Shown piece after piece: positions 1-64,000 of a stretch of 64,000 nucleotides of DNA (position 1 is the stretch's first letter; the number at the start of each line of letters is the position of its first letter). The notes beneath the pieces were generated by a model, which saw nothing but the letters and a program-made list of their open reading frames with translations, was not told where the DNA came from and made no database searches. Position numbers and translations under genes: made by a program. Source of the stretch: a bacterium (lineage in GTDB: Bacteria; Sysuimicrobiota; Sysuimicrobiia; Sysuimicrobiales; Humicultoraceae). The stretch covers positions 25,097 through 89,096 of the forward strand of contig JBOGSD010000068.1 in NCBI GenBank assembly GCA_050695215.1, written 5' to 3'.

Positions 1-1
1 C

Positions 2-763
2 TTCGTCAATCCCCGGATGGCGGAGACCTACCCGCCCTACAGCATGGGGGAGACCGCCGAGATCGTCGCGGAGCGCTATGGCATCACACGGGAAGAGCAG
101 GACGCGTTTGCCTTGGAGAGCCAGCGCCGCACCGCCCGGGCCGTGGCGGAGGGGCGTTTCAGGCGCGAGATCGTCCCCGTGGTCATCCCCCAACCAAAGG
201 GAGACCCCGTCATCGTCGAGACCGACGAGCACCCCCGCCCGGATACCACCGCCGAGCGTCTGGCCCAGCTGGCGCCCGCTTTCAAGAAGGGCGGCACGGT
301 CACCGCCGGCAACTCCTCCGGCGTCAACGACGGAGCCGCCGCCGTCCTGCTCACGTCCGAGCGGGCGGCGGCCGCGCGCGGGCTGGCGCCCCGGGCCCGG
401 CTCCTGGCCTCAGCGGTGGCCGGGGTCGACCCCTCGATGATGGGCCTGGGGCCGATCCCGGCAACGCGCAAGGTGCTGGAGCGCACCGGATTGTCGATCG
501 AGGACATGGACGTCATCGAACTGAACGAGGCCTTCGCCGCGCAGGTGCTGGCCTGCGTCCGCGACCTGCGCATCCCCACCGACCGTCTCAACCCCAACGG
601 CAGCGCCATCGCTCTCGGCCATCCCATTGGGTGCACCGGGGCGCGCCTGATGACAACCCTGCTGCACGAACTGGAGCGCCGCGAGGGCCGCTACGGGCTG
701 GCGACGATGTGCATCGGGGTGGGGCAGGGCATCGCCACGGTGATCGAGCGGATTCCGCACTGA
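2..763 (+). CDS. Acetyl-CoA acetyltransferase (thiolase), 5'-truncated by the window edge
   Basis: C-terminal thiolase motifs [18 protein letters not shown] and CIGVGQGIA; the frame is open to the window start. Confidence 0.85.
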
Positions 764-773
764 GGAGGGCAGC

Positions 774-995
774 ATGAGCGGCGGGGTCGTCGTCGTGGAT
801 CGGACCGGGCTGGCCCTGGCGGCGGGGCAGCGGGTGCGGGTGCTGCGCGAGCCGCCGCAGGAGGGGGAGGTGCGCCGGGTCGTGCCCCGCTACGGGGTCC
901 TCACGGTGATCGTCGATGGGGCGAAAGCGGGGAAGACCGAGCGGATGGTACGCGGTCAGGAGGTCGAGGCACTCGGCGAGCCCGCCGGATCCTGA
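774..995 (+). CDS. Small hypothetical protein (73 aa)
   Basis: ATG lies 11 nt after the thiolase stop, preceded by GAGGAGGG. No domain recognised. The 3' end overlaps a convergent gene by about 40 nt. Confidence 0.4.
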   Translation: MSGGVVVVDRTGLALAAGQRVRVLREPPQEGEVRRVVPRYGVLTVIVDGAKAGKTERMVRGQEVEALGEPAGS

Positions 996-2182
996 ACCCA
1001 CCCCTCCCGTATTTGCCAATAGTGCGCGGCAGTCTCCTGCAAGCGCTGGCGCGCATGTTCGGTCGCCTCGAGCTCGTCGCGGCGCTCGGCCATCTCCCGG
1101 CCGGCCGCCTCTCGCACGGCGGCGAACCACTGCTCCAGCAGAGCGACGTACTGTTTCCCGGTCTCCTCCAGTATGGGACGCTGCTGGGCATCGGCCATCA
1201 TCGCGCGGACTTCGGGACTCTCCATCCGCACGCTGTAGCGCATCTCCGTCTCGCCGTCGACGGGGGTGAACTCCACGGTCACCCTCAGCTGCCCCATCTC
1301 AGGATCCTTGATCAGATAGGTGAAGTCCTCGAACGGGCGCCACTCCAGGATTTCCTCCATGTGGAAGGACCCATCGCCGTGCATACAGTGCGTCGAGGAC
1401 CCAACGCCGCGCCGGCCCTCCGGATGATCTTCCCGCCGGACGATGTCGGGGGAGACCTGGCTGTAGCGTCCCGGCGTCGTCATGTACGCCCAGGCGAGCG
1501 GGGCGGGCGCGGGGATGGACGCGCGCACGGTAAAGTCGGCGTCGGCGGCCCGGAGAAACTCCTGCCGCGTCTCCTGCACCTGGGCCCACCGCGCCTCGAG
1601 ATTGTGCACGTACCCCGGGACCTCCCCAATGTGCTCGTATGTTTCCAGGTGCGGGGCCATCCCGGCCGCCGCGGGGTCGATCTTCATCGCCTCGACGGTG
1701 GCCGCCGTGAGGAGACCGTAGCCGTGCAGTCCCCTCGTCTCGCTCACTGAGTTCTTCAAGAGGCGGTGGACCAGGATGACGTCGCGGCCGGCCAGCTCCT
1801 CTTGCCCCGCGATGCGCTGGCGCACGAAGGTGCCGTTGTGTACGCAGAACTTCAGGCCGAGCCGGGGGATCAAGATACAGGCGTTGCACTGGCAGGTCGT
1901 GGCCCGTCTGATCGACTGGACACGGCGCTGAAAGGCGAAATAGGTGCTCTCCAGGACATCCAGCAGCATCGAGCCGTCGACCTCCGTCTCAGGTGCGTAG
2001 GTGAAGACGGCGTCGCCTTCCAGTTTGGCCAGGCGCAGGGCCGGCTGGAAGCGGCCGATGACCAGCTCCATCAAGTCAGCCAGGATATCCTGCGCGTGGT
2101 CAATTTCCGTGCCGCTGAGGTAACTGGTGTAGCCGGAGATGTCCGCGATGACCAGGCAGGCGCGTTCAGGTTTGTTGAGCAT
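956..2182 (-). CDS. DUF2652 (nucleotidyl-cyclase-like) fused to a C-terminal SRPBCC/polyketide-cyclase-like domain
   Basis: N-terminus LVIADISGYTSYL...KLEGDAVF resembles a class III cyclase fold. The C-terminal approximately 150 aa look START/Bet v1-like. GAGGAGGA lies upstream of the ATG. Confidence 0.7.
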   Translation of the reverse strand: MLNKPERACLVIADISGYTSYLSGTEIDHAQDILADLMELVIGRFQPALRLAKLEGDAVFTYAPETEVDGSMLLDVLESTYFAFQRRVQSIRRATTCQCNACILIPRLGLKFCVHNGTFVRQRIAGQEELAGRDVILVHRLLKNSVSETRGLHGYGLLTAATVEAMKIDPAAAGMAPHLETYEHIGEVPGYVHNLEARWAQVQETRQEFLRAADADFTVRASIPAPAPLAWAYMTTPGRYSQVSPDIVRREDHPEGRRGVGSSTHCMHGDGSFHMEEILEWRPFEDFTYLIKDPEMGQLRVTVEFTPVDGETEMRYSVRMESPEVRAMMADAQQRPILEETGKQYVALLEQWFAAVREAAGREMAERRDELEATEHARQRLQETAAHYWQIREGWVQDPAGSPSASTS

Positions 2183-2306
2183 CGATCCTCCTCGTGGATA
2201 GCCGACTCATCGCGGTGGGCAGGTGCCCCCCTGGCAAATTGGACGCGGGGCGGGGGATTCCTCGCGCCCGGCGGGGAGGGGGCGTGGGAGGCGGCCCCGG
2301 TCTCGC

Positions 2307-2687
2307 TTACTGCACGAACTGATAGGCCAGCACCACCGTGCCGAAGGGCTGGCTGGTCCTCCGGCGCATGATCTCCTGCCCGTCCGCCAGCAGGCGCACC
2401 ACCAGGTCTCCCGCGTCCGTGTCCTTCACGAAGGTCGCGGCGACGGCCACGGCGGTCGTCACCGTGTACTGCGCGGGCACGGTCCCCCGCGCCGAGACGG
2501 TGGAGAGGGGCGTGCCGTAACTCCCGGTGAAGGCCAGCCCCGGCGTGCCTTCCACCAGGATCGTCACCGTCCGTTCTCGCCCCATCTGGGGAGGCGTGGG
2601 AGGCGGAGCGAAGGAGCCGAGGCAGCCGGTGGCGAGAAGCAGGGAGGCGGTGATGAGGCCCAGGATCGGGAGTCGCGGGGGACTCAC
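2307..2687 (-). CDS. Small lipoprotein (signal peptide with LATGC lipobox)
   Basis: N-terminal hydrophobic segment plus lipobox. The start overlaps the stop of the upstream gene by 4 nt. Confidence 0.5.
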   Translation of the reverse strand: MSPPRLPILGLITASLLLATGCLGSFAPPPTPPQMGRERTVTILVEGTPGLAFTGSYGTPLSTVSARGTVPAQYTVTTAVAVAATFVKDTDAGDLVVRLLADGQEIMRRRTSQPFGTVVLAYQFVQ

Positions 2688-3115
2688 GGGGCGTCCTCCA
2701 GGTAGCCTTCCAGATGGGCCCGGATGAACGCCAGCAGTTCAGCGTCGGTGCGCTCGGGGTCGAGGGCGTCCTCCCGGACGAGCGTGAGGGGGGTGCGCAG
2801 CCGGCGCGGCCCCACGAACTCGACGCGGATCCCGGCGGCGTCCTCCTCGACGTCCAGGCGGGAGCCGGGGGCCAGGTCCGCGGCGACGCGGCGGACCAGC
2901 GCCAGGTAACGGTCCAGCCCCGCGTAGTTGTGTAGCGCCGTCATGGCCCGCTCGCGCGCGTCGGCCGTGTCACGGCCGCGTACCAGGTGAGGAACAAAGG
3001 GACGTGCCCCGTCTCCGGAGCCCTCCAGCACGGCGACTTCCACCCGACGGAGGTCCGGACGCTCTACATAGCGGAAGGTGAAGCGGCGGCCGTAAAGGCT
3101 TACTTCCTCTGTCAC
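2684..3115 (-). CDS. Hypothetical protein (143 aa)
   Basis: Bridges the recombinase and the lipoprotein with ATGA-type overlaps on both sides. No recognised domain. Confidence 0.45.
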   Translation of the reverse strand: MTEEVSLYGRRFTFRYVERPDLRRVEVAVLEGSGDGARPFVPHLVRGRDTADARERAMTALHNYAGLDRYLALVRRVAADLAPGSRLDVEEDAAGIRVEFVGPRRLRTPLTLVREDALDPERTDAELLAFIRAHLEGYLEDAP

Positions 3116-4020
3116 GTCGGGTATTTCAGCTCCCGTTCTACGACTTCCGATAGGCGTTCTCTTGCGACCTTGGTATACACTCGCGTTGTCTTGGGGTCCT
3201 TGTGGCGAAGGATATCCTGGATGTACTGCAACGGCACGCCCCGGTCCGCGAGCGTCACGCCTGCGGTATGACGCAGGTCGTGGAAGCGCAAGCGCCTCTC
3301 GATAGCGGCATCTTTGAGGTACCTGGCCAGGGCTTTCTCGACCGTCGTGTAGTGCAGCCGTCTCGCGCCTCGCGGTGGCAATGGGATGAACACCGCCCGT
3401 GAGGCGCAGACTGGTCGACGAGCCAGCCAGGACTCCACCGCCTGGACGGCGTCTTCGCTCACCGGCTGGATGGCCTCCGCACCGCCTTTTCCTGTGATCT
3501 TGAGCTGCCTCCGATCAAGCAGAAGATCCACAAGGTCGAGGTTCAGGATCTCGCTGATCCGGAGCGATTGCAGCCCCAGTTCGATGATGGCGCGGTCACG
3601 GAGCCCCCGGTCGTGGCGCGGGATAGCCCGCCTCAGCGCACCGACCTCTTCCGGCAGGAGGAAGTTTGGGGTCCGCTCGGGGACCCTGGGGGGCCGAATC
3701 GATTGAGCGGGGTTGGCGTCCAGTCTTCCAGTCTCCACGAGATACGCGTAGAAGCGCCGAATGGCGACAATACGGCGGGCTCTGGAGCGTGGGGCGAGAC
3801 CGGCACGGGTCATCGCGTGAGCATACCGTCGAACGACGTCTGCGGTGACCGCGGCGAGATCCGTCTTCTGGAGGAACTCCATGAACTGCCGGAGATCCCC
3901 CAGGTACTCGCCGACCGTCCTATTGGACTTGTTGGCGCTGTCCAGATCCCCGGCCCACTCCTGGAGGAGAGGGGGGAGGTCGGCTGGCATGCCGCGGCGG
4001 CGGCCATACGATCTAGCCAT
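3112..4020 (-). CDS. Tyrosine site-specific recombinase, XerC/XerD family
   Basis: C-terminal catalytic region HDLRHT...LGH-like...RVYT with catalytic Tyr. N-terminal SAM-like core-binding domain. The start could instead be at 3990. Confidence 0.8.
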   Translation of the reverse strand: MARSYGRRRGMPADLPPLLQEWAGDLDSANKSNRTVGEYLGDLRQFMEFLQKTDLAAVTADVVRRYAHAMTRAGLAPRSRARRIVAIRRFYAYLVETGRLDANPAQSIRPPRVPERTPNFLLPEEVGALRRAIPRHDRGLRDRAIIELGLQSLRISEILNLDLVDLLLDRRQLKITGKGGAEAIQPVSEDAVQAVESWLARRPVCASRAVFIPLPPRGARRLHYTTVEKALARYLKDAAIERRLRFHDLRHTAGVTLADRGVPLQYIQDILRHKDPKTTRVYTKVARERLSEVVERELKYPT

Positions 4021-4107
4021 AGTGAGCCACCAGGCAATTCAGCCTAATCGTCATTAGACAGAATATACGCGGCTGGCCAGCCAATTCCTCCGGTCCCGAT
4101 GGGCTTC

Positions 4108-4121
4108 CGAACGAGTGTTTG
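4108..4121 (+). promoter_or_regulatory. Candidate LexA (SOS) box CGAACGAGTGTTTG
   Basis: Cheo-type GAAC-N4-GTTC-like palindrome between divergent lexA and the recombinase operon. The same CGAAC-N4-GTTTG form occurs upstream of recA at 39587-39600. Confidence 0.5.
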
Positions 4122-4139
4122 CCCGGCCCGCGGCGCCGG

Positions 4140-4148
4140 TGGTATAAT
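4140..4148 (+). promoter_or_regulatory. Extended -10 element TGGTATAAT for lexA
   Basis: TGnTATAAT lies about 55 nt upstream of the lexA ATG and just downstream of the candidate SOS box. Confidence 0.35.
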
Positions 4149-4204
4149 CCCTCCGCACTCCCGAAGGAGCCCGAACCTCACATCCCTGCAAGGAGGCCGC
4201 CACC

Positions 4205-4828
4205 ATGGGTCGAGCGCTGACGCGGCGCCAGGCGGAAATTCTCACTTTCATTCAACGGTACAGTGAGACGCACGGCTACCCGCCGTCGGTGCGTGAGATC
4301 GGCCGGGCCCTCGGTTTGACCAGCAGCTCGACGGTCCACAGCCATCTGGCTGCGCTGGAAAAGAAAGGCTACCTGCACCGCGACCCATCGAAGCCCCGCG
4401 CGCTGGAGATCCTCCGGGACGAGCACGCCATGGCGCCCAAGAAGATGGTGCCGCTGCCGGTCGTCGGCCGGGTGGCCGCCGGCACCCCGATTCTGGCCGA
4501 GGAGAACATCGAAGACTACCTGCCGCTGCCGACCGAGTTCCTGCGCGACGGCGGCGACGGCGGCTTCATCTTGCACGTCCGCGGCGACAGCATGATCGAC
4601 GACGGTATCCAGGACGGGGATTATCTCATCGTCCGCAAGCAGCCGACGGCCCGGGACGGCGACATCGTCGTGGCCCGTTTGGATGACGGCGCCACCGTGA
4701 AGCGCTTCTACCGTGAGGACGGCCACGTCCGCCTCCAGCCCGCCAACGCCGCCATGGAGGCGATCCGCACGCGCGACGTCCACATCGAAGGCAAGGTTGT
4801 CGGTCTGATCCGCCGGATGGTCTCCTAA
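4205..4828 (+). CDS. lexA: LexA repressor
   Basis: N-terminal winged HTH (GYPPSVREIG). C-terminal S24 peptidase with AAG cleavage site and Ser/Lys dyad (GDSM...KRF). AAGGAGG RBS. Confidence 0.9.
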   Translation: MGRALTRRQAEILTFIQRYSETHGYPPSVREIGRALGLTSSSTVHSHLAALEKKGYLHRDPSKPRALEILRDEHAMAPKKMVPLPVVGRVAAGTPILAEENIEDYLPLPTEFLRDGGDGGFILHVRGDSMIDDGIQDGDYLIVRKQPTARDGDIVVARLDDGATVKRFYREDGHVRLQPANAAMEAIRTRDVHIEGKVVGLIRRMVS

Positions 4829-6741
4829 AAGAGCCGGATCAACCCCACCGGTAGGCGGACGCTGAGCACCCTCGCCAGCAGTTCCAGCGCGAACACGGTA
4901 GACGCGGTATAGAGCACCGCGCGCGGCCAGGGCATCTGCGCGACGCCGACACTGAACCCCAGGACCCAGAGGGCCGCGGCGACCCGGAACCCAACGACCC
5001 AGATCAGCATCATGCAGGCGGCGATCGCCGCCAGGTGGACGAAGGCGCGCCTGATCTGAGGCGCGACTCCCGAGGGCGGGCCGGACCGGTCGGGTTCCTC
5101 CTCGACCTCGTCCTCATCGCCCACGGGGACGCTGCGGCCGCGGATCTCCTGGACGAGTTGGACGACACAGAGGACCGCCCCCGGGATCGCAACGAAAAGC
5201 GGCATCCGTCCCGCGGCTGGTAGGAAACCTCGGGCTTCGACCGCGGCATAGGCAAAGAGGGCAAACAGCCCTACCGACACAACCGTCGCCATGCCCGGGG
5301 CCCATCGCACCGGCGTGGCCCGTTCCTCCTTCTCCCGCGTTCGCAAGGCCCGCCAGGCGCCCCAGATGAAAGGTGAGATCAACAGGATCCCGATGACGAT
5401 GACTGCAGGCCGGTTGAGCCACGTCAGGTTGGGGTAGAGGCTGATCGTCAGGTGAAAGTATCGCTCCAGTGGGCCAGAGAGGACGAACCCGATCAGCAGC
5501 GGGGCGCGCGGCCACCCGGTGACCTTCATAGCGTACCCAACGACGCCGAGGACGATCAGCGCCAGGAGGTCGCCGAACTGCTGCGCCTCCTGGAAGGCCG
5601 CCAGGATCATCATCAGGATGACCGGCGGAGCCACCAAGCTGAACGGAATATGGGTAAGCCGGGCCAGAACCGGGCTGGCCAGGAACATGATCGCCGCGCC
5701 GATGATGTTCGCGAGGGCAAAGGTCCAGATGATGGCGTAGATCAGGTCCAGGTGCTCCGTGACGACGCGGGGTCCGGGGACGACGCCGTAGGCCAGGAGG
5801 GCCCCCATGATCATCGCAGCGGGGGCGCTGCCGGGGACGCTGAAGAGCAGCGTCGGGACCAGGTCGCCCGCCTCCACCGCGTTGTTGGCCGCCTCAGGGG
5901 CGATGATCCCCCGGATGTCCCCCTTCCCGAAGCGGGAGTTGTGCCGCCGGCTGACCGCGGCGGCGTGGCCGTAGGCCATCCACGTGCCTGCGGTGGCGCC
6001 GATGGCCGGCAGCACACCCGCCCAGATGCCGATGAGCGAGCCGCGCAGCAGCAGCCAGCGGTGCTCGACGACGTCGCGCAGTCCCTGCATCCACCCCGAC
6101 CCGAGGTCGACGCGGCGGGCGATGGCACCACCCTTGGCCAGCAGCGAGACCACCTCGGCCAGGCCAAAAATGCCGAGGGCGACGATGGCCAGGTCCAGGC
6201 CGTCCATCAGGTAGAGGCGTTCGAAAGCGAAACGCACCTGGGCGGCCGCGGGAGCGCTCCCGATCGACCCGAGCAGGAGGCCGAGCAGGCCCGCGATGAT
6301 GCCCCGGCGCGGTTCCTTCCCCAGCAGGCTGCCGGCGAAGGAGACGCCCAGGGCGGTGAGCATAAAGAGTTCCGGTGAGCCGAAGGAGAGCACGAGCGGG
6401 CGGGCGATCGGGATCGACAGCGTCAGGCCGAGCGCCCCGATCAGGCCGCCGATGAGCGAGGAAAGATAGGCCGCCGAGAGCGCTCGCGCGGCCTGCCCCT
6501 GCTTGGCCAGGGCGTGTCCCTCGATGACGCTGGTCACCGAGGCGGAGGATCCGGGCGCCCCGATCAGGACGGAGGTGACGGTGTCCGAGGTGTGCACCAC
6601 CGCCAGCGCCCCGGTGAGCAACGCCAGGGCGCCGACGGCGTCCAGTTGCGTGACGAACGGCAACAGGATGGCGACGGCGACGATGCCTCCCATCCCCGGC
6701 AGGATGCCGACGATGATCCCGGCCAACACGCCCAGCAGCAT
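4825..6741 (-). CDS. tctA: Tripartite tricarboxylate transporter large permease TctA with a C-terminal TctB-like 4-TM extension (fusion)
   Basis: About 500-aa TctA core followed by about 140 aa containing four hydrophobic helices where a separate tctB is normally found. The stop overlaps the lexA stop convergently. Confidence 0.8.
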   Translation of the reverse strand: MLLGVLAGIIVGILPGMGGIVAVAILLPFVTQLDAVGALALLTGALAVVHTSDTVTSVLIGAPGSSASVTSVIEGHALAKQGQAARALSAAYLSSLIGGLIGALGLTLSIPIARPLVLSFGSPELFMLTALGVSFAGSLLGKEPRRGIIAGLLGLLLGSIGSAPAAAQVRFAFERLYLMDGLDLAIVALGIFGLAEVVSLLAKGGAIARRVDLGSGWMQGLRDVVEHRWLLLRGSLIGIWAGVLPAIGATAGTWMAYGHAAAVSRRHNSRFGKGDIRGIIAPEAANNAVEAGDLVPTLLFSVPGSAPAAMIMGALLAYGVVPGPRVVTEHLDLIYAIIWTFALANIIGAAIMFLASPVLARLTHIPFSLVAPPVILMMILAAFQEAQQFGDLLALIVLGVVGYAMKVTGWPRAPLLIGFVLSGPLERYFHLTISLYPNLTWLNRPAVIVIGILLISPFIWGAWRALRTREKEERATPVRWAPGMATVVSVGLFALFAYAAVEARGFLPAAGRMPLFVAIPGAVLCVVQLVQEIRGRSVPVGDEDEVEEEPDRSGPPSGVAPQIRRAFVHLAAIAACMMLIWVVGFRVAAALWVLGFSVGVAQMPWPRAVLYTASTVFALELLARVLSVRLPVGLIRLF

Positions 6742-6837
6742 GATGCCCAGCCGCGTGGGCTCGAGCAGCAGGGCCAGCCCGTTGCCGAGGGCCTCTAGCA
6801 GGGCGCGCCCCAGGTACCCTGGTGCGGGGCGGTGAGC

Positions 6838-7917
6838 CTAGATGTCGACGTTGTACTTGGCCCGCAGCAGATCCTTGATGAACTTCTGTACGTCCAGGGT
6901 CACGCGCAGCGACTTGATCACCGTGGCCTCCGACTTGTCGCCGCGGAGGAGCGTGTAGCCTTCCAGCACGTTCTTGCTCTTCTCCTTGAAGTCGGGATCG
7001 GCGTTCATCTTGTCGACCGCCTCCCACAGCGCGTTGAGCGCCTCGGGCGGGGTGCCCTGCGGCACCCAGAGCGCCTTCTGGAAGGTAAAGGCCGGGATCA
7101 GCAGCGCCTGGAGGGCCTTCCAGCGCGTCTGCCCGTCGGGCTTGCGCTTGTGGACCTGCTGGTAGAACTCGTAGATCGTGGGCAGGCGCGGCGCCGCCGG
7201 ATCGCGCCCGAGGACGCCCTGTTCGTTGGTGAAGCCAAAGGTGAAGAGCGCGCGCGCCTTGCCCTCCCGTTCCAGCGGCACCACCTGGGAGAGGTAGGCG
7301 GGCGTCGTCTGATAGTCGATATTGATCTCGCCCCGCTCGAAGGCCAGGCGGGCGGGGCCGCGCCCCTCGAACCCCATCACGCTGCGCACGTTCATGCCCA
7401 GCAGCTCAAACGTCAGCAGGACGGCCAGGTCGAGACCCGTCGCGCCGATGCCGCCGTAAACGAGCGGCTGGGTGGGCTTGAGCACATCCTCGGGCCGGCG
7501 GATCCCGGTGCCGGGCGAGACGTACACCGTGGCGCCGACGCCGTTGACCTTGACCAGTTTCCAGTTCTTGAAGTCGTAGCGCACCTGCGGAACGCCCAAG
7601 ATGTAAGGGATGATCGTCGAGCCGGAGGTGGCCAGGATCTGCAGTCCGTCCGGCTTGGCGTTCTGGACGTAGAAGTTGGCGCCGGTGATGCTGCCCCCGC
7701 CGGGCATGTTGCGCACGGAGACCCGGGGGTTTCCGGCGATGTGTTTTTCGAAGAAGGGCGCCAGGAAGCGCGTCTCGATGTCGGTGCCGCCGCCGGGCCC
7801 GAAGGGCACCAGGATCTCGATGACCTTGCCGGCGAAGTAGGGCGCCTGCGCTTGCGCCGGTCCCAGCCCGGCTGCGACCAGCGCAGCCGCTACCAGTAGA
7901 ACGATCCCCCGTCTCAC
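6838..7917 (-). CDS. tctC: Tripartite tricarboxylate transporter substrate-binding protein TctC (Bug family)
   Basis: Signal peptide followed by a Bug/TctC fold sequence (GGGTD, PGGG motifs). Confidence 0.85.
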   Translation of the reverse strand: MRRGIVLLVAAALVAAGLGPAQAQAPYFAGKVIEILVPFGPGGGTDIETRFLAPFFEKHIAGNPRVSVRNMPGGGSITGANFYVQNAKPDGLQILATSGSTIIPYILGVPQVRYDFKNWKLVKVNGVGATVYVSPGTGIRRPEDVLKPTQPLVYGGIGATGLDLAVLLTFELLGMNVRSVMGFEGRGPARLAFERGEINIDYQTTPAYLSQVVPLEREGKARALFTFGFTNEQGVLGRDPAAPRLPTIYEFYQQVHKRKPDGQTRWKALQALLIPAFTFQKALWVPQGTPPEALNALWEAVDKMNADPDFKEKSKNVLEGYTLLRGDKSEATVIKSLRVTLDVQKFIKDLLRAKYNVDI

Positions 7918-7966
7918 CCCGTCATCCCCCCTGTCTCACCTGTGACGCACGCTCCGATGCACTCCG

Positions 7967-9166
7967 TCACCCGCTGGTTGCGACGGCGCGCGCCGCCGCG
8001 CTCTCGAGCGGCCAGAGCGACACCGGCACGCAGGCAAAGCCTTCCATCAACCGGCGGGCGGTCCGCCGGGTGACGACCTTCTCGGCGACCCATTGCCCGT
8101 CCCGCCGCGCCACCAACGCGCCCACCTCGATCACACCCGCCGGATGGCCGACCCGCACCGTCCGCTCGCCGGCCGGACCGGGACGCGCCGCCTCGTGCGG
8201 CAGCGTCCCCTCGATCTGCGCCGCGACGGAGGTGGCGATGGCTCCCGTGAGCGCGTAGGAGCGGTGCAGCCGGCCCATCGACATGATCCGCCCGACCAGA
8301 TCGATGCGCTCTGCCGCCACCGCCGTCCCCTTCGTCGAGGTGTAGGTCGCCGGCGGCGAGATCCAGGCGAGTTTAGGCACCCCGGGGCTGCGGGAGGTGG
8401 CTTCTTCCATGCTCCGGGCGAGGCCGATGCGCACCCCCGCCGCGGCCCGCACCGCCTCGAGGCGGGAGAGCAGGGCGTCGTCGCCGTCGACCCGGTCCGG
8501 CATCTCCAGCCCGGTGAGCCCCAGATCCGCCGGCCGCACGAAGACCAGGGGGTTGGCCGCGTCCACCAGCGACACGGTGACGCCGCCCACGCCGGGGACG
8601 TCCAGAAGGTCGGTGGGATGGCCCGTCGGCAGCAGCCGTCCCGTCATCGAGCCGCCGGGATCGAGGAACTCCAGGCGGATCTGCCCCCCGCTCCCCGGGA
8701 CGCCGTCAATGACGAAGTCCCCCTCCACCCGCGGCAGCCCGCGGTCGGTAGGGACGTGGGCGATGATGCGCTTACGGGTGTTGGTCTGCCAGATGCGCAC
8801 CACCGTCACCGGGCCGGTCGCCTCCACCATGCCTTCCTCGATGGCAAAGGGGCCGACCGCCGAGGAGATGTTGCCACAGTTGCCGCCGTAATCGACCAGT
8901 GGCGTGGTCACACTGACCTGCCCGAAGGTGTAGTCGACGTCCGCGTCGGGGAGGGACGGCGGGGCAATGATCGCCGCTTTGCTGGTCGTGGACGTGGCGC
9001 CTCCCAGCCCGTCGATCTGGCGGCCGTAGGGGTCGCCGCCTCCGAAGATCGAGAGGATGACGCGGTCGCGGAGCGCCTCTTCGGCGGGGAGGTCTCTGCT
9101 GTGAAAGAAGACGGCCCGGCTGGTGCCCCCGCGCATCAGCACGGCCGGCACCCGACGCTGTCTCAT
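7967..9166 (-). CDS. PrpF/AcnD-accessory family isomerase (2-methylaconitate isomerase-like)
   Basis: N-terminus VPAVLMRGGTSRAVFF matches the PrpF MRGGTSKGVFF motif. Start chosen at the internal Met preceded by GGGAGAGGGG. Confidence 0.75.
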   Translation of the reverse strand: MRQRRVPAVLMRGGTSRAVFFHSRDLPAEEALRDRVILSIFGGGDPYGRQIDGLGGATSTTSKAAIIAPPSLPDADVDYTFGQVSVTTPLVDYGGNCGNISSAVGPFAIEEGMVEATGPVTVVRIWQTNTRKRIIAHVPTDRGLPRVEGDFVIDGVPGSGGQIRLEFLDPGGSMTGRLLPTGHPTDLLDVPGVGGVTVSLVDAANPLVFVRPADLGLTGLEMPDRVDGDDALLSRLEAVRAAAGVRIGLARSMEEATSRSPGVPKLAWISPPATYTSTKGTAVAAERIDLVGRIMSMGRLHRSYALTGAIATSVAAQIEGTLPHEAARPGPAGERTVRVGHPAGVIEVGALVARRDGQWVAEKVVTRRTARRLMEGFACVPVSLWPLESAAARAVATSG

Positions 9167-9182
9167 CCCAGACCCCTCTCCC

Positions 9183-10664
9183 CTACCCCGCCGCTGCGCT
9201 CCGGAGCTGCCGCGCGGCATACTGACCGGCGATGCGCCCGAAGACCGCCCCCCGCATCAGGCCCGCCCCCGCCGGATAGTTGAAGTAGAAGAACCCACCG
9301 GTGATCTCTCCCGTCGCCAGCAGGCCGGGGATAATGGCATTCTCGGTATCGAGCACCCGGGCCTGCTCGTCCACGCGGATGCCGCCGTAGGTGAAGGTAA
9401 TGCCGCAGGTGACCGGATACGCCACAAAGGGGGGCCGCTCGAGCGGCGTGGCCCAGTTGGACTTGGCAGGCTGCAGCCCCCGCGTCCTGAAGCCATCGCG
9501 CACGGCGGGATCGAAGCGGCCGCTCCGCGGGGCGGCATTGTACGCCGCCAACTGGTCGGCCAGCGTCCGGCGCGGCACCCCGACCGCGTCGGCCAGCGCC
9601 TCGAAGGTCTCCGCCTGCTGCGGGCGAGCGGTGCGGTACCGTTCCTCTAGGAGCGGGACGGTCTGCTGGTCGAAGAGCTGCCAGGCCCGATTCTGCGGCT
9701 GTGAAAGAATCGCCCGGCCGATCCTGGCATAGGTGTACTGGGAAAAGTCCTCTCCCTCGTCGATGAACCGCCGGCCCTCGCTGTTGACCATGACGCTGTA
9801 GGGATAGGAGAGCCGGTTGGTCTTGTCGGTGAGCCGGAGGTCTCCCACCGGCGGCGCGGTGGCGTCGATCGGCGTGGCGTGGCAGCCGCTCCAGTGACCG
9901 TAGGGCTGCGCGCCCGCCTCGAGAGCGGCCGCGAGCATCTCGCCGGTGTTGTAGGCGGTGCCGCGGACGAAAACGGTATCCCATCCCGTCCCCAGGTAAC
10001 GGGCCCGCATCTCGGGGTTGGCCTCGAAGCCTCCGCTTCCCAGAATCACACTGTCTGCGTCCAGCTCGAGGGTGCGCCCCCCGGTCCGCACCGCCACTCC
10101 CCGCACCCGCCCTGCGCCGTCCACCGCGAGGCGGATTGCCTTGGCGTCGTAGGCGATGGGAATCGACCGCGCCTCCGCCGCCGCGAAGAGCGCCTGGCTC
10201 AGCCCCGGGCCGGCGCCGCGTGTCTGCAGGAGGAGGCCGGGCGGAAAGGACCAGCGCCGCCCCTGGCGGAGGCCAAAGATCTCGCTGAGTTCCCATTCCA
10301 CCCCCAGATCCCGCATCCAGCGGATGGTCTCCAGCGAACGTTCCACCAGCACCCCGGTCAGCAGCGGGTCGGCCAGCCCGCCGCTGGTGCGCATGATGTC
10401 GGTGTAATACCGGTTGGTCGGATAGGGCTCGCCCTCGACCTCCGCATCCGGCGGAGCCGGCAGCAGCCGTAGGACTTCCTCTACCGACGCGTAGGCGAAG
10501 CGGAAGACCGCGCCGGAGAAACGGGTGTTGCCCCCGCGCAGCTCCCGCGTGGCCTTTTCTACGACCAGCACCGCGGCCCCCGCGTCCCGGGCGGCGATCG
10601 CGGCGGTGAGGGCGGCGTTGCCGGCGCCGACGACGATGACGTCCGCCTGCGGCAGATCCGTCAC
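9183..10664 (-). CDS. FAD-dependent oxidoreductase, TcuA (tricarballylate dehydrogenase)-like / fumarate reductase flavoprotein family
   Basis: N-terminal GAGNAALTAAI Rossmann motif. C-terminal GEITGGFFYFNYP..GAVFGRIAG typical of TcuA and fumarate reductase flavoproteins. Confidence 0.7.
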   Translation of the reverse strand: MTDLPQADVIVVGAGNAALTAAIAARDAGAAVLVVEKATRELRGGNTRFSGAVFRFAYASVEEVLRLLPAPPDAEVEGEPYPTNRYYTDIMRTSGGLADPLLTGVLVERSLETIRWMRDLGVEWELSEIFGLRQGRRWSFPPGLLLQTRGAGPGLSQALFAAAEARSIPIAYDAKAIRLAVDGAGRVRGVAVRTGGRTLELDADSVILGSGGFEANPEMRARYLGTGWDTVFVRGTAYNTGEMLAAALEAGAQPYGHWSGCHATPIDATAPPVGDLRLTDKTNRLSYPYSVMVNSEGRRFIDEGEDFSQYTYARIGRAILSQPQNRAWQLFDQQTVPLLEERYRTARPQQAETFEALADAVGVPRRTLADQLAAYNAAPRSGRFDPAVRDGFRTRGLQPAKSNWATPLERPPFVAYPVTCGITFTYGGIRVDEQARVLDTENAIIPGLLATGEITGGFFYFNYPAGAGLMRGAVFGRIAGQYAARQLRSAAAG

Positions 10665-11548
10665 CGCGGGTCCCCGCTCCCCCCCTCGCCGTAGCGCTCG
10701 GACAGGGCGAGGTACTCATCCAGGCGGACCAGGGCGTCCCGCTCGGCGAACGCCGCGCGCGCTGCCTCGGGGGTATGACCCTCCCGGCGCAGCGCGGTGA
10801 GGGCGCGCTGCATCCCCCGGACGGCCGCCAGCTGCGCGTCGGCGGGGAAGATGACGATCCGATAACCGAGCACTTCCAGGTCGCGGGGGGCGAGCAGCGG
10901 GCTCTTGCCGCTGTAGGTCATGTTGTAGAGCAGAGGGTGGCGGATGGCGCGGGAGATCGCGGCCACCTCGTCCACCGATCGCGGCGCTTCGACGAAAATC
11001 ATGTCCGCCCCGGCTGCGGCGTACGCCGTCCCGCGGCGCACCGCCTCCTCCAGCCCCACCGCGGCGCGCGCGTCGGTGCGGGCGATGACGATCAGGTCGG
11101 GGTCGGTCCGCGCCTCCACGGCCGCGCGGATCTTGCCGGCCATCTCTTCCAGCGGGATCAGATCCTGGCCGTCGTAGTGGCCGCAGCGCTTTGGAGCGAT
11201 CTGGTCCTCCAAATGCAGGGCGGCGACGCCCGCCGCCTCGTAGGCACGTACCGTCCGCCGCACGTTCAACGCGTTCCCGTAGCCGGTGTCGGCGTCGGCG
11301 ATCACCGGCACCGTCACCGCCTCAGTGATCTGCCGGATCCGCGCCACCATGTCGCTGAGGTCGAGCAGGCCGAGGTCGGGCAGGCCGCTGCTGCGGGCGA
11401 TCGCCCCTCCGCTGGCGTAGACTGCCTCAAACCCGGCCTCCTCCGCAAGGCGCGCGGAGAGGCCGTCGAAGACGCCGGGGGCGACGAGGATGGGACCATC
11501 AGCGATCCTTGCGCGGAGGCGTTTGCGCTGGGCGGTCGCCTCGCTCAT
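10661..11548 (-). CDS. Isocitrate lyase/PEP mutase family lyase (2-methylisocitrate lyase PrpB-like)
   Basis: KRCGH signature of the ICL/PEPM family. DADTGYG metal site. A GTG at 11554 is an alternative start. Confidence 0.75.
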   Translation of the reverse strand: MSEATAQRKRLRARIADGPILVAPGVFDGLSARLAEEAGFEAVYASGGAIARSSGLPDLGLLDLSDMVARIRQITEAVTVPVIADADTGYGNALNVRRTVRAYEAAGVAALHLEDQIAPKRCGHYDGQDLIPLEEMAGKIRAAVEARTDPDLIVIARTDARAAVGLEEAVRRGTAYAAAGADMIFVEAPRSVDEVAAISRAIRHPLLYNMTYSGKSPLLAPRDLEVLGYRIVIFPADAQLAAVRGMQRALTALRREGHTPEAARAAFAERDALVRLDEYLALSERYGEGGSGDPR

Positions 11549-11550
11549 CG

Positions 11551-13317
11551 TCACGGCACAGGCTGACCCGGCGCCAACCTGGCGGCCAGCGCCGGTGGGA
11601 CTTCCGCCTCCACCCAGATGGCGTCGGCCTTGTAGCGCTGCGTCAGCACGCGCCCCTGCGCGTACACCGCGGCCAGCCGTCCGGCCTCAGCGTAGGGGAT
11701 GGCGAAGCGGACCCGCACGAGCGGCGCCGGCAGCCGCTGGCCGATGCGCCGCAGCAGGTTCAACAGCCCGACGCCGTGCTGGGCGGCGATGAGGACCGCC
11801 TCGGGGACCTCCCGCTCGCGGGCCTGGCGCTCGGCGGCCGTCAGCCGGTCGATCTTGTTGAAGGCCAGCACCTGGGTCCGCTCCCCCGCGCCCAGCTCGG
11901 CGAGGACGCGGTCGGCGACCGCGCGTTGGTGCCGCCACTGCGGGTCGGAGGCGTCCACGACGTGCACCAGGAGGTCGGCGGCCACGACCTCTTCCAGGGT
12001 CGCCCGGAAGGCTGCCACCAGGTGGGTGGGCAGTTTGTGGATGAAGCCGACGGTGTCCACCAAGAGGACGGTCTGGCCGTTGGGCAGGGTGACCTTGCGC
12101 ACGGTGGGGTCTAGCGTGGCAAAGAGCTTGTCTTCGACAAGCACGCCGGCCTGTGTCAGCGCGTTGAGTAAGGTTGATTTGCCGGCGTTGGTGTATCCGG
12201 TGATGGCGACGATGGGATGGCGGGTGTCGCGCCGAGCGGCGCGCTGCAGCGCCCGGTGGCGGCCCACCTCGCCGAGTTCGCGGCGCAGGTCGGTGATGCG
12301 CTGGCGGATCCGGCGGCGGTCCACTTCCAGCTTCGTTTCCCCCGGGCCGCGCGTGCCGATCCCGCCGCCGAGCCGCGAGAGCCAGACGCCCCGCCCGGCC
12401 AGCCGCGGCAGGAGGTAGGTCATTTGCGCCAGTTCCACCTGCAGGCGCCCCTCGCGCGTCTGCGCGCGGCGCGCGAAGATGTCCAGAACGAGCGCGGTGC
12501 GGTCGAGCACCTTGAGCCCGAGGTCCCGCTCCAGGTTCCGCTGCTGCGCGGGGCGCAGGTCCAGGTCGAAAATGGCCAGGTCGGCGTCGCGCTCCTCGCA
12601 AAGGCGGAGCAGCTCGGTCACCTTTCCGCGGCCGATAGCGGTGGCCGGGTCGGGACGAGCGCGTGCCTGCGACAACCGGCCGACGATCTCGGCGCCGGCG
12701 GTCTCGGCCAGCCGGGCGAGTTCATCGAGCGAGGCCTCGGCGGGCAGGGTGTCTATGCCGTCGGTGCCGTCGCCGGTGGAGAGTCCCACGAGGACGGCGC
12801 GCTCGAACCGTGCCGCCGTGCGGATCAGCGCGGGCGCCCGTCGCAAGGCAGACTCTGTGGCCTTGATCCGAGGCGCCGCTTCCAGGTGCACCAACGTCTC
12901 GATGTCGTAGGGTCCTTCCGACGTGGCGCCCGGAGGGCTCCCGTTCCACCCGGGGGCCAGCGTGATCAGCCATCCCTCGGTGGGAGTCCCCTTGCGCGAT
13001 CCGATGAGGAGGGCCAGATCCAGCCGCGCCTCAATCAGGTGGCGTTCGTCTCCGGCCCCCGGCCGGCTCTCCGCCTCCGGCCGCGCCCCCACGTAGCGGA
13101 GCCCGATCAACCGCGTAGAGGAGGCCCGGGAGGTCAGTCCCTCGAGCAGTTCCTGCCAGCGCCGGCTGACCACGACCTCGCGCACCGTGCCGTGGCGGTC
13201 CAGGTAGACGCCCACCTCCCGGCGGGTGGCGTGGGACAGGTGCGCCAGCGTGGCCAGGAGGTCGGGCGAGGCGACGCGGTCCTGCGGGACATGGTGGCGC
13301 AGCAGCGCGGTGAGCAT
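11551..13317 (-). CDS. hflX: GTPase HflX
   Basis: HflX N-domain followed by a G-domain (GYTNAGKSTLLNALT, DTVGF) and a C-terminal domain. Has a long N-terminal extension. Confidence 0.85.
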   Translation of the reverse strand: MLTALLRHHVPQDRVASPDLLATLAHLSHATRREVGVYLDRHGTVREVVVSRRWQELLEGLTSRASSTRLIGLRYVGARPEAESRPGAGDERHLIEARLDLALLIGSRKGTPTEGWLITLAPGWNGSPPGATSEGPYDIETLVHLEAAPRIKATESALRRAPALIRTAARFERAVLVGLSTGDGTDGIDTLPAEASLDELARLAETAGAEIVGRLSQARARPDPATAIGRGKVTELLRLCEERDADLAIFDLDLRPAQQRNLERDLGLKVLDRTALVLDIFARRAQTREGRLQVELAQMTYLLPRLAGRGVWLSRLGGGIGTRGPGETKLEVDRRRIRQRITDLRRELGEVGRHRALQRAARRDTRHPIVAITGYTNAGKSTLLNALTQAGVLVEDKLFATLDPTVRKVTLPNGQTVLLVDTVGFIHKLPTHLVAAFRATLEEVVAADLLVHVVDASDPQWRHQRAVADRVLAELGAGERTQVLAFNKIDRLTAAERQAREREVPEAVLIAAQHGVGLLNLLRRIGQRLPAPLVRVRFAIPYAEAGRLAAVYAQGRVLTQRYKADAIWVEAEVPPALAARLAPGQPVP

Positions 13318-13346
13318 GCGCCGGTGAGTGGGATCGATCGCGCGGG

Positions 13347-14588
13347 TCAGGCCCCAGACCTGCGGGATGACTCCTCGCCTCCGACCCTGGAGGATGACGC
13401 CTCACGTCCAACCCTGGAGGATGGCGTCTGACTTCCAAAAGCACGGGCCAACCGGTCGAGGGCCTCGTCGAGCCGGGCGTCCGGCGTGGTCAGGGAGATG
13501 CGGACATAGCGGACTCCCTGGGCGCCATAACCTGCGCCTGGGGTGATGAGGACGCCGGTGCGGTCCAGCACCTCCGCCGCAAAGTCGGCGCCGCTGCGCC
13601 CGTTGGGGGCGGCCATCCAAAGATAGATCGTGGCCTTGGGCCGGTCCACCGGCCAGCCGATCGCGGTGAGCGCCTCCGTGGCGCGGTCCCGCCGGCGGCG
13701 GTAGACGTCCACGCGCTGATGCAGCGGTTCCCGCGGCCCCAGCAGGGCGGCGACGCCCGCTTCCTGGACGGCTCGGAACACACCGGAATCGACGTTGGTC
13801 TTGATCGTCCCCAGCGCCTTGATCACCGCGGCGTTGCCGACGGCAAACCCGATGCGCCACCCGGTCATGCAGAAGGTTTTGGAGAGGGAGTGAAACTCCA
13901 CCCCCACCTCCTTGGCGCCGTGCGCCTGCAGGAAGCTGGGCGGCCGGTACCCATCGTAGGCGATCTCGGAATAGGAGTTGTCGTGCGCCACCACCAGGTC
14001 GTGCGCCTGCGCAAACTGGACCGCCTCTTCGAAGAACGGCAGCTCGATCACGCCGGCGGTGGGATTGTTGGGGTAGTTGAGAAAGAGGATCCGGGCGCGG
14101 CGCGCGCTCGCCGCAGAGATAGCGGCCAGCTCCGGGACGAACGCGCGCGCGGGGTCGAGGGGGAACGCGATCGGGTCCCCCTCCGCCAGGATCGTGGCGG
14201 AGCGGTAGACCGGATAGCCGGGGTCCGGGACGAGCGTGGCGTCGCCCGGATTCAAGAGCGCCCAGGGCAAGTGGGCCAGTCCCTCTTTTGACCCGATCAA
14301 GGCGAGGACTTCGGTCTGGGGGTCGAGGCGAACGTCGAACCGGCGGCGGTACCATTCGGCCACCGCCTCGCGAAAGTCCGCGCTGCCCCCATACGGAGGA
14401 TAGCGGTGGCTCCGCGGATCCCGCGCCGCCCGCACCAGCGCATCGATGATGTGCTCCGGCGTCGGCAGATCGGGGTCGCCGACGCCCAGGCTGATCACGT
14501 CGACGCCTTTCGCCGCCAGCGCCTCCTTCTGGCGGTCCAGGTCGGCGAACAGGTAGGCGCCGATGCGGTTCAGTCGGCCCGAGTTCAT
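13347..14588 (-). CDS. Class I/II PLP aminotransferase (LL-diaminopimelate aminotransferase DapL-like)
   Basis: Aminotransferase class I fold with SLSKTF PLP-lysine motif. Start taken at the ATG at 14588, preceded by GGTGGAG. The C-terminal tail is encoded by a 27-bp tandem duplication. Confidence 0.75.
   Translation of the reverse strand: MNSGRLNRIGAYLFADLDRQKEALAAKGVDVISLGVGDPDLPTPEHIIDALVRAARDPRSHRYPPYGGSADFREAVAEWYRRRFDVRLDPQTEVLALIGSKEGLAHLPWALLNPGDATLVPDPGYPVYRSATILAEGDPIAFPLDPARAFVPELAAISAASARRARILFLNYPNNPTAGVIELPFFEEAVQFAQAHDLVVAHDNSYSEIAYDGYRPPSFLQAHGAKEVGVEFHSLSKTFCMTGWRIGFAVGNAAVIKALGTIKTNVDSGVFRAVQEAGVAALLGPREPLHQRVDVYRRRRDRATEALTAIGWPVDRPKATIYLWMAAPNGRSGADFAAEVLDRTGVLITPGAGYGAQGVRYVRISLTTPDARLDEALDRLARAFGSQTPSSRVGREASSSRVGGEESSRRSGA
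13386..13440. repeat. 27-bp imperfect tandem duplication (2 copies) in the 3' end of the aminotransferase gene
   Basis: CCCTGGAGGATGACGCCTCACGTCCAA followed by CCCTGGAGGATGGCGTCTGACTTCCAA, read directly on the plus strand. Confidence 0.5.
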
Positions 14589-14608
14589 TGCTCCACCATC
14601 TTCCGCCT

Positions 14609-15514
14609 TCATTGCATCGTAAGCATAGCATGGACAGTCATCGCGACCGTTTCCGCCCCGGCGTGCCCCACGTCGATCCAACGGATGCGGGTGTCGCGGC
14701 GAAACCAGACCTCCTGGCGCCGCGCATACCGCCTCGTGTTCCGTTTGAGCAGGGCCACCGCGTTGTCGAGGGTCGCCTTCCCCTCCAGGACCGGGACGAT
14801 CTCCTTGTAACCGAGGCCCTGCATGGCGGGGGTGCTGGGAGGGACGCCCGCGGAGACGAGCGCGCGCACCTCCTCGACCAGTCCGGCGGCAATCTGCTGA
14901 TCCACCCGTTCATCGATCCGCCGCTGCAGCAGCGGACGAGGCATCCGCAGCCCGATCATCGTGACCTGCCAGAGAGGCGCCTCGGCCCGCTGCTGCGCCG
15001 AGAGCGGCCGTCCCGTGCGGTCGATCACCTCCAGCGCCCGGATGATCCGCCGCACGTTCCGCGGATGAATGCGCGCCGCCGCCTGCGGATCTACCTGCTC
15101 CAGGCGCGCATAGAGGGCGCCGGGGGTGAGCCCATCCGCCTCCTCCGCCTTCCGGCGGAATGCCCAGTCGGGACTCACCCGGGGAAGGCGCAGGCCATCG
15201 ACGAGGGCCCGCAGGTAGAGGCCCGTCCCCCCGACCAGCAGCGGCACCCGCGCGCGGGCGTGCACGGAGGCGATGGCGGCCAGCGCGAGGCCCTGGTACT
15301 GGCTCAGCGTGAAGACCTCGCGGGGGTCGGCGACGTCGAGCAGATGATGGGGCACGGCGGCCCGCGCGGCCGGCGTGGGCTTGGCCGTCCCGATGTCCAT
15401 CCCACGGTAGATGGTACGCGAATCGGCGGAGACGATCTCCGCGCCGATCTCCGGCGCCAGGGCCACCGCGGCGGCGCTCTTGCCGGTGGCGGTCGCTCCA
15501 CAGATGACCACCAC
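14609..15514 (-). CDS. miaA: tRNA dimethylallyltransferase
   Basis: P-loop CGATATGKS and DSRTIYRGMDIGTAKP motif. The start is a GTG. Confidence 0.9.
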   Translation of the reverse strand: MVVICGATATGKSAAAVALAPEIGAEIVSADSRTIYRGMDIGTAKPTPAARAAVPHHLLDVADPREVFTLSQYQGLALAAIASVHARARVPLLVGGTGLYLRALVDGLRLPRVSPDWAFRRKAEEADGLTPGALYARLEQVDPQAAARIHPRNVRRIIRALEVIDRTGRPLSAQQRAEAPLWQVTMIGLRMPRPLLQRRIDERVDQQIAAGLVEEVRALVSAGVPPSTPAMQGLGYKEIVPVLEGKATLDNAVALLKRNTRRYARRQEVWFRRDTRIRWIDVGHAGAETVAMTVHAMLTMQ

Positions 15515-15574
15515 CCGCCGCGGCGTCAGCCCTCCCTCCGCCGCGGCGTTAGCCGTCCTTCACCGCCCCGAGGA

Positions 15575-17281
15575 TCATCGTCGGAGGAACCAGCGTTCGA
15601 GGGTAGGCCGGGAGACCCAGACCATCGTGGGGCGGCCGTGGAAGCAGGTGAACGGATCCTCCGTCGCCTCGAGGTCGGCCAGCAGGCCGGTCATCTCGGC
15701 CTCAGTGAGCGGGTCCCCGGCGCGCACCGCGGTGTGGCAGGCGGTGGCGATGGCCAGACGCGCCACCGCTCCGTCGCCGCTGCCCGGCTCCAGGAGGGCG
15801 CCGAGCACGCGGTGCAGCAGCCGGTCTGGGGCCTGGCGGCGCAATGCCGCGGGGATCGCCCGCACCAGGAGCGTCGATCCGCCGAACGGCTCGAGGGCGA
15901 AGCCCAACCGCACGGAGGCGGGCAGGAATTCATCCAGCACCCCCATCTCCTCGGCGCTGAGCTCCACCGGCACCGGGGCCGTCAATGCCTGCGCTGCTTG
16001 GGGCCCGCCGGCCCGACGCAGCAGCCGCTCGTAGAGGATGCGCTCGTGTGCGGCGTGCTGGTCGATCAGGACCAGCCCGTCGGCAGCCTCGGCCAACAGA
16101 TAGGTCCGCAGGATCTGCCCGAGCGGGCGCAGCGCGGGCAGCCGCCTTCCCTCCTCCACCGGCAGCGCCGGAGGAGCCCCGGTGAGTGTGGTTCCGGCGT
16201 AGAGCGGGGCGGGTTCGGCGATCGTGGAAGCGATCGCAGAGGCGAGAGCGCCGCCGACCGCGACGGCCGCGAGGTCCGGCGCCGCGCGGAGCGCCCCCGG
16301 CGCCACGAGCGCGTCGCGCACCGCCCGCTGCGCCGCCACGAAGACGCGGTGCTCGTCGCCGAAGCGCACCTCGTGCTTGCGCGGATGGACGTTGACGTCC
16401 ACCGCCGCCGGGGCGATGTCCAGGAAGAGGACGACCACGGGCGCGAGCCCCACGGGCAGGAGTTCCGCGTACCCTTGCGCGACCGCCCGGGAGAGCAGCC
16501 GGCTTTGGATGGGACGGCGGTTGACAAAGAGATACTCGATGGGCCGCCCCGGACGCGCGCGCTCGGGGCGGACGGTCCAGCCGGAGACGGACAGCCCGCT
16601 GCCCTCTCTGCGCAGCGGGACCATCGCGGCGCCGAGGTCGCGGCCGAGGACCTGCGCCAGGCGCTCTTCGGGATCCGCCGCGGGGTAGGCGAAGGTTTCT
16701 CGCTCTTCGTGGCGCAACCGGAAGGCCACCGCCGGTGCGGCCAGGGCCAACCGCTGGAGGGTCTCGGCGATCAAGGCAAACTCCCGTGCCGCCGACTTGA
16801 GGAACTTGCGCCGGGCGGGGGTGTTGAAGAAGAGCGATTCGACCATGACCACGGTGCCGGGGGCGGTTCCGCTGACGCTGATGCGGGCGGCGCTCCCTCC
16901 CTCGCTCTCCACGCGCGTGCCGGCGTCGGCGGCGGGAGGGCGGGTATTCAGCGCCAGCCGGCTCACCGCGGCGATGCTGGGAAGCGCTTCACCGCGGAAG
17001 CCGAACGTGGCGATGCGTTCCAAGTCGTCGGCCGCGCCGATCTTGCTGGTGGCGAAGCGGCGCACCGCCAGGGCGGCATCGTCGGGGTCCATGCCGGCCC
17101 CGTCATCACTGACTCGGATGAGTGCGAGGCCCGCCCCCAGGATTTCAACGGTGATCGAGTGCGCGCCGGCGTCGAGACTGTTCTCGACCAGTTCCTTCAC
17201 GACCGAGGCGGGACGCTCCACCACCTCGCCGGCGGCGATCCGGTCGGCGACATGCTGATCGAGGACGTGGATCCGGCTCAC
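15575..17281 (-). CDS. mutL: DNA mismatch repair protein MutL
   Basis: GHKL ATPase N-terminus (ELVENSLDAGA), transducer domain and C-terminal dimerisation domain. 4-nt overlap with mutS. Confidence 0.9.
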   Translation of the reverse strand: MSRIHVLDQHVADRIAAGEVVERPASVVKELVENSLDAGAHSITVEILGAGLALIRVSDDGAGMDPDDAALAVRRFATSKIGAADDLERIATFGFRGEALPSIAAVSRLALNTRPPAADAGTRVESEGGSAARISVSGTAPGTVVMVESLFFNTPARRKFLKSAAREFALIAETLQRLALAAPAVAFRLRHEERETFAYPAADPEERLAQVLGRDLGAAMVPLRREGSGLSVSGWTVRPERARPGRPIEYLFVNRRPIQSRLLSRAVAQGYAELLPVGLAPVVVLFLDIAPAAVDVNVHPRKHEVRFGDEHRVFVAAQRAVRDALVAPGALRAAPDLAAVAVGGALASAIASTIAEPAPLYAGTTLTGAPPALPVEEGRRLPALRPLGQILRTYLLAEAADGLVLIDQHAAHERILYERLLRRAGGPQAAQALTAPVPVELSAEEMGVLDEFLPASVRLGFALEPFGGSTLLVRAIPAALRRQAPDRLLHRVLGALLEPGSGDGAVARLAIATACHTAVRAGDPLTEAEMTGLLADLEATEDPFTCFHGRPTMVWVSRPTLERWFLRR

Positions 17282-19953
17282 TGCACTCGCTTCTCTGCCC
17301 GTCCCGCCGGCGGGCGGCGGGACGCCCGGGCGCGGTCGCGCAACTCGGAGAGCCGGTTCAGCGCCTCCAGCGGCGACATCGTCTCGACGGCCATGGCCAG
17401 CAGCTCCTCTTCGAGGGGGGACTCGACGGCCAGCGGGAGCGGCATCTGCCGGGCGGCGCGCGCCCGGCCGGGCAGGGGCGCGGCGGCCTCCTCCTGCGCC
17501 GGCGCCGCGCCGGGTCCGACGGAGAGGGCTTCGAGATGCGCGAGCACCCGGCGGGCCTGGTCGATCACGGCGGCGGGAATCCCCGCGAGGCGGGCCACGT
17601 GGATGCCGTAGGAGCGATCGGCCGCACCGGGAGAGACGCGATGCAAGAAGACCACCTCCTCCCCCTCTTCGGCGACGAGGACGTTGACGTTGTGGACGCG
17701 GGGGAGCAGGGCGGCCAGTTCGGTGAGTTCGTGGAAGTGCGTGGCGAAGAGGGTGCGCGCCCCGATCGCGTCGTGCAGGTGCTCGACGACCGCCCAGGCC
17801 AGGGCCATCCCGTCGTAGGTGCTGGTGCCGCGCCCGACTTCATCCAGGATGATGAGACTGGCCCGCGTCGCGCTGTGCAGGATCTGCGCCGTCTCCTGCA
17901 TCTCCACCAGGAAGGTGCTGCGTCCCGCCGCCGCGTCCTCACTGGCGCCGACGCGCGCAAAGATCCGGTCGGTCACGCCCACCGTCGCGTCCGCCGCAGG
18001 GACGAAGGAGCCGATCTGCGTCATGACGACCAGGATCGCGGCCTGCCGGCAGTAGACGCTCTTGCCGGCCATGTTGGGACCGGTGACGATGACGATGGCC
18101 CGGTCGTCGGCGTCCAGGTCGAAGTCGTTGGGGACGAAGCCTCCGGCCGGCAGCGCCGCTTCCACCACGGGGTGGCGGGCCGCCCGGGCGCGCAGGACCG
18201 GTTCCTCGGTGAGCACCGGGCGGACGAACGCGTGCGCCTCCGCCACCTCGGCGAGGGACGCCAGGACGTCCCACTCGGCCAGCGCCGTCGCGGTCCGCAG
18301 GATGGACCCGGCGTGGCGCGCCACCGCCTCGCGCAGGGCGGCAAACAGCGCCGCCTCCATCTCCTCGGCGCGCTCTTGGGCCCCCAGGATGAGGGCCTCG
18401 CGCTCTTTCATCTCCCCCGTGATGAAGCGCTCCGCCCCCGTCAGCGTCTGCTTGCGCACGTAGTCAGCGGGGACCAGTTTCAGGTTGGGGCGTGAGACTT
18501 CGATGTAGTACCCGAAGACTTTGTTGAAGCCGACGCGCAGCGATTTGATGCCGGTGCGGGCGCGCTCGGCCCCCTCCAGCGCGGCGATCCATTGCTTCCC
18601 GCCCCGGGCCGCGTCACGCAGCGCATCGAGATCGGGATGGTAGCCGTCTCGGAAGATGCCGCCCTCCCCCGCCGTCGCGGGGGGATCATCGGCGAGGGCG
18701 CGGGCGAGATCGGTGGCGACCTCGTCGTGCGCGTCCACCTGCGCGGTCAGTGTCGCCAGGAGCGGCGCGCCGGCCCCGGCCATCGCCTCCTTGAGGGCGG
18801 GGATCCGGTCCAGGGAGAGCCGCAGCGCCGCCAGATCGCGAGGCGTCGCCGACCCATGCCCCACCCGGCCGATCATCCGCGCCAGGTCCGAGACCGGCCG
18901 CAGCCCGGCTCGCACGGTCTCCCGCACCGCCGGACGGCGGAGTTCTTCGACCGCATCAAGCCGCGCCGCGATCGCTCCGGCGTCCCGGAGCGGTTGGCTG
19001 AGCCAGGTCGCCAACAACCGGCCGCCCATCGGCGTGAGGGTGCGGTCGAGGAGCGCCAGCAGGGTGTGTTTCGTCGAGCCGTCCCGCAGGTTGCGCAGAA
19101 TTTCGAGGTGGCGGCGCGTGCCTTCATCGAGGAGAAGGACGGCCTCGAGCTGGTAGGTGCGCAGTCCGCGCAGGTGGTCCAGCGGGCTGCGCTGCGTCTC
19201 TTGCAGATAAGAGAGGAGCACTCCCGCCGCGGTGACGGCCGTCCCCAGCGCCGCGGCCCCGTACCCGTCGAGGCTGTGCACCCGGAAGTGTTCCAGCAGC
19301 GTCCGCCGCGCCAGGGCGGGATCCCAGCGCCACGCCTCAATCGTCGTGATGGCTGTGGACGCCAGGTGCGCGCGGACGAGCGCCGCCTCCTCGGGCGCGG
19401 CGAGAACCTCCCGGGGCTCCAGGCGTGCGGCTTCCTCCCACAGCGCCGCGCTGTTGTCCTCGGGGACCTCCGTGATCAGGAACTCGCCGGTGGAGAGGTC
19501 GCAGGCAGCCATCCCCCACCGGTCGTCCTGGCGGGCGATGGCGATGAGAAAGGTGGCTCGGGCCGGCAGCAGCGAGGCCTCCATGACCGTCCCCGGCGTA
19601 ATGATGCGGGTGACCTCGCGCCGGAGAAGCCGTCGACCGCCCTGAGCGAGGAGCTCGTGCGCCTGCCCCGGATCCTCGGTCTGGTCGCAGAGCGCCACCC
19701 GGTGGCCGCGCTCGACCAGCCGCGCCACGTACGTCATCGCCGCGTGATGGGGGACGCCGCACATGGGAATGCGCCGCCCCTTGCCCACCTCGCGGGAGGT
19801 GAGGGTGATCTCCAGTTCGCGCGCGGCCACTTCCGCGTCCTCATAGAACAACTCATAGAAATCGCCCAGGCGGAAGAGCAGCAGCGTGTCGGGGTGGCGG
19901 GTCTTCAACTCATGGTATTGTCGCATCATCGGGGTGAGATCGTGGAAGGTCAT
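17278..19953 (-). CDS. mutS: DNA mismatch repair protein MutS
   Basis: Mismatch-binding N-terminus (PMMRQY...GDFYELF) and Walker A TGPNMAGKS. 891 aa. Confidence 0.92.
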   Translation of the reverse strand: MTFHDLTPMMRQYHELKTRHPDTLLLFRLGDFYELFYEDAEVAARELEITLTSREVGKGRRIPMCGVPHHAAMTYVARLVERGHRVALCDQTEDPGQAHELLAQGGRRLLRREVTRIITPGTVMEASLLPARATFLIAIARQDDRWGMAACDLSTGEFLITEVPEDNSAALWEEAARLEPREVLAAPEEAALVRAHLASTAITTIEAWRWDPALARRTLLEHFRVHSLDGYGAAALGTAVTAAGVLLSYLQETQRSPLDHLRGLRTYQLEAVLLLDEGTRRHLEILRNLRDGSTKHTLLALLDRTLTPMGGRLLATWLSQPLRDAGAIAARLDAVEELRRPAVRETVRAGLRPVSDLARMIGRVGHGSATPRDLAALRLSLDRIPALKEAMAGAGAPLLATLTAQVDAHDEVATDLARALADDPPATAGEGGIFRDGYHPDLDALRDAARGGKQWIAALEGAERARTGIKSLRVGFNKVFGYYIEVSRPNLKLVPADYVRKQTLTGAERFITGEMKEREALILGAQERAEEMEAALFAALREAVARHAGSILRTATALAEWDVLASLAEVAEAHAFVRPVLTEEPVLRARAARHPVVEAALPAGGFVPNDFDLDADDRAIVIVTGPNMAGKSVYCRQAAILVVMTQIGSFVPAADATVGVTDRIFARVGASEDAAAGRSTFLVEMQETAQILHSATRASLIILDEVGRGTSTYDGMALAWAVVEHLHDAIGARTLFATHFHELTELAALLPRVHNVNVLVAEEGEEVVFLHRVSPGAADRSYGIHVARLAGIPAAVIDQARRVLAHLEALSVGPGAAPAQEEAAAPLPGRARAARQMPLPLAVESPLEEELLAMAVETMSPLEALNRLSELRDRARASRRPPAGRAEKRVQ

Positions 19954-20077
19954 CCAGCGCAGCCCTCGCGGTTGTGGCTGTTCTGGTCAGGACCGAGGAA
20001 TCCTGCCCCTCCATGGCGAATAATGAGAGTTGGAGCGGCCCCGAACGCCCCCACATCATCCTCCTTCGAGGTGCATC

Positions 20078-20632
20078 ATGCGACTCTTCGTCGTTGCGCT
20101 GCTCGTCGCCCTCGCCACCCCGCTCGCCGCCGCCCCTTCCTCCGGGGGAGTCACTCCCGCCCCCGATCCGGCGGTGGCCGTCCTGGCCCGTCTCTCCGGC
20201 AAGGACTTTGACGTCGCCTACATGCGCCTGGTCGTCCCCGCTCATGAAGAGGCGGTCGAGGTGGCCATGGCCGCCACCTTGTGGGCCGATCATACAGATC
20301 TGCTGAAGTGGAACCAGCGAATGATCGAGCGCAAGAACGCGCAGGTGCGCCAGATGCTCACGCTGCTCGGCAGCGTGGGAGCAGGACCGACGCAGCGCTA
20401 CGCCGGCGTCGCCACGCCGACGGTGAAGAAAGTGCGCGCGCTGCGCGGCGGCGCGCTGGAACGCACCTACATGACCTATCTGATCACCCACTTCGACCGC
20501 AATGTTGCCTTCTCGCGGATGGCCGCGGGCAAAGGCAGCCCCGGAGTGAAGGCTCTTGGTGCGGCCATCGTCCAGGTGGAAGCGGGCGAAGCCACCATGC
20601 TCCGCGGCTGGATGAAGAAGTGGTATCCGTAG
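20078..20632 (+). CDS. DUF305 family protein (secreted, ferritin-like HxxE motifs)
   Basis: Signal peptide starting MRLFVVALL. PAHEEAVEVA and ITHFDRN repeats typical of DUF305. The ORF-track start lies upstream, but the signal peptide and a GAGGTG RBS favour 20078. Confidence 0.65.
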   Translation: MRLFVVALLVALATPLAAAPSSGGVTPAPDPAVAVLARLSGKDFDVAYMRLVVPAHEEAVEVAMAATLWADHTDLLKWNQRMIERKNAQVRQMLTLLGSVGAGPTQRYAGVATPTVKKVRALRGGALERTYMTYLITHFDRNVAFSRMAAGKGSPGVKALGAAIVQVEAGEATMLRGWMKKWYP

Positions 20633-20639
20633 CAGCCTT

Positions 20640-21251
20640 CTAGCGGCGGCGCAGGCGCCCCAGCAGCTCGCGTCCCCGGCGGGGTGTGATGGAATGGGGC
20701 GCCGGGGCCAGCCGGATGATCTCAAAGAGGCCCCCAAAGAGCGCGCGGATCTCTTCCTCCGAAACCGCAAAGGGCGGCCCCTCCGGCGGGTAGCCTGGGG
20801 GCAGGACCGGAAAGAAGAGCGCCAGCACCTCCCCCCCAGGGCGCAGCACGCCGGCGAGCACCTCGACGTACTCGCCACGGCGCGCCGGGCTGATCGCACA
20901 GAAGCACGTGTACTCCAGCGCATAGTCGAAGACTGCGGGAAAGCGGCCCGGAAGGGAAAAGAGGTCGGCCTGGAGGAAGGTGCAGGCCGCCCCCTCAGCC
21001 GCGGCCAGGGCGCGCGCGGCCCTCACCGCCGAGGGGGCATGATCGACGCCGGTCACGTCAAAGCCGGCCCGCGCAAAGAGCACGGCGTCATAGCCGCGGC
21101 CGCAGCCGGGGACCACCATCCGTCCCGGCGCGGGAGCGTCCGGGCCGGCCAGCAGATGGACGAACGACGGGGTGGGGCCGCCGAGGTCCCAGGCCGCGGT
21201 GCCCTGCCGGTACTGCGTCTCCCAGAACTCGGCGCGATCGACGTCCGTCAT
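20640..21251 (-). CDS. Thiopurine S-methyltransferase (TPMT) family SAM-dependent methyltransferase
   Basis: N-terminal W..W..aaWDLGG motif and GCGRGYD SAM-binding motif. Confidence 0.7.
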   Translation of the reverse strand: MTDVDRAEFWETQYRQGTAAWDLGGPTPSFVHLLAGPDAPAPGRMVVPGCGRGYDAVLFARAGFDVTGVDHAPSAVRAARALAAAEGAACTFLQADLFSLPGRFPAVFDYALEYTCFCAISPARRGEYVEVLAGVLRPGGEVLALFFPVLPPGYPPEGPPFAVSEEEIRALFGGLFEIIRLAPAPHSITPRRGRELLGRLRRR

Positions 21252-21316
21252 AGCGGGAACGGCGTCAGTATAGCCGGAATGATCTGAGCGGAAAGTACGA
21301 AAAGGGGGAGTGGGAC

Positions 21317-21760
21317 GTGAGACTGAAGATCGCGGCCCTCGTTCTGGCGGCCCTATTGCTGGGCGGCGCGGTCGGGGCCTACGCGCAGGACGTCATCACC
21401 ATCATCAAGACCGTCGGCATCGGGGTAGCGGTGCGGACCTTCGCGCCGCAGATCAACACCTTCATCAATAACCTGCTGCAGGCGCGGGACGCGGAGACGA
21501 AGGAGACGACCAAGGTCGTGCCGATTCTCTCCATCTCCATCGGCATCGGGACGCCGGGGCGGGCCACCATCGGCGCGGCGCAGGTGGCGGGGCCGAAGTC
21601 GGCGGTGGCGCGCACCCAGGCCGTCGCCGCCATCGACGCCAACTTCTCGGGCGTCTGGCAGATCCGCGCCCTCATCCCGGTGGACAGTCTGGAACCGTGG
21701 AAGCGGCTGCGCCGCGTGGTCGGCGTGGGCGTCTCCGCCATCATCGACGTCCGCATCTAG
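21317..21760 (+). CDS. Secreted hypothetical protein (147 aa)
   Basis: Signal peptide ending AYAQD. No recognised domain. Confidence 0.45.
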   Translation: MRLKIAALVLAALLLGGAVGAYAQDVITIIKTVGIGVAVRTFAPQINTFINNLLQARDAETKETTKVVPILSISIGIGTPGRATIGAAQVAGPKSAVARTQAVAAIDANFSGVWQIRALIPVDSLEPWKRLRRVVGVGVSAIIDVRI

Positions 21761-21856
21761 TCCCACGGCCGTCCGCATCGAGTTCCGCAGTCGGGCTTCT
21801 AGGGTGGAGTCCCAGCCTGTCACGGCTTTCCTTCGGGAAGGTCGTCACGGGTTTTC

Positions 21857-21956
21857 TGGTGGCGGAGGGCCCTGGGAATCGAACCCAGCGCGGAACCCGA
21901 GGCCCCGCCACCGGTTTTGAAGACCGGGACCCGCACCAGCGGACACTGCCCTCCGC
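21857..21956 (-). tRNA. selC: tRNA-Sec (selenocysteine tRNA, anticodon UCA)
   Basis: Reverse complement reads GCGGAGGG..GUCCGC-UGGU-GCGGGU..CCGGU-CUUCAAA-ACCGG..long variable arm..CUGGG-UUCGAUU-CCCAG..CCCUCCGC-CACCA. The anticodon loop CUUCAAA is identical to E. coli selC. 6-bp D-stem with 4-nt loop, long extra arm, about 100 nt total. The exact 5'/3' ends are uncertain by 1-3 nt because of the CCACCA tail. Confidence 0.75.
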
Positions 21957-22047
21957 ATCGCTCAAGCAGTCTTATCCTGAGAGGTATGCTATCATGAGCG
22001 CAAAGACCGGCGCGGGCCGTCATTCACGCCACGTTTCGGAGGACTCC

Positions 22048-23238
22048 ATGCGCCCTGCCGTCCTGCTCCTCGCCGCGCTGTTGGCGATCGTCCTCACTTT
22101 CCCCGGCTTCACCGCTCCGATTCCCTGTCCCGTCATCGAAGGCGTCGGGGTGGGCGCCGTGCGTATCGGCATGTCCGCCGCCGAGGGCCTCCGCCTGGCC
22201 GGTACGCCCGCCGGACGAGTCACGGGGACGCGGGCCCAGGAGACCGTTTACCTTTTTGCCACCACGCTGGCGCAGATCACGGTCGAAGGGGGCTTGGTCA
22301 GCCGCATCGCCACGCGCCATCCTACCTGCGTGACCGCCCAGGGGGTACGCATCGGCGACAGTGAAGCGCGGATGCGCGTCGTCTACGAGCGCGCTCCCGG
22401 TAGCCTGCGGGGGCGGGCGGGCGCGGTCACCCGATACGTGTTTCCGTTCACCGGCATCGAATTCATCCTCACCGACGGACGCGTGACCCTGATCGAGGTC
22501 TTCCGGCCCGACGCGCTTCCCGCCCGCGGGACGCCGACCCCAGCGGCGGCGGGAGGCGAGTCCACGGTCGTCTTTCGATCGCTGGCCGGCCGCGCCGACG
22601 GGACGAGTTTTGTGGTCACGGGGTCGGTCGCCAACGCGGGCGCTCCCCTCGCCCTGTTCGTCCAGGTGATCCTGCTCGGACCGGAAGGCCGGCAGGTTGG
22701 AGAAGGCACGGCCACGCTGGTGCCCAACCCGGTCGGCGGGGGTCGCGCCGGATCCTTCGAAGTGCGCCTGCCTCTCGACGAGATCGTCACCCGCTTCGTG
22801 GTCATCGTACGGCCGATGAACCGGCCCGCCACCGCGCTGGCGGAGACGTCGCAGGAGGTCAAGGACGCGGGGCAGTTCGCCGACGTCGTCATCGAACGCC
22901 TGCTGGAGGTGACGGTGCTGGGGGCGACCCTGGAGCGGGCCAGCGGAACCCACGCCGCGGTGACCAACCGGAGCTCGCTCAAGATCACCGGGCTGGTCAT
23001 CGAGATCGAGATGCGCCGTGTTTGCCGGGTGACGCCGGTCGGTAGCACACTGCCCCAGGTGCCCACGACCTTTACCGACATCCGCAAGGGGACGGTGCGG
23101 ATCGGCGAGCTCGCCCCGAACGCCCGCGTCGAGGTGCCTATCGACCTCTCCGCGACCGGGCCATGCCTGGGCGCCGGCGCTGAGTGGCAGGCCTCTTGGA
23201 AAGTCCTCTCGGCCAAGGTGGAAGAGGAAAAGAAGTAG
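22048..23238 (+). CDS. Secreted hypothetical protein (about 396 aa)
   Basis: Signal peptide starting MRPAVLLLAALLAIVL with a GGAGGA RBS. An alternative ATG is at 21994. The upstream part of the ORF-track ORF overlaps the tRNA-Sec gene and is rejected. Confidence 0.5.
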   Translation: MRPAVLLLAALLAIVLTFPGFTAPIPCPVIEGVGVGAVRIGMSAAEGLRLAGTPAGRVTGTRAQETVYLFATTLAQITVEGGLVSRIATRHPTCVTAQGVRIGDSEARMRVVYERAPGSLRGRAGAVTRYVFPFTGIEFILTDGRVTLIEVFRPDALPARGTPTPAAAGGESTVVFRSLAGRADGTSFVVTGSVANAGAPLALFVQVILLGPEGRQVGEGTATLVPNPVGGGRAGSFEVRLPLDEIVTRFVVIVRPMNRPATALAETSQEVKDAGQFADVVIERLLEVTVLGATLERASGTHAAVTNRSSLKITGLVIEIEMRRVCRVTPVGSTLPQVPTTFTDIRKGTVRIGELAPNARVEVPIDLSATGPCLGAGAEWQASWKVLSAKVEEEKK

Positions 23239-23242
23239 CGGG

Positions 23243-25249
23243 TTACTGAGCGCGCGGCGTGGCCGGTGGGGTCTCCCCGGCGCGAACGGCGAGGACCCGC
23301 CGGTCTCCTACCCGGCGGGTCAGGCGAACGCCGTCAAAATATTCGAGGAGCGCTAGCGCATATTTCCGGCTTGTCCCCAGCCCATCGCGCAGCGCCGCCA
23401 CGGTAATCTCTCCGGCGCGGTCAATGTGGGCGACGATCCTCTCCCTGATCTCTTCGAGCACCGCCGCGGCATAGTAGATGCCGGGCGCCACTTCGATGAG
23501 CGTCCCTTCTTCCTGCAGGGATTGGGCCGCGATGTGGAAGGCCGAGGGCTCGCCCCGCGGGCCGTGCGGGCCCCCTCCCGTTTGGCCGGCCGGGTGCGTC
23601 TCCACCTCCGCCAGTCCCGGCGGAGCGAAGCGCCCATCGGTCATCGCCGCCAGCAGGATCTCCCGCCACCGCCCCTCCTCGGGGGCATACCGGGGGCCCC
23701 ATCCGGAGAGGTGGACGAATCCCCGCGTTATACCGATGACCCCGGATGCTAAGAACCGGTCCAGCACCGCGCCGGCCAGACGATCGTCGGCCTCAGCCAG
23801 CACCCGCCGCCTCACCTCTTCCCGCGGCAGGCCGAGGCGCCAGGGCCTGCCTCGATGGGTCTCCTCCAGCAGCCGGACCAGACGCTCCCTGGCTCCCTCC
23901 ACGACCTCGTGCGCCAGCAGCCGGCCGCCGATCAGGAGGAGGTCGCCCGACGCCACCAGGGTCCGCAGCCTCTCGGCCAGCGTTGCGGCGGATTCGGCCA
24001 GGACGGAAGTGAGAGTCTCAGGCGTGGTCCCGGCCAGCCCGCGAGCCGAGACGGCCTGCCGCAGCACCGCCTCCGGAGGCGCGCCGGCCAGCGCCGCCAC
24101 CGTCTGCGCGGAGGCCGCCCCGCGCCGGCGCCGCGGCGGATCGGCCGCGAGGACCTCTCCGCCTCCCAGCGTGGTCAGCGGCGAGTAGCGTCGCAGCACG
24201 AAGCGGTCGCCCCGCGCCGCCACCACCGGCCGCTCAAAGCGCAGCTGCGCAGGGGCCTCCTCGCCAGGGGCGAGGAGGTCGCGGTCCAGCAGGGCGATGC
24301 GGCAGAGCGCTTCGTCGGTCCCGAGATAGAAGCGCAGCCGGGCCAGATGCGCCAGCGGCGGGGCACCCGCCAGCAGCGCCACGCGCACGTCCAGCAGGGA
24401 CGCGGGGCGCAAGGTTGCGGGCGTCGCCAGCACCGCACCTCGGGCCAGCGCCTCGCGCTCGGCGCCCACCAGGTTGAGCGCGGCCCGCGAGCCGGCCAGG
24501 ACTTCATCCACCCGCGTCCCGTGCCGCTGGATCTGGCGCACCCGGGCGGCCTCGCCGCCGGGGAGAACCGCCAGCGCGTCGCCGGTGCGGATGCGGCCGC
24601 TCCAGAGCGTCCCCGTGACGACGGTGCCGAACCCGGTCATGGTGAAGACCCGGTCGACGGGAAGGCGCACCGGACCCTCGGCGGACCGGGCCGTCAGGGT
24701 GTCGAGGCTGTGTCCGATCGCCCCCACCAGGTGGTCCAGGCCGGCGCCGGTCCGGGCGGAGACCCGGACGATCTGGGCGCCGTCGAGAAACGTCCCGGCC
24801 GAGAGGTGGCGCAAGTCCTCCTCGACCAGGGCCAGCCATTCCGCGTCGTCCACAAGATCGATCTTGGAGAGGACGATCAGTCCGCCGCGCGGGCGGAGAA
24901 ACCGCAGGATGTCCAGGTGCTCCCGAGTCTGCGGCATGATCCCCTCGTCCGCCGCCACCACCAGAAGCACGAGGTCCATCCCGCCTGCTCCGGCCAGCAT
25001 GGTGCGGATCAACCGCTCGTGGCCGGGTACGTCGACGATCCCGGCGCGCCGCCCGCCGGGGAGGTCGAGGTGAGCGAAGCCGAGGTCGATCGTCATCCCG
25101 CGCCGCTTCTCTTCATCCAGCCGGTCGGGGTCGATACCCGTGAGGGCCCGGACGAGGGCGCTCTTGCCGTGGTCGATGTGCCCCGCCGTGCCGATAACGT
25201 AGGCGGCGGGGGAGTCCGAGACGCCGGTTGGATCTGTCCCGATGCTCAC
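23243..25249 (-). CDS. selB: Selenocysteine-specific translation elongation factor SelB
   Basis: G-domain [23 protein letters not shown]-terminal winged-helix SECIS-binding domains. Start proposed at GTG 25249, overlapping the selA TGA as GTGA; the ORF-track N-terminal extension is rejected. Confidence 0.85.
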
Positions 25250-26682
25250 CGCAGCGCGGAGAAGGCCGCGACGACGGCCTCGACGTCGTCCGGCGAAAGC
25301 GTCCGTAGATTCAGCAGGAGAGCTTCGTCCTGAATGCGCGCGATCACCGGCGGACGAGCCTGGCGGAGCTGCGCCGCCCAGGCCTCCGCTCCGGCTCGGC
25401 GGGGACGCACCCGCACTGCCGACGACGACAGGCCGGCCTCGGGGAGCGCTCCTCCCCCCACCTGTGCCTCGGCGCCGACGACGGCCACCTCCGCGCCTTC
25501 TCCGAGTCGCTCTCTCAGGCGGTCCGCGAGCCGCTGCGCTCGCGCCTCCAATTCCTCGGGGCCGGCCGCCAGCATCTGCAGAATGGGAATCTGCGCCCAC
25601 GCCTCTCCGGGCGTCAGGTAATGGCGCAGCGTCGCCGCCAATGCGGCCAGGTCGAGCCGGTCGATGCGGAGCGCCCGCGCCAGGGGATGACCGCGGCAGC
25701 GGCTGACCGCCTCCTTCGTCCCTACCAGCAGGCCGGCCTGCGGGCCCCCCGCCAGCTTGTCTCCACTGAAGGTTACCAGCGCGGCGCCGGCGGTGACCGC
25801 GTCCTGCACCGTCGGCTCGCGCGGAAGGCCCCGCTCGGCCAGGTCCACCAGCGCGCCGCTGCCCAGGTCATACATGACGGGGATGCTGCGGCCGGCGGCC
25901 AGCGCCACCAGCTCGGGCACCGGCACCTCGTGGACGAACCCCGACATGGCGAAGTTGCTGCGGTGCACCTTCAGCACCAGCGCGGTCTGCGGCGTTAATG
26001 CCCGTTCATAGTCGGCCAGGTGGGTGCGGTTGGTGGTGCCCACCTCTACCAGCCGAGCGCCGCTTTGGGCCATCACCTCCGGCATGCGAAAGGAGCCGCC
26101 AATCTCCACGAGCTCGCCCCGTGAGACGATGACCTCGCGTCCCGCCGCGAGGGCGGCGAGACCGAGGAGGACTGCCGCCGCGTTGTTATTGACGGCCAGA
26201 GCGGCCTCTGCACCGCTGATCTCTTCCAGCAGCGTCTCGACGTGCGCCTGCCGCGATCCCCGGTCGCCGGTTTCGGGATCGATCTCCAGGAAGGTATAGC
26301 CGGTCAGCGCCGCCCGCACCGCCTCCTGGGCGGCCGCACTGAGCGGTGCTCTTCCTAGGTTGGTGTGAATGAGGATGCCGGTGGCGTTGACCGCGCGCAC
26401 CAGTGAGGGATGGCCATACCAGGCGAGGAGGCGGGCGCTGTCGGCGAGGACCTGCTCCGGAGCCCATCCGGCCGGAGCCGTCCCCTCGATTAGCCCGCTT
26501 CGGGCCTCCTTCAGCAGCCGGCTCCTCGCCGTCTCCAGCGCCTGGCGGACGAAGCGGGCGGCCAGCGGTCGTGGAATACCGTCAAGACGACCGGAGCCTT
26601 CCAGCTGCGAAAGCACGCGCTCTACCGAGGGGAGCTGACGAAGCCGCACATCACGCGGGTCAGGAGGGTCGGTCACCCCCAC
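25246..26682 (-). CDS. selA: L-seryl-tRNA(Sec) selenium transferase SelA
   Basis: SelA signature VNATGILIHTNLGRA. PLP-Lys region FSGDKLAGGPQAG. Confidence 0.88.
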   Translation of the reverse strand: MGVTDPPDPRDVRLRQLPSVERVLSQLEGSGRLDGIPRPLAARFVRQALETARSRLLKEARSGLIEGTAPAGWAPEQVLADSARLLAWYGHPSLVRAVNATGILIHTNLGRAPLSAAAQEAVRAALTGYTFLEIDPETGDRGSRQAHVETLLEEISGAEAALAVNNNAAAVLLGLAALAAGREVIVSRGELVEIGGSFRMPEVMAQSGARLVEVGTTNRTHLADYERALTPQTALVLKVHRSNFAMSGFVHEVPVPELVALAAGRSIPVMYDLGSGALVDLAERGLPREPTVQDAVTAGAALVTFSGDKLAGGPQAGLLVGTKEAVSRCRGHPLARALRIDRLDLAALAATLRHYLTPGEAWAQIPILQMLAAGPEELEARAQRLADRLRERLGEGAEVAVVGAEAQVGGGALPEAGLSSSAVRVRPRRAGAEAWAAQLRQARPPVIARIQDEALLLNLRTLSPDDVEAVVAAFSALR

Positions 26683-26691
26683 TCCTCCTCC

Positions 26692-27555
26692 CTATTCGGC
26701 GGCCAGCTGGAGCGGCGGGGGCTGCGGGTCGGCGCGACGGTCCTGGGCGCGCTCGCGCAGCCGTTGAGGGACCTCAGGGGGCAGGTACTGACTGCCGAGC
26801 GGCACGCCGGTGGCCAGGTCGGCGCCGTGAAAGTCGGTCCCGCCGGTCACCAGAAGGCCGTGGCGTTTGGCCAGCGCCAGGTACCGCTCCACCATCTCGG
26901 GCGTATGGTCAGGGTAATAGGCCTCAATGCCTTCGAGGCCGTCTTCGATCAGCGACTCGACCCTGGCGTCGTCCCCCAGCCACCCGGGATGGGCCAGGAC
27001 GGGAATGCCGCCGGCCCGGCGGATGATCTGCACCGCCTCCCCCGGGGTGACCTTCAGCCGCTCCACATAGGCCGGGCCGTTCCGTCCGATGTACCGCGTG
27101 AAGGCCTCCGCGGTCTCGCTGACCCACCCCGCTTCGACCAGGGCGCGGGCGACGTGGGGCCGGCCGACCGCTCCTCCGCCGGAGAAGGCCAGCACCCGCT
27201 CCATGGCGACGGGGGCTCCCAGCGCGCGGAGTTTTTCCACCATGCGTTCGGCGCGGTGCAGCCGGCCGTCGCGGAGGCGGCGGAGCAGCCGCTGGAACCA
27301 GGCGACATGGTGGTCGAGCAGGTAACCCAGGAGGTGCACTTCCGCGCCCGGCACGTCGGTGTTGAGCTCCACCGCGGGCAGGACCTCGATCCCCACGCGG
27401 GCCCCGGCGGCCATCGCCCGGTCCACGCTATCGGTGGAATCGTGGTCGGCGACCGCCAGGATCCCCACGCCCGCGGCGCGGGCCAGATCGATCAGCTGCT
27501 CGGGGCTGAGCAGGCCGTCGCTGGCGGTGGTGTGCGCGTGCAGGTCGATGCGCAC
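26692..27555 (-). CDS. PHP-domain metal-dependent phosphoesterase
   Basis: MRIDLHAHTTASDG and downstream His/Asp motifs of the PHP family. Confidence 0.75.
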   Translation of the reverse strand: MRIDLHAHTTASDGLLSPEQLIDLARAAGVGILAVADHDSTDSVDRAMAAGARVGIEVLPAVELNTDVPGAEVHLLGYLLDHHVAWFQRLLRRLRDGRLHRAERMVEKLRALGAPVAMERVLAFSGGGAVGRPHVARALVEAGWVSETAEAFTRYIGRNGPAYVERLKVTPGEAVQIIRRAGGIPVLAHPGWLGDDARVESLIEDGLEGIEAYYPDHTPEMVERYLALAKRHGLLVTGGTDFHGADLATGVPLGSQYLPPEVPQRLRERAQDRRADPQPPPLQLAAE

Positions 27556-28341
27556 CTAGTCTGGGCCCTCCTGCAGTTCCCGAATTCGCTCGATCGCCCG
27601 GGCGTGCCCGTCCCCATCGACGTCGATCACCACCCCGTTCAGCTGTGCCACGCCCCCGGCCACGGTGAAGCGGGTGGGCAGACCGGAGCGGAAGTGCTCC
27701 AGGATGACCTCCCGGTCCATGCCGATAACCCCGTCCCGCGGCCCCGTCATGCCGACGTCGGTGATGTAGGCGGTCCCACCCGGCAGGATGCGCTCGTCCG
27801 CGGTCTGGACGTGGGTGTGCGTTCCGACGACCGCGGAGACGCGGCCGTCCAGATGCCAGCCCATGGCGATCTTCTCCGAGGTGGCCTCCGCGTGAAAGTC
27901 CACGACGATCACCGCCGCGCGATCGCGCAGTTCCGTCACCGCGGCGTCGGCGGCGCGGAAGGGGTCGTCCAATTCTCCCATGAAGACGCGGCCCTGCAGG
28001 TTGAGCACTCCGACCGCCGTCCCGTCCGCTTCCACCGTGGCCGCCCCCCGACCGGGCGCCCCCGGGGGGTAGTTGGCCGGCCGGAGCACGCGGGGATGCG
28101 CGTCCAGCAGCCCGTAGGCGTCGCGGTTGCGCCAGGTGTGGTTGCCGCCGGTGATGAGGTCGACGCCCGCGGCAAAGATCTCCTCCGCCGTCTCCTCGGT
28201 GATGCCCATCCCTCCGGCCGCGTTCTCGCCGTTGGCGATGACGAGGTGGGCGCCATGCCGCCGCCGCAGCTGGGGGAGGAGCGCCTTGAGGATGCGCCGG
28301 CCGGGTTTGCCGGTGACGTCGCCGATCAGCAAAATTCTCAT
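27556..28341 (-). CDS. ymdB: YmdB-family metallophosphoesterase (TIGR00282)
   Basis: MRILLIGDVTGKPGRR, GENAAGG and GTHTHVQTAD motifs. Sits immediately downstream of rny, as in Bacillus. Confidence 0.8.
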   Translation of the reverse strand: MRILLIGDVTGKPGRRILKALLPQLRRRHGAHLVIANGENAAGGMGITEETAEEIFAAGVDLITGGNHTWRNRDAYGLLDAHPRVLRPANYPPGAPGRGAATVEADGTAVGVLNLQGRVFMGELDDPFRAADAAVTELRDRAAVIVVDFHAEATSEKIAMGWHLDGRVSAVVGTHTHVQTADERILPGGTAYITDVGMTGPRDGVIGMDREVILEHFRSGLPTRFTVAGGVAQLNGVVIDVDGDGHARAIERIRELQEGPD

Positions 28342-28401
28342 CGACAGCCGTCCCGTCCGCCTCCGCGGCCCCCGCGCCGGCCGCCGCCTGAGGCATGGCG
28401 G

Positions 28402-29919
28402 TCAGCGGGCGTATTCGATGGCCCGCGTCTCGCGCAGGACCGTGACCTTGATCTGCCCCGGATACTCCAGGTCCGCTTCGATCTTCTTGGCCAGATCGCG
28501 GGCGAGGGCCTGGGCCGAAAGGTCGTCCACCTCCGTCGGCTTCACGATCACGCGGATCTCACGGCCGGCCGAGATCGCGAAGGATTTCTCCACTCCTGGG
28601 AACGAGGCGGCCAGCTGTTCGAGGTTCTGCAGCCGCTTGATGTACAGTTCGACGGTCTCTTTGCGCGCCCCCGGCCGGCTGGCCGAGATGGCGTCGGCCG
28701 CCGCCACAATGATCGCCTCGACGCAGGTGGCCTCGGCGTCTCCGTGATGGTACTCGATCGCGTTGATCACCTCGGGCGGCTCATGGTAGCGCCGGCAGAG
28801 ATCCACGCCGATGGCAGAATGGGTCCCGTCCACTTCGTGGGTGAGCGCCTTGCCGATGTCGTGGAGGATGGCGGCCCGCCGGGCCAGGGCGGGATCGGCC
28901 TCCAGGTAGGTGGCCAGCAGGCCCGCCAGCAGCGCCACTTCCACCGAGTGTTGGAGCAGGTTTTGGCCGTAAGAGTGGCGGAACTTCAGCCGGCCGAGGA
29001 TCTTGATCTCCTCCGGGTGCAGCCCGTGCACCCCGGCCTCGAACGCGGCCTGCTCCCCCTCCTCCTTGATGCGCTGCTCCAGTTCCCGCTGGGATTTTTC
29101 CACCATCTCCTCGATGCGGGCGGGGTGGATGCGCCCGTCGACGATCAACTTCTCCAGGGCCAGCTTAGCGATCTCCCGCCGCACCGGGTCAAAGGAGGAG
29201 AGCGTGACCGCCTCGGGAGTATCGTCGATGATCAGGTCCACGCCGGTGAGGCTCTCCAGCGCGCGGATGTTGCGGCCCTCCCGGCCGATCACCCGGCCCT
29301 TCATCTCTTCGTTGGGCAGGGGGACAACCGAGACGGTGATCTCCGCCGTGTGGTCGGCGGCCACGCGTTGGACGGCCAGGGCGACGATCTCGCGGGCGCG
29401 CCGGTCGGCGTCCTCCCGGGCCCCGGATTCGATCTTCTTGGTCAGGGCGGCCGCATCCCCGCGCGCCTCATCGCCGACCTGGCGCAGCAACTGCTCCCGC
29501 GCCTCGTCGGCGGTGAGCCCGGAAACGCGCTGGAGCTCAGCCTTGGCGTGTTCTCTGAGGGCGTCGACCTCTTCGCGCGCCCCCGTCACGTCCTGTTCCT
29601 TCTGCGCGATCAGCCGTTCGCGTTTCTCCTGGACTTCTCCCCGCCGTTCGAGGTTCTCCTCACGCTGGACCAAACGCCGCTCGAGGCGCTGGATTTCCGT
29701 CCGCTGCTCGCGGATCTCACGCTCAGATTCTCGTTTCAGCCGGAAGGCCTCGTCTTTGGCTTCGACGACTGTCTCCCGCTTCTTTGCGTCTGCCTCTCTC
29801 GCCGCCTCCTCCACAATCTTGCGGGCGGCGGTCTCGGCGGATTGAATCCGCGCCTCGGCGACGCTCTTGCGCAGGAAGAATCCAAGGAGGAACGCGATCA
29901 CCCCCACCCCAACGAGCAA
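28402..29919 (-). CDS. rny: Ribonuclease Y
   Basis: N-terminal TM helix, coiled-coil, KH domain and HD domain (HSVEVA...HDIGK). Confidence 0.88.
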
Positions 29920-30160
29920 TCCGATCGCGAGGGGGTCGATGGGTGGTCACCTCCTCTGCCCGCCTGATGGCGGGCGAATATGAGAACGGCGCCCCCGCGG
30001 GGGCGACCGTCACCCTGCTGCAGAACGCCGCGCGCATCACCTGCCGTTCGAGCGGAAATGAGCGCACAAGACCTATCTCCGTCATTCTACGCGAGAGGTC
30101 AAAAACAGGTCAAGAAACCCAGGACACTACCCGGCTCGGGGACCCCGGCCGCGGCGCTGG

Positions 30161-32395
30161 TCAGTGCGTCGTGGGGGGTGGCTGCCAGAGGGGCCCGGGC
30201 AGGTCGGGCGGCGGCGGCGCGGAGGCGTCCACGGGGATGACGCGGTCGGCGTAGGGTTCATACTCCGGGCGGCACGTAAACAGCAACACCTGGTGGGTCT
30301 CGCTGACGCGGCGCAGCAGGGCCATCGCCGCGGCCAGACGCTCCGGATCGAAGGAGCCAAAGGGGTCGTCCAGCAGCAGCGGCGGGCGCCGCCCCTCCGA
30401 GAGCACCTCCACCAGGGCCAGGCGGACGGCCAGGTAGACCTGGTCGGCGGTGCCCCGGCTGAGGGTCGGTTCGGCCGGCTCGACCCACTGTGCCGCCGCG
30501 TCGGCCCACACCGTGATCTGCAGCGGGTTTTCCGTGATGCTGACTCGCCCATACGCCGCCTGAGTGAGGAGGGCCAGGTACTCTCCCGCCCGCTCCTCCA
30601 CGCGCTGCCGGGCCGGGATCACGGTGAGCTCTCGGGCCAACCGCAGCCCTGCGGACGCCAGACGGACCACTCGTCCCCGACGCTCCGCCGTCTCGAGGGC
30701 CTCCTGCCGGTCGGCCAGGCGCTCCTCGGTGGCCGCCAGCGCTTCATCGTCGGGCGCGCCCTGGGCGGTCTCCCGCTCCAGATATTCTCGCCGCCCTGCG
30801 AGCGTATGCACCGTCTGGGTGAGGTCCTTCACCGTCCGCTCGAGCTGCTGCACCTCGAGGCCGGTGAGGCGTTTGGCCTCCGCGTCGCTCAGCTGAATCT
30901 CCCGTCCGGCCACGTCCGCGCGCCGCCGGTCGCGCGCCTCTCGGAGATCCGCAAGGTCCTGCCCGCCGAGATGGGCTGCCACCTGACTCCCGGTGCCGGT
31001 CCGGTCGTCTTCCAGCTGGCGCATCCGCGCGTGGCGCGCCAGCGCCTCCTCCACGGTGGCGCTCCCGGCCCCGGCGACCGTCTCTTGGAGGGCCGCCTGT
31101 GCCGCGATCAGTTCTTCCTGGGCCGCGGCGAGGTGTCGTTTGGCCTCCTCCAGCCGCAGGAGGGCCTCGGCGCGTGTCCGCGCCACGTCCTCACGGCGCC
31201 GCCGCCGCCGTTGCTCGAGGCCGAGCAGGAGGAGGCCAGCCAGGCCGGCCGCCACCGCCGCGGGCCAGAGGGGTCCGACCGACCAGACAGCCGCCGCCGC
31301 CGCGGCGACGGCGGCGAGGACGATCAGCAGCCAGCCGAGGGGTCGTCTCCGGCTCCGCGCGTCGACGGAGGCGGCGGATGCCGTCACGCTTCCGGTCAGC
31401 GTCTCGGCGGCACCGACCCTGCGTGCCAGGTCCTCGGCGGTCTTCTCCTGCTGCTGCACCCGCCCGGCCGCCGCGTGGATGCGGGCGACCGCGGTGTCGT
31501 CGGGGACTCCGCTGGCCTGGAGCGCCTCCAGGTCGCGCCCAATGCCTTCGAGGCGATCGTACCCTCGCTCGACGGCGTTCACGCGTTCCGCCAGTTGCCG
31601 GGCCTCCGCGCGGAAGTGCTCCAACTCGCGATCGATGCGGAGCAGCCGCTGGTTCTCGGTGAGCAGGGCCTCCCGGTCGGCGAGGTCGGTGGCCGCCCGG
31701 TCGGCCTCCTCTCGGAGGCGCCTGAGCTCCTCCCGCTGTCCCTCCAGCACCTCGACGCGGCGGCGGAGTCCATCCCGCTCCCGCGTCAGCGCGGCCACCT
31801 CGTCCTGCCGGCCGCGAATCACCCCGGGCGTTTTTACGGGACGACCATCCAGCCCCTTCTCCAGTTCAGCCAGTTCCTTGTCCAGCTTCTTGATCACTGC
31901 GCCCGCCTCGGCATCTCCCGGGCCGGCCTGAATGATGCGGGAGAGGCGCTGCCCGATGTCCGTGGCGCCTTTCTGCAGGACGGTCAGCTCGGTTTGCTCG
32001 ATCATGGCCGTCGACCGATACAAGGGCTCTGTGGAGAGGCCAAGGGCATGCTGCAGCCGTTCCTGGACCTTGCCGCCTTCCCACGACACGCCGTTGAGCA
32101 GATCACGGAGCTCCGTGCGGCGGTGCTCGAAATCCTTGCGCAGCTCGAAGCGCCTGCCGTCCAGCTCAAACTCTACGGAGATGGAGCCCACGCGGTCGCT
32201 GCCCCAGGGGCGCCACTCGGCGACCTTCTTGGCCGTCGTGGCCGGGTTGACGAAGAACGCGGCCAGGATGGCCTGACGCAGCGTCGACTTGCCGGCCTCA
32301 TTGGGACCGACCAGGAGGTTCAGGCCCGGATCGAAGCGGTACTCCGCATCGTCGAAGCGGCGGAAGTTGCGCAGACGGAGGGCGAGCAACCGCAT
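30161..32395 (-). CDS. sbcC: SbcC/Rad50-like DNA repair ATPase (744 aa)
   Basis: N-terminal Walker A GPNEAGKST, long coiled coil, C-terminal signature and D-loop (LLLDDPFGSFD). ATGA overlap with sbcD. Confidence 0.75.
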   Translation of the reverse strand: MRLLALRLRNFRRFDDAEYRFDPGLNLLVGPNEAGKSTLRQAILAAFFVNPATTAKKVAEWRPWGSDRVGSISVEFELDGRRFELRKDFEHRRTELRDLLNGVSWEGGKVQERLQHALGLSTEPLYRSTAMIEQTELTVLQKGATDIGQRLSRIIQAGPGDAEAGAVIKKLDKELAELEKGLDGRPVKTPGVIRGRQDEVAALTRERDGLRRRVEVLEGQREELRRLREEADRAATDLADREALLTENQRLLRIDRELEHFRAEARQLAERVNAVERGYDRLEGIGRDLEALQASGVPDDTAVARIHAAAGRVQQQEKTAEDLARRVGAAETLTGSVTASAASVDARSRRRPLGWLLIVLAAVAAAAAAVWSVGPLWPAAVAAGLAGLLLLGLEQRRRRRREDVARTRAEALLRLEEAKRHLAAAQEELIAAQAALQETVAGAGSATVEEALARHARMRQLEDDRTGTGSQVAAHLGGQDLADLREARDRRRADVAGREIQLSDAEAKRLTGLEVQQLERTVKDLTQTVHTLAGRREYLERETAQGAPDDEALAATEERLADRQEALETAERRGRVVRLASAGLRLARELTVIPARQRVEERAGEYLALLTQAAYGRVSITENPLQITVWADAAAQWVEPAEPTLSRGTADQVYLAVRLALVEVLSEGRRPPLLLDDPFGSFDPERLAAAMALLRRVSETHQVLLFTCRPEYEPYADRVIPVDASAPPPPDLPGPLWQPPPTTH

Positions 32396-33504
32396 CAGCC
32401 GGCGCCCGCCTCCGCCAGGAGCTGGCTCACCCCGGTCTGCAGCGCCTCCTCAAAGAGATCCTGCTCTTCCAGAGCCGCGGCCTGTGCCTGCTCACGCATC
32501 AGCCGGATGTAGCGTCCCACGAGCGTCCGCTCCGGGAAGGCGTTGAGCGTCTCCTCGTCCAGCCAGAGCCGCGACTGATTACGCACACGCGCGCGGAAAC
32601 ATCCTTCGGCGAGCTTCTCCTCCAGCTCCCGGGCCTCCAGGGTGTGCTCTGGCGTCACGGTTCCGCTCAAGACGACATCGAGCACCGCATCGGGGTTCGC
32701 CTCCGCGGCCAGCTGAGCTCGGACCCGGTCGGGATCGAGTCCGGAGATGTCCAGCTCCACCCGGCGGTAGCGCCGTCGTCCCACCGGGATGGGCGTGACC
32801 TCGGCTTGTCCGGGCGCGGGAATCGTGACCAGGAGCGCCTGTCCCGCTTCCTGGTCCATCGCCAGAAACTCCGGCGCTCCGGCGTACCAGGCGGGTGCGG
32901 GTGGAGGCGTGACCTGCTGGGCGGTATGCCAGTCGCCCAGGGCGAGGTAGTCGAGAGCGAGCGCGCGGATATCTGAGGGATGGATCGTGCCGGCCTCGAC
33001 CACGCCTTCCCGGTAGGCGCTGCCGTGGGCCAGGCCGATCGCAAAGCGGGCCCCCCGCTCCTTCGGCCAGGCGCGCAACGGTTGCGGCCCCTCTGGTCCC
33101 ACTGACTGGCCAACGACGGTCAGATCGAGATCGGGGTACGCTTTCACCCGAGGATCGGACCCAAAGAGCGTCACGTTGGAACAGACGTCTTCAATGCGGG
33201 CCCGCGCCCAGACGCTCCCCTCTCCCAGCCGGTCGTGGTTGCCGGCCAGCAAGGCGACGCGCACCCCTGCGTCGCGCAGGCGGAGGAATTGCTCACGGAC
33301 GAAGCCCAGCGTCCCCTCGCTCTGGCGGTGGGAATGGAAGAGATCTCCGGCGATGAGCAGCAGGTGGACCGGTTCGGCCAGCGCCACGTCGACGAGCCGG
33401 GCAAAGGTCCGCTGCAACTGCTCGCGGTGGTCCCGCCCGCGCTCTCCCAGGGCCGGAAAGGCCATCCCCAGGTGCACATCGGCCGTGTGCAAGAGCTTGA
33501 TCAT
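32395..33504 (-). CDS. sbcD: SbcD/Mre11-family nuclease
   Basis: Calcineurin-like phosphoesterase motifs (HTADVHLG, GDLFH, GNHD). Confidence 0.8.
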   Translation of the reverse strand: MIKLLHTADVHLGMAFPALGERGRDHREQLQRTFARLVDVALAEPVHLLLIAGDLFHSHRQSEGTLGFVREQFLRLRDAGVRVALLAGNHDRLGEGSVWARARIEDVCSNVTLFGSDPRVKAYPDLDLTVVGQSVGPEGPQPLRAWPKERGARFAIGLAHGSAYREGVVEAGTIHPSDIRALALDYLALGDWHTAQQVTPPPAPAWYAGAPEFLAMDQEAGQALLVTIPAPGQAEVTPIPVGRRRYRRVELDISGLDPDRVRAQLAAEANPDAVLDVVLSGTVTPEHTLEARELEEKLAEGCFRARVRNQSRLWLDEETLNAFPERTLVGRYIRLMREQAQAAALEEQDLFEEALQTGVSQLLAEAGAG

Positions 33505-33510
33505 TTCAAA

Positions 33511-33614
33511 GTGTCCGGCGGCCTCATCTTTTCGGCGTCTCCGGCGGCCTCATCTTTTCGGCGTCTCCGGCGGCCTCATCATTCCGGCGTCTCCGGCGGC
33601 CTCATCATTCCGGC
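33511..33614. repeat. Tandem direct repeat, 26 bp x 4 copies (plus a partial fifth inside the helicase 3' end)
   Basis: Unit GTCTCCGGCGGCCTCATC(TT/AT)TTCGGC / ...ATTCCGGC repeated head-to-tail. Lies 7 bp upstream of the sbcD ATG and immediately after the helicase stop. Confidence 0.8.
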
Positions 33615-36600
33615 GTCTCCGGCAGCACCGGATCGCCTGTCGCGGTGTAGGGGCAGATCGAGTTGAAGGCGCAATAGCGGCAGGCCACATAGTAGTCGGG
33701 GGTGGCGATGAACTGCTGCGCGCGGACGCCCCCTGAGGCGTGCTCGATCACCTGTGTCGCCTCGGCCAGCATCTCCTCGTCCGGCGCGGTCTCTCCGACG
33801 AGCACCTGCTGCGGCCCCAGGAAGTGCAGTTCCAGCCGTTCCGGCGGTTTGCCGTAGACCTCCCGATAGGCTAGGGCGTAGATGCCGAGCTGGCGGCTCT
33901 CCCGCGCGCGACGGTCGGCGTCCTTCTGCGTGCGCACATCGCTGGTCTTAAAGTCGATGACGACCGCGTCAGATCCGCGCAGGTCGACGCGGTCCCAACG
34001 ACCTTTCACCCGGGTCAGCCCCACCTGGAAGGAAAAGGGCGCCTCCACGAAGGTGGGGCGCCGACCCTGGGCCTCCTGAAAATCGAAGAAGGTGCGCAGG
34101 ACCGCCCGCCCCTCCTCCATGCGCTGGTCCTCGTGCTCACGGCTGATGAACCCTTCGTTGATCCAGGCCCGCTCGAAGATCGTCAGCAGGTCGGCAGCGG
34201 TGACGGGCTGGGCGCGGGCGCGCCGGCGGTTGTACTCACGCACCGCCTCGTGCACGGCGCTGCCGTAGACGACGCGATGGTCGCGCAGCAGCGGCACGCG
34301 CAGGATGTGCGTGTACTTGAACTTCAGCGGGCAGGTCGCGTAGTCGTCCACCTGGCGAAACGAGAGGCTCAGCGGTTCCTCCGGCGGGATCACCCCGGCC
34401 AGGGTCTGCTGCCCCTCCGTGGGCGGCGCGTGCCGCTGGATCGTCTCCGTGGGGGCGGCTCGGAAGGCGGCGGACTCCGGCGCGGGACGGTCGAGCGCCT
34501 CCAGCACGAAGCGGCTGACCTTGCGTGGCCGCACCCCGCCGTAGTCGCGCGCGCTGGTCAGGTACAATTCGCGCCTCGTTCGCGTCATCGCCACGTAGAA
34601 GAGGCGCCGCTCCTCCTGCAGGTGGAAATCGCCCTGCGGCAGGAGATCCTTCACCAGCGGATCGGGCAGGGCGATCGGTTCCCCGCGGTTGCGCGTGGGG
34701 AAGCGGTCGGCCACGGCCGAGACCAGGAACACGACGGGAAACTCGAGCCCCTTGGCCTTGTGCACGGTGAGAACGTTGACGGCGTCGCTGTCGAAATCGG
34801 CCTCGGCCATCGCCGGGTCGTCCCCGGCGGCGATGAGGTCGTCCAGGTGCTTGACGAATTCGGGGACGCGATCGTAGGTGGCAATCTCGCCGTACCGCGC
34901 CACGATCTCGAAGAAACGGGCGAGGTTGCGCACGGCCATCTCGTCGGTGGGGTTCTCGGAGGTCGCCAACCGTCCCACCAGCCCGGTGCGGCTGACGAGA
35001 TAGCTGTAGAGGACACGCCCGGTGGGCTGGTCTTTCATCAGGCGGCGCATCTCGTCGAGGTCGTCGAGCAGGCGATCCAGCGCCGCCCGGGTCTCCGGCC
35101 CGATCTCTTCGGCCAGATCGGAGAAGGCGGTCAGTCGTCGGAAGACGTACTCCAGGGTCCGGTTCCGCCGGTTGGCATACGCCAGCGCCTTGGCCACGTC
35201 GGTCGGGCTGATCAGGTAGATCGGCGAGATCCCCAGGTAGTAGAGGCTGAGGTTGTCCGCCGGATTGGCCAGCGCCCGCAAGAAGGCGAGCACGAGGCGG
35301 ATCTCCTCCCGGTTGTAGAGCCCGCGGTTGCCGGTGAAGCGGTGCGGCACCCCCCGCAAGTTGAGCGCCCGCAGGAAGGGGTCGGCGTCGTGGTTGCTGC
35401 GGACCAGGATGGCGAAGTCTTTGTACCGGTACGCCGCGGCGGCCACCCGCTCGGCGATGTGCGCAGCCACCCCGTCGGCTTCACTGCTGAGGGTATCGAA
35501 GTGCAGGTGCTGCACCTCCGGACCCGTCGAGCTGGACGTGAGCCGTTTGTCGATCTGGTTGCGGACCTCCAGCCGGTCGGGATCGTTGTGGCGGATCAAC
35601 CGGTAGGCGACGTCCAGCACGGGCTGGGGTGAGCGGTAGTTGCGGGTGAGGACGACCTGGGTCGCGTCGGGATAGGTCGCGGTGAACCCCAGAATGTTGC
35701 TGATCGAGGCGCCGCGGAACTTGAAAATGGCCTGATCGTCGTCGCCGACGACGGTGACGGTGCGGTGCTGCCCCGCCAGCAGCTGCACCAATTGAAACTG
35801 CGCGTAGTTGGTGTCCTGAAATTCGTCCACCAGGATATAGCGGAACCGTTCCTGGTAGGCGCGCAGCACGCCGGGGCGCTCGCGGAAGAGGCGCAGGGGC
35901 AGCGTGATCTGGTCGCCGAAATCGAGCAGCCCTTCGCGCCCAAGCATTGTCTGGTAGACGCGGTAGGCTTGCGCCAGTTCGCCCTGCTTGCGCGCCGCGT
36001 CGGCCAATTCGGCGTCGTCGGAAGCCTGGGCGGCGGCCGCGGACACCCGCTCCGCGAAGGCAGCGTACTCCTCCGGTCCGGCGTCCTCGTCCTTCGCCCG
36101 GCTGAAGAGGGCGATGAGCGCCTCCACGTACCGGGTCGGGTCGCCGAGGGGCCGGTAGTACCGCAGGGGGAGCTCGAAGAGGCGGTCGCGCAGGAAGAGC
36201 ACCTGCTCGGCGCGGGAGAGGACGCGCACGTCCGGGGGCAGCCCCAACTCCAGGGCGTGCTGGCGCAGCACCCGGTCGCCGAAGGCGTGGAACGTGCCGA
36301 TGGTGATGTCCGTGTAGCCGTAGGGGGTGAGCAGGTCGACGCGTTCTTCCATCTCCGCGGCGGCCTTGTCGGTGAACGTGAGGGCCAGGATCTCCGAGGG
36401 GCGCGCGCGGCGGGCGGCGATCAGCCAGGCGATGCGGCGGGTGATCACCGACGTCTTTCCCGTCCCGGCTCCGGCGACGATGAGCAGTGGCCCTTCCCCG
36501 AACGTCACCGCGCGGAGCTGCTCTTCGTTCAACCCCTCCAGGGCCCGATCTGCCGCCCGTTCGGTCGTGCGGTCGCTGAAGCGATCTGGCGATCCCTTCG

Positions 36601-36670
36601 CGGCGAATTCTAAGATCAACTGGCCGCCGTCGGGGCGGTCAGGATAGCGCTGCAGAGGGCGTCCTGTCAT
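33605..36670 (-). CDS. UvrD/PcrA-like ATP-dependent helicase with C-terminal RecB/Cas4-type (Cys-cluster) nuclease domain (AddA/AdnB-like)
   Basis: Walker A AGAGTGKT and UvrD motifs. C-terminus carries CRYCAFNSICPY (Fe-S Cys cluster) and PD-(D/E)xK-like residues. Confidence 0.8.
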   Translation of the reverse strand: MTGRPLQRYPDRPDGGQLILEFAAKGSPDRFSDRTTERAADRALEGLNEEQLRAVTFGEGPLLIVAGAGTGKTSVITRRIAWLIAARRARPSEILALTFTDKAAAEMEERVDLLTPYGYTDITIGTFHAFGDRVLRQHALELGLPPDVRVLSRAEQVLFLRDRLFELPLRYYRPLGDPTRYVEALIALFSRAKDEDAGPEEYAAFAERVSAAAAQASDDAELADAARKQGELAQAYRVYQTMLGREGLLDFGDQITLPLRLFRERPGVLRAYQERFRYILVDEFQDTNYAQFQLVQLLAGQHRTVTVVGDDDQAIFKFRGASISNILGFTATYPDATQVVLTRNYRSPQPVLDVAYRLIRHNDPDRLEVRNQIDKRLTSSSTGPEVQHLHFDTLSSEADGVAAHIAERVAAAAYRYKDFAILVRSNHDADPFLRALNLRGVPHRFTGNRGLYNREEIRLVLAFLRALANPADNLSLYYLGISPIYLISPTDVAKALAYANRRNRTLEYVFRRLTAFSDLAEEIGPETRAALDRLLDDLDEMRRLMKDQPTGRVLYSYLVSRTGLVGRLATSENPTDEMAVRNLARFFEIVARYGEIATYDRVPEFVKHLDDLIAAGDDPAMAEADFDSDAVNVLTVHKAKGLEFPVVFLVSAVADRFPTRNRGEPIALPDPLVKDLLPQGDFHLQEERRLFYVAMTRTRRELYLTSARDYGGVRPRKVSRFVLEALDRPAPESAAFRAAPTETIQRHAPPTEGQQTLAGVIPPEEPLSLSFRQVDDYATCPLKFKYTHILRVPLLRDHRVVYGSAVHEAVREYNRRRARAQPVTAADLLTIFERAWINEGFISREHEDQRMEEGRAVLRTFFDFQEAQGRRPTFVEAPFSFQVGLTRVKGRWDRVDLRGSDAVVIDFKTSDVRTQKDADRRARESRQLGIYALAYREVYGKPPERLELHFLGPQQVLVGETAPDEEMLAEATQVIEHASGGVRAQQFIATPDYYVACRYCAFNSICPYTATGDPVLPETPE

Positions 36671-37359
36671 GAGGGGTCCAGGACCTCGTTCCTCCCCCGC
36701 CGCCGCAGGGTTCCGCCGTTCGGGCCAGGGCCCAACTGCCGCGCGGCCTCCCTGAGGATCGGGGCGATGGTGCTGCCGGAGAATCCCCGCCGCCTGAGGA
36801 GACCGGCCAGGCGGCGCAGGCGAACATCCAGGGTGAGCGCCTGTCCGCGGCTCAGATAGCGCGCCGCCGCGGCGGCCGCCATCTGCTCCTCCTGCTCCGG
36901 TGGCAGCGCCGCGCGCAGCGTCTCCTCGATGATGTCGGAGGCGACGCCCTTGAGGCGGAGCTCGGCCCGCAGCCGGTGCGGCCCTCTGCGGCCCGCGGCG
37001 AGCCGGCCATCGATCCAGAGCCTGGCAAAACGCCGGTCGTCGATCGTCCCGGCCTGAACCAGGTCGGTCAGCACCGCCTCCACGGCGGGGAGGGCGAAGC
37101 CCCGCCTTCGGAGCCGTCCGGTCAGTTCTGCCCGGCTGCGCGGGCGGTAGCGCAGGAGCGCCAGGGCGGCCTCACGGGCACGAGTCTCCTCGTCCAGCGT
37201 GGCGAGGCGTGTGAGGACCAGCGCGTCGATCTCCGTTGCCTCGGTAAGGGCAAGAGGGAGAGCGCGTTCCGCGTCCACCAAGAACCGGCGGCTATCGGCA
37301 AGCGTGACGGCGCGCAAGTGGCCCCCCCGTCCCGCCGGCCGGATTCGTCCGATCTGCAT
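36667..37359 (-). CDS. recX: RecA regulator RecX
   Basis: Triple helical repeat RecX-like sequence immediately downstream of recA. Confidence 0.75.
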   Translation of the reverse strand: MQIGRIRPAGRGGHLRAVTLADSRRFLVDAERALPLALTEATEIDALVLTRLATLDEETRAREAALALLRYRPRSRAELTGRLRRRGFALPAVEAVLTDLVQAGTIDDRRFARLWIDGRLAAGRRGPHRLRAELRLKGVASDIIEETLRAALPPEQEEQMAAAAAARYLSRGQALTLDVRLRRLAGLLRRRGFSGSTIAPILREAARQLGPGPNGGTLRRRGRNEVLDPS

Positions 37360-37362
37360 TGG

Positions 37363-39516
37363 TCAGGCCTTGACCTTGACCGGCGCCTCCTTGACCCCTG
37401 TTGCTTCGCGCTTGCCCTCGGCGCCGTCGCGTGAGCCTGCGCCGTTGCGCCGGGGCAGTCCCAGCGTGTCCCGGGTCCGCGTCTCCAGCTCGCGGGCCAG
37501 CTCGAGATTGCTCTCCAGGAAATCGCGCGCGTTGTCCCGCCCCTGGCCCAGGCGGAGGTCGCCGTAGGAGAACCAGGTGCCGGTGCGGCTGATCAGTCCG
37601 GCGGCGTGCGCCGTGTCGAGCAGGCTGCCGGTCCGGGAAATCCCCTGTCCGTAGAAGATGTCCACCTCGGCGTCGCGGAAGGGCGGGGCGAGCTTATTCT
37701 TCACCACTTTGATCCGCGCCCGCATGCCCTTGATCTCTTCCCCGCTCTTGATGGACTCGATGCGGCGGATCTCCATGCGCACGGAGGAATAGAACTTGAG
37801 GGCGCGGCCGCCAGTGGTGGTTTCCGGCGAGTTGTGGACGACAGCACCGCCGACGAGATAGGTGTGGTTGCCCTCAACCTCCAGATCAAACCGCCGCATG
37901 GAGCGTGTCGGCGGCTTCTTGTAGATCCGGGCGATCCTCGCGGGGACGGCACGGAGATACCGTCGGGCCGAGAGGCGGGTTCCGTTCAAGTGTGCATCAC
38001 TGAGATCGGGCTGCCAGGCATATCGACCGCGCAACGTGGGGTGAAGCTTATAATCCACTGACGGATGGAGATAGGGGGCGATCAATTCATGAAACTTCGC
38101 GGTCTGCTCTGCCGTAAACCAAAACCCCCGGCCGTCATCACGCGGTCGACCCACTCCGAGCCGTTCAAACAGGGCGGCCACCCGTTCCCGGTCAGTGCCC
38201 TGAAGCGACGTGTTGTAAATCGCAGCCTTTCCGTGACCCCAGCGTGCAAAGTGCCCGGCGAAGGATCCGTCGTCGCCGTACCATACGGCCACGCCGCGGG
38301 CATCGAGTTGGTCAAGGACCGTTGCCGCGGCGGTTCGCTGGCCTTCGGCGTACAAACTGGTCCGCAGTTCAGCAAGCGTGGGGAATGCGAGTGTTTCAAA
38401 TCCCTGTCCATTGCCCCTGGGACCGAAGTCCTGCGAGAACGGTTCCAGCATCCAGTGCTTCCATCTCGCATATGCGGTTTGTGCTTCCCCATGGCCCACC
38501 CGGAAGGACGCCGCCTGGGTACTCACCTGCCGGAGCGCTCCGTCACCCAGCGTCCCGCCCAGGATGAGCTGCAATTGATCCTCGGTCAGACGGTAGTCTT
38601 CGACTGAAGCCAATACCTCGTCACCTTCGCGGAGCTCACCCGCGGGAACTTCTCCCCGGGGCGTGAATATCATGTGGTTGGGAGTAACGCCAAATCGGCG
38701 CCGGCCCGACGGACCCCCTTCGATCTCGAATTGGAGGAAATGCTCGGCGTTCCCATTGTCGAACCAATTCACGACGCGGCGCGGCTGCAGCCTCCCGGTC
38801 GCGGCATCGTAACTGAGCACCTCGACGGGTATCCGCTGGTTGACGATCTTGCCGATCTTCATTCTGCTTCCGTCAGCGAGCACGACGCGAGCATTGTAGT
38901 GGAAGCAGCCAAACATGACCCCGATCTTCTCTCGGATCTGGTTGATGAAGATCACGGTGGTGTGGGACTTGCTGATCGTCCCCACCAGTTTGCGCAGCGC
39001 CTGGGACATCAGCCGGGCGTGCAGGCCGACGTGGGCGTCGCCCATCTCCCCTTCCAGTTCAGCCCGCGGCACCAGCGCGGCGACCGAGTCGATGACGATG
39101 ACGTCCACCGCGCCGCTGCGCACGAGCATCTCCGCGATCTCGAGGGCCTGCTCGCCGCTGTCGGGCTGGGAGAGCAACAGGCCATCGATGTCTACCCCCA
39201 CGGCCCGGGCGTAGTTGGGGTCGAGGGCGTGCTCGGCGTCGATGAAGGCGGCGACGCCGCCGTCGCGCTGCGCCTCGGCGATGATGTGGTAGCCCAGCGT
39301 GGTCTTCCCGGAGGCTTCGGGCCCGTAGATCTCCACGACCCGCCCCCGGGGGACGCCGCCCACCCCCAGGGCCGCGTCCAGGGCCACCGAGCCTGTCGAA
39401 ATCACTTCCACCTGTAATTTGGCAGAGGCTTCGCCCAGCCTCATGATGGAGCCCTTGCCGAACTGCTTCTCGATCTGGGTCAAAGCGAGCTCCAACGCTC
39501 GCTGGCGCTCATTCAT
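37363..39516 (-). CDS. recA: Recombinase RecA precursor containing an in-frame intein (717 aa; exteins 203+155 aa)
   Basis: Exteins align with RecA: Walker [10 protein letters not shown], ...[10 protein letters not shown] | [14 protein letters not shown].... A 359-aa insertion begins with Cys and ends with HN followed by Ser. Confidence 0.92.
37831..38907 (-). mobile_element. RecA intein (RecA-b insertion site) with LAGLIDADG-type homing endonuclease domain
   Basis: N-terminal splice junction G|[15 protein letters not shown]-terminal block [14 protein letters not shown]|S. Two LAGLIDADG-like motifs ([23 protein letters not shown]). Confidence 0.85.
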
Positions 39517-39586
39517 GCCGCGATTCCTCCCTCAGTCACGCCGCCCCGCCCGGCCGCATCGTCCATTTGAGATGCCGCCACAGTAC

Positions 39587-39600
39587 CAAACAAATGTTCG
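39587..39600 (-). promoter_or_regulatory. Candidate LexA (SOS) box CGAACATTTGTTTG upstream of recA
   Basis: Same CGAAC-N4-GTTTG form and the same orientation relative to the gene as the lexA box. Lies about 70 nt upstream of the recA ATG. Confidence 0.5.
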
Positions 39601-39705
39601 CATGTCAACTCTGCAAAACCCTCTGCTCCGGCCGATATTGAGGAGGGGCGTCCGGCAGCACATCGCATCAAATCCTGGGGTGATCGGCCGATCCCCGCAC
39701 CAGAT

Positions 39706-40314
39706 CTAGCGGTGCTCCTCAGGAGGATTCAAGGCGACGCCCAGTGGAACCTCCTGGAGGCTGGTGTATCTGGCGCCTTTTGGATGGAGGTGGCTCTCCA
39801 TGATCGCCAACGAGTCCACCGACTGCGCGCCCACCGGGACATCCTTAAATCCACTGAGCGCGCGGACGATCTCCCCCCAGCGGCGCTGGTGCTTCAGGCG
39901 GGTGATGGTGAGGTGGGCCACATACGGTCGTTTCTCACGCGGGAAGCGGTGGCGGGCGAGGGCGTCATCCAGGCGGGCCGAGATCACGGCCAGGTGCTCG
40001 CTTCCTTCGTGCACACCGATCCAGATGACCTGGGGCCGCGCCAGAGAGGGAAACGCTCCCACCCCCCGGAGGACCAGGCGGAAAGGCGATGCCGAGGCGG
40101 CGGCCTCGCGGGTGGCCAGACGGACCTGCGCCAGCTGCGCGGGGGAGATCTCCCCGAGGAAGCGCACGGTGAAGTGCAGGCTCTCCGGCGAAATCCACCG
40201 CAGCGGGGCGCCGGCTTGCCGCAGGCGCTCCTCCAGGCGGACGATCTCGTCGCGCAGCGCGCCGGCGAGGTGCACGGCGATGAAGATGCGGTGCCGCTGC
40301 CCTGAGACGCCCAT
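39706..40314 (-). CDS. thpR: RNA 2',3'-cyclic phosphodiesterase (ThpR/LigT, 2H family)
   Basis: Two H-x-T-x motifs (HFTVRF, HLTITR). Start set at the internal ATG at 40314; the upstream Arg/Gly/Pro-rich part of the ORF-track ORF is rejected. Confidence 0.7.
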   Translation of the reverse strand: MGVSGQRHRIFIAVHLAGALRDEIVRLEERLRQAGAPLRWISPESLHFTVRFLGEISPAQLAQVRLATREAAASASPFRLVLRGVGAFPSLARPQVIWIGVHEGSEHLAVISARLDDALARHRFPREKRPYVAHLTITRLKHQRRWGEIVRALSGFKDVPVGAQSVDSLAIMESHLHPKGARYTSLQEVPLGVALNPPEEHR

Positions 40315-40319
40315 GCCGC

Positions 40320-41558
40320 TCAGGAACGCAGCAGGCGGAGGCGGATCAGATCCAGGGCGGCCTGGCTGGCCAGAAAGCGGATCCCGCGGCGGCCGGGCTG
40401 TTTGCCGAATCGCCACGCCCGGCTGTGCACCCCTTCCCGGTCCGCCAGGGCGATAAAGACCAATCCCACCGGCTTCTCGGCGCTGCCACCAGCGGGCCCG
40501 GCGACCCCCGTGATGCCGAGGGCCAGGTCGCTGTCTGCCCGTTCGCGCGCGCCTCGCGCCATCGCCTCGGCCACGGCCGCGCTCACCGCCCCCTGGCGAT
40601 CGAGGAGGTCGGGAGAGACGCCGAGCAATGCCGTCTTGGCCGCGTTGCTGTAGGCGACTGCGCCGAACCGGAAGTAGGCCGAACTGCCGGGGAGGGCGGT
40701 CAACCGGTCGGCGGTCAGGCCGCCCGTGCACGATTCCCCCACAGCCACGGTCATCCCGTGCTCCAGGAGGAGCCGTCCGGCGACGACTTCGAGGGTGTCA
40801 TCGTCGACGCCAAAGATGAGGTTCCCCAGCCGCTCACGGACAGCGGCCTCGCCGGCGGCCAGCTGGGCCTCCACCTCGGCCGGCGGCCCCTTGGCCGTCA
40901 GACGGAGGTGCACCTCACCCAATTTCGCGTACGGTGCGATGGTTGGAGCGGGCAGCCGGAGCACATCCTTGATCCGCTCCTCCACGGCGGATTCGCCGAG
41001 CCCGGTGACCCTGAGGACGCGCGAGCGGATCACCGTCTCTCCCGTACGGGCGCGGAGCCAGGGCACGAGGAAGTCCTCCACCATGCCCTCCATCTCCCCG
41101 GGGACCCCCGGCATCATGACGATCGTGGACCCGCCAAGGGCCACCACCACTCCGGGAGCGGTGCCGCGCCGGTTCGGGATGATCTGCGCGCCGCTGGGAA
41201 TGAGCGCCTGTTTGTACACCGACTCTGGCGCAGGCCGCCCCCGCAGCGCGAAGAAGTCTCGGATCGAAGCGGCCACGGTCTCGTCACGCATGAGGGGCAG
41301 TCCGAGCGCCGCCGCGACGGTGGCCACCGTGAGGTCGTCCTCCGTCGGGCCCAGGCCGCCGGTGATGACGATCAGCTCAGCGCGGCCGAGGGCCAGGCGC
41401 ACGACTTCAGTCAGGCGGGCCGCGTTATCCCCAACGGTCTGTTTGAAGAAGAGATCGGCACCGGCGGAGGCGAGCACCCGGGCCAGGTAGGCGGCGTTGC
41501 TGTCGGTGATCTGACCGAGGAGGAGCTCGGTCCCAACCGAGAGGAGCTCGGCGCGCAC
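40320..41558 (-). CDS. cinA: CinA (competence/damage-inducible protein A; NMN deamidase domain)
   Basis: N-terminal MoCF-binding domain (LLSVGTELLLGQITDSN) and C-terminal CinA domain. Confidence 0.85.
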   Translation of the reverse strand: MRAELLSVGTELLLGQITDSNAAYLARVLASAGADLFFKQTVGDNAARLTEVVRLALGRAELIVITGGLGPTEDDLTVATVAAALGLPLMRDETVAASIRDFFALRGRPAPESVYKQALIPSGAQIIPNRRGTAPGVVVALGGSTIVMMPGVPGEMEGMVEDFLVPWLRARTGETVIRSRVLRVTGLGESAVEERIKDVLRLPAPTIAPYAKLGEVHLRLTAKGPPAEVEAQLAAGEAAVRERLGNLIFGVDDDTLEVVAGRLLLEHGMTVAVGESCTGGLTADRLTALPGSSAYFRFGAVAYSNAAKTALLGVSPDLLDRQGAVSAAVAEAMARGARERADSDLALGITGVAGPAGGSAEKPVGLVFIALADREGVHSRAWRFGKQPGRRGIRFLASQAALDLIRLRLLRS

Positions 41559-41561
41559 GCG

Positions 41562-42356
41562 TTAGGGTTCCTCGGGCGACTCGGGGAAGCGCAGCGTGAC
41601 GACCTGGCGGGGACGCCCAGGAGTGCCCAGGTCACGACCGTTGACGGTCAGTTCCACCACCCCGGCGTTGCCGATCCTGATCTCCAATGCCCGCGCCGCG
41701 GTCCATGTCCCGGCGTCGCCTGCATAGACGGTGCCCTGGAAGATCCGTTCCCCGTCCACGATGACACGGAGCCAGGAGGTGCCGGTCGCCGTGAGGACGA
41801 GCGTAATCCCCTCCCCCCCTGGCCCCGGAGGAGAGGGCACAGCGCCCGCCGGCGGTGGCGTCATGGCCGGCGGCTGGACGGGAGGTGGGGACGCGGGCGG
41901 CGTGGCCGGCGAGAAGGCCGCCGGGGGCGAGGGGGCGGCGCGGGGATCCGTCCGCACGAAACTCCGGACGTTGAGGTAGAGGACCACGGCGAGCGCGATG
42001 ACAACCGGGATCAGGATCCAGAGGGCCACCGTCACGATGCGGCGCAGCCGCGAGGGCGGCGCCGGGGGCTCGAGCGGAATTTCTGCCGCCTCTCTGAGAG
42101 GCGGCGGCGCCGCCGGGGGGATGCGGGACTCAAAGAGGGCCAGCACCGTCTCCGAGTCGAGGCTTAGGGCCAACGCGTAGGCGCGGACGAACCCCTTGGC
42201 ATAGGGCCGCGGCGGCAGGTCGGCGTAGCGTTCCTCTTCCAGCGCCGCCAGAAAGAGGGCGCGGATCTTGGTCAGCCGCTCGGCCTGCGCGAGGGAGAGC
42301 CCACGCGCCTCGCGGGCGGCGCGCAGCGTGGCGCCAAGTCCCGGACTCTCGTCCAC
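41562..42356 (-). CDS. RodZ-like protein (HTH-XRE, TM helix, Pro-rich linker, DUF4115)
   Basis: N-terminal HTH (LGATLRAAREARGLSLAQAE), single TM, Pro-rich segment and C-terminal beta domain. Confidence 0.65.
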   Translation of the reverse strand: MDESPGLGATLRAAREARGLSLAQAERLTKIRALFLAALEEERYADLPPRPYAKGFVRAYALALSLDSETVLALFESRIPPAAPPPLREAAEIPLEPPAPPSRLRRIVTVALWILIPVVIALAVVLYLNVRSFVRTDPRAAPSPPAAFSPATPPASPPPVQPPAMTPPPAGAVPSPPGPGGEGITLVLTATGTSWLRVIVDGERIFQGTVYAGDAGTWTAARALEIRIGNAGVVELTVNGRDLGTPGRPRQVVTLRFPESPEEP

Positions 42357-42435
42357 GATGAACTTCCTTTTATCTGGAAGGCGGGTCTTCCTCTACCGAG
42401 GGGATCGACCCGGATACCGGGAGAAGCCGTGCGCG

Positions 42436-43368
42436 TTAGGCGGGAAGCCGCTCCTCCGTCAGCGCCACCGCGATCTGGGCCCCCAGCGCGGCGTTCGCTT
42501 CCAGCAATGCCAGGTTGGCCTCGACGGCCAGGCCGCCGGTCAGACGATCCACCTCTCCCAACAGGTAGGGCGTCAGGTCCCCGCCCCGGATGCCCTCGGT
42601 CTCGGCGCGCGCGATGGCGCGGCCCACTGCGTCGGCCACCGCCGCCGGATCGAGCGCGACGCCGGGCGGCGGAGGATTGGCGATTACCAGCGCGCTGGGA
42701 TCGCCCAGCCGTTCCTTGGCCCGGGCGATGGCGGCGATCTCGGCCGGTGTTTCCACCGTCCACGGCGCGGCGTAACCACTGTCGGCGATGTAGAAGAGGG
42801 GAAAGCGAGTGGTGCGATACCCGGCCACCGTGACCCCCCGGCTCTCCAGCGCTTCGAGCGTCGCCCCCGCGTCACAGATCGCCTTGGCACCCGAGCAGAC
42901 CAGCACCAGCGGCCGGCGGCTCAGTTCGTCCAGGTCGGCCGAGACGTCCCAGGTCCGCTCCGCGCCGATATGCACCCCCCCGATCCCACCAGTCGCCTGC
43001 ACGCGAATGCCGAGGGCGTGGGCGACAGCCAGCGTGGCCGAGACGGTGGTGCCGCCGCTGCTGGATCGGGCGATCGCCACCGCGAGATCGCGCCGGGCGA
43101 CCTTCGCCACGCCGGGGGCGGCCAGGTGCGCGAGATCATCAGCGGAGAGGCCCACGCGGACCCTGCCCTCTACCAGCGCCACGACCGCGGGGACCGCCCC
43201 TCCCTCCCTGACGGCTCGCTCGGTGCGCCGCGCTGCCTCCAGAGTGGCCGGATAGGGCAGGCCGTGGGTGATCACGGAGGATTCCAGGGCCACGACCGGC
43301 CCCCCCAGGCCGAGGCTGATCTGGATCTCGTCGCTGACGTCTAGCGGGATGGGCATCTGGGGCCTCAT
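42436..43368 (-). CDS. psuG: Pseudouridine-5'-phosphate glycosidase
   Basis: PVVALESSVITHGLPYP and downstream Mn-site motifs. Start chosen at an internal ATG preceded by GGGAG. Confidence 0.8.
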   Translation of the reverse strand: MRPQMPIPLDVSDEIQISLGLGGPVVALESSVITHGLPYPATLEAARRTERAVREGGAVPAVVALVEGRVRVGLSADDLAHLAAPGVAKVARRDLAVAIARSSSGGTTVSATLAVAHALGIRVQATGGIGGVHIGAERTWDVSADLDELSRRPLVLVCSGAKAICDAGATLEALESRGVTVAGYRTTRFPLFYIADSGYAAPWTVETPAEIAAIARAKERLGDPSALVIANPPPPGVALDPAAVADAVGRAIARAETEGIRGGDLTPYLLGEVDRLTGGLAVEANLALLEANAALGAQIAVALTEERLPA

Positions 43369-43435
43369 CCGGGCACGCTCCCGTCGCTCAAGTCCCCCCA
43401 GGTTCGCATAGCGAAACCCTGGGGGGGTACCCCAA

Positions 43436-44305
43436 CTACGTACCACTCCATACAGTTCCCACTTCCGGGGGCACATTCCCCCAGGTCGCGATGGTCATCG
43501 CGGCGGCCTCAGCGCCGGCGGCGAGGACGCGCTCAGGGGCACTCCCCGCGGCGAGGCCGTAGATGACGGCAGCGGCCGCGACATCCCCCGCCCCGGTCGC
43601 GTCCACGAACGCATCGGGAGTACGCGCGGGGTGGGCCATCCACTTCTCGACGAGCAACCCCAGGCCCCTCGGTCCTTCGGTGAGCAACACGTGAGCCGGC
43701 CCCAGCGCCTGGACTGCACGGGCAAGTGGTTCCCCGCCGGGCGGAGCGGCCACCCCCACCAGCACGGCGGCTTCGGCGGCGGTCAGGCAGATCAGCCATG
43801 TCCGCGGCAGCAGCTCACGCAACCGTGCCACCTTTGCCGGGGAAGTGCCGATTAACGCGATCCGTTCCGCCGGAGCGGCGAGGGCGGCGAGCACCGGTTC
43901 GAGGAGGTTGGCGTCGAGGACGAGCAACGGAGCCGGCCCCTCCGCGGACCCCGGCCATGACCGCGGATCAACGGATTCGATGATGGCGGTATCAGCGATG
44001 CCCGCGCCGTTGACCATCACGTACAGGCCGGTCTGACCCGGCCGGCGCAGGACGCCCGTGCAATCGACGCCGCCCGCGGCGGTGGCCGCGATCACCCAGT
44101 CCCCCCAGGCGTCCTGTCCCACGGCGGAGAGCAGACGAACCTCCGCACCCATGCGGGCCAGCGCCTCGGCGGCATTGCGCGCGACGCCGCCGGGGCAGAG
44201 GCGGATCCGACCCGGCGTCGAGACGCCCCCGCCGGGCGGGAGGCTGCTCCGCACTTTGATATCGACGTTGGCGGCGCCGGCGACGACGGCGGCGGGCGGC
44301 CTCAC
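43436..44305 (-). CDS. psuK: PfkB-family carbohydrate kinase (pseudouridine kinase-like)
   Basis: AANVDI N-terminal motif and DTTGAGD-like C-terminal motif (DATGAGD). Start set at GTG 44305; the longer ORF would overlap the divergent plus-strand gene. Confidence 0.7.
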   Translation of the reverse strand: MRPPAAVVAGAANVDIKVRSSLPPGGGVSTPGRIRLCPGGVARNAAEALARMGAEVRLLSAVGQDAWGDWVIAATAAGGVDCTGVLRRPGQTGLYVMVNGAGIADTAIIESVDPRSWPGSAEGPAPLLVLDANLLEPVLAALAAPAERIALIGTSPAKVARLRELLPRTWLICLTAAEAAVLVGVAAPPGGEPLARAVQALGPAHVLLTEGPRGLGLLVEKWMAHPARTPDAFVDATGAGDVAAAAVIYGLAAGSAPERVLAAGAEAAAMTIATWGNVPPEVGTVWSGT

Positions 44306-44360
44306 GACCGGAGGGGTTCCCTTCCGCCTTTGCGAATCCCCTTTGAGATCGGACGTCACG

Positions 44361-47300
44361 ATGCTCACCGACACGCGTCCCTGCTGGAACTGCAGCCAGC
44401 CCAATCCTCCCGGGGCCCGGTTCTGCGCGAATTGCGGCAAGCCGCAGCAGGAGGTCTGCCCGGAGTGCGGCGCGGCGGTGGCGGAAGGCGCCCGCTTCTG
44501 CGCCAACTGCGGCATTCCGCTGACGTCCTCCGCCGACCGCCCCACCGGCGGGGGGCCGGTCCTCACGGCGGAAGCGCGCAAAGTCGTCACCGTCCTCTTC
44601 GCCGACCTGGCCGACTCCACGCCGCTGACCGAGCAGCTCGACCCCGACGATGCCCGGACGGTCGTGGGGAAGTTCTACACCGTGGTGCAGCACGCCGTCG
44701 AGCGCTTCGACGGCACGGTGGCCAATCTGATCGGAGACGAGGTGCTGTCCGTCTTCGGTCTCCCCGTGACCCACGAGGACGATCCGAAGCGCGCCGTGCG
44801 CGCTGGGATGGCCATCCGGGACGCGATGCCGGTCCTCAACGAGCACCTGGTCCAGACGCATGGCGTTCGGCTGGCGGTGCGGATCGGCGTCAACACCGGC
44901 GAGGTGGTGGCCGCCTCGGGCTCGACCTTCGACCGGGACTTTCTCATCGCCGATGCCGTCACGACCGGAGCGCGTATCATGCAGCATGTCGCCCCGGGCG
45001 CCGTCGTCGTGGGGGAACGGACCTACCGCGCCACCAGCGACGCGATAGAATACCACCCCTTGCCCCCGTTGACGGTGAAAGGCAAGTCCGCGCCTCTGAC
45101 GGTCTGGACGGCGGTAGCCTCGCTCCCCGAGGCGCCGGAAGCGCGGCGGATGGCCGCCCCACTGATCGGCCGGCACGGCGAACTGGGCCTCCTGCGCCAC
45201 CTCTATCAGCGCAGTCGGGAAGACCGGCTGGTGCAAATCGTGACGATCTTCGGACAGGCCGGGGTAGGCAAGTCGCGACTCCTGCGCGAGTTCCTGGCGG
45301 AGGTGCGCGACGGCGATCCGATGCCGCTGGTCCTGCGCGGCCGCGGCGTGGCCTTCGGCGGGCAGATCGGGTATCACGCTCTCTTGGAGATCCTCCGCGT
45401 CCAGGCCGGTTTGATGGACACCGACAGCCCCGAGACTGTGCGGAGGAAACTCGGCGAGTGGTTGGCCGGGATCCTTCCCGAGCGAGCGGACCTGCTCGAG
45501 CACCTGCTGCTCACATTCGGAGGCGTGGATGGAGCGAGCCCCGATCCCGAGCACATGCGGCGCGCCCTTTTTGACGCCTGGGAGGAGTTGTTGACGGGCC
45601 TCGCCGCCGAGCGCCCCGTGATCGTGGCGCTGGAGGACCTGCATTGGGCCGATGACGGCGTGCTGGATCTGATCGGGGCCATGGTGGAGCGCATCGCGGA
45701 GGCGCCGCTCTTCGTCGCCTGTCTGGCCCGGCCGGATCTGCTGGACCGGCGGCCCACCTGGGGCGGCGGGAGCCGCAACGCCATCGCGTTCGACCTGAAG
45801 CCGCTCCGTCCCGATGAAACAGAGGCGCTGGTCTTGGCCCTTGGCAGCGGGGGACTGGCGCCGGAGATGCGCCGGCGGGTGGCCCAGCGCGCCGAGGGCA
45901 ACCCCCTCTTCGTCGAGGAACTCCTCCGCATGCTCATGGAGGGCAGCGGGCCGGGAGGCGCGATCCCGGACAGCGTCCAGGCCGTGCTCACGGCCCGGAT
46001 CGACCGATTACCCGCCGATGAGCGCCAGACGCTGCAGGCCGCCTCGGTGCTGGGGCGGGCCTTCTGGCCCTCCGCCGCGGGGTCCCTCGCCGGCCTGGAC
46101 GACGGCGCCGTTCGGTCGGCGATCGCGGGGTTGATCGCCAAGGAACTGGTCGTCGCCCGGCCGCGCTCGGCGATCGCGGGGGAACTGGAGTACGCCTTCC
46201 GGCACATCCTCACGCGTGACGTGGCGTACGGGCTCCTCCCCAAGGCGCAGCGGCAGCGCGCCCACGCCGAGGCCGCCCGCTGGTTGGAGCGCACGCTCGG
46301 GGAGCGCGTCGAGGACGTGGTCGATATCCTCGGCGAGCACGCCCGCGCCGCCGGCGATGACGCCCGCGCCGCCGGCTACCTGCACCGCGCCGCCAACAAG
46401 GCTCGGCGGTTGTACGCGAACGAGGATGCGGTCCGCCTCTTCGAGCAGGCGCTGGAAGCGGCGACGCGCGCCGGCCTCGATCCGCTCGACGTGGCGGAGA
46501 TCATCCGCGACCGCGGCGAGGTCCATCAACTGCGCGGCAGCTATCCCGAAGCCCTCGCCGATTTCGAGCGGGCCCTCGCCCTTGTGCGACAGGCCGGCGA
46601 CCGCAGACTGGAGGCGCATCTGGAGCAGCGCGTCGGCTTCATCCATCATCGCGAATTGCGGCTGGCCCAGGCTGAGGAGCACTTTTCTCGGGCGGTCGCC
46701 CTGGCGCGTGAGGTCGGAGACCGCAGCACCCTCGGACTCGCCCTCCTCGATCTCGCGAACGTGGGCTGGGATCGGGGAGAGGCCGTTCTCGACGACTCTC
46801 GGCTGCCGGAGGGCATCGCGCTCCTGCGCCAGACGGGGGACCTCTCCGGCGTCGCCCGCGGGTTGAACCTGCTGGCCATGGGACACTTCTCTGCGGCGAA
46901 CGGGACGGAGGCCATTACCGCGGTCGAGGAGGCGTTCGCCGCCGCGCGGCAGGGCGGCGACAAATCCAAGGAGGCCACCAGTCTCAGTTATCTGTCTGTC
47001 ATCCACGCCTACTGGGGACGCTACCCGGAGGCGCTGCGCTACGGGGAGGAGGCCTACGCGCTGGCGGAATCGATCGGCGACCGCCGGCGCATGGGCTTCG
47101 CGGTGAGTTTCATCGCTCCCGTCCTCCGGGCGCTGGGCCGGTGGGGCGAAGCGATCCGTCGTTCGGAAGAGATCGTCCAGATGCTGCGGGCATCCGCCAA
47201 GATTCATCTCCCCTTCGCCCTGATGTACCTGGCTCAGGCCATGTACGAGATAGGAGACATCCAGCGGACGCGCGCCCTCCTCGCCGAGGCGCTTCAACTC

Positions 47301-47867
47301 GAACTGCCGCCCAACCCTGGATGGCAGCAGATGGCGCTGATCTCCGGCGTGGTGGCGGCCAAGTTGGATGGGGATCAGGCCGGGCTGCACCGCACGCTCG
47401 ATCAGATCCTGGCTCTTCCATGGGACGTCTTCATCCCCGATGATGGCGAGATCGTCGGGCCGGTCGGGGAGGCGCTCTACACGGCCGGACGCATCGATGA
47501 CCTGCGGACGTTTGTGGCCGATCGCCGGCAGGGGGTTGAACGCTGGGGCGCGCCCCATCACCTGGCCAGCTTCGCCTTCCTCGAGGCGCTCCTGGAGTAC
47601 CACGACGGACGTCCCGAGGAAGCGGAGGCGAGGCTCCGCGAAGGCATCACGCGAGCGCGGTCGATTCAGAACGTCGCCCTGGAGCTGCACGGATATGAAC
47701 GGCTCTGGGGATGGTTCCGCCATCCAGAGGACGGCGCGACCCTGCGCGGGCTCCTCAGGTGGATGTTTGACTCGCTGCCAGACGATCTGCGCGCGATCGC
47801 CTCGGCGGGGCCCCGAGGAGCGATCCTCCGCCGGGAGGATGAACTCTCCTCCATCGAGGAGGGCTAG
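44361..47867 (+). CDS. Multidomain signalling protein: double Zn-ribbon, class III adenylate/guanylate cyclase, AAA/NB-ARC-type ATPase, TPR repeats (1168 aa)
   Basis: Paired CxxC ribbons (CWNC...CANCG...CPEC...CANCG). Cyclase motifs FADLADST...IGDEV. P-loop GQAGVGKS. C-terminal TPR-like helical repeats. Confidence 0.8.
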   Translation: MLTDTRPCWNCSQPNPPGARFCANCGKPQQEVCPECGAAVAEGARFCANCGIPLTSSADRPTGGGPVLTAEARKVVTVLFADLADSTPLTEQLDPDDARTVVGKFYTVVQHAVERFDGTVANLIGDEVLSVFGLPVTHEDDPKRAVRAGMAIRDAMPVLNEHLVQTHGVRLAVRIGVNTGEVVAASGSTFDRDFLIADAVTTGARIMQHVAPGAVVVGERTYRATSDAIEYHPLPPLTVKGKSAPLTVWTAVASLPEAPEARRMAAPLIGRHGELGLLRHLYQRSREDRLVQIVTIFGQAGVGKSRLLREFLAEVRDGDPMPLVLRGRGVAFGGQIGYHALLEILRVQAGLMDTDSPETVRRKLGEWLAGILPERADLLEHLLLTFGGVDGASPDPEHMRRALFDAWEELLTGLAAERPVIVALEDLHWADDGVLDLIGAMVERIAEAPLFVACLARPDLLDRRPTWGGGSRNAIAFDLKPLRPDETEALVLALGSGGLAPEMRRRVAQRAEGNPLFVEELLRMLMEGSGPGGAIPDSVQAVLTARIDRLPADERQTLQAASVLGRAFWPSAAGSLAGLDDGAVRSAIAGLIAKELVVARPRSAIAGELEYAFRHILTRDVAYGLLPKAQRQRAHAEAARWLERTLGERVEDVVDILGEHARAAGDDARAAGYLHRAANKARRLYANEDAVRLFEQALEAATRAGLDPLDVAEIIRDRGEVHQLRGSYPEALADFERALALVRQAGDRRLEAHLEQRVGFIHHRELRLAQAEEHFSRAVALAREVGDRSTLGLALLDLANVGWDRGEAVLDDSRLPEGIALLRQTGDLSGVARGLNLLAMGHFSAANGTEAITAVEEAFAAARQGGDKSKEATSLSYLSVIHAYWGRYPEALRYGEEAYALAESIGDRRRMGFAVSFIAPVLRALGRWGEAIRRSEEIVQMLRASAKIHLPFALMYLAQAMYEIGDIQRTRALLAEALQLELPPNPGWQQMALISGVVAAKLDGDQAGLHRTLDQILALPWDVFIPDDGEIVGPVGEALYTAGRIDDLRTFVADRRQGVERWGAPHHLASFAFLEALLEYHDGRPEEAEARLREGITRARSIQNVALELHGYERLWGWFRHPEDGATLRGLLRWMFDSLPDDLRAIASAGPRGAILRREDELSSIEEG

Positions 47868-48115
47868 ACCTCTCCGATCCACTCCTCGGCCGGCGGCAGC
47901 CCTACCCGCTGCGGCCGGCGATCTCGGGCAGGACGCAGCCGCATCAGCCCCTCTACCTCGCGCAGCAGGTAGAGCCGCTCCCGCCGCTTGCCCTGGCGGT
48001 AACTGTGCAGCACGCCCCGGCTGACGTACGCATACAACGTCTGGGGCTTCACGCCGAGGGCGGCGCACACTTCGGCTCGGGTCAGAAAGGGTTGCTCTTC
48101 AATCCAGACGACCAT
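47864..48115 (-). CDS. Small HTH DNA-binding protein, excisionase/MerR-like family (84 aa)
   Basis: LTRAEVCAALGVKPQTLYAYVSRG helix-turn-helix. ATG lies 2 nt after the citrate synthase stop. Confidence 0.5.
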   Translation of the reverse strand: MVVWIEEQPFLTRAEVCAALGVKPQTLYAYVSRGVLHSYRQGKRRERLYLLREVEGLMRLRPARDRRPQRVGLPPAEEWIGEV

Positions 48116-48117
48116 CG

Positions 48118-49305
48118 CTAGGCGGAGGCTCTCGCGGCGCCGTCGGGGCCGCGGGCGGCCAGCGGCACGAAGGGGCGCGGCGCCGGGCCGAGATAGGCGG
48201 CGCGCGGGCGGATCAGCCGTCCGCCGTACTGCTCCATGATGTGGGCGCACCAGCCGGCCACGCGCGCCACCGCGAAGATCGAGGTGCAGAGGTCGATCGG
48301 GATGGCCAGGGCCCGGTAGATCACGGCCGAGAAGAAGTCCACGTTCACCGGCAGGTCGGTGTGCGCCTTCATCACGCGATAGACCGACTCCGCGGTGTCC
48401 GCCAGGGCGCCGACCCCGGCCTCTTCCGCCAGGCGGCGGCCGATCGTCCGCAGGTGCGCCGCCCGCGGATCATCCACTGTGTAGACGGGATGACCCCATC
48501 CGGGGATGCGGGCGGCAGGGTCGGCGCGTTCGGCCCGGCTCATCCGCTCCCGCGCCGCCAGGCGGGCGCCGATGTAGCCCTCTGCCCGCTCCGGCGCGCC
48601 GATGGCCTCCAGCATCGCCAGCACGTCTTCGTTGGCGCCCCCGTGGCGCGGCCCTTTCAGCGCCGCCAGCGCGGCCGTGACGGCGGCGTGCACGTCGGAG
48701 AACGTGGCGGTCACCACCCGAGCCGCGAAAGTGGAGGCGTTCAGTTCATGCTCGGCGTGCAGGACCAGCAGCGCGTCCATCGCCGCCGCCGCGTTGGACT
48801 GCGGCGGGAGGCCGTCCAGCAGGTGCAGGAAGTTCTCCGCATGGGAGAGGGCGGGATCGAGAGGCACGACGCTCCGCCCTTCACGGATCCGCCGCCAGGC
48901 CGCCACCGCCGTCGCCACTTGGGCCGTCAGGCGCACACACTTCCGTCTCACCGCCTCCTCCGCGGTCACCCGCCCATCCGGATCGTGCATGGAGAGGTGG
49001 GAAACCGCGGTGCGGAGCGCCTCTAGCGGGTGAGCCGCGCGGGGGTAGGCTTCCATCGCGTTGATGACCTCGGGGGGCAACGCCCGGACCGAGGCCATCT
49101 GCCCTCGGAGGGTGCGCAGCGCTCGTTCTCCCGGGAGGTCCCCGTCCCAGAGGAGGGCGATCACCTCTTCGAAGGAGGCGCGCCCGGCCAGCTCTCCGAT
49201 GTCGTAGCCGCGGAAACGCAACCGTCCCAGGCCCCCATCCACCTGGCAAATCGTACTCTCCACGGCGATGACGTCCCTGAGGCCCTGCTCGAATCCCCCA
49301 CTCAT
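48118..49305 (-). CDS. Citrate synthase (small type; possibly 2-methylcitrate synthase)
   Basis: GPRHGGANE and GWGHPVY...D citrate synthase catalytic motifs. Confidence 0.85.
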   Translation of the reverse strand: MSGGFEQGLRDVIAVESTICQVDGGLGRLRFRGYDIGELAGRASFEEVIALLWDGDLPGERALRTLRGQMASVRALPPEVINAMEAYPRAAHPLEALRTAVSHLSMHDPDGRVTAEEAVRRKCVRLTAQVATAVAAWRRIREGRSVVPLDPALSHAENFLHLLDGLPPQSNAAAAMDALLVLHAEHELNASTFAARVVTATFSDVHAAVTAALAALKGPRHGGANEDVLAMLEAIGAPERAEGYIGARLAARERMSRAERADPAARIPGWGHPVYTVDDPRAAHLRTIGRRLAEEAGVGALADTAESVYRVMKAHTDLPVNVDFFSAVIYRALAIPIDLCTSIFAVARVAGWCAHIMEQYGGRLIRPRAAYLGPAPRPFVPLAARGPDGAARASA

Positions 49306-49328
49306 CCGCGCCCTCTCCCCGCCAAACC

Positions 49329-49368
49329 GAATATGTTGATGTATATTGATTCTGATTGATTACTGGAA
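49329..49368. promoter_or_regulatory. AT-rich island with three (A/G)TTGAT repeats at 10-bp phasing
   Basis: ATATGTTGATGTATATTGATTCTGATTGATTACTGG sits between the citrate synthase start and the amidohydrolase stop. It is a local AT spike in a GC-rich genome. Confidence 0.35.
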
Positions 49369-49406
49369 TCCCTCCTTCTGACCGCAGGATTCCTCTCCGA
49401 GTCGGA

Positions 49407-50648
49407 TTATCGGCGCTCTACCGCATAAATGTGGGTCTGCCCCTGCGTTTCCGCAGCGAGTCGACCGTGGCTGATCACATACAGCGGCGGTGCGTGCCGC
49501 GCGAGGACCTCCTGCACCGTTTCTCCCTGGAGCACCACGAGATGGCCCCCCTTCCCCACGGCCAGCCCGTAGTCGTCCAGGCGAAGGACGCGCCCACCCT
49601 GGACCGTGACCATGTCCAGTAGGGTGTCCATCTCTGAGGCGGTGGTCCAGCCGAGCAGATGGGAGGCGAGGAAGGCCACTTCGAGCAGGTTGTGCTCCCC
49701 GTAGGGGTAGTAGGCGTCGGCGATATCGTCCTGGCCCAGGGCGACGGGCAGGCCCGCCGCCAGGAGGTCGGCCGCGCGGAGATGCAGCGGGCCGGTGTGC
49801 GGGGCGGTGACGAAGCCCATCTGCGCCCGGCGGGCCAGCTCGATGAGGCGGCGCAGCGCAGGCTCGGGAGAGAGCGCCATGGCCCGGGCGTGGCAGGCGA
49901 TGACGCGGCCGGTCCATCCCTCTCGGATCGCCGCCGCCGCGAGCATCTCCGTGGTGCGCAGTCCCGGGTCCCCGGCGTCGTCGGTGAGCATGGCGACGTC
50001 GCGGTCGAAGGTGCGGGCCAGGGCGAGCATCCGGTCGATGTGCGCGGTCTGCGCGCGGTCGCTCTCCTCGATCCACGGGATTCCCCCGACCACGTCGGCC
50101 CCCAGCTCGAGGGCCGCGCGGACGTAGGCTTCGGCCCCCTCGTCGCGTACCACGCCGTCCTGCGGAAAGGCGACGACGCGCACCTCCACGACGCCCCGCC
50201 ACTCCTCACGCAGACGCAACAGCGCCTTGATGCCCTCCAGCCGCGCGCGGGTATCCGTGTCGGCAAACGCCAGCAGGTGGGTGACCCCATGCTTCAGCCC
50301 GTCGGTGAGCACTCGCGTCGCGTTGGCATGAATCCAGGACTCCTCGTAGTGATCCTTGACGCGGGCGGCGAGATCGATGGCCGCCGCCGCCCCGCGCATC
50401 TGCGCTCCCGCGTACCGCTGCAGCGCCTCTTCTCCGGCCAGCCCGCTCGTGTAGACCTTGTCCAGATGCAGATGGGCGTTGACGAACGAAGGGGTGACCA
50501 GATTGCCGCCGGCGTCGAGGACCCTCTCCCCCGCCAGCGGCCCCGGCCCGAGCGCGGCGATGCGTCCTCCCTCGATGCCGATCGAGACGGACGCCCCGCC
50601 CCCGCGCAGGCGCGCGTTGGCGACCACCAGGTCGAAGGGGCCGTCCAC
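49407..50648 (-). CDS. Amidohydrolase-superfamily deaminase (cytosine deaminase / AtzC-like)
   Basis: HLHLDK metal-binding motif near the N-terminus plus downstream His/Asp ligands. Confidence 0.75.
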   Translation of the reverse strand: MDGPFDLVVANARLRGGGASVSIGIEGGRIAALGPGPLAGERVLDAGGNLVTPSFVNAHLHLDKVYTSGLAGEEALQRYAGAQMRGAAAAIDLAARVKDHYEESWIHANATRVLTDGLKHGVTHLLAFADTDTRARLEGIKALLRLREEWRGVVEVRVVAFPQDGVVRDEGAEAYVRAALELGADVVGGIPWIEESDRAQTAHIDRMLALARTFDRDVAMLTDDAGDPGLRTTEMLAAAAIREGWTGRVIACHARAMALSPEPALRRLIELARRAQMGFVTAPHTGPLHLRAADLLAAGLPVALGQDDIADAYYPYGEHNLLEVAFLASHLLGWTTASEMDTLLDMVTVQGGRVLRLDDYGLAVGKGGHLVVLQGETVQEVLARHAPPLYVISHGRLAAETQGQTHIYAVERR

Positions 50649-50654
50649 GGGCGG

Positions 50655-51626
50655 TTAGTCTTCTTCTTTGGAGTACGGGATGCCGTCGGCCGCAGGCATC
50701 TGGGCGCGGCGGACAAAGCCCGCCAGCACCAGGATCGTGGCGATGTGCGGCAGGACGGTGATGAACTGGTAGGGGACGCGCAGGTTGACCACGCGCAGGC
50801 TGAAGGCGTCGAAGTAGCCGAAGAGCGCGGAGGCCCCCAGCGCTCCCAGCGGCCACCAGTTGCCGAAGATCATCGCCGCCAGGGCGATGAAGCCGCGCCC
50901 CTGGGTCATCCCCTCCAGGTAGCCTCGCCCCTGCTCAATCGCCAGGTAGCCGCCGGCGAGACCGGCCAGGGCGCCGCTGATCAGCACGCCGAGGTAGCGC
51001 ATCAGGATGACGTTGACCCCCAGGGTGTCCGCGGCGAGGGGGTGCTCGCCGACCGCGCGCAGCCGCAGACCGAAGCGGGTGCGCCGCAGGACCCACTGGC
51101 CCACGATGACCAGCAGGATGGCAGACGGGATCACCGGGGAGGTGCCGGTCACCAGCGGAGCGAGGCCCGGGATGCGGTCGAGGAGCGGGATGTCGATCGC
51201 CGTGAAGCCGCCAATCCCCGGCGACTGGGTGGCCACACGGAAAAAGATGATGTTCAAAAAGCGGGCCAGCCCCGCCGCCAGCAGGTTGATGGTCACGCCG
51301 CTGATGATTTGGTCGACGCGGAAGGTGATGGTGACCAGGGCGTGCAGCAGCGCGAACAACGCCCCCATCAGCATCGCCGCCAGCATGCCGGCGAGCGGCG
51401 CTACGTTGGGGGCGGCCTCCGCGAGCTGGGGGAACCCCTGCGCCACGAAGTGGGTGACCGCGGCCCCCCAGAAGGTGCCCATGATCATCATGCCTTCCAG
51501 ACCGATGTTGACCACCCCGCCGCGTTCGGAGAAGACCGCGCCCAGGGCGGCCAGGAGGATCGGGATGGTGAGGCGGATGGCCGAGGCCAGCAACGCCGCG
51601 CTGACGAGGGTCTGGAGCAGCTCCAC
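50655..51626 (-). CDS. ABC transporter permease (nucleoside/BMP-type, NupQ/YufQ-like)
   Basis: Multi-TM BPD_transp_2-like permease sequence. Confidence 0.8.
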   Translation of the reverse strand: MELLQTLVSAALLASAIRLTIPILLAALGAVFSERGGVVNIGLEGMMIMGTFWGAAVTHFVAQGFPQLAEAAPNVAPLAGMLAAMLMGALFALLHALVTITFRVDQIISGVTINLLAAGLARFLNIIFFRVATQSPGIGGFTAIDIPLLDRIPGLAPLVTGTSPVIPSAILLVIVGQWVLRRTRFGLRLRAVGEHPLAADTLGVNVILMRYLGVLISGALAGLAGGYLAIEQGRGYLEGMTQGRGFIALAAMIFGNWWPLGALGASALFGYFDAFSLRVVNLRVPYQFITVLPHIATILVLAGFVRRAQMPAADGIPYSKEED

Positions 51627-52778
51627 CTACTCCCTCCCCTCGCCCGTCCCCGCCAGGGCCGCGGTGAGCGGCGGGCTGATCTGGGCTTCCCGCTTGCGCT
51701 GGGCGCGGACATAGCGCGTCAGCAATTCGTACCCGACAACGATCGCCAGGATGATCAACCCCTGCAGGATGGTGATGACCTCGCGGGGGGCGCCGGCGAA
51801 GACCTGCACCCCCTGCGCGCCGCGGTCCAGAAAGGCGATGAAGAGCGCAGCCCCCACCACCCCCAGGGGGTTGTTCTTAGCCAGCAGGGCGATGGAGATG
51901 CCCAGGAAGCCGTACCCCTTGGGGAAGTCGATGTCGAAGTAGCCGAAGAAGGCGAGAGTGTCGGCGAGCCCGACCAGTCCGGCGACGCCCCCGCTGAGCA
52001 GGAAAATGAGGAACTGCACGCGCTGCGTGGAGATGCCCGCCGCTTCCGCCGCCCCCGGATTGTGGGCCACCGCGCGCACCTCATACCCGAAGCGCCAACG
52101 GCGCAGCACCCACCAGAAGAAGATGCAGAGGACCATCCCCACTGGCAGGAACCAGTTCAGCCGGGAGGAGCCGGGGATGTCCAACCCGATCGCCGTCAGC
52201 GCCGGATGGAGCAGCGGCATCAGGGCGCTGGGGAGAATGTCGGGGGTGCGCACGCGCGGGGTCCCCGCCTGCGCCGGATCGCGCAGCAGGCCCGGTTCGA
52301 GCAAATAGAGGACGAGGGCGCCCGCGATCGCGTTCATCATGATCGTGGTGATGACCTCGTGCGCCCCCCGCCGCAACTTGAGGACGATCGGCAGCAGCGC
52401 CCAGAGCATCCCCGCCAGGACGCCCGTGAGAATCGTCAGCGGCAGGTGGACGACGCGGGGCAGGCCGCCCACCGCAAACCCAACGAAGGCGGCGGCGACG
52501 GCGCCTACGTAGTATTGGCCCTCCACCCCGATGTTGAAGAGGTTGGCGCGGAAGGCCAGCGCGGTCGCCAGCCCGGCCAGGATCAGCGGCGTCGCCCGGT
52601 AGAAGATGGCGGCGATGCTGTCGATGCGCCCCAGGTTGAAGCGCACCATCAGCGGGTAGATGTGCAGGGGGTCCTCGCCGATCGCCAGCAGGATCACCGA
52701 CCCGGCCAAGGCGCCGAAGAGGATGGCCAGCGCCAGGGCGGCGGCCTGCAGGAAGAAGAAACGGGCCCCCGAGCTCAT
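51627..52778 (-). CDS. ABC transporter permease (NupP/YufP-like)
   Basis: Multi-TM permease abutting the second permease and overlapping the ATPase gene. Confidence 0.8.
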   Translation of the reverse strand: MSSGARFFFLQAAALALAILFGALAGSVILLAIGEDPLHIYPLMVRFNLGRIDSIAAIFYRATPLILAGLATALAFRANLFNIGVEGQYYVGAVAAAFVGFAVGGLPRVVHLPLTILTGVLAGMLWALLPIVLKLRRGAHEVITTIMMNAIAGALVLYLLEPGLLRDPAQAGTPRVRTPDILPSALMPLLHPALTAIGLDIPGSSRLNWFLPVGMVLCIFFWWVLRRWRFGYEVRAVAHNPGAAEAAGISTQRVQFLIFLLSGGVAGLVGLADTLAFFGYFDIDFPKGYGFLGISIALLAKNNPLGVVGAALFIAFLDRGAQGVQVFAGAPREVITILQGLIILAIVVGYELLTRYVRAQRKREAQISPPLTAALAGTGEGRE

Positions 52779-54313
52779 CCCGCCCGCTGCCCGGTGTCCC
52801 GCTTCGTCCCCGTCATGTACAGGCCCAGCTCCTGGGGCGTCACCTCGCCGGGAGAACGTTCGGCGACGAGTTCGCCACGGTACATCACCCCAATGCGGTC
52901 GGAGAGGGAGAGGATCTCGTCCAGATCCGCCGAGACCAGGAGGACCGCCATGCCCGCCGCCTTCGCCTCCATCAACTGGCGCCAGACGAACTCCGTGGCC
53001 CCGACGTCCAGCCCGCGGGTGGGGTGCGCCGCCAGCAGCACGCCCGGGGCGAAGGCAAACTCCCGCGCCACGATGACCTTCTGCTGGTTGCCGCCCGAGA
53101 GCGCCAGGGCGGGGGTGGTCGTGGCGGGGGAGCGGATGTCGTAGTCGCGGATGCGCTCCCGGGCGAACGCCTCAATCTGCGACAGATCGAGGAGGGGGCC
53201 GTTCGTGAAGAGCCCGCGGTGGTGATGACCAAGGATGAGATTCTCCCGTACCTGCATCGGCAGGACCAGCCCGCGGCGCTGCCGGTCCTCCGGGATGTGG
53301 GCCAGCCCGCGCAGCCGCACGCGGCCGGCGCTGGCCCGAGTCACGTCGTCGCCGTCCACGTGTACCGCGCCGGAGGCGACGGCGCGCAGCCCGACGATGG
53401 CTTCGACCAGCTCGGTCTGCCCGTTTCCCTGGACGCCGGCGATGCCGTAGATCTCTCCACGGCGGACGACCAGGGTAACGCCGCGCACCACCGGGCGGCC
53501 GTGGGCACCGCGTACGGCCAGCCCGTCGACGGCCAACCGGACCTCGCCCGGCGTGATGTCCGGCCGTGCGACCTGCAGCAGCACGGGGCGGCCTACCATC
53601 ATCTCGGCGAGCTGTCCCTTCGTGGTGTCCGCCGACGCCACCGTGCCCACCACCCGGCCGCGCCGCAGCACCGTGACCCGGTCGGCGATGGCCAGGACCT
53701 CGTCCAGGATGTGGCTGATGAAGATGATCGTCTTGCCCTGGTCGCGCAGACGGCGCAGGTTGGCGAAGAGTTCCTCCACTTCCTGGGGGACCAGCACCGC
53801 GGTCGGCTCGTCCAGGACGAGCAGTTCCGCTCCCCGGTAGAGCACCTTGATGATCTCCACGCGCTGCTGTTCGCCGACGGACAAGTTGGCGACGAGGTCG
53901 CGGGGACTGAGGGCGAACTCGTATTGTTTGGTCAGGGCCTCGATCTGTTCCATCGCCCGGCCGGTGGCCAGGCGGCCCCCGCGCGTGGGCTCGCTCCCCA
54001 GGATGACGTTTTCGGCGACGGTGAACACGGGGATGAGCATGAAGTGTTGGTGCACCATCCCGATCCCCAGCTCGAGGGCGCGGCGCGGTCCGTCGATGCG
54101 TACCGGCGCCCCTCGCACCACGATCTCCCCCTCGTCCGGCTGGTAGAGGCCGTAGAGGATCTTCATCAGCGTGGACTTGCCCGCCCCGTTTTCCCCCACC
54201 AGGGCGTGGATCTCCCCCGTGTGGACGGTGAGAGCGATGTGGTCGTTGGCGACGACGCCGGGGAACCGCTTGCTGATGTCCCGCAGTTCGAGAAAGAGGT
54301 CGGGGGAGGCCAT
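52775..54313 (-). CDS. ABC transporter ATP-binding protein with two fused ATPase domains
   Basis: Two Walker A motifs (GENGAGKST; GVQGNGQTE) and two LSGG-type signatures (LSVGEQQ, LSGGNQQ). Start at ATG 54313 with a GGAGG RBS. Confidence 0.8.
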   Translation of the reverse strand: MASPDLFLELRDISKRFPGVVANDHIALTVHTGEIHALVGENGAGKSTLMKILYGLYQPDEGEIVVRGAPVRIDGPRRALELGIGMVHQHFMLIPVFTVAENVILGSEPTRGGRLATGRAMEQIEALTKQYEFALSPRDLVANLSVGEQQRVEIIKVLYRGAELLVLDEPTAVLVPQEVEELFANLRRLRDQGKTIIFISHILDEVLAIADRVTVLRRGRVVGTVASADTTKGQLAEMMVGRPVLLQVARPDITPGEVRLAVDGLAVRGAHGRPVVRGVTLVVRRGEIYGIAGVQGNGQTELVEAIVGLRAVASGAVHVDGDDVTRASAGRVRLRGLAHIPEDRQRRGLVLPMQVRENLILGHHHRGLFTNGPLLDLSQIEAFARERIRDYDIRSPATTTPALALSGGNQQKVIVAREFAFAPGVLLAAHPTRGLDVGATEFVWRQLMEAKAAGMAVLLVSADLDEILSLSDRIGVMYRGELVAERSPGEVTPQELGLYMTGTKRDTGQRAG

Positions 54314-54404
54314 CGGCCTCCGAAGCATTCGCCGGGGCGTCCGACCTTCCCCCTCCAAGTCGCCGGAGGCGGGGAACACCTCCGGCACCCCCGCACCCCC
54401 GGCG

Positions 54405-54444
54405 ATTCAAACAGCAGGCCCGGGGGAATCGCTCCCCCCGGGCC
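54405..54444 (-). terminator. Candidate intrinsic terminator/attenuator after the substrate-binding-protein gene
   Basis: GC hairpin CCCGGGGGGAGCGAUUCCCCCGGG followed by a U-rich tract (CCUGCUGUUUGAAU) on the minus strand, between the binding-protein stop and the ATPase start. Confidence 0.4.
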
Positions 54445-54468
54445 GCTTCCGCACGCGGGTGCGCGTCG

Positions 54469-55530
<1,062 letters not shown>

Positions 55531-55651
55531 GCCTGCACCCCCTAGATAATCGCCGGATCTCCCCGGCGTGGTATGAGGTCTCTCCCCCGGAAGGCTGTAC
55601 GGAGTATTCGCGGCCCGGCCGCGCTCCCTCCTCCAACCCCACCGATTGTGT

Positions 55652-58099
55652 CTACGCGTCTGAGGAGGGTTTGGTTCGGAGGGTGCGCTCCAGCGCGTCC
55701 AGTCCCATCAGGACCTCGCGAGGGTTGCTGCCCTGGACGGGTCCGACGATGCCGCGCGCCTCCAACTGGTCGACCAACCGCGCGGCGGTGACGTACCCGA
55801 TGCGCATCTTGCGCTGGAGGAGTGAGACCGACCCGTAGCCCGCCCGGACGACGATGCGGGCGGCTTCCGTGAAGCGCTCGCTGTCCTCGCCGGCCTCGCC
55901 CGCCGCTGACTGGCGCCCGGCGGCCAGGATGGACTCGTCGAAGGCGGGCTTGCCCTGTCCCCGCCACCAGTCCACGAGCGCCTGGATCTCCCCATCGCCG
56001 ATGAACGCGCCTTGCGCCCGGACGGCGCGGGACGCCCCCATCGGCAGGAAGAGCATGTCTCCGCGCCCCAGCAGTTTCTCCGCCCCCGGCCCGTCGATGA
56101 TGGTCCGGCTGTCCACCTGGCTACTGACGGCGAAGGCGATGCGCGAGGGGATGTTGGCCTTGATCAGACCGGTGATGACGTCCACGGAGGGACGCTGGGT
56201 AGCCACGACCAGGTGGATGCCGGTGGCGCGGGTCATCTGCGCCAGGCGGACGATCACGTCTTCAAAGTCCGCGGGCGCCACCATCATCAGGTCGGCCAGT
56301 TCGTCGATGATGATCACGATGAAGGGCAGCGGGGCGGCGTCGGCCAGCTCGTTGTAGGCCTGGACGTTGCGCACCCCGGCGGCGGCGAAGCGCTCGAACC
56401 GTTCCTCCATCACCCGCAGCATCTCCTTGAGCGCCCCGGCGGTGGCGCGCGGGTTGGTCACCACGGGGATGAGCAGGTGGGGGATGTCGTTGTAGTTGGT
56501 CAGCTCGATCCGCTTGGGGTCGATCATGACGAAGCGGACCTCGTCGGGCGTATAGCGGAAGAGCAGGCTGGCGATGATCGCGTTGAGCGCCACCGACTTG
56601 CCCGACCCGGTGGCGCCGGCGATGAGCAGGTGCGGCATCTCCGTCAGGTCGGCGACGATGGGATGGCCGGTCAGGTTCTTCCCGAGGGCGACGATCAGCG
56701 AGCCGACCTGCGTCTGAAAGGAGGGCTGGGTGAGGATCTCCCTGATGTGCACCAGGCTGGACTTCTGGTTGGGGATCTCGATGCCCACCGCCGACTTGCC
56801 GGGGATCGGCGCCTCGATACGCACGCTGGGGGCGGCCAGATTGAGGGCGATGTCGTTGGTCAGGCTGGTGATCTTCTGCACCTTCACCCCCGGCCCCGGC
56901 TGCACCTCGAAGCGGGTCACCACCGGCCCCTGCTCCCAGTGCACCACCTTGGCTTCCACGCCAAAACTGGCCAGCGTCTGCTCGAGGGCCCGTCCGGTCT
57001 CGCCCGGATCGGCGCGGGGGGCGCGGGGCCCCCGTGGCAGGTCACCGAGCAGCTCCACCGGCGGGCGTTCATAGATCGTCGGCGTCCGGGACGGCGTCGT
57101 CTCCGGGTCGCCGGCGATCACGGGCAGCAGCGACTCTTGATGCACCCGCTCCCGCGGCAGACGCCGCCGGGCCGCCGGGGGCACAGGTGACACGTCGGCG
57201 GAGCTGCCGCCGGATGCGACTGCCACGGCAGCAGGCAGCGGCAGCAGCACCTCGTCCGCAGGGGCGTACGCGCCATGTCCGGCTGGCTCCAGCGCGCCGT
57301 CCGCGACCTCTGCCGCCGCTGACGTCGCCACCGCCTGCGCGCGCCGGGCCGCCAAAGCGGCGGCCGTGCGCCTTCTCGCCCCTGCCCCCTCGACGAGCGC
57401 GCTCCTGATCAGCCCGTAAAGGGCGCGCGCGCCCGCCAGGGCAGCGGCCAGGAGGAGGCGGCCGGCGGCGAAGCCCAGGCGCAGCGCCATCTGCAGCAGC
57501 GACAGACCGGCGCGTCCCGCGGTCAGGGCCGCGTCGACCAAGCGGGGCAGCGGCAGCATGAAGAACCGCAGCAGGGCCACCACCGCGACGAGGACGATGA
57601 CCACCCAGAGCCCATTCTCTCCGACCAGGGCGCGTCCGGCGCGGACGAGCACCGCGCCCATGGCACCCGTTCCCTCCCCGGCGCGGGCCGCGGCGAACTC
57701 CCGCCCGCCGGGGATCAGCGCGTGACCGGCCGTGGCGGCCGCGAGGGCGCCCAGGACCAATCCCTGTACCCGGGGTGTCAGACGCGCCCGCCCCCGGGCC
57801 AGGATGATCACGGCTCCGCTGAGGAAGGTCAGCAGCGGAATCACCGGAGCCGCCACCCCCAGGGCCATCCGCTGCCAGTGCCCGAGCAGCAGCGCCGCTC
57901 CCGTCGCCCGCGGGAGGAAGCCCAGCGCCAGCAGCACGCCGGCAAGGAGCAGCGCCAGCCCGGCGCCGCTGCGCCGCGAGGTGGTCTGCCTGCGCCGGCG
58001 GGCCACGGATCGCCTCAGCGGAAGGTCCAGAGGAACACGGCCAGCCCCGCCACCCAGCAGTAGAGCGCAAAGAGCAGGAACCGCCCGCGGCGGATCCAC
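55652..58099 (-). CDS. ftsK: DNA translocase FtsK/SpoIIIE
   Basis: N-terminal TM helices, Pro/Ala-rich linker, motor domain with Walker A GATGSGKS, and a C-terminal gamma winged helix. The ORF-track start overlaps the uppP 3' end by 85 nt and may lie further downstream. Confidence 0.82.
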   Translation of the reverse strand: MDPPRAVPALCALLLGGGAGRVPLDLPLRRSVARRRRQTTSRRSGAGLALLLAGVLLALGFLPRATGAALLLGHWQRMALGVAAPVIPLLTFLSGAVIILARGRARLTPRVQGLVLGALAAATAGHALIPGGREFAAARAGEGTGAMGAVLVRAGRALVGENGLWVVIVLVAVVALLRFFMLPLPRLVDAALTAGRAGLSLLQMALRLGFAAGRLLLAAALAGARALYGLIRSALVEGAGARRRTAAALAARRAQAVATSAAAEVADGALEPAGHGAYAPADEVLLPLPAAVAVASGGSSADVSPVPPAARRRLPRERVHQESLLPVIAGDPETTPSRTPTIYERPPVELLGDLPRGPRAPRADPGETGRALEQTLASFGVEAKVVHWEQGPVVTRFEVQPGPGVKVQKITSLTNDIALNLAAPSVRIEAPIPGKSAVGIEIPNQKSSLVHIREILTQPSFQTQVGSLIVALGKNLTGHPIVADLTEMPHLLIAGATGSGKSVALNAIIASLLFRYTPDEVRFVMIDPKRIELTNYNDIPHLLIPVVTNPRATAGALKEMLRVMEERFERFAAAGVRNVQAYNELADAAPLPFIVIIIDELADLMMVAPADFEDVIVRLAQMTRATGIHLVVATQRPSVDVITGLIKANIPSRIAFAVSSQVDSRTIIDGPGAEKLLGRGDMLFLPMGASRAVRAQGAFIGDGEIQALVDWWRGQGKPAFDESILAAGRQSAAGEAGEDSERFTEAARIVVRAGYGSVSLLQRKMRIGYVTAARLVDQLEARGIVGPVQGSNPREVLMGLDALERTLRTKPSSDA

Positions 58100-58806
58100 G
58101 CCAGCAGCCAGCGGATCGCGATCATGCCGAACAGCGCGGAGACCGCGAATCCCACGGCCAGCTCGGCCGGCGCATAGCCCAGCGCGAAGGCCTCGCCCAG
58201 ATCGCGCAGCGCGAACAGCCCGGCCGCCACGAGCGCCGGGATGGCCATCAAGAAGGAGAGGCGCGCCGCCTCTTCCCGGCTCATGCCGCTCCAGACGGCG
58301 GTGGCGATGGTGAGGCCGGAGCGGGAAATCCCGGGGACGATCGAGATGCCCTGCGCCACGCCCAGGACGGCCGCGTCACGCAGGCGCGCGTCCACCATGC
58401 GCCGCCCGCCGCGCTCCCGGGCAAGCACCAGGATCAGGCCGGTGACCATCAGTTGGGCCGCCGTCCCCCGCACCGACGAGAACATCCGCTCGAACGGCGC
58501 CTGGAAGACGAGACCGATCAGAGCGGTCACCGCGGTGGCGATGATGAGGAGCCAGGCCACCCGCCGATAGGCGCCGTCCGTCCCGTCTCCCGGGCGCCCC
58601 AGCCCCGCCCGCACGAGGCGGCGCACCTCCGGCCAGAAGAGCACGATCGCCGCCAGGGCGGTGCCCAGATGCAGCACGGCTTCGAGGACGACCCCGGGCC
58701 TGGGCAGGCGCAGGAAATGCGCGGCGAAGACGAGGTGGGCGGAACTGCTGACGGGGAGGAATTCGGTGAGACCCTGAATGATGCCGAGGATGATCATCTG
58801 CGCCAT
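58015..58806 (-). CDS. uppP: Undecaprenyl-diphosphate phosphatase
   Basis: BacA/UppP motifs GLTEFLPVSSSAHL and PGISRSG. Confidence 0.85.
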   Translation of the reverse strand: MAQMIILGIIQGLTEFLPVSSSAHLVFAAHFLRLPRPGVVLEAVLHLGTALAAIVLFWPEVRRLVRAGLGRPGDGTDGAYRRVAWLLIIATAVTALIGLVFQAPFERMFSSVRGTAAQLMVTGLILVLARERGGRRMVDARLRDAAVLGVAQGISIVPGISRSGLTIATAVWSGMSREEAARLSFLMAIPALVAAGLFALRDLGEAFALGYAPAELAVGFAVSALFGMIAIRWLLAWIRRGRFLLFALYCWVAGLAVFLWTFR

Positions 58807-58987
58807 GCGCTGCTCCGACGAGAAGTTCGGCGAACTCCGACGATTTCAGTACGATCTTAGCCGATTCGCCGACCGATGACCTTCTCCCTCTGGCTCTAGA
58901 GTCCACCTCTGGTGATGAGGGGGTCTGGGTCGGGGCGGCCGAACTACGAGCTCACGGCATCCCTCCCCCACCCCCTCATCCCTATAG

Positions 58988-60724
58988 TCAGACCTCTACC
59001 ACCATGGGGAGGATCATCGGTTGACGCTTCGTCCGCTCGTACAGAAACCGGCTGAGATCCTCACGGATGGCGCTCTTCACCGCGGCCCAATCGGTGCCGT
59101 GCGTCTTCTGGAGCCGCTTCATCGTCTCTCCAACGCGCTCGCGGACCTCGGCCAGCAGCGGTTCGGCTTCACGCATGTAGACGAAGCCGCGGGAGACCAC
59201 GTCGGGGCCGCTGATGATCTCGCCGGAGGCCTGGTCCAATCCCAGCAGGACGATCACGATGCCGTCGCGGGCGAGGTGCTGCCGGTCCCGCAGGACGACG
59301 GCACCCACGTCGCCGACCCCCAGCCCGTCCACGAGGACGTTCCCGGCGGCCAGCCGCCCGGCGATGCGGGGATGCGCGCCGATCTCGAAAATACTGCCGT
59401 TCTCCCCCACCAGGATGCGCGAGGAGGGGATCCCCGTCTGGGCGGCGAGGCGGCTGTTCTGGACCAGCATCCGGTACTCCCCGTGCACCGGAATGAAGAC
59501 CTGCGGGCGCAGCAGGTTGGTCATCAACTTCAGCTCTTCCGCGGCGCCGTGCCCCGAGACGTGGACGCCGCTCTCCCGGCCGTAGACCACCTCTGCGCCG
59601 CGGCGGAAGAGATTGTCGATGGTCCGCGAGACCACCGCTTCGTTTCCGGGAATCGCCGACGCCGAAAAGATCACCGTATCCCCGCGCTTGAGGGTGAGCG
59701 CCCGGTGGGTCCCCGCGGCCACCCGGGAGAGCCCCGCCAGCGGTTCTCCCTGGCTGCCGGTGATCAGAATGATCACGCGCCGATCGGGGAGGTGGCGCGC
59801 TTCCTCCACCGTGGCCAGCAGGCCGGGCGGGGCCTTGAGGTGACCGGTCGCCTGGGCGATGCGCACGCTTTGCTCCATCGACCGGCCGACCACCCCCACC
59901 CGCCGGTCGGTGGAAGCGGCCAGATCGATCACTTGCTGCAGGCGGTGCACGTTGCTGGCGAAGGTGGTGACGATGACCCGGCCGCGGCGGCCCGCCACCT
60001 GCCGGGCCAGCCCCTCACCGGCCACCCGTTCGGACGGCGTGTAGCCGGACCGCTCACTGTTCGTGCTGTCCAACAACAGGGCCGTCACGCCCGCCTCGCC
60101 CACCTCGGCGAGACGGGCCACGTCGGTGGGCCGTCCGTCCACCGGCGTCTGATCGAACTTGAAATCGCCGCTGACCACGACCGTCCCCCCGCTCGCCCGG
60201 ACGACCACGGCGGCGGCGCCGGGAATGCTGTGGCTGACGCGCACCAGCTCGACCCGGAAGGGGCCGAGGGTCACCTCCTCCCGGTAGCCGGTCGGCCGCC
60301 AGCGCGCCTCTCGTCCGCGCTCGGCGGCGCGCTCCTTCGCCAGGGCCACCGTCAACGGCGAGCCGATGACCACCGGCTGTTGGTGTTCCAGCAGGAAGGG
60401 CAGCGCCCCGATGTGGTCCTCGTGGCCGTGGGTGAGCACGACCCCGTGCAGGCGGACGCGCTGGGAGGCGATGAGGGAGAAGTCGGGGATGACGAGGTCG
60501 ATGCCCAGCAGTTCCTCTTCGGGGAAGCGCAGCCCGGCATCGATGAGGAGGGCGTCCCCTCCTGCCTGAATGAGGGTGGCGTTCTTGCCGATCTCTCCCA
60601 GACCGCCCAGGGCGACGATCTGCAGCCGGCCGCGCCCGCTCTTCGGGGGCTTAGCCTGGTCGGGGCCGGTGCCGCGCGGCGCAGCGCCCTTCCGGGTCCG
60701 TTTGAGGGAACGGGTTGCGGTCAT
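58988..60724 (-). CDS. rnj: Ribonuclease J
   Basis: Metallo-beta-lactamase HGHEDHIG, beta-CASP and C-terminal domains. Basic N-terminal tail. Confidence 0.88.
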   Translation of the reverse strand: MTATRSLKRTRKGAAPRGTGPDQAKPPKSGRGRLQIVALGGLGEIGKNATLIQAGGDALLIDAGLRFPEEELLGIDLVIPDFSLIASQRVRLHGVVLTHGHEDHIGALPFLLEHQQPVVIGSPLTVALAKERAAERGREARWRPTGYREEVTLGPFRVELVRVSHSIPGAAAVVVRASGGTVVVSGDFKFDQTPVDGRPTDVARLAEVGEAGVTALLLDSTNSERSGYTPSERVAGEGLARQVAGRRGRVIVTTFASNVHRLQQVIDLAASTDRRVGVVGRSMEQSVRIAQATGHLKAPPGLLATVEEARHLPDRRVIILITGSQGEPLAGLSRVAAGTHRALTLKRGDTVIFSASAIPGNEAVVSRTIDNLFRRGAEVVYGRESGVHVSGHGAAEELKLMTNLLRPQVFIPVHGEYRMLVQNSRLAAQTGIPSSRILVGENGSIFEIGAHPRIAGRLAAGNVLVDGLGVGDVGAVVLRDRQHLARDGIVIVLLGLDQASGEIISGPDVVSRGFVYMREAEPLLAEVRERVGETMKRLQKTHGTDWAAVKSAIREDLSRFLYERTKRQPMILPMVVEV

Positions 60725-61500
60725 GGGCGCCCGCCGAGCCCCCGCAACTGCGGGCGGATCTTGCGGGCATCCGCGCGCAGGGTCTCCCGCGCCATGCCGT
60801 ACAACGCCGCCGCGGGATGGTAGAGAGGAAGGATCGTCCGGCCCTCCAGGTGGATGGCCCGCCCGTGCACCGCCGAGAGCTTCGCCGCCGGATCGAACGC
60901 CGCCAGGGCATGCGCGCCCAGCGTGAGGATCAGACGCGGCCGGAGGATCGCCAGTTGCTCCTCCAGCCAGTGCCGGCAGGCGGCGGCTTCATCGGGGCGA
61001 GGGGCACGGTTGGGACCTGCCCTGCGGTCGGTGGGGTGAGACTTCACGACGTTGGTGATGTAGATCTCGTCGCGGCGGAGCCCCGCCTCGGCGAGCAGGT
61101 CGTCCAGGACGCGGCCGGCGGCGCCGACGAAGGGGCGGCCCTGCTCATCTTCCCGGCGGCCGGGGCCTTCCCCAACGACCATCACCGTGGCCGTGGCCGG
61201 TCCCTCCCCCGGCACGGCCTTGAGGCGCGTCCGCCACAACCGACAGCGCCGGCAGCGGCGGATCTGCTCATGCAGGGCGGTGATCGCCTGGGACCGCGCC
61301 GCCTGCGAACGAGGCCGGATTAGACCGCGACAGGCAGAAGGGACAACTCTGCCAGCACAGCGTGGATCTGCTCCTGCTCCTTCGGCGTGGCCTCCACGAG
61401 CGGCAGCCGGGGCGCGCCGGCGTCGAACCCCGCCAACCGCAGGGCGGCCTTCAGCGGCACCGGGTTGGTGGTGATGAAGAGGACCTTGAAAAGCGGCCAC
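60721..61500 (-). CDS. Uracil-DNA glycosylase, family 4 (Fe-S type); start codon uncertain
   Basis: CRRCRL Cys cluster, GEGPG...E.Q..PFVG motif and HPAAALY. The ORF-track start would overlap dapA by about 180 nt; the true start probably lies near or below 61320 on a non-ATG codon. Confidence 0.65.
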   Translation of the reverse strand: MAAFQGPLHHHQPGAAEGRPAVGGVRRRRAPAAARGGHAEGAGADPRCAGRVVPSACRGLIRPRSQAARSQAITALHEQIRRCRRCRLWRTRLKAVPGEGPATATVMVVGEGPGRREDEQGRPFVGAAGRVLDDLLAEAGLRRDEIYITNVVKSHPTDRRAGPNRAPRPDEAAACRHWLEEQLAILRPRLILTLGAHALAAFDPAAKLSAVHGRAIHLEGRTILPLYHPAAALYGMARETLRADARKIRPQLRGLGGRP

Positions 61501-62213
61501 AGCCGCAGGTGCAGCGAGAGCGCAGCGGCCGTGTCACCGGCAGCAAACGCGCGGATCATCTTCCCGATCTCCTCGCCGGCCAGATGGGAGGCGACGCTGA
61601 CCACGCCCGTCCCGCCGACCGCCAGCATCGGCAGGGTCAGGCTGTCGTCGCCGGAGTAGATCAGAAAACCCGCGGGAGTGCGCTTGCGCACGTCAGAGGC
61701 CTGGTCGAGGCTGCCGGAGGCTTCTTTGATCCCGACGATGTTCGGCACTTCGGCGAGCCGCGCCACGGTCTCGGGGAGGCAGTTCACCCCCGTCCGGCCG
61801 GGGATATTGTAGAGCATCACCGGCAGGGAGGTGGATTCGGCGACCGCGCGAAAGTGCGCGTAGAGCCCATCCTGGCTGGGGCGGTTGTAGTAGGGATTGA
61901 CCAGCAGGATGCCGTCGGCGCCCGCGCGCGCCGCGTCTTTGGTCAAATGGATCGAATGGGCGGTGTCGTAGGTCCCCGTCCCGGCGATCACCTTGGCCCG
62001 CTCCCCCACCGCCTCTTTGACGATCCGGAAGAGCCTGACCTTCTCCTCGTCGGAGAGCGTCGGTGATTCGCCCGTCGTGCCGGCGACCACCAGACTCTCG
62101 CTCCCGTGCGCGGCCAGCCGGCGCGCCAGTTCTCCCGCCCGCCGTTCATCGAGCCGCCCCTCCCGATCGAAGGGCGTGGCCATCGCGGTGATGACGTTGC
62201 CGAACTGCGTCAT
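61320..62213 (-). CDS. dapA: 4-hydroxy-tetrahydrodipicolinate synthase
   Basis: DapA fold with GTTGE and catalytic Lys region. Start at ATG 62213 with a GGAGGAAGG RBS. Confidence 0.88.
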   Translation of the reverse strand: MTQFGNVITAMATPFDREGRLDERRAGELARRLAAHGSESLVVAGTTGESPTLSDEEKVRLFRIVKEAVGERAKVIAGTGTYDTAHSIHLTKDAARAGADGILLVNPYYNRPSQDGLYAHFRAVAESTSLPVMLYNIPGRTGVNCLPETVARLAEVPNIVGIKEASGSLDQASDVRKRTPAGFLIYSGDDSLTLPMLAVGGTGVVSVASHLAGEEIGKMIRAFAAGDTAAALSLHLRLWPLFKVLFITTNPVPLKAALRLAGFDAGAPRLPLVEATPKEQEQIHAVLAELSLLPVAV

Positions 62214-62275
62214 GGTCCTTCCTCCATGTCTCCGGGAGCCATCTGCTTCCGGGTATCGGGGAGCATGCTGCTGCA

Positions 62276-63529
62276 CTATCCGGGAGCCTCCTGCTCGGAG
62301 GCCACCTGTTCACCCAACCCGAACTCGTCGTGCAGCGCCCGCAGCGCCCGCTCCATCTGCTCCCGCCGGACCAGGCAAGAGATCGTCGTGTGGGAGTCCG
62401 CGGTCTGGAGGATCTCCGCCTCGGCCGCCGCCAGGGCCTTCACCACCCTGGCCATCACCCCGGGGACGCCGCGCATCCCCGCGCCGATGATGGAGACCTT
62501 GGCGCACGGGCCGGTGATGGACACCTCGTACCCCTCGTCTCGGAGCAACCCGACGGCCCGCGGGGAGTCATCCTCTCTTACGGTGAACGCGAGCACGTCG
62601 GGCATCAGCGTGATCAGGTCGATGCTGATCCCTTCGGCGGCCAGCCGGCCCAGCGCCGTCAGGGGAGGGGTGAGGGTTTCGCCCGCCGCCCGCCGCAGCC
62701 TCAGCTGCACGACGTCAGGCAAGTGAGCCAGCGCGATCACCGGGCGGCCGTCGCTGATCGGGACGCCCAGTTCAGGTCCGCGCACAAGCAGCGTGCCTCC
62801 GGTCCGTCCGGACCCCATCCGGCGGATGACCACCCGCACGTCGTGCTCGCGACCGATGTCCGCGGCCCGCGGGTGGATCACCCTGGCGCCGAGGGCCGCC
62901 ATCTGCGAGACCTCATCATAGGAGATCTGCGTGATGACGCGTCCCGTAGGCACAACTTTGGGATCGGCGGTCATGACTCCTTCCACATCCTTGTAGATCT
63001 CCACGAGACCAGCCGGCAGCGCCGCGCCCAGGGCGATGGCCGTGGTGTCGCTGCCCCCGCGGCCCAGCGTCGTCACCTCCTGTTCCGCGGTCACGCCCTG
63101 AAACCCCGCGACGACGGTGATCCGCCCGGCGGCCAGGTGGCGGCGGATGGGCCCGGGATCGATGTGCAGGATGCGGGCCTGCCCGAAGTCGCCCGTGGTC
63201 TGGATGCCGGCCTGCGAGCCGGTCAGCGCGATCGCGGCGGCGCCGGCCCGCTCGAGCGTGTGCGTCAGCAGCGCCGTGGAGATGATCTCGCCGCAGGAAA
63301 GCAGGAGATCCAGCGTGCGGGGGGAGACGTCACGGTCCTCCCGTGTGGCCAGACCGATCAGCGTATCGGTGGCGTAGGGGTCGCCCTCCCGGCCGATGGC
63401 CGATGCCACGACCACGACCGGCGTGCCTTCGCGGCGGGTGGCGATGACCTGGGCGGCGACCTCCTCCCGCCCCTGCGGCGTCGCCAGCAGCACGCCGCCG
63501 TACTTCTGGACGATTACAGACATCGGCAC
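62276..63529 (-). CDS. lysC: Aspartate kinase
   Basis: Amino-acid kinase domain (VQKYGG) followed by two C-terminal ACT domains. Confidence 0.88.
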   Translation of the reverse strand: MPMSVIVQKYGGVLLATPQGREEVAAQVIATRREGTPVVVVASAIGREGDPYATDTLIGLATREDRDVSPRTLDLLLSCGEIISTALLTHTLERAGAAAIALTGSQAGIQTTGDFGQARILHIDPGPIRRHLAAGRITVVAGFQGVTAEQEVTTLGRGGSDTTAIALGAALPAGLVEIYKDVEGVMTADPKVVPTGRVITQISYDEVSQMAALGARVIHPRAADIGREHDVRVVIRRMGSGRTGGTLLVRGPELGVPISDGRPVIALAHLPDVVQLRLRRAAGETLTPPLTALGRLAAEGISIDLITLMPDVLAFTVREDDSPRAVGLLRDEGYEVSITGPCAKVSIIGAGMRGVPGVMARVVKALAAAEAEILQTADSHTTISCLVRREQMERALRALHDEFGLGEQVASEQEAPG

Positions 63530-63563
63530 CGCACTCCTCGGTGAGCCGCTGCCACCCTCACGC

Positions 63564-64000
63564 TCAGGTGCGCGCCGCCGCCCGCGGCAGCAGCCGCTGG
63601 GCCAGGAGCGTCTCGGCGATCTGCACCGCGTTGAGCGCGGCGCCCTTGCGCAGGTTATCGCCCGCGGCCACGAAGAGCAGGCCGGTGGGCGATGTGGGAT
63701 CCCGGCGCATCCGCCCTACTAGCACCTCGTCCCGCCCGGCGCTGAGCAGGGGGGTGGGGAAGCGGCCCTCCTGCGGCGCGTCGACCACGTCCACGCCGGG
63801 GCTGGCGGCGAGGATCCGCCGCGCCTCCTCCGGAGTCAGCGGGCGCTCGAGATCCAGGTGGACGGCCACGGTGTGCCCCACGAGCACCGGCACACGCATG
63901 GTGGTAGGGAGGACGGGGAAGTCCGCCTCCATGATCTTGTGCGTCTCGGCCACGATCTTCAGTTCTTCCTCGGTGTAGCCGTCCTCGCCCCACTTCCACT
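63564..64000 (-). CDS. asd: Aspartate-semialdehyde dehydrogenase, 3' portion (5' end beyond window)
   Basis: C-terminal Asd dimerisation-domain sequence. The reading frame is open to the window edge. Confidence 0.8.
   Translation of the reverse strand, partial: WKWGEDGYTEEELKIVAETHKIMEADFPVLPTTMRVPVLVGHTVAVHLDLERPLTPEEARRILAASPGVDVVDAPQEGRFPTPLLSAGRDEVLVGRMRRDPTSPTGLLFVAAGDNLRKGAALNAVQIAETLLAQRLLPRAAART

What the first reader, a model, noticed from the sequence alone, without database searches (positions are those of the whole stretch)
2307..4204. Xer-type tyrosine recombinase translationally coupled to a small unknown protein and a lipoprotein, divergent from lexA
The recombinase, a 143-aa protein without known domains and a 126-aa lipoprotein overlap by 4 nt at each junction. 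This arrangement is not the usual stand-alone xerC or xerD. The shared divergent promoter with lexA contains the SOS box. The recombinase may therefore be damage-inducible, for example a cryptic element or dimer-resolution system under SOS control.
Basis: inference. Interest (0 to 1): 0.5.

Follow-up and report, generated by a model that had tools for sequence, protein, structure and literature searches.

The report
Xer-type recombinase with adjacent dif-like site
The recombinase next to lexA in this uncultured soil bacterium (phylum Sysuimicrobiota, formerly CSP1-3) sits right behind its own conserved 28-bp dif-like target site, so it is most likely a one-enzyme chromosome-unlinking system of a known kind, and there is no good evidence that DNA damage switches it on.

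Summary
The three overlapping minus-strand genes, the divergent lexA and the LexA box are all present as described. It has 11-bp arms around a 6-bp centre, the geometry of a dif site.

A site of this form lies 10-80 bp upstream of the recombinase gene in every orthologous locus with upstream DNA (15 distinct sequences). That includes lineages where the gene is not next to lexA, and Ca. Geohabitans, where the site-plus-gene block is inverted. The two arms co-vary, and each locus holds exactly one site.

The recombinase has all catalytic residues and is closest to XerD and XerA, but scores far below the XerC, XerD, XerA and XerS family cut-offs.

My best reading is a single-recombinase Xer/dif module, analogous to XerS/difSL, XerH/difH and XerA/dif.

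SOS control is not supported. The LexA box overlaps the lexA -35, its distance to the recombinase gene varies, and the box and gene are separated in related lineages.

The 143-aa protein and the lipoprotein are lineage-restricted orphans that are only loosely linked to the recombinase.

I could not test whether the site lies at the replication terminus on a whole-genome scale, or whether this is the only Xer in the genome.

The parts
4037..4064 (-). 28-bp dif-like core site. In the recombinase's orientation it reads ATTCTGTCTAA-TGACGA-TTAGGCTGAAT: 11-bp inverted arms around a 6-bp centre. It is 36% G+C in a ~69% G+C genome and ends 16 nt before the recombinase start codon.
   Evidence: It is unique in the 64-kb window, both at <=3 mismatches and by a leave-one-out PWM (25.9 bits, no other hit above 12). 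Positional homologues lie upstream of every orthologue with upstream DNA. The arms co-vary.
3112..4020 (-). Xer-type tyrosine recombinase, 302 aa.
   Evidence: Pfam PF00589 and PF02899. Scores fall below the XerC, XerD, XerA and XerS cut-offs. The catalytic residues R154, K178, H247, R250, H273 and Y282 are invariant in 17 orthologues. The closest solved structures are XerD 1a0p and XerA 4a8e. It is the only tyrosine recombinase in the window.
2684..3115 (-). 143-aa acidic cytoplasmic orphan protein (p143). Its start overlaps the recombinase stop (GTGA).
2307..2687 (-). 126-aa lipoprotein with a small beta-sandwich mature domain. Its start overlaps the p143 stop (GTGA).
4109..4120 (+). LexA box GAACGAGTGTTT.
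   Evidence: It is conserved in all lexA-linked loci, always with the GTTT end towards lexA. The same motif lies inside the recA promoter at 39588-39599.
4119..4148 (+). lexA promoter, TTGCCC-18-TATAAT (with TG). Its -35 overlaps the LexA box.
   Evidence: It is the only sigma-70-like promoter found in 2100-4400 on either strand.
4205..4828 (+). lexA
   Evidence: TIGR00498 at 248 bits against a cut-off of 111; LexA_DNA_bind and Peptidase_S24 domains.

Best explanation
The recombinase and the 28-bp site immediately upstream of it form a single-recombinase Xer/dif-type module.

Inferred mechanism: two recombinase monomers bind the two 11-bp arms of the site. When two copies of the site are present on a chromosome dimer, they synapse, and the enzyme cleaves and exchanges strands at the edges of the 6-bp centre through Tyr282. 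This resolves the dimer into monomers.

Because the site lies between any promoter and the start codon, the bound enzyme probably also damps its own expression.

What is shown: the gene, its intact catalytic residues, and the conserved, co-varying, unique site that travels with the gene. What is inferred: binding, catalysis at this site, the dimer-resolution role, autoregulation, and the absence of a partner recombinase.

The neighbourhood with lexA is a lineage-specific position, possibly near the terminus, rather than a regulatory unit. p143 and the lipoprotein are lineage-specific neighbours of unknown role.
For: (1) Site and gene are linked. A site of the form 11 bp / 6 bp / 11 bp, with invariant inner AA...TT, lies 10-80 bp upstream of the recombinase in 15 distinct versions. 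The link holds in three situations:
- lineages with a different gene neighbourhood (L009/L036, L013/L014, L037/L042);
- a 33%-identity relative (L069);
- Ca. Geohabitans, where the site-plus-gene block is inverted relative to lexA, p143 and the lipoprotein.

(2) The arms co-evolve. Pairs 3/26, 4/25, 5/24, 6/23, 7/22 and 8/21 each show two or more Watson-Crick types. An arm matches its own partner at 8.07 of 11 positions, against 6.42 for arms taken from other sites. This is expected if one protein reads both arms.

(3) Each locus has exactly one site, always in the same orientation relative to the gene.

(4) The site is AT-rich and non-coding. It meets the criteria that the Legionella study uses for a dif site: about 30 bp, low G+C, partly palindromic and non-coding (PMC9765430).

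(5) The catalytic R-K-H-R-H-Y residues are invariant. The best family and structure matches are XerC, XerD and XerA.

(6) Linkage of gene and site is described as a possible hallmark of single-recombinase Xer systems (XerS, XerH and some XerA; PMC5357621).

(7) In the lexA-linked loci, local G-C skew and gene orientation converge on the site. Cumulative skew peaks within 0-3 kb of it in L018, L032, L021 and L028. In the window, 75% of coding bases to the right of the site point towards it.
Against: - There is no whole-genome view, so terminus position and genome-wide uniqueness of the site are untested.
- The +/-10-kb skew signal is confounded with gene orientation, and it is absent in L020 and weak in L036 and L013.
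- I could not determine whether the same genomes also encode canonical XerC or XerD.
- The protein fails the curated XerC, XerD, XerA and XerS cut-offs.
- A palindrome in front of a gene could be only an operator.
- One site (L033) has poorly complementary arms, 3 of 11.
- The ParA-linked relatives (L011/L038) lack the site.
- No integrated element or phage carrying a mimic of the site was found that would prove recombination there.
Confidence: 0.6

Rival explanations
1. SOS-inducible operon. LexA bound at 4109-4120 represses the recombinase-p143-lipoprotein operon as well as lexA, so the recombinase and its partners are made after DNA damage. The lipoprotein or p143 might act as an SOS effector, such as a division inhibitor.
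For: The box lies in the common intergenic region of all lexA-linked loci. In the window's subclade its distance to the site is fairly constant, about 41-46 bp (read). In Gram-positive bacteria the gene divergent from lexA is typically a LexA-controlled, membrane-anchored division inhibitor, such as YneA, SosA, ChiZ or DivS (PMC6851548). Chromosome dimers arise from RecA-dependent recombination, so co-induction would make biological sense (inference).
Against: - The box overlaps the lexA -35, and no sigma-70-type promoter for the recombinase overlaps it. In recA, by contrast, the box sits inside a clear TTGACA-17-TACTGT promoter.
- Spacing from box to site reaches about 113 bp in other species.
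- In L020 the box lies downstream of the recombinase, and there is no box upstream of it.
- Orthologues outside this clade are not next to lexA.
- The lipoprotein is absent from several lexA-linked loci (L018, L015, L032). Elsewhere it sits next to a DinB-family gene without a LexA box.
Confidence: 0.2
2. Integrase of a decayed integrated mobile element, with the palindrome as a leftover attachment site.
For: The protein matches phage integrase families (phrog_1, 158 bits). Its GC3 is lower than that of its neighbours, 0.75 against 0.83-0.92. Foreign genes are inserted next to it in some species, including a LAGLIDADG endonuclease and cupredoxin-like genes. Relatives at 47% identity sit next to parA, in a plasmid-like context.
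Against: There is no tRNA nearby, no second copy of the site within 64 kb or within +/-10 kb of any locus, and no cargo. The same flanking metabolic genes are kept across genera. There are no close relatives on plasmids; the best hit is 34% identical, to chromosomal xerD. No full-length site turned up in viral contigs.
Confidence: 0.08
3. The palindrome is only a transcriptional operator, either for autoregulation or for another regulator, and the recombinase acts on a different site elsewhere.
For: The palindrome lies between the likely promoter region and the start codon. In several lineages a -10-like TACAAT is embedded in its left arm (read).
Against: The 11-6-11 geometry with inner ...AA/TT... 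resembles the canonical 28-bp dif organisation (E. coli dif sequence recalled from my own knowledge) and the archaeal 28-bp dif organisation described in PMC5357621. The arms co-vary along with recombinase divergence, and the site stays with the gene through rearrangement.
Confidence: 0.1

Closest known systems
XerS/difSL of streptococci and lactococci
   Same: One recombinase, with its target site immediately next to the gene so that the two form a single module (PMC5357621). The arms are imperfect inverted repeats.
   Different: difSL is 31 bp with an 11-bp centre; here the site is 28 bp with a 6-bp centre. XerS has 356 aa. The protein here scores only 83 bits against the XerS model, whose cut-off is 267.
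XerA/dif of archaea
   Same: A single recombinase acts on a 28-bp site with 11-bp arms and a 6-bp centre, and some species carry a linked xerA/dif module. XerA structures are the second- and third-best structural relatives.
   Different: The host here is bacterial. The protein scores 158.5 bits against the XerA model, below its cut-off of 220.
XerH/difH of Helicobacter and Campylobacter; XerL/dif of Legionellales
   Same: These are single-recombinase dimer-resolution systems found in particular lineages. difH lies near xerH. The Legionella study uses the same dif criteria applied here.
   Different: Sequence similarity is much lower: XerH scores 58 bits against the profile, compared with 157 for XerD. 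The Legionella chromosomal dif site is described in disparate gene neighbourhoods, with no linkage to xerL reported.
XerC/XerD with dif (E. coli, B. subtilis)
   Same: These are the closest families by sequence. The site has the same 28-bp geometry, and its right arm (TTATGC..., TTATGTGATAT) resembles the XerD arm TTATGTTAAAT, a sequence I recalled from my own knowledge.
   Different: The canonical system uses two paralogous enzymes and distinct arms, and the genes are not linked to dif. Here the scores are about half the equivalog cut-offs, the arms co-vary as for one protein, and the gene is linked to the site.
yneA-yneB-ynzC, sosA, chiZ and divS: operons divergent from lexA in Gram-positive bacteria
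   Same: They occupy the same position divergent from lexA, with a LexA box in the intergenic region. The B. subtilis operon even contains a recombinase-like gene, yneB (my own knowledge). The lipoprotein is a small, membrane-anchored, extracytoplasmic protein.
   Different: There is no LysM domain or transmembrane-inhibitor homology. The lipoprotein is absent from several lexA-linked loci. LexA control of this operon is not shown.

Membership tests
Single-recombinase Xer/dif systems (functional class) | Tyrosine recombinase with a complete R-K-H-R-H/W-Y catalytic set | tested here: met
   R154, K178, H247, R250, H273 and Y282 are invariant in 17 orthologues.
Single-recombinase Xer/dif systems (functional class) | Target site of about 28-31 bp: two inverted arms of about 11 bp around a short centre, AT-rich and non-coding | tested here: met
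   The window site at 4037-4064 is 36% G+C. Fifteen homologous sites were found and their arms co-vary.
Single-recombinase Xer/dif systems (functional class) | Gene and site genetically linked as one module | tested here: met
   The site lies 10-80 bp upstream in every locus with upstream DNA. The link survives inversion (L020) and changes of neighbourhood.
Single-recombinase Xer/dif systems (functional class) | One site per chromosome, at the replication terminus (cumulative GC-skew maximum) | tested here: inconclusive
   There is one site per 64 kb and per +/-10-kb locus. Local skew and gene orientation converge on the site in lexA-linked loci but not in L020, L036 or L013. No whole genome was available.
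Single-recombinase Xer/dif systems (functional class) | No second Xer paralogue in the genome | not testable with these tools
   Only one tyrosine recombinase occurs in the 64-kb window.
Single-recombinase Xer/dif systems (functional class) | Recombination at the site; filamentation or dimer phenotype on loss; FtsK dependence | not testable with these tools
   This needs experiments.
XerC (TIGR02224) / XerD (TIGR02225) equivalogs | Score at or above the curated cut-off | tested here: not met
   178.6 bits against 335.15, and 171.3 bits against 329.6.
XerA (NF040815) / XerS (NF003462) | Score at or above the curated cut-off | tested here: not met
   158.5 bits against 220, and 83.3 bits against 267.
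LexA regulon (SOS gene) | LexA box overlapping the gene's own promoter, conserved in orthologues | tested here: inconclusive
   A box is present 89-100 bp upstream of the start codon, but it overlaps the lexA -35. No recombinase promoter was identified. Spacing is variable, and the box is lost or displaced in L020, L009, L013 and L037.
Integrated mobile element / prophage integrase | Flanking att repeats, a tRNA or other target, cargo genes, and variable presence among relatives | tested here: not met
   There is no tRNA near the gene. The site is single. Flanks are conserved across genera.
SOS-induced cell-division inhibitors next to lexA (YneA, SosA, ChiZ, DivS) | Small membrane-anchored protein, divergent from lexA, LexA-repressed, that blocks division | tested here: inconclusive
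   Position and membrane anchoring fit for the lipoprotein. However, there is no homology or LysM domain. It is absent from several lexA-linked loci, and in L027 it occurs in another context without a LexA box. Function was not tested.

The most novel reading that the evidence does not exclude
In this clade the dif-linked recombinase, p143 and the lipoprotein form a LexA-influenced damage module. Dimer resolution is boosted after recombinational repair. Either the acidic orphan p143 acts as a lineage-specific Xer accessory or control factor, taking the place of FtsK-gamma-type activation, or the exported lipoprotein acts as the division-delaying effector that other Gram-positive-type bacteria encode opposite lexA.
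Probability: 0.1. Interest if true: 0.65.

Novelty: new member of a known kind. Interest (0 to 1): 0.4.

Why it matters
The finding gives the uncultured and widespread soil and hot-spring phylum Sysuimicrobiota (CSP1-3) a concrete, testable candidate for its chromosome-dimer resolution system. That candidate is one enzyme plus a defined 28-bp site.

It adds a further lineage to the short list of single-recombinase Xer systems in which gene and site travel together. The co-varying arms offer a natural data set on how recombinase and site specificity co-evolve. The site is also a likely marker of the replication terminus for assembling and orienting these genomes.

The finding also shows that the attractive 'SOS-controlled recombinase' reading rests on adjacency alone.

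Tried and rejected
- **KOPS-like motifs.** I looked for strand-skewed 7- and 8-mers right of the site. The top motifs (CTGGCCG and similar) reflect codon usage and gene orientation. GGGNAGGG gave 9 on the plus strand against 14 on the minus strand, which is uninformative.
- **Viral contigs.** A scan for the core CAATGCCGATTATGC gave 68 hits, but none has the flanking arms, so they are chance matches.
- **A second Xer in the same phylum.** P0133 ('XerC, Armatimonadota') sits in a classic trmFO-xerC-hslV context, but I could not assign it to Sysuimicrobiota. The supplements of the two phylum papers hold no xer, lexA or KO data.
- **Function of the lipoprotein.** Only generic beta-sandwich matches were found.
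- **Other searches.** PADLOC gave no hits. Plasmid matches reached at most 34% identity. Rfam found only tRNA-Sec in the window.
- **Lipoprotein and the SOS regulon.** There is no LexA box in front of the DinB-lipoprotein pair in L027, so nothing independently links the lipoprotein to the SOS regulon.

Full report
**Observation.**
- Three minus-strand ORFs encode a recombinase (3112-4020, 302 aa), an unknown protein (2684-3115, 143 aa; 'p143') and a lipoprotein (2307-2687, 126 aa).
- Each junction is a GTGA overlap of start and stop codons (sequence).
- lexA (4205-4828, +) is divergent and clearly orthologous: TIGR00498 scores 248 bits against a cut-off of 111.
- The box GAACGAGTGTTT lies at 4109-4120.
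- The same motif, GAACATTTGTTT at 39588-39599, lies between a TTGACA -35 and a TACTGT -10 in front of an intein-containing recA in the same window. GAAC-N4-GTTT is therefore the working LexA box of this organism.

**Source.** The exact proteins occur in an uncultured MAG, GCA_975103605.1. Relatives are labelled 'Armatimonadetes bacterium CSP1-3' and Candidatus Geohabitans, which places the window in the phylum Candidatus Sysuimicrobiota.

**What the recombinase is.**
- It has the Phage_integrase and SAM-like domains.
- All six catalytic residues (R154, K178, H247, R250, H273, Y282) are invariant in 17 orthologues.
- Its best families are XerC (178.6 bits), XerD (171.3) and XerA (158.5). All fall far below the curated cut-offs of 335, 330 and 220. 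XerS and integron integrase score much worse.
- The closest solved proteins are E. coli XerD and archaeal XerA; XerH is distant.
- In the 5.8-billion-protein search, orthologues form a discrete group running from 99% down to 47% identity. After that there is a gap, and generic XerC/D-like proteins appear at 37% identity or less.

**The key new feature.** Sixteen nucleotides upstream of the start codon lies a 28-bp site (4037-4064). In the gene's orientation it reads ATTCTGTCTAA-TGACGA-TTAGGCTGAAT. Its arms are 11 bp, 9 of 11 positions are complementary, the centre is 6 bp, and it is 36% G+C in a ~69% G+C genome. I extracted the upstream regions of all orthologous loci obtained by exact-protein look-ups and by scans of genome and metagenome collections. 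The results were:
- Each locus has one site of the same architecture, 10-80 bp upstream of the gene. There are fifteen distinct sequences.
- The inner AA...TT is invariant.
- Six of the eleven arm pairs show two or more different Watson-Crick pairs across species.
- An arm matches its own partner better than arms from other species (8.07 against 6.42 of 11).
- A PWM built without the window's site finds only this position in 64 kb (25.9 bits).
- With the full PWM, every orthologous locus has exactly one hit, always oriented the same way relative to the gene.

The link between gene and site is independent of lexA. It holds in lineages where the gene has other neighbours (L009/L036, L013/L014, L037/L042). 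It also holds in a 33%-identity relative (L069). In Ca. Geohabitans the site-plus-gene block is inverted between p143-lipoprotein and lexA, and the site stays with the gene. Only the parA-linked relatives (L011/L038, 47% identity) lack the site.

**Interpretation.** Three lines of evidence point to a single-recombinase Xer/dif module:
- The site is 28 bp, AT-rich, partly palindromic and non-coding, with 11-6-11 geometry.
- It co-evolves with a catalytically intact XerD/XerA-like enzyme.
- It is genetically linked to that enzyme's gene.

The Xer review states that such linkage is a possible hallmark of single-recombinase systems (XerS/difSL, XerH/difH and some XerA/dif; PMC5357621). The criteria used to recognise the Legionella dif site are the same ones met here, apart from terminus position (PMC9765430).

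I could test terminus position only locally.
- In the window, 75% of coding bases to the right of the site point towards it, and the G-C skew is slightly negative there but positive to the left.
- In L018, L032, L021 and L028 the cumulative skew over +/-10 kb peaks within 0-3 kb of the site.
- This scale is confounded with gene orientation, most of these loci share synteny, and L020, L036 and L013 do not show the pattern.

I therefore rate terminus position as suggestive only. I could not establish whether another Xer exists in the same genome.

**SOS control.**
- The only sigma-70-like promoter in the intergenic region is that of lexA, and its -35 overlaps the box.
- No comparable promoter for the recombinase overlaps the box. 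In recA, by contrast, the box sits inside a textbook promoter.
- The spacer between box and site is about 41-46 bp in the window's subclade but up to about 113 bp elsewhere, and it has no conserved promoter elements.
- In Geohabitans the box lies downstream of the recombinase, and no box lies upstream of it.
- Outside the clade the gene is not near lexA.

LexA control of the recombinase is therefore not a feature of this family, and the window gives no evidence for it beyond adjacency. It is not excluded in this particular species.

**The two small genes.**
- p143 is an acidic (pI 5.5), confidently folded protein (pLDDT 94) with no informative structural or sequence relatives. It is confined to this clade.
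- The lipoprotein has an invariant lipobox cysteine and a generic eight-stranded beta-sandwich.
- p143 follows the recombinase in most lexA-linked species, but other genes are inserted between them in several. These are a LAGLIDADG endonuclease in CSP1-3 with a remnant in L019, two cupredoxin-like genes in L016, and a membrane protein in L004.
- p143 is missing in L015.
- The lipoprotein is missing in L018, L015 and L032. Elsewhere it occurs next to a DinB-family gene with no recombinase.

The translational coupling seen in the window is real but not conserved, so a joint function is unproven. The position opposite lexA recalls the Gram-positive SOS division inhibitors (PMC6851548). That resemblance is a lead, not a result.

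**Mobile-element reading.** There is no tRNA nearby, no second site and no cargo. The flanks are conserved across genera, and there are no close plasmid or phage relatives. The slightly lower GC3 of the gene and its PHROG integrase matches are weak counter-indications.

**Verdict.** The locus is best explained as a new lineage-specific member of the known class of single-recombinase Xer/dif modules, and it happens to lie next to lexA in one clade of Sysuimicrobiota. Interest is moderate. The result is a useful and testable annotation for an uncultured phylum and a good case of recombinase and site co-evolving, but it is not a new kind of system.

Noticed in passing
window 37363-39516 (-), 39588-39599, 40320-41558 (-): recA is 717 aa and carries an intein (Hint plus LAGLIDADG_2 domains inside the RecA domain). 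A LexA box, GAACATTTGTTT, lies between its TTGACA -35 and TACTGT -10. cinA lies just upstream.
   Followed up: partly
window 21860-21954 (-): A selenocysteine tRNA gene (anticodon TCA). It is the only RNA family hit in the window.
   Followed up: no
L020 8744-11591 (Ca. Geohabitans tengchongensis): The dif-like site plus recombinase block is inverted relative to lexA, p143 and the lipoprotein. The order is lipo<- p143<- | site rec-> box lexA->.
   Followed up: yes
L017 6144-6716; L019 5909-6323: In CSP1-3 a LAGLIDADG_1 homing-endonuclease gene is inserted between the recombinase and p143. L019 has a degraded copy and a duplicated 3' end of the recombinase gene.
   Followed up: partly
L016 3545-4446 (-): Two secreted, cupredoxin-like ORFs (with His...Cys...His...Met motifs) are inserted between the recombinase and p143.
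   Followed up: no
L011 842-1121; L038 917-1176: Recombinase relatives at 47% identity lie next to parA. They are preceded by arrays of GTTCGAACGG-like repeats instead of a dif-like site, which suggests a plasmid or partition context.
   Followed up: no
L013 4831-4842; L014 4162-4173: In a lineage without an adjacent lexA, a LexA box (GAACACGTGTTT) lies in front of a radical-SAM gene about 0.5 kb upstream of the recombinase.
   Followed up: no
L069 1790-1817: A recombinase only 33% identical also has an upstream dif-like site (ACACCATCCAA-TGCACA-TTATATGATAC) followed by a Shine-Dalgarno sequence and ATG. Gene-site linkage therefore extends beyond the core clade.
   Followed up: partly
L017, L018, L015, L032, L020, L033, L019: the 20-70 nt between the site and the start codon: Two conserved blocks, AGGA(n)AT and GAAT(T)CTCC, follow the site. 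They do not form a significant hairpin and remain unexplained.
   Followed up: partly
L027 5482-6372: A homologue of the lipoprotein follows a DinB-family gene with a 3-nt gap. There is no recombinase, p143 or LexA box nearby.
   Followed up: partly
window 14588-17611 (+): A 1007-aa ORF has coding-like GC3 but no Pfam hit. It contains the perfect palindrome GAACCAGCGTTC at 15587.
   Followed up: no

Follow-up and report, generated by a model that had tools for sequence, protein, structure and literature searches.

In the window (the whole stretch of DNA analyzed, 64 kb), the same 14-nt sequence lies in the promoters of lexA and recA, and both copies are very probably LexA operators. recA leads a conserved cluster of five genes for DNA break repair, and we regard LexA operators at lexA and recA, together with a single SOS-driven transcript of the five genes, as the probable explanation of this region. 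The boxes appear to be ordinary Gram-positive-type LexA sites of the known GAAC-N4-GTTC class, and the only unusual point is the cluster led by recA, which is probably co-induced with it.

Probable LexA boxes in the lexA and recA promoters

The lexA-side box, CGAACGAGTGTTTG (4108–4121, plus strand), and the recA-side box, CGAACATTTGTTTG (39600–39587, minus strand), were read directly from the sequence and precede the ATG codons of lexA (4205) and recA (39516) by 84 and 71 nt, respectively. Pattern statistics and conservation in the lineage mark both as putative LexA operators (SOS boxes). The original prediction that lexA and recA share a CGAAC-N4-GTTTG box in a common orientation relative to their genes held: the exact pattern CGAACNNNNGTTTG occurred twice in the 64-kb window against 0.06 matches expected, none of 100 shuffles gave two matches, and each box has CGAAC...GTTTG when read along its own gene. 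The relaxed pattern CGAACN4GTTCG with up to two mismatches showed no enrichment in the window (42 matches versus 39.9 expected), and the lexA and recA boxes were the only sites that stood out. The predicted Cheo-box-like match to GAAC-N4-GTTC was also confirmed, with one mismatch per box, both boxes being inside promoters and at positions conserved in all orthologous promoters fetched. When a weight matrix built from the lexA and recA sites was applied to ca. 340 kb of lineage DNA, the sole additional site scoring at least 14 was a weak match inside rny of locus L007; the test of SOS boxes in lineage DNA covered two genes, lexA and recA.

The lexA promoter (4119–4148, plus strand) comprises a −35 TTGCCC (4119–4124), an 18-nt spacer, a TG (4140–4141), and a −10 TATAAT (4143–4148), and scored 10/12 matches with TG in the promoter scan; the TTG of its −35 is the final 3 nt of the box. 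The recA promoter (39580–39608, minus strand), read directly from the sequence, comprises a −35 TTGACA (39608–39603), a 17-nt spacer made up of TG, the box, and G, and a −10 TACTGT (39585–39580), and the terminal TG of the box doubles as an extended −10. A simple scan did not list this promoter because its poor −10 fits only three of six consensus positions. The conserved GTTTG in place of the palindromic GTTCG is accounted for by these arrangements: its T completes the −35 TTG at lexA and the extended −10 TG at recA, so the deviation is kept, and both boxes therefore share their orientation relative to the genes.

Placement of the boxes was conserved in 10 further recA loci and six further lexA loci with diverging flanks. 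CGAACNNNNGTTTG was invariant at the recA-box position in the 10 recA loci, and TTGACA-NN-box-G-TA, and nothing else, was invariant in 11 of 11 recA promoters; as a gauge of divergence, the helicase-nuclease encoded downstream was 63–73% identical in L002–L007. The six lexA loci (L082–L087; five distinct promoter sequences, four of them with identical boxes) carried CGAAC-N3-T-GTTTG-CC in the same place. In an alignment of six lexA promoters, from which L085 was omitted as identical to L084, invariant positions were confined to the box, the adjoining CC, and GTGnTATAATCC, a shallow comparison in which L082 hardly differs in sequence from the window and the remaining loci all have the same box. 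The right half was GTTTG at all 17 sites fetched from the lineage.

lexA (4205–4828, plus strand), which is monocistronic and convergent with tctA, encodes a 207-aa protein that matched TIGR00498 with 248 bits (cutoff, 111) and the Pfam domains LexA_DNA_bind and Peptidase_S24. Its Ala-Gly cleavage site (VAAG), Ser (GDSM), and Lys (VKRF) are intact and align with those of E. coli LexA. We infer from the sequence that this repressor would bind both 14-mers as operators and that a LexA dimer on the box would shut out RNA polymerase at both promoters, since the box covers part of the −35 at lexA and fills the −35 to −10 spacer at recA. Upon DNA damage, RecA filaments would cause LexA to cleave itself at Ala-Gly, and the lexA and recA promoters would then open, constituting a classical autoregulated SOS core. 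The recA promoter would yield one transcript encoding RecA, RecX, a UvrD-Cas4-like helicase-nuclease, a YhaO/SbcF-like nuclease, and a YhaN/SbcE-like ATPase, and DNA-end processing enzymes would thereby be induced alongside RecA and its brake RecX.

Genes of the recA cluster

recA (37363–39516, minus strand) encodes a 717-aa protein that matched TIGR02012 in two stretches (522 bits). It is split by an intein of 359 aa that carries a LAGLIDADG endonuclease (37831–38907, minus strand; LAGLIDADG_2 plus N- and C-terminal intein models). The intein junctions are GVMFG/C...VVHN/SPETTTGG, and the intein was found in only five of 11 genomes of the lineage. RecA of M. tuberculosis and M. leprae is likewise interrupted by a homing-endonuclease intein; the present one sits in the GVMFG/SPETTTGG loop, which we take to differ from the mycobacterial insertion site. 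recX (36667–37359, minus strand; RecX_HTH1, HTH2, and HTH3) starts 3 nt past the recA stop codon.

The third gene (33605–36670, minus strand; UvrD-helicase, UvrD_C, and PDDEXK_1), whose start overlaps the recX stop by 4 nt (ATGA), encodes a UvrD/PcrA-like SF1 helicase joined in one protein with a Cas4/AddB-like PD-(D/E)XK nuclease that has four Cys (C...CxxCx5C). Its best solved relatives are PcrA, UvrD, and AdnB. This protein is a UvrD-Cas4-like fusion, sharing with the reported UvrD-Cas4-like (pfam12705) fusions an SF1 UvrD-like motor followed by a four-Cys PD-(D/E)XK nuclease (Hudaiberdiev et al. 2017, PMC5704561). Those fusions were reported beside Type III restriction-modification or Dcm/Vsr genes, whereas the present gene lies inside the predicted recA operon. 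Homologues were found across many phyla, and linkage to recA was seen in this lineage only (0 of 74 other loci). An SF1 UvrD-like motor joined to a PD-(D/E)XK nuclease also characterizes AddA/AdnB-type motor-nucleases; however, AddAB, AdnAB, and RecBCD have a partner subunit, and no partner subunit gene is adjacent here.

The last two genes, originally called sbcD (32395–33504, minus strand; Metallophos) and sbcC (30161–32395, minus strand; PF13514 AAA_27, AAA_23, and SMC_N), overlap by 1 nt and encode an Mre11/SbcD-family metallophosphoesterase and an SMC-like ATPase. The best solved relatives of the former are Mre11 and SbcD, with the match limited to the N-terminal 95 residues, and its score against TIGR00619 (56 bits) was under the cutoff of 77.65. 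No CxxC zinc hook was found in the ATPase, residues 351–394 of which form a hydrophobic central hairpin as in four relatives, and its homologues carry the source name YhaN. A canonical SbcCD identity was rejected on the basis of the missing hook, the hydrophobic hairpin, the PF13514 match, and the score below the TIGR00619 cutoff; these features assign the pair to the YhaO/YhaN (SbcF/SbcE) type. The order and spacing predicted for recX, the helicase-nuclease gene, sbcD, and sbcC downstream of recA to 30161 were found, but the last two names were not upheld.

The ATPase (744 aa) is shorter than B. subtilis YhaN (ca. 960 aa), to which it was likened on the basis of these features. The yhaO-yhaN-yhaM genes (sbcF-sbcE) of B. 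subtilis, which belong to the LexA regulon (PMC2731908), similarly encode an Mre11-like phosphoesterase and an SMC-like ATPase with a hydrophobic center and no CxxC (PMC2811018). They have their own degenerate LexA box; in contrast, the pair described here has none and would be controlled by read-through from recA, and a yhaM homologue is absent from the cluster. In S. aureus, the LexA-regulated sbcDC genes (PMC11442139) also encode a DNA-end-processing nuclease/ATPase pair, as would be under LexA control here, but they are canonical SbcCD genes with their own box, CGAACAAATGTTCT, whereas the present pair falls below the SbcD cutoff and lacks the zinc hook.

Probable extent of SOS control in the recA cluster

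The order recA–recX–helicase-nuclease gene–sbcF-like gene–sbcE-like gene was kept in 10 relatives (L002–L007 and L162–L165), in which most junctions were 1–4-nt overlaps or gaps mostly below 30 nt. A scan of the window revealed no terminator-like site between the cluster genes, and no internal LexA box was found within the cluster. The conserved order and overlapping stop and start codons support the long recA-led operon suggested originally, and judging from this arrangement an SOS-driven five-gene operon is likely; transcripts starting at the recA promoter more likely than not extend to the last gene. In mycobacteria, recX also directly follows recA in the same orientation downstream of an SOS box, and recA-recX are LexA-regulated and co-transcribed (PMC3062782). 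The present cluster differs in that the helicase-nuclease, sbcF-like, and sbcE-like genes are coupled downstream.

The most credible alternative, which we still consider unlikely, is that the boxes are genuine LexA operators and yet SOS control effectively ends at recA or recA-recX, with the last three genes strongly attenuated or transcribed from LexA-independent internal promoters and the cluster representing a functional grouping. RecA is usually required in far greater amounts than nucleases, which is in line with this alternative. Precedent exists in M. tuberculosis, where a recX promoter lies within recA (PMC3062782), and a candidate promoter-like site was found where the helicase-nuclease gene begins (36670–36641), although this site is weak (9/12). 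The junction between the third and fourth genes is also broken: in the window, an untranslated 100-nt gap is occupied by a 26-nt tandem repeat that had not been remarked on (33500–33623; 4.8 copies, 92% matches by TRF), and in L162, a methyltransferase gene and a 303-aa ORF are inserted there. This junction therefore tolerates disruption; in the other relatives it is an overlap or a gap of less than 30 nt, and the repeat region folds as RNA no better than shuffles (z = −0.66). The tight coupling at most junctions in 10 relatives and the lack of terminator-like hairpins between the cluster genes in the window argue for read-through along the five genes.

Given the 70% GC genome, internal promoters are possible in the cluster.

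Downstream of the cluster and ahead of rny, the window scan detected a weak hairpin with a U-run (30134–30119) and a promoter-like TTGACC-18-TAGAAT (30113–30084), both on the minus strand. No clear intrinsic terminator was found at the cluster end in the window, and the region 30084–30134 is likely the downstream limit of the cluster. In L005, L007, and L164, synteny ends on the rny side, with additional genes or wider gaps.

The divergent Xer-like genes

On the other side of the lexA box lie genes for an Xer-like tyrosine recombinase (3112–4020; Phage_integrase and SAM-like N domain), orf143 (2684–3115), and the lipoprotein-like orf126 (2307–2687), all on the minus strand. The recombinase scored 171–179 bits against XerC/XerD models, under their cutoffs of 330–335. 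The box had been placed in a divergent promoter of these genes; it is indeed within the 184-nt intergenic region shared by lexA and the Xer-like gene, but of the promoter elements it overlaps only the lexA −35. It is doubtful that the box acts bidirectionally and also represses the Xer-like gene, orf143, and orf126, as in the lexA-yneA region of B. subtilis, where yneB is SOS-induced. Besides the shared intergenic region, conservation of the Xer-orf143 arrangement beside lexA in L082 and L084–L087 favors such control, as does the resolvase-like yneB, which is divergent from lexA, belongs to the lexA/SOS regulon, and is induced 17-fold in B. pumilus (PMC3896406). However, each intergenic region has a single box, which invariably accompanies the lexA −35 and is separated from the start codon of the Xer-like gene by 87 nt (window) to 99 nt (L084); none of the promoter-like sites on the Xer strand extends into it. 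The stretch from the box to the Xer-like gene is not conserved between the window and L082 on one hand and L083–L087 on the other, and a search for a second, degenerate box found none. Co-regulation of the Xer-like operon through the lexA box is thus unsupported.

Repair or anti-phage defense

UvrD-Cas4-like fusions, mostly found beside Type III restriction-modification or Dcm/Vsr genes, have been proposed as defense components (PMC5704561), and the helicase-nuclease together with the Mre11-like/SMC-like pair might be an anti-phage defense module situated downstream of recA by chance and not serving repair. The PADLOC models GajB, LmuB, PtuA, and mad3 gave matches, and in L162 the inserted DNA methyltransferase gene and ORF directly follow the helicase-nuclease gene. 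We consider this quite improbable. The PADLOC matches reflect generic features of UvrD helicase cores and of ABC/SMC ATPase heads, the PcrA model outscored GajB (432 versus 316 bits), the Mre11-like protein had no PADLOC match, and there is no GajA-type partner. The cluster occupies a fixed chromosomal site (cinA-ligT-recA...rny-ymdB) in 11 of 11 genomes, unlike mobile defense islands. In a sample of 10 genes flanking the helicase-nuclease gene at seven loci of other phyla, RmuC was encoded twice and RecJ once, the rest being unrelated housekeeping genes or without a match, and no restriction-modification genes were present. Furthermore, B. subtilis SbcE functions in the repair of double-strand breaks (PMC2811018).

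Comparison with known LexA boxes

GAAC-N4-GTTC is the LexA motif of Firmicutes and Actinobacteria (PMC4951493), and the present host belongs to an uncultured high-GC lineage (CSP1-3/Sysuimicrobiota) that is neither. The Cheo box/DinR box (B. subtilis, CGAACATATGTTCG; S. aureus, CGAACAAATGTTCG) has the same half-sites, 4-bp A/T-rich spacer, and flanking C and G, and it too occurs at the lexA and recA promoters, but the right half GTTTG is found here at all 17 lineage sites and not just at some. The lexA box of S. aureus, CGAACAAATGTTTG (PMC11442139), has exactly the sequence of the recA box in L002 and L005. In contrast to the tandem sites common at lexA genes (PMC4951493), a single box is present at lexA here. 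That the shared 14-mer is a chance match or a lineage-specific promoter architecture for another factor is highly improbable: although it overlaps promoter elements both times, so that promoter function could account for part of its conservation, the same 14-mer has two placements relative to the hexamers (over the −35 at lexA and in the spacer at recA), is conserved in a spacer, where sequence normally is not, has exactly the pattern of the LexA motif published for related phyla and of the lexA box in S. aureus, and lies at just those two genes by which the SOS core is defined, against 0.06 expected by chance. Beyond the lineage, 36 of 76 metagenomic lexA loci had GAAC-N4-GTTC with at most one mismatch within 200 nt upstream, compared with 2.8% of control windows.

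Candidate LexA operators upstream of lexA and recA

The lexA gene of the window (4205-4828, + strand) encodes a 207-aa protein, which scored 248 bits against TIGR00498 and contains the LexA_DNA_bind and Peptidase_S24 domains. This protein could be aligned over its full length with LexA proteins of solved structure and retains Ala-Gly at the cleavage site (VGRVAAGTP), the nucleophilic Ser (RGDSM), and the Lys residue (TVKRF). Its recognition helix is presumably similar to that of Bacillus subtilis LexA. The lexA box, CGAACGAGTGTTTG (4108-4121, + strand), is located 84 nt 5′ of the lexA ATG, and the recA box, CGAACATTTGTTTG (39600-39587, − strand), is located 71 nt 5′ of the ATG of the 717-aa recA ORF (39516-37363, − strand). 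We searched the window, whose G+C content is 70%, with the exact pattern CGAACNNNNGTTTG and obtained these two matches and no others, against an expectation of 0.06; at least two exact matches were reached in none of 100 dinucleotide-preserving shuffles. The original prediction, which placed the same box in like orientation upstream of both genes, was thus confirmed. Relaxed patterns, namely GAACN4GTTY (4 matches vs 1.44 expected) and CGAACN4GTTCG with up to two mismatches (42 vs 39.9 expected), were not enriched in the window, indicating that the signal consists of the two exact sites alone.

Both boxes match the LexA operator of the Firmicutes/Actinobacteria type, GAAC-N4-GTTC, usually CGAAC...GTTCG. 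Each fits CGAACN4GTTCG at 13 of the 14 positions, with T for C at position 13 as the sole deviation. In Staphylococcus aureus, the LexA consensus is CGAACAAATGTTCG, the lexA box is CGAACAAATGTTTG, and GTTTG variants count as accepted LexA sites (PMC11442139). This S. aureus lexA box is letter-identical to the recA box of two relatives of the window (L002 and L005). The boxes are inverted repeats that overlap predicted promoters and are conserved while their flanks have diverged, and a cognate LexA gene is present. The motif match, promoter position, conservation, and intact LexA bear out the earlier reading of a Cheo-box-like LexA operator, and both boxes are very probably LexA sites. As predicted operators they are canonical and belong to a known class, which had not been described from this lineage before. 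An exact GAAC-N4-GTTC palindrome, GGAACCAGCGTTCG, was also observed at 15587-15598 within the 3′ end of mutL, 72 nt 5′ of the miaA start. We treated it as a chance match, which it probably is, since it falls below the weight-matrix threshold of the lineage.

Promoter structure around the boxes

Both promoters were predicted from consensus and conservation. At lexA, a consensus scan called a −35 element TTGCCC (4119-4124, + strand), an 18-nt spacer, and TG-n-TATAAT ending at 4148; the TTG of this −35 element is formed by the final three bases of the lexA box. At recA, the −35 element TTGACA (39608-39603, − strand) and the −10 element TACTGT (39585-39580) are separated by a 17-nt spacer composed of TG, the 14-nt box, and G. 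The recA box thus occupies the spacer, and its terminal TG lies at the extended −10 TG position. The recA promoter was not called by the simple consensus scan because of its weak −10 element, and its reading is backed by comparison with relatives. LexA is known to repress transcription by blocking RNA polymerase when bound, and a LexA dimer on either predicted box would occlude RNA polymerase. The constant T of GTTTG would provide the −35 TTG at lexA and the extended −10 TG at recA; we infer that this service to promoter elements may explain both the constancy of this T and the common orientation of the boxes noticed in the original prediction.

Conservation of the boxes among relatives

A scan of species-representative genomes for the helicase-nuclease encoded downstream of recA yielded six loci (L002-L007, 63-73% identity), and homologues of the last gene of the recA cluster led to four more (L162-L165). 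The source labels of the first six were Armatimonadetes/Armatimonadota, ‘Firmicutes’, or ‘Bacillati bacterium ANGP1 isolate NP_7’. The candidate phylum CSP1-3 (= Sysuimicrobiota), with genomes of 62-74% G+C, includes NP-7 as a family (PMC11962464); judged by these nearest relatives, the window most likely comes from this phylum. The box was present in all 11 recA promoters, including that of the window, in which the invariant columns were TTGACA, CGAAC, GTTTG, and G-TA and the remaining positions varied. When metagenomes were scanned with LexA, six lexA loci of the same lineage were recovered (L082-L087, 80-98% identity), all of which contained CGAAC-N3-T-GTTTG-CC, 18 nt, and then GTGnTATAATCC, so that the box was present in seven of seven lineage lexA promoters with the window included. 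The lexA comparison has less depth than that of recA: L082 is nearly identical in sequence to the window, L084 equals L085, and the same box occurs in L083-L087. Across metagenomic lexA loci in general, the 200 nt upstream of the gene contained GAAC-N4-GTTC with no more than one mismatch in 36 of 76 cases, compared with 2.8% of control windows.

We then used a weight matrix built from these sites to scan ca. 340 kb of lineage DNA. Apart from a weak match within rny of L007, no further site scoring at least 14 was detected; neither lexA nor recA had an additional or tandem box, and no box preceded the helicase-nuclease gene or sbcF. No uvrA/B, dinB, ruvAB, or imuB-dnaE2 genes were present in the window or in the lineage loci examined. 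With the predicted operators, the range of the Gram-positive-type LexA box and of the autoregulated lexA/recA core would come to include an uncultured lineage widespread in soil and groundwater, and the weight matrix is at hand for predicting its SOS regulon from MAGs. Current views of the SOS response are not overturned by the boxes or by the recA cluster.

The Xer-like operon divergent from lexA

A gene for an Xer-like tyrosine recombinase, oriented divergently to lexA, precedes orf143 and the lipoprotein-like orf126; this arrangement was kept in L082 and L084-L087. Identity with XerC or XerD was rejected because the scores (178.6 for XerC and 171.3 for XerD) were below the cutoffs (335 and 330, respectively), and the protein can be called Xer-like only. 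The lexA box had been proposed to lie within the promoter of this operon. In every locus, the single box was joined to the −35 element of lexA and was 87-99 nt from the Xer start codon. The scan of the window gave no promoter-like site on the Xer strand overlapping the box, and the Xer side of the relatives, read by eye, contained no convincing −35/−10 pair. In B. subtilis, a resolvase-like gene divergent from lexA is SOS-induced (PMC3896406), a suggestive parallel. Co-repression of the Xer-like operon by the lexA box has no support in the sequence, and this part of the prediction was not upheld.

A recA-led five-gene cluster

Downstream of the recA box, recA (TIGR02012, 522 bits in two stretches), recX, a helicase-nuclease gene, and the genes originally named ‘sbcD’ and ‘sbcC’ follow one another on the − strand. 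recX lies directly after recA. The helicase-nuclease is 1021 aa in length (UvrD-helicase/UvrD_C/PDDEXK_1), the ‘sbcD’ product is 369 aa (Metallophos), and the ‘sbcC’ gene (30161-32395) encodes a 744-aa SMC-like ATPase. The recA stop and the recX start are 3 nt apart, the stop of recX and the start of the helicase-nuclease share the overlap ATGA, the next start follows the helicase-nuclease stop after 100 nt, and there is a 1-nt overlap between the final two genes. L002-L007 all carry cinA-ligT-recA-recX-helicase/nuclease-sbcD-like, and the sbcC-like gene and rny follow where the contig reaches; the contigs of L006 and L003 end within the sbcD-like and sbcC-like genes, respectively. This recA-led arrangement of five genes is conserved within the lineage and specific to it.

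The 100-nt gap in the window is filled by a 26-nt tandem repeat (33500-33623; 4.8 copies, 92% matches), which duplicates the stop/ribosome-site/start junction and yields several mini-ORFs of 9-12 codons. The predicted RNA fold of this gap was no better than that of shuffles (z = −0.66), and an exact look-up of the window SbcD-like protein, made for the repeat number in other assemblies, returned no record. In the relatives, the same junction is an overlap or a gap shorter than 30 nt, except in L162, the closest long relative. There, two tightly packed genes on the same strand (L162 6893-8889), one for an N6/N4 DNA methyltransferase and the other a 303-aa ORF without Pfam matches, are inserted at exactly the junction that holds the tandem repeat in the window. 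No homologues of either were found in the other 80 helicase-nuclease loci, and they are possibly a restriction-modification pair that landed within the operon.

No terminator-like hairpin was found between the cluster genes. A single weak hairpin was observed ahead of rny, as was a promoter-like site (TTGACC-18-TAGAAT); the RNA fold of the region after the last cluster gene was unremarkable (z = −0.75), and synteny loosens past this gene in L005, L007, and L164. The internal recX promoter within recA of Mycobacterium tuberculosis (PMC3062782) is a ground for caution about a single operon. With gene order and translational coupling both retained across 11 genomes, a single transcription unit is the most economical interpretation. 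The long recA-led operon suggested previously is therefore consistent with the gene order, the coupled junctions, and the lack of internal terminator-like hairpins, and we consider it reasonably likely that the predicted operon extends to its last gene. As judged from this arrangement, the end-processing enzymes are probably under SOS control by read-through from recA.

The last two genes encode an SbcF/SbcE-like pair

Among the gene names assigned in the original prediction, lexA, recA, recX, and the helicase-nuclease were sustained by profile matches, and ‘sbcD’ and ‘sbcC’ were not. The CxxC zinc hook was absent from the ‘sbcC’ product and from four relatives (L002, L004, L005, and L007). 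At the place of the Rad50/SbcC zinc hook, in the middle of the coiled coil, residues 351-394 form two adjacent hydrophobic, transmembrane-like segments with a Gly/Pro turn between them, and this hydrophobic hairpin is kept in the same four relatives. This suggests that the predicted coiled-coil apex of the SMC-like ATPase inserts into the membrane. The protein matches PF13514 (44.5 bits vs a cutoff of 22), and JGI, NCBI, and UniRef annotate its more distant homologues, all of which match PF13514, as ‘YhaN’ or ‘YhaN family protein’. The ‘sbcD’ product scored 56.4 bits against TIGR00619 (cutoff 77.65) and 24 against NF041754 sbcd_Bac (cutoff 750), and it aligned to Mre11/SbcD structures over the N-terminal ca. 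95 residues only.

B. subtilis SbcE (YhaN) is an SbcC-like protein without CxxC that has a unique hydrophobic central domain and an SbcD-like partner, YhaO/SbcF (PMC2811018). The window pair shares with SbcE/SbcF the YhaN-type N-terminal domain, the absence of CxxC, the hydrophobic centre, and the adjoining Mre11-like phosphoesterase gene. The missing CxxC and the sub-cutoff SbcD score rule out a canonical SbcCD of the Mre11/Rad50 type; together with the hydrophobic hairpin and the PF13514 match, they identify the pair as SbcF/SbcE-like. yhaONM is part of the LexA regulon of B. subtilis (PMC2731908) and is damage-induced in Bacillus pumilus (PMC3896406), and canonical sbcDC is LexA-regulated in S. 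aureus (PMC11442139). The SOS reading of the cluster is strengthened by these precedents.

The helicase-nuclease

The helicase-nuclease combines a PcrA/UvrD-like motor and a PDDEXK_1 nuclease with a C...CxxCx5C cluster in a single chain, and its solved relatives include AdnB and AddA. It shares with AddAB, AdnAB, and RecBCD the presence of an SF1 motor and a PD-(D/E)XK nuclease in one chain. However, those enzymes are heteromeric, whereas the present gene lacks a second motor-nuclease subunit beside it, its neighbours in each of the 11 genomes being recX and the gene for the Mre11-like protein. Its scores in the AddA and RecB equivalog models were far under the cutoffs.

In architecture, the protein matches the UvrD-Cas4-like family (pfam12705 branch), whose members fuse a UvrD-like helicase to a nuclease of pfam12705 that bears a Cys cluster (PMC5704561). 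Hudaiberdiev et al. reported this architecture for the most part in the vicinity of restriction-modification genes and proposed a defence or ancillary function (PMC5704561). The typical context of the family is Type III Mod/Res or Dcm/Vsr (PMC5704561), whereas here the gene belongs to the predicted recA operon, and a methyltransferase adjoins it in L162 only. Membership in a defence system was not supported, as a PADLOC scan gave generic helicase/ATPase matches only. Linkage of the helicase-nuclease to recA was confined to this lineage (0 of 74 loci from other phyla). The context elsewhere is variable: ten flanking ORFs sampled at seven loci of other phyla included RmuC twice and RecJ once, and the rest were unrelated.

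We tentatively propose, as a possibility that we still regard as doubtful, that one LexA-repressed promoter drives RecA, its inhibitor RecX, the stand-alone UvrD-Cas4-like helicase-nuclease, and membrane-anchored SbcF/SbcE, and that the fusion protein serves the lineage as an SOS-induced single-polypeptide end-resection enzyme feeding RecA. If so, the UvrD-Cas4 fusion, so far discussed mainly as a defence accessory, would be a functional analogue of AddAB/AdnAB/RecBCD. The conserved cluster is the more useful lead, as it offers a testable context, recombinational break repair under SOS, for two poorly understood families, the UvrD-Cas4-like fusions and the SbcE/SbcF pair.

The RecA intein and neighbouring genes

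The recA ORF of the window is interrupted by a 359-aa intein with a LAGLIDADG homing endonuclease (37831-38907, − strand; intein N- and C-terminal models and LAGLIDADG_2). Its junctions, G|CFHY...VVHN|SPETTTGG, have an N-terminal Cys and a C-terminal His-Asn followed by Ser, and the insertion lies in GVMFG|SPETTTGG. RecA orthologues without the intein are colinear across this site, and the exteins would rejoin to an intact RecA. Five of the 11 genomes carry the intein (the window, L002, L004, L162, and L165) and six lack it (L003, L005, L006, L007, L163, and L164), a patchy distribution that would be expected of a mobile intein.

A gene for a LigT/ThpR-like 2′,3′-cyclic phosphodiesterase lies near recA; its longest ORF (39706-40731, − strand; 341 aa) overlaps the end of cinA (40320-41558, − strand) by ca. 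400 nt. Since the family match begins at residue ca. 146 and the proteins of relatives are 198-219 aa, the true start is probably near 40300, just past cinA. Genes similar to lptF/lptG, lptC, and lptD, for LPS transport to the outer membrane, were observed a few kb downstream in L162 (20773-22232) and L163 (20527-22232). The local gene order of the lineage (cinA-recA-rny-ymdB, mutS-mutL-miaA, hflX, and lexA) is otherwise Firmicute-like in appearance. selB and selA, for selenocysteine incorporation (23243-26682, − strand), are located between an unannotated region and PHP/ymdB/rny, and the order is the same in L162-L165.

What the first reader, a model, noticed from the sequence alone, without database searches (positions are those of the whole stretch)
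4825..11554. Tricarboxylate cluster: PrpB-like lyase, TcuA-like flavoprotein, PrpF-like isomerase, TctC, TctA::TctB, with no TcuB partner
Five co-directional genes with overlaps or tiny gaps combine a tripartite tricarboxylate uptake system with three enzymes. These normally belong to different pathways. PrpB and PrpF come from the methylcitrate cycle. TcuA comes from tricarballylate oxidation and normally needs the membrane Fe-S protein TcuB. Together they suggest uptake of a tricarboxylate, FAD-dependent dehydrogenation to an aconitate-type acid, PrpF isomerisation, hydration by an aconitase encoded elsewhere, then C-C cleavage by the ICL-family lyase. That would be a possibly uncharacterised route for tricarballylate, aconitate or methyl-aconitate.
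Basis: inference. Interest (0 to 1): 0.65.

Follow-up and report, generated by a model that had tools for sequence, protein, structure and literature searches.

The report
Orphan substituted-succinate breakdown gene cluster
Five neighbouring genes encode an uptake system, a flavin dehydrogenase, a double-bond isomerase and a carbon-carbon lyase; they probably break down a tricarballylate-like or branched dicarboxylic acid by a route no one has tested, built entirely from familiar enzyme families.

Summary
Window 4825-11554 (minus strand) holds five tightly packed genes: an ICL/PEP-mutase-family lyase, a TcuA-like flavoprotein, a PrpF-family isomerase, a TctC-like binding protein and a TctA::TctB fusion. 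No TcuB gene lies in the 64 kb.

The interpretation needs three corrections.
- **Missing TcuB is not an anomaly.** The flavoprotein is 32% identical to Salmonella TcuA. It belongs to a large clade in which 0 of 80 genome loci have tcuB within 10 kb. The usual neighbours are MmgE/PrpD, ICL-family lyase, PrpF, CoA-transferase or ETF genes.
- **The names are too specific.** The lyase and isomerase score below the PrpB and PrpF equivalog cut-offs. The isomerase matches 3-methylitaconate isomerase as well as it matches PrpF.
- **The substrate need not be a tricarboxylate.**

The pathway logic gains support. It runs: desaturation, isomerisation, hydration by an unlinked enzyme, then cleavage. Contiguous flavoprotein-PrpF-lyase trios recur in Actinomycetota and Alphaproteobacteria, and clustered versions in proteobacterial and Binataceae genomes. 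Flavoprotein-PrpD-lyase sets occur elsewhere. Relatives of the lyase often sit beside leuCD or PrpD-family genes.

Verdict: a real, conserved, uncharacterised catabolic module. It is a new variant of known kinds, of moderate interest, with the substrate unresolved.

The parts
10661..11554 (-). ICL/PEP-mutase-superfamily C-C lyase (PrpB-like, not a canonical PrpB), 297 aa
   Evidence: Pfam PEP_mutase E 8e-53. NCBIfam prpB TIGR02317 scores 299 bits, below the 354 cut-off. Best PDB matches are methylisocitrate lyases (E 9e-60), petal death protein (6e-57) and 2,3-dimethylmalate lyase (5e-53). Aligned to E. coli PrpB, it keeps D58, D85, D87, E115, K121-R-C123-G-H125, R158, E188, N210 and T212. It has Leu at R241 and Phe at R270.
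9183..10664 (-). TcuA-like FAD flavoprotein of a clade never found beside TcuB, 493 aa; predicted alpha,beta-dehydrogenase of a succinate-type acid
   Evidence: FAD_binding_2 E 1e-39. NF006130 scores 513 against 369; TIGR02485 scores 267 against 372. It is 32% identical to Salmonella R27 TcuA and 38% to M. nodulans TcuA. The equivalents of Fcc3 H365, R381 and R402 are kept (H262, R284, R299). H504 becomes F424 and R545 becomes Y463, as in a TcuB-linked TcuA. Clade separation is 100 of 100 bootstraps.
7967..9166 (-). PrpF-family isomerase, 399 aa (the ORF extends to 9220)
   Evidence: Pfam PrpF E 9e-128. TIGR02334 scores 386, below 440. PDB matches: 3g7k 3-methylitaconate isomerase E 3e-105 and 2pvz PrpF E 8e-102. 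The catalytic Lys (TSK) and Cys (GNCGN) are conserved. The start site and ribosome-binding site were read.
6838..7917 (-). TctC/Bug-type periplasmic solute-binding protein with an N-terminal signal peptide, 359 aa
   Evidence: Pfam TctC 28.7 bits against 27. PDB hits to BugE, BugD, Bug27, a terephthalate-binding TTT protein and a 'possible TctC subunit' entry (6hke) at E 3e-8 to 3e-6. Signal sequence MRRGIVLLVAAALVAAGLGPAQAQA.
4825..6741 (-). TTT membrane component: TctA with a C-terminal TctB-like four-helix extension (fusion), 638 aa
   Evidence: TctA E 2e-113 over residues 1-416. TctB 24.7 bits, below the 29.1 cut-off, over residues 513-631. Hydropathy shows about four extra hydrophobic segments after residue 480. 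The same fused length is seen in L001 (635 aa), L009 and L093.
11551..13317 (-). hflX (context): a housekeeping GTPase gene whose stop overlaps the lyase start by 4 nt
   Evidence: TIGR03156 458 bits against 217. The same 4-nt overlap occurs in L001, and hflX also lies just upstream of the lyase in L093.
4205..4828 (+). lexA (context): convergent gene that marks the downstream boundary of the cluster
   Evidence: TIGR00498 248 bits against 111. The position is conserved in L001 and L093.

Best explanation
The cluster encodes a CoA-independent oxidative route for a succinate-type acid substituted at C2. Candidates are tricarballylate or a methylated analogue, or an alkylsuccinate such as methylsuccinate.

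Proposed steps:
1. The TctC/TctA::TctB transporter imports the acid.
2. The TcuA-like flavoprotein removes two hydrogens to give a substituted fumarate or aconitate. It passes the electrons to an acceptor other than TcuB, such as quinone, ETF or O2.
3. The PrpF-family isomerase shifts or flips the double bond to the cis (maleate or cis-aconitate type) isomer.
4. A housekeeping aconitase-superfamily enzyme encoded elsewhere (aconitase or LeuCD) adds water.
5. The ICL-family lyase splits the resulting 2-hydroxy acid into glyoxylate or pyruvate plus a smaller carboxylate.

Shown: the gene families, the conserved catalytic residues, the separate clade never found beside TcuB, and the recurrent gene associations.

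Inferred: the order of reactions, the unlinked hydratase, the electron acceptor and the substrate.
For: - Family assignments and catalytic motifs are intact.
- In 80 genome loci anchored on relatives of the flavoprotein (45-76% identity), the recurrent neighbours are MmgE/PrpD (22 loci across all loci held), an ICL-family lyase (13) and PrpF (9). TcuB appears in none.
- Contiguous, co-directional flavoprotein-PrpF-lyase trios occur in Actinomycetota (L024, L033) and Alphaproteobacteria (L048). Clustered versions, not all co-directional, occur in proteobacterial and Binataceae MAGs (L054, L061, L074). Flavoprotein-PrpD-lyase sets occur in L005, L012 and L017. Flavoprotein-lyase pairs occur in L032, L052, L105, L112 and L114.
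- Among 80 metagenome loci anchored on the lyase, the commonest neighbours are leuC (13 loci) and leuD-like genes (8); the pair tested, in L142, scores well above the NCBIfam LeuC and LeuD cut-offs. PrpD-family genes follow, in 7 to 9 loci. This places the lyase family downstream of a hydratase.
- PrpF's documented role is to turn the AcnD product into the 2-methyl-cis-aconitate that housekeeping aconitase accepts (PMC5690661). That would explain why PrpF appears where no dedicated hydratase gene is present.
- PrpF-superfamily aconitate isomerases paired with a transporter already form a known assimilation system, TarA/TarB (PMC11495376).
Against: - No hydratase gene is in this cluster, in the window, or in the trio loci examined. 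The key middle step therefore rests on inference.
- L009, the 76%-identical relative, lacks the lyase, so the lyase may not be obligatory.
- Only 4 of 80 lyase-anchored loci carry the flavoprotein.
- The PrpF homologues in the distant trios are no closer to the window protein (39-51%) than the characterised Mii and PrpF appear to be.
- The lyases in L024 and L074 pass the PrpB cut-off, and L033, L054 and L061 share their motif. The window lyase does not pass. The trios may therefore not all handle the same substrate.
- There is no expression or biochemical data.
Confidence: 0.5

Rival explanations
1. This is a plain tricarballylate and trans-aconitate utilisation unit. The TTT system imports the tricarboxylate. 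The TcuA-like enzyme oxidises tricarballylate to aconitate. The PrpF-like enzyme acts as an aconitate isomerase and delivers cis-aconitate directly to the TCA cycle. The lyase is not part of the pathway; it would be a separate methylisocitrate or isocitrate-type lyase that happens to sit between hflX and the unit.
For: - The four-gene core without the lyase exists on its own in L009.
- The product, cis-aconitate, needs no further dedicated enzyme.
- NF006130 names the protein TcuA.
- PrpF-superfamily aconitate isomerases coupled to importers are documented (PMC11495376).
- Salmonella TcuA makes cis-aconitate from tricarballylate (cited in PMC2606687 and PMC10468695).
Against: - The flavoprotein is only 32% identical to Salmonella TcuA and is below the TIGR02485 cut-off.
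- Ten charged positions that are invariant in the four TcuB-linked TcuAs are changed in the window clade; nine are neutral there, including R51 to G, R269 to T and K310-R311 to Y-T.
- Flavoprotein-lyase adjacency recurs in several phyla, which argues that the lyase is functionally linked.
- The lyase is translationally coupled to the flavoprotein gene through a 4-nt overlap.
Confidence: 0.22
2. The flavoprotein works in the reductive direction. It would be an enoate reductase for an aconitate-, itaconate- or fumarate-like acid, serving as an electron sink or for detoxification. The PrpF-like enzyme would supply the isomer that can be reduced.
For: The superfamily contains many soluble reductases. 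Fumarate and urocanate reductases are the best structural matches. Itaconate reductase makes methylsuccinate (PMC12290011, citing Little et al.; bioRxiv 10.1101/2022.12.26.521950).
Against: - There is no cytochrome, FMN-binding or NADH-binding domain and no partner gene.
- The nearest named relatives are dehydrogenases.
- The link to a C-C lyase and to hydratase-type neighbours fits catabolism rather than respiration.
Confidence: 0.07
3. The five genes are neighbours without a shared pathway. The adjacency would reflect lineage-specific synteny only.
For: - The complete five-gene arrangement is seen only in closely related genomes, which also share the flanking hflX and lexA.
- There is no regulator and no detectable promoter or terminator to define an operon.
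Against: - Pairs and trios of the same families recur in unrelated phyla in different flanking contexts.
- The overlaps and short gaps indicate co-translation.
Confidence: 0.06

Closest known systems
Salmonella enterica tcuRABC tricarballylate utilisation operon (TcuA dehydrogenase, TcuB FADH2:quinone oxidoreductase, TcuC MFS transporter)
   Same: Both have a flavoprotein of the same family (NF006130 hit; shared GITFTYGG, CHA and RFxDEGED motifs) encoded next to a carboxylate importer. Both probably desaturate a succinate-type moiety (PMC10468695).
   Different: - The window flavoprotein is 32% identical and lies in a separate clade (100 of 100 bootstraps).
- There is no TcuB here or in any of 80 related loci.
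- The transporter is TTT rather than MFS, and there is no TcuR.
- PrpF-like and lyase genes are present here but absent from the tcu loci examined in Salmonella, Burkholderia, Acinetobacter and Methylobacterium.
AcnD/PrpF branch of the 2-methylcitrate cycle (PrpC, AcnD, PrpF, aconitase, PrpB)
   Same: A PrpF-family isomerase with the catalytic Lys and Cys, and an ICL-family lyase with the KRCGH loop. The logic also matches: the isomerase prepares a cis-aconitate-type acid for a housekeeping hydratase, and the lyase finishes the job (PMC5690661).
   Different: - There is no prpC, acnD or prpD.
- Both proteins score below the PrpF and PrpB equivalog cut-offs.
- The lyase has other residues at the PrpB R241 and R270 positions.
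- The unsaturated acid would come from a flavoprotein dehydrogenation, not from dehydration of methylcitrate.
Eubacterium barkeri nicotinate fermentation end steps (3-methylitaconate isomerase Mii, dimethylmaleate hydratase DmdAB, 2,3-dimethylmalate lyase Dml)
   Same: Mii (PDB 3g7k) is the best structural-database match of the isomerase (E 3e-105). A 2,3-dimethylmalate lyase structure (3fa3) matches the lyase at E 5e-53. The sequence isomerase, then LeuCD-type hydratase, then ICL-family lyase is the same logic (pathway from general knowledge).
   Different: There is no DmdAB-type hydratase and there are no upstream nicotinate genes here. A flavoprotein and a TTT importer are present instead. 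Sequence identity gives no preference for Mii over PrpF.
TarA/TarB trans-aconitate assimilation system of Bacillus velezensis
   Same: A PrpF-superfamily isomerase is encoded with an importer for an organic acid (PMC11495376).
   Different: The transporter type differs, and TarR has no counterpart here. The window cluster adds a flavoprotein and a lyase.

Membership tests
TcuA tricarballylate dehydrogenase (sensu stricto, Salmonella type) | Scores above the curated equivalog models | tested here: inconclusive
   NF006130 scores 513 bits against a cut-off of 369 (passes). TIGR02485 scores 267 against 372 (fails).
TcuA tricarballylate dehydrogenase (sensu stricto, Salmonella type) | Encoded next to tcuB, the Fe-S FADH2:quinone oxidoreductase | tested here: not met
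   No TcuB homologue was found in the 64-kb window or within 10 kb in any of 80 related genome loci. In the plasmid collection, every TcuB-adjacent TcuA in the listed rows is at most 36% identical to the window protein by that search, and none of the listed hits at 37% or more is TcuB-adjacent.
TcuA tricarballylate dehydrogenase (sensu stricto, Salmonella type) | Groups phylogenetically with the characterised enzyme | tested here: not met
   It is 32% identical to Salmonella R27 TcuA, whereas TcuB-linked TcuAs are 55-59% identical to the M. nodulans TcuA. All flavoproteins with no TcuB gene nearby form a group apart in 100 of 100 NJ bootstraps.
TcuA tricarballylate dehydrogenase (sensu stricto, Salmonella type) | Converts tricarballylate to cis-aconitate | not testable with these tools
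   This needs an enzyme assay.
PrpB 2-methylisocitrate lyase | ICL/PEP-mutase fold with Mg ligands and the K-R/K-C-G-H catalytic loop | tested here: met
   PEP_mutase E 8e-53. D58, D85, D87, E115, KRCGH, R158 and E188 are all conserved relative to E. coli PrpB.
PrpB 2-methylisocitrate lyase | Scores above the PrpB equivalog cut-offs | tested here: not met
   TIGR02317 scores 299 against 354, and NF008455 scores 248 against 353. By contrast, the lyases of trio loci L024 and L074 pass (360 and 396).
PrpB 2-methylisocitrate lyase | Arg241 and Arg270 of E. coli PrpB are conserved. They are conserved in all five MICL-like sequences aligned. Their role in binding the succinate carboxylate is recalled from memory. 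| tested here: not met
   The window protein has Leu at position 241 and Phe at position 270 in alignment A2.
PrpB 2-methylisocitrate lyase | Genomic association with prpC and prpD, or with acnD | tested here: not met
   None lies next to the cluster. The only citrate-synthase-family gene in the window is about 37 kb away, at 48118-49305.
PrpF 2-methylaconitate isomerase | PrpF fold with the catalytic Lys73 and Cys107 equivalents | tested here: met
   Pfam PrpF E 9e-128. TSK and GNCGN align with the catalytic Lys and Cys of 2pvz and 3g7k (PMC5690661).
PrpF 2-methylaconitate isomerase | Scores above the equivalog cut-off and is associated with acnD | tested here: not met
   TIGR02334 scores 386 against 440. 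The best PDB match is 3-methylitaconate isomerase. There is no acnD in the window.
Tripartite tricarboxylate transporter (TTT) | TctA large membrane subunit | tested here: met
   PF01970 scores 380 bits, and the match is full length.
Tripartite tricarboxylate transporter (TTT) | TctB small four-helix subunit | tested here: inconclusive
   It is present only as a C-terminal extension of TctA. PF07331 scores 24.7 against 29.1. About four hydrophobic segments are predicted.
Tripartite tricarboxylate transporter (TTT) | TctC/Bug periplasmic binding protein | tested here: met
   PF03401 scores 28.7 against 27. PDB Bug and TctC-type hits come in at E 3e-8 to 3e-6. A signal peptide is present.
Tripartite tricarboxylate transporter (TTT) | The ligand is a tricarboxylate | not testable with these tools
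   Solved relatives of the binding protein are named for varied or unstated ligands, including terephthalate. The family name does not fix the substrate.

The most novel reading that the evidence does not exclude
The cluster is one instance of an undescribed, widespread, modular pathway that degrades alkyl- or carboxyalkyl-succinates as free acids. It resembles beta-oxidation but uses no CoA. A flavoprotein from a TcuA-like clade that is never found beside TcuB desaturates the acid. A dedicated PrpD-family hydratase, or a PrpF isomerase working with housekeeping LeuCD or aconitase, then hydrates it. An ICL-family lyase cleaves the product. The many paralogues in Dehalococcoidia (some labelled SAR202), Rokubacteria, Binatia and Methylomirabilia genomes would then represent a toolkit for varied branched polycarboxylates in soil, groundwater and sea water.
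Probability: 0.33. Interest if true: 0.65.

Novelty: new variant of a known kind. Interest (0 to 1): 0.42.

Why it matters
If the proposed route is real, it would assign a function to a very large flavoprotein family. More than 7,800 relatives scored E <= 1e-30 in one search. Current pipelines label these proteins 'tricarballylate dehydrogenase TcuA', although this clade was never found next to TcuB and is only about 32% identical to the characterised enzyme.

It would also show how uncultured soil, groundwater and marine bacteria consume branched di- and tricarboxylic acids without activating them as CoA esters.

Practically, the finding flags a likely systematic over-annotation of three names (TcuA, PrpB-like, PrpF) in metagenome-derived genomes.

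Tried and rejected
- **Exact-sequence look-up of the window lyase** in the assembly index found nothing. The window itself is not on record; the nearest flavoprotein is 96% identical.
- **Search for a cis-encoded hydratase, TcuB or ETF.** I scanned the likely genes of the window and the unexplained neighbours in the trio loci. None was found in the window. The candidate 885-aa ORF in L023 is a flavin monooxygenase-esterase fusion, not an aconitase.
- **A recollection that Acinetobacter tcu loci carry a PrpF-like 'pacI' gene.** No PrpF homologue lies within 9 kb of tcuAB in the A. baumannii record examined. This is not used as evidence.
- **Substrate inference from fumarate-reductase active-site residues.** The H504-to-F and R545-to-Y replacements are shared with a TcuB-linked TcuA, so they do not discriminate.
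- **Literature searches** for TcuA+PrpF, PEP mutase+PrpF+FAD, and PrpD+tricarballylate dehydrogenase returned no papers.
- **Promoter and terminator scan** of 4000-15000 was uninformative. The only promoter-like site precedes lexA.
- **Rfam and tRNA scans** found only tRNA-Sec, far from the cluster.
- **A first bootstrap script timed out**. It was redone with a faster distance routine.
- **Sister relation of the window clade to the actinobacterial PrpF-linked flavoproteins.** Support is weak (30 of 100 bootstraps), so it is not claimed.

Full report
**1. What is there**

The window has about 70% G+C. On the minus strand between 4825 and 11554 lie five genes:
- A 297-aa ICL/PEP-mutase-family protein at 10661-11554.
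- A 493-aa FAD_binding_2 flavoprotein at 9183-10664.
- A PrpF-family protein at 7967-9166. The ORF runs to 9220, but the ATG at 9166 follows a GGAGAGG ribosome-binding site and matches the 399-aa homologues.
- A 359-aa TctC-like binding protein with a signal peptide at 6838-7917.
- A 638-aa TctA at 4825-6741. Its last ~160 residues form about four hydrophobic segments and give a sub-threshold TctB match.

Lyase and flavoprotein overlap by 4 nt. The remaining gaps are 16, 49 and 96 nt.

Upstream of that lie dapL-type aminotransferase, miaA, mutL and mutS genes. Downstream, lexA converges on the cluster. The cluster therefore sits at the tail of a housekeeping gene string and has no regulator of its own.

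About 45 likely genes of the window were scanned against Pfam or NCBIfam; a few short ORFs were not. The rest are housekeeping genes. No TcuB, aconitase-family, ETF or regulator gene was found.

**2. Is it real?**

The same hflX-lyase-flavoprotein-PrpF-TctC-TctAB-lexA arrangement occurs in a soil or groundwater-type MAG (L001, GCA_036004665.1; 76-94% protein identity). The five cluster genes are also in a Logan contig (L002), and the cluster with hflX and lexA is in a JGI metagenome contig (L093, 72-84%).

A 76%-identical relative labelled 'Armatimonadetes bacterium' (L009) has flavoprotein-PrpF-TctC-TctAB in a different context and without the lyase. The four-gene core is thus a transferable unit, and the lyase is an addition.

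**3. The flavoprotein**

It passes NCBIfam NF006130 ('TcuA', 513 against 369) but fails the older TIGR02485 TcuA model (267 against 372). Its best solved relatives are flavocytochrome c3 fumarate reductases and urocanate reductase, at only about E 1e-34.

Aligned to Shewanella flavocytochrome c3 (1qo8, with residue numbers recalled for Fcc3), it keeps the equivalents of His365, Arg381 and the proton donor Arg402 (H262, R284, R299). It replaces the carboxylate ligands His504 and Arg545 with Phe424 and Tyr463. The TcuB-linked TcuA of Methylobacterium nodulans has the same replacements. These are therefore family traits and do not help identify the substrate.

The decisive results concern TcuB.
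- A genome scan with an alignment of relatives returned 80 loci at 45-76% identity, mainly from Dehalococcoidia (some labelled SAR202), Rokubacteria, Methylomirabilia, Binatia, Nitrospinota, Actinomycetota and Proteobacteria.
- None has a TcuB homologue within 10 kb.
- In annotated plasmids and chromids, every TcuA in the listed rows with an adjacent tcuB is at most 36% identical to the window protein. None of the listed hits at 37% or more is TcuB-adjacent.
- The window protein is 32% identical to the Salmonella R27 tcuRABC-encoded TcuA. TcuB-linked TcuAs from alpha-, beta- and gammaproteobacteria are 55-59% identical to the M. nodulans TcuA.
- In a neighbour-joining tree of 107 sequences, all flavoproteins with no TcuB gene nearby form a group apart from the four TcuB-linked ones in 100 of 100 bootstraps. 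The window lineage is a 100%-supported clade.
- Ten charged positions invariant in the four TcuB-linked TcuAs are changed in the window clade; nine are neutral there (for example R51G, R269T, K310Y and R311T), and the tenth is Arg to Lys. The TcuB-less clade has its own near-invariant Arg220.

The absence of TcuB is therefore the rule for this clade, not an oddity. Tricarballylate cannot be assumed to be the substrate. In four or five related loci ETF genes lie beside the flavoprotein, which hints at one possible electron acceptor.

**4. The isomerase**

It is a full-length PrpF-family protein with the catalytic Lys and Cys (PMC5690661). It scores below the PrpF equivalog cut-off (386 against 440). 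It matches Eubacterium barkeri 3-methylitaconate isomerase slightly better than Shewanella PrpF (E 3e-105 against 8e-102).

The family includes cis-trans and double-bond-shifting isomerases for aconitate, methylaconitate, methylitaconate and oxalomesaconate. It also includes the aconitate isomerases TarA and TbrA (PMC11495376).

**5. The lyase**

It has every catalytic element of the C-C lyase branch of the superfamily, including the KRCGH loop. It fails both PrpB models (299 against 354; 248 against 353). It is about equally distant from methylisocitrate lyases, petal death protein and 2,3-dimethylmalate lyase.

In the alignment it has Leu and Phe where E. coli PrpB has Arg241 and Arg270. These arginines are conserved in the PrpB-like lyases of other loci. 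Their role in binding succinate is from my memory and was not checked.

Two lyase groups emerge:
- One contains the window protein and the lyases of L001, L048, L017, L032 and L052.
- A more PrpB-like group is found in L024, L033, L054, L061 and L074. The two members tested pass the PrpB cut-off.

**6. Comparative context**

Across all loci held, which are the 80 genome loci plus the earlier look-ups, the recurrent neighbours of the flavoprotein are:
- MmgE/PrpD-family genes in 22 loci, often immediately downstream.
- ICL-family lyases in 13 loci.
- CoA-transferase III genes in 12 loci.
- PrpF-family genes in 9 loci.

Contiguous, co-directional flavoprotein-PrpF-lyase trios occur in two Actinomycetota MAGs (L024, L033) and an alphaproteobacterial MAG (L048). 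Clustered versions occur in three proteobacterial or Binataceae MAGs (L054, L061, L074), not all on one strand. In those three the trio comes with a second flavoprotein paralogue and HpaB-like, glyoxalase, enoyl-CoA hydratase, luciferase-like and amidohydrolase genes.

Flavoprotein-PrpD-lyase sets occur in L005, L012 and L017. Flavoprotein-lyase pairs occur in L032, L052, L105, L112 and L114.

A metagenome scan anchored on the window-type lyase gave 80 loci. The commonest neighbours there are:
- leuC (13 loci) and leuD-like genes (8 loci). The pair tested, in L142, is bona fide: LeuC TIGR00170 scores 684 against 560, and LeuD scores 196 against 116.
- PrpD-family genes, in 7 to 9 loci.
- CoA-transferases, in 9 loci.
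- The flavoprotein, in only 4 loci.

The lyase family is thus repeatedly placed beside a hydratase. The flavoprotein clade is repeatedly placed beside a lyase, a PrpD-type enzyme or a PrpF-type enzyme.

**7. Most likely mechanism**

The pieces fit a free-acid analogue of beta-oxidation acting on a succinate moiety:
1. Import by the TTT system.
2. Flavin-dependent desaturation.
3. Conversion to the cis isomer by the PrpF-type enzyme.
4. Hydration by a housekeeping aconitase-superfamily enzyme, either aconitase or LeuCD.
5. Retro-aldol cleavage to glyoxylate or pyruvate plus a smaller acid.

Where a PrpD-family gene is present it may supply the hydration. This is an inference. PrpD-family proteins can also be isomerases: the methylsuccinate isomerase of PMC12290011 is one. 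PrpD and PrpF could therefore both act as epimerases upstream of the dehydrogenase.

The parallel with the two versions of the methylcitrate cycle (PrpD, or AcnD plus PrpF) is close (PMC5690661).

Candidate substrates:
- **Tricarballylate or a methyl analogue.** This would pass through aconitate or methylaconitate and then isocitrate or methylisocitrate.
- **Methylsuccinate or other alkylsuccinates.** These would pass through mesaconate and citraconate, and then 3-methylmalate or citramalate. Methylsuccinate is now known to be an environmental metabolite formed by itaconate reduction (PMC12290011; bioRxiv 10.1101/2022.12.26.521950).

I could not decide between these. The changed lyase arginines and the neutralised basic positions of the flavoprotein lean mildly away from a tricarboxylate. 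The lyase-free core in L009 leans towards tricarballylate or aconitate, whose product needs no further dedicated enzyme.

**8. Comparison with known systems and novelty**

The cluster works like a hybrid of three systems:
- The tcu operon (dehydrogenase plus importer).
- The AcnD/PrpF methylcitrate branch (isomerase, housekeeping hydratase, lyase).
- The Mii-DmdAB-Dml end of nicotinate fermentation.

It is not a member of any of them by the tests applied. Full-text searches found no paper that mentions TcuA together with PrpF, PrpD together with tricarballylate dehydrogenase, or PEP mutase with PrpF and FAD.

All parts belong to well-known families and the chemistry proposed is conventional. 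I therefore rate it a new variant of a known kind, with moderate interest (0.42). The pathway sketch itself is reasonable and now has comparative support. It remains untested, and the substrate is open.

Noticed in passing
window 37363-39516 (-): recA encodes 717 aa. A LAGLIDADG_2 homing-endonuclease domain (residues 316-422) lies between the RecA core (6-204) and RecA_C (630-685), which indicates an intein-containing RecA.
   Followed up: no
window 21860-21954 (-), 23243-25600 (-), 25246-26682 (-): The selenocysteine machinery is present: tRNA-Sec (Rfam 70 bits; ARAGORN anticodon tca), selB and selA.
   Followed up: partly
window 11551-13317 (-): HflX is 588 aa. About 190 N-terminal residues lie outside the TIGR03156 match (193-528). 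Its stop overlaps the lyase start by 4 nt. The same layout is seen in L001.
   Followed up: partly
window 13347-19953 (-): mutS-mutL-miaA-(LL-DAP aminotransferase)-hflX are co-directional and tightly packed. From memory, this resembles the E. coli mutL-miaA-hfq-hflX superoperon. The catabolic cluster is appended to its 3' end.
   Followed up: no
window 44058-47867 (+): A 1269-aa protein combines double zinc ribbons, an adenylate/guanylate cyclase domain, AAA_16 and TPR repeats.
   Followed up: no
L106, L124, L132, L136, L140-L142, L144, L147-L149, L151, L166 (metagenome loci): Relatives of the window lyase (45-58% identity) lie close to leuC-like genes, directly adjacent in most of these loci; leuD-like genes are also present in part of the set. 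The leuC/leuD pair tested, in L142, passes the NCBIfam cut-offs. Several loci carry two tandem lyase paralogues.
   Followed up: partly
L054, L061, L074 (about 1600-14400 in L074): The flavoprotein-PrpF-PrpB-like trio comes with a second flavoprotein paralogue. It also comes with HpaB-like, glyoxalase-fold, two enoyl-CoA hydratase, luciferase-like monooxygenase, amidohydrolase_2 and MFS genes. This looks like a larger conserved catabolic island.
   Followed up: partly
flavoprotein alignment; window protein positions 49, 51, 58, 108, 245, 269, 281, 310, 311, 403 and 220: Ten basic positions invariant in four TcuB-linked TcuAs are changed in the window clade; nine are neutral there and one is Arg to Lys. 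Arg220 is near-invariant (100 of 103) only in the clade without TcuB. These positions could be determinants of substrate or partner.
   Followed up: partly
L009 1891-3210 (-) and 10681-15214 (+): In the lyase-less relative, the four-gene core has two notable neighbours. Upstream and divergent is a gene with a CxxCxxC Fe-S motif. Downstream are a Fer4/NrfD fusion and a molybdopterin oxidoreductase. A link to re-oxidation of the flavoprotein is possible but untested.
   Followed up: no
L008 6204-7765; L053, L056, L073: ETF alpha and beta genes lie directly beside TcuA-like flavoproteins that have no TcuB gene nearby, in Bradyrhizobium plasmids and three MAGs. This suggests ETF as the acceptor for part of the clade.
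   Followed up: partly
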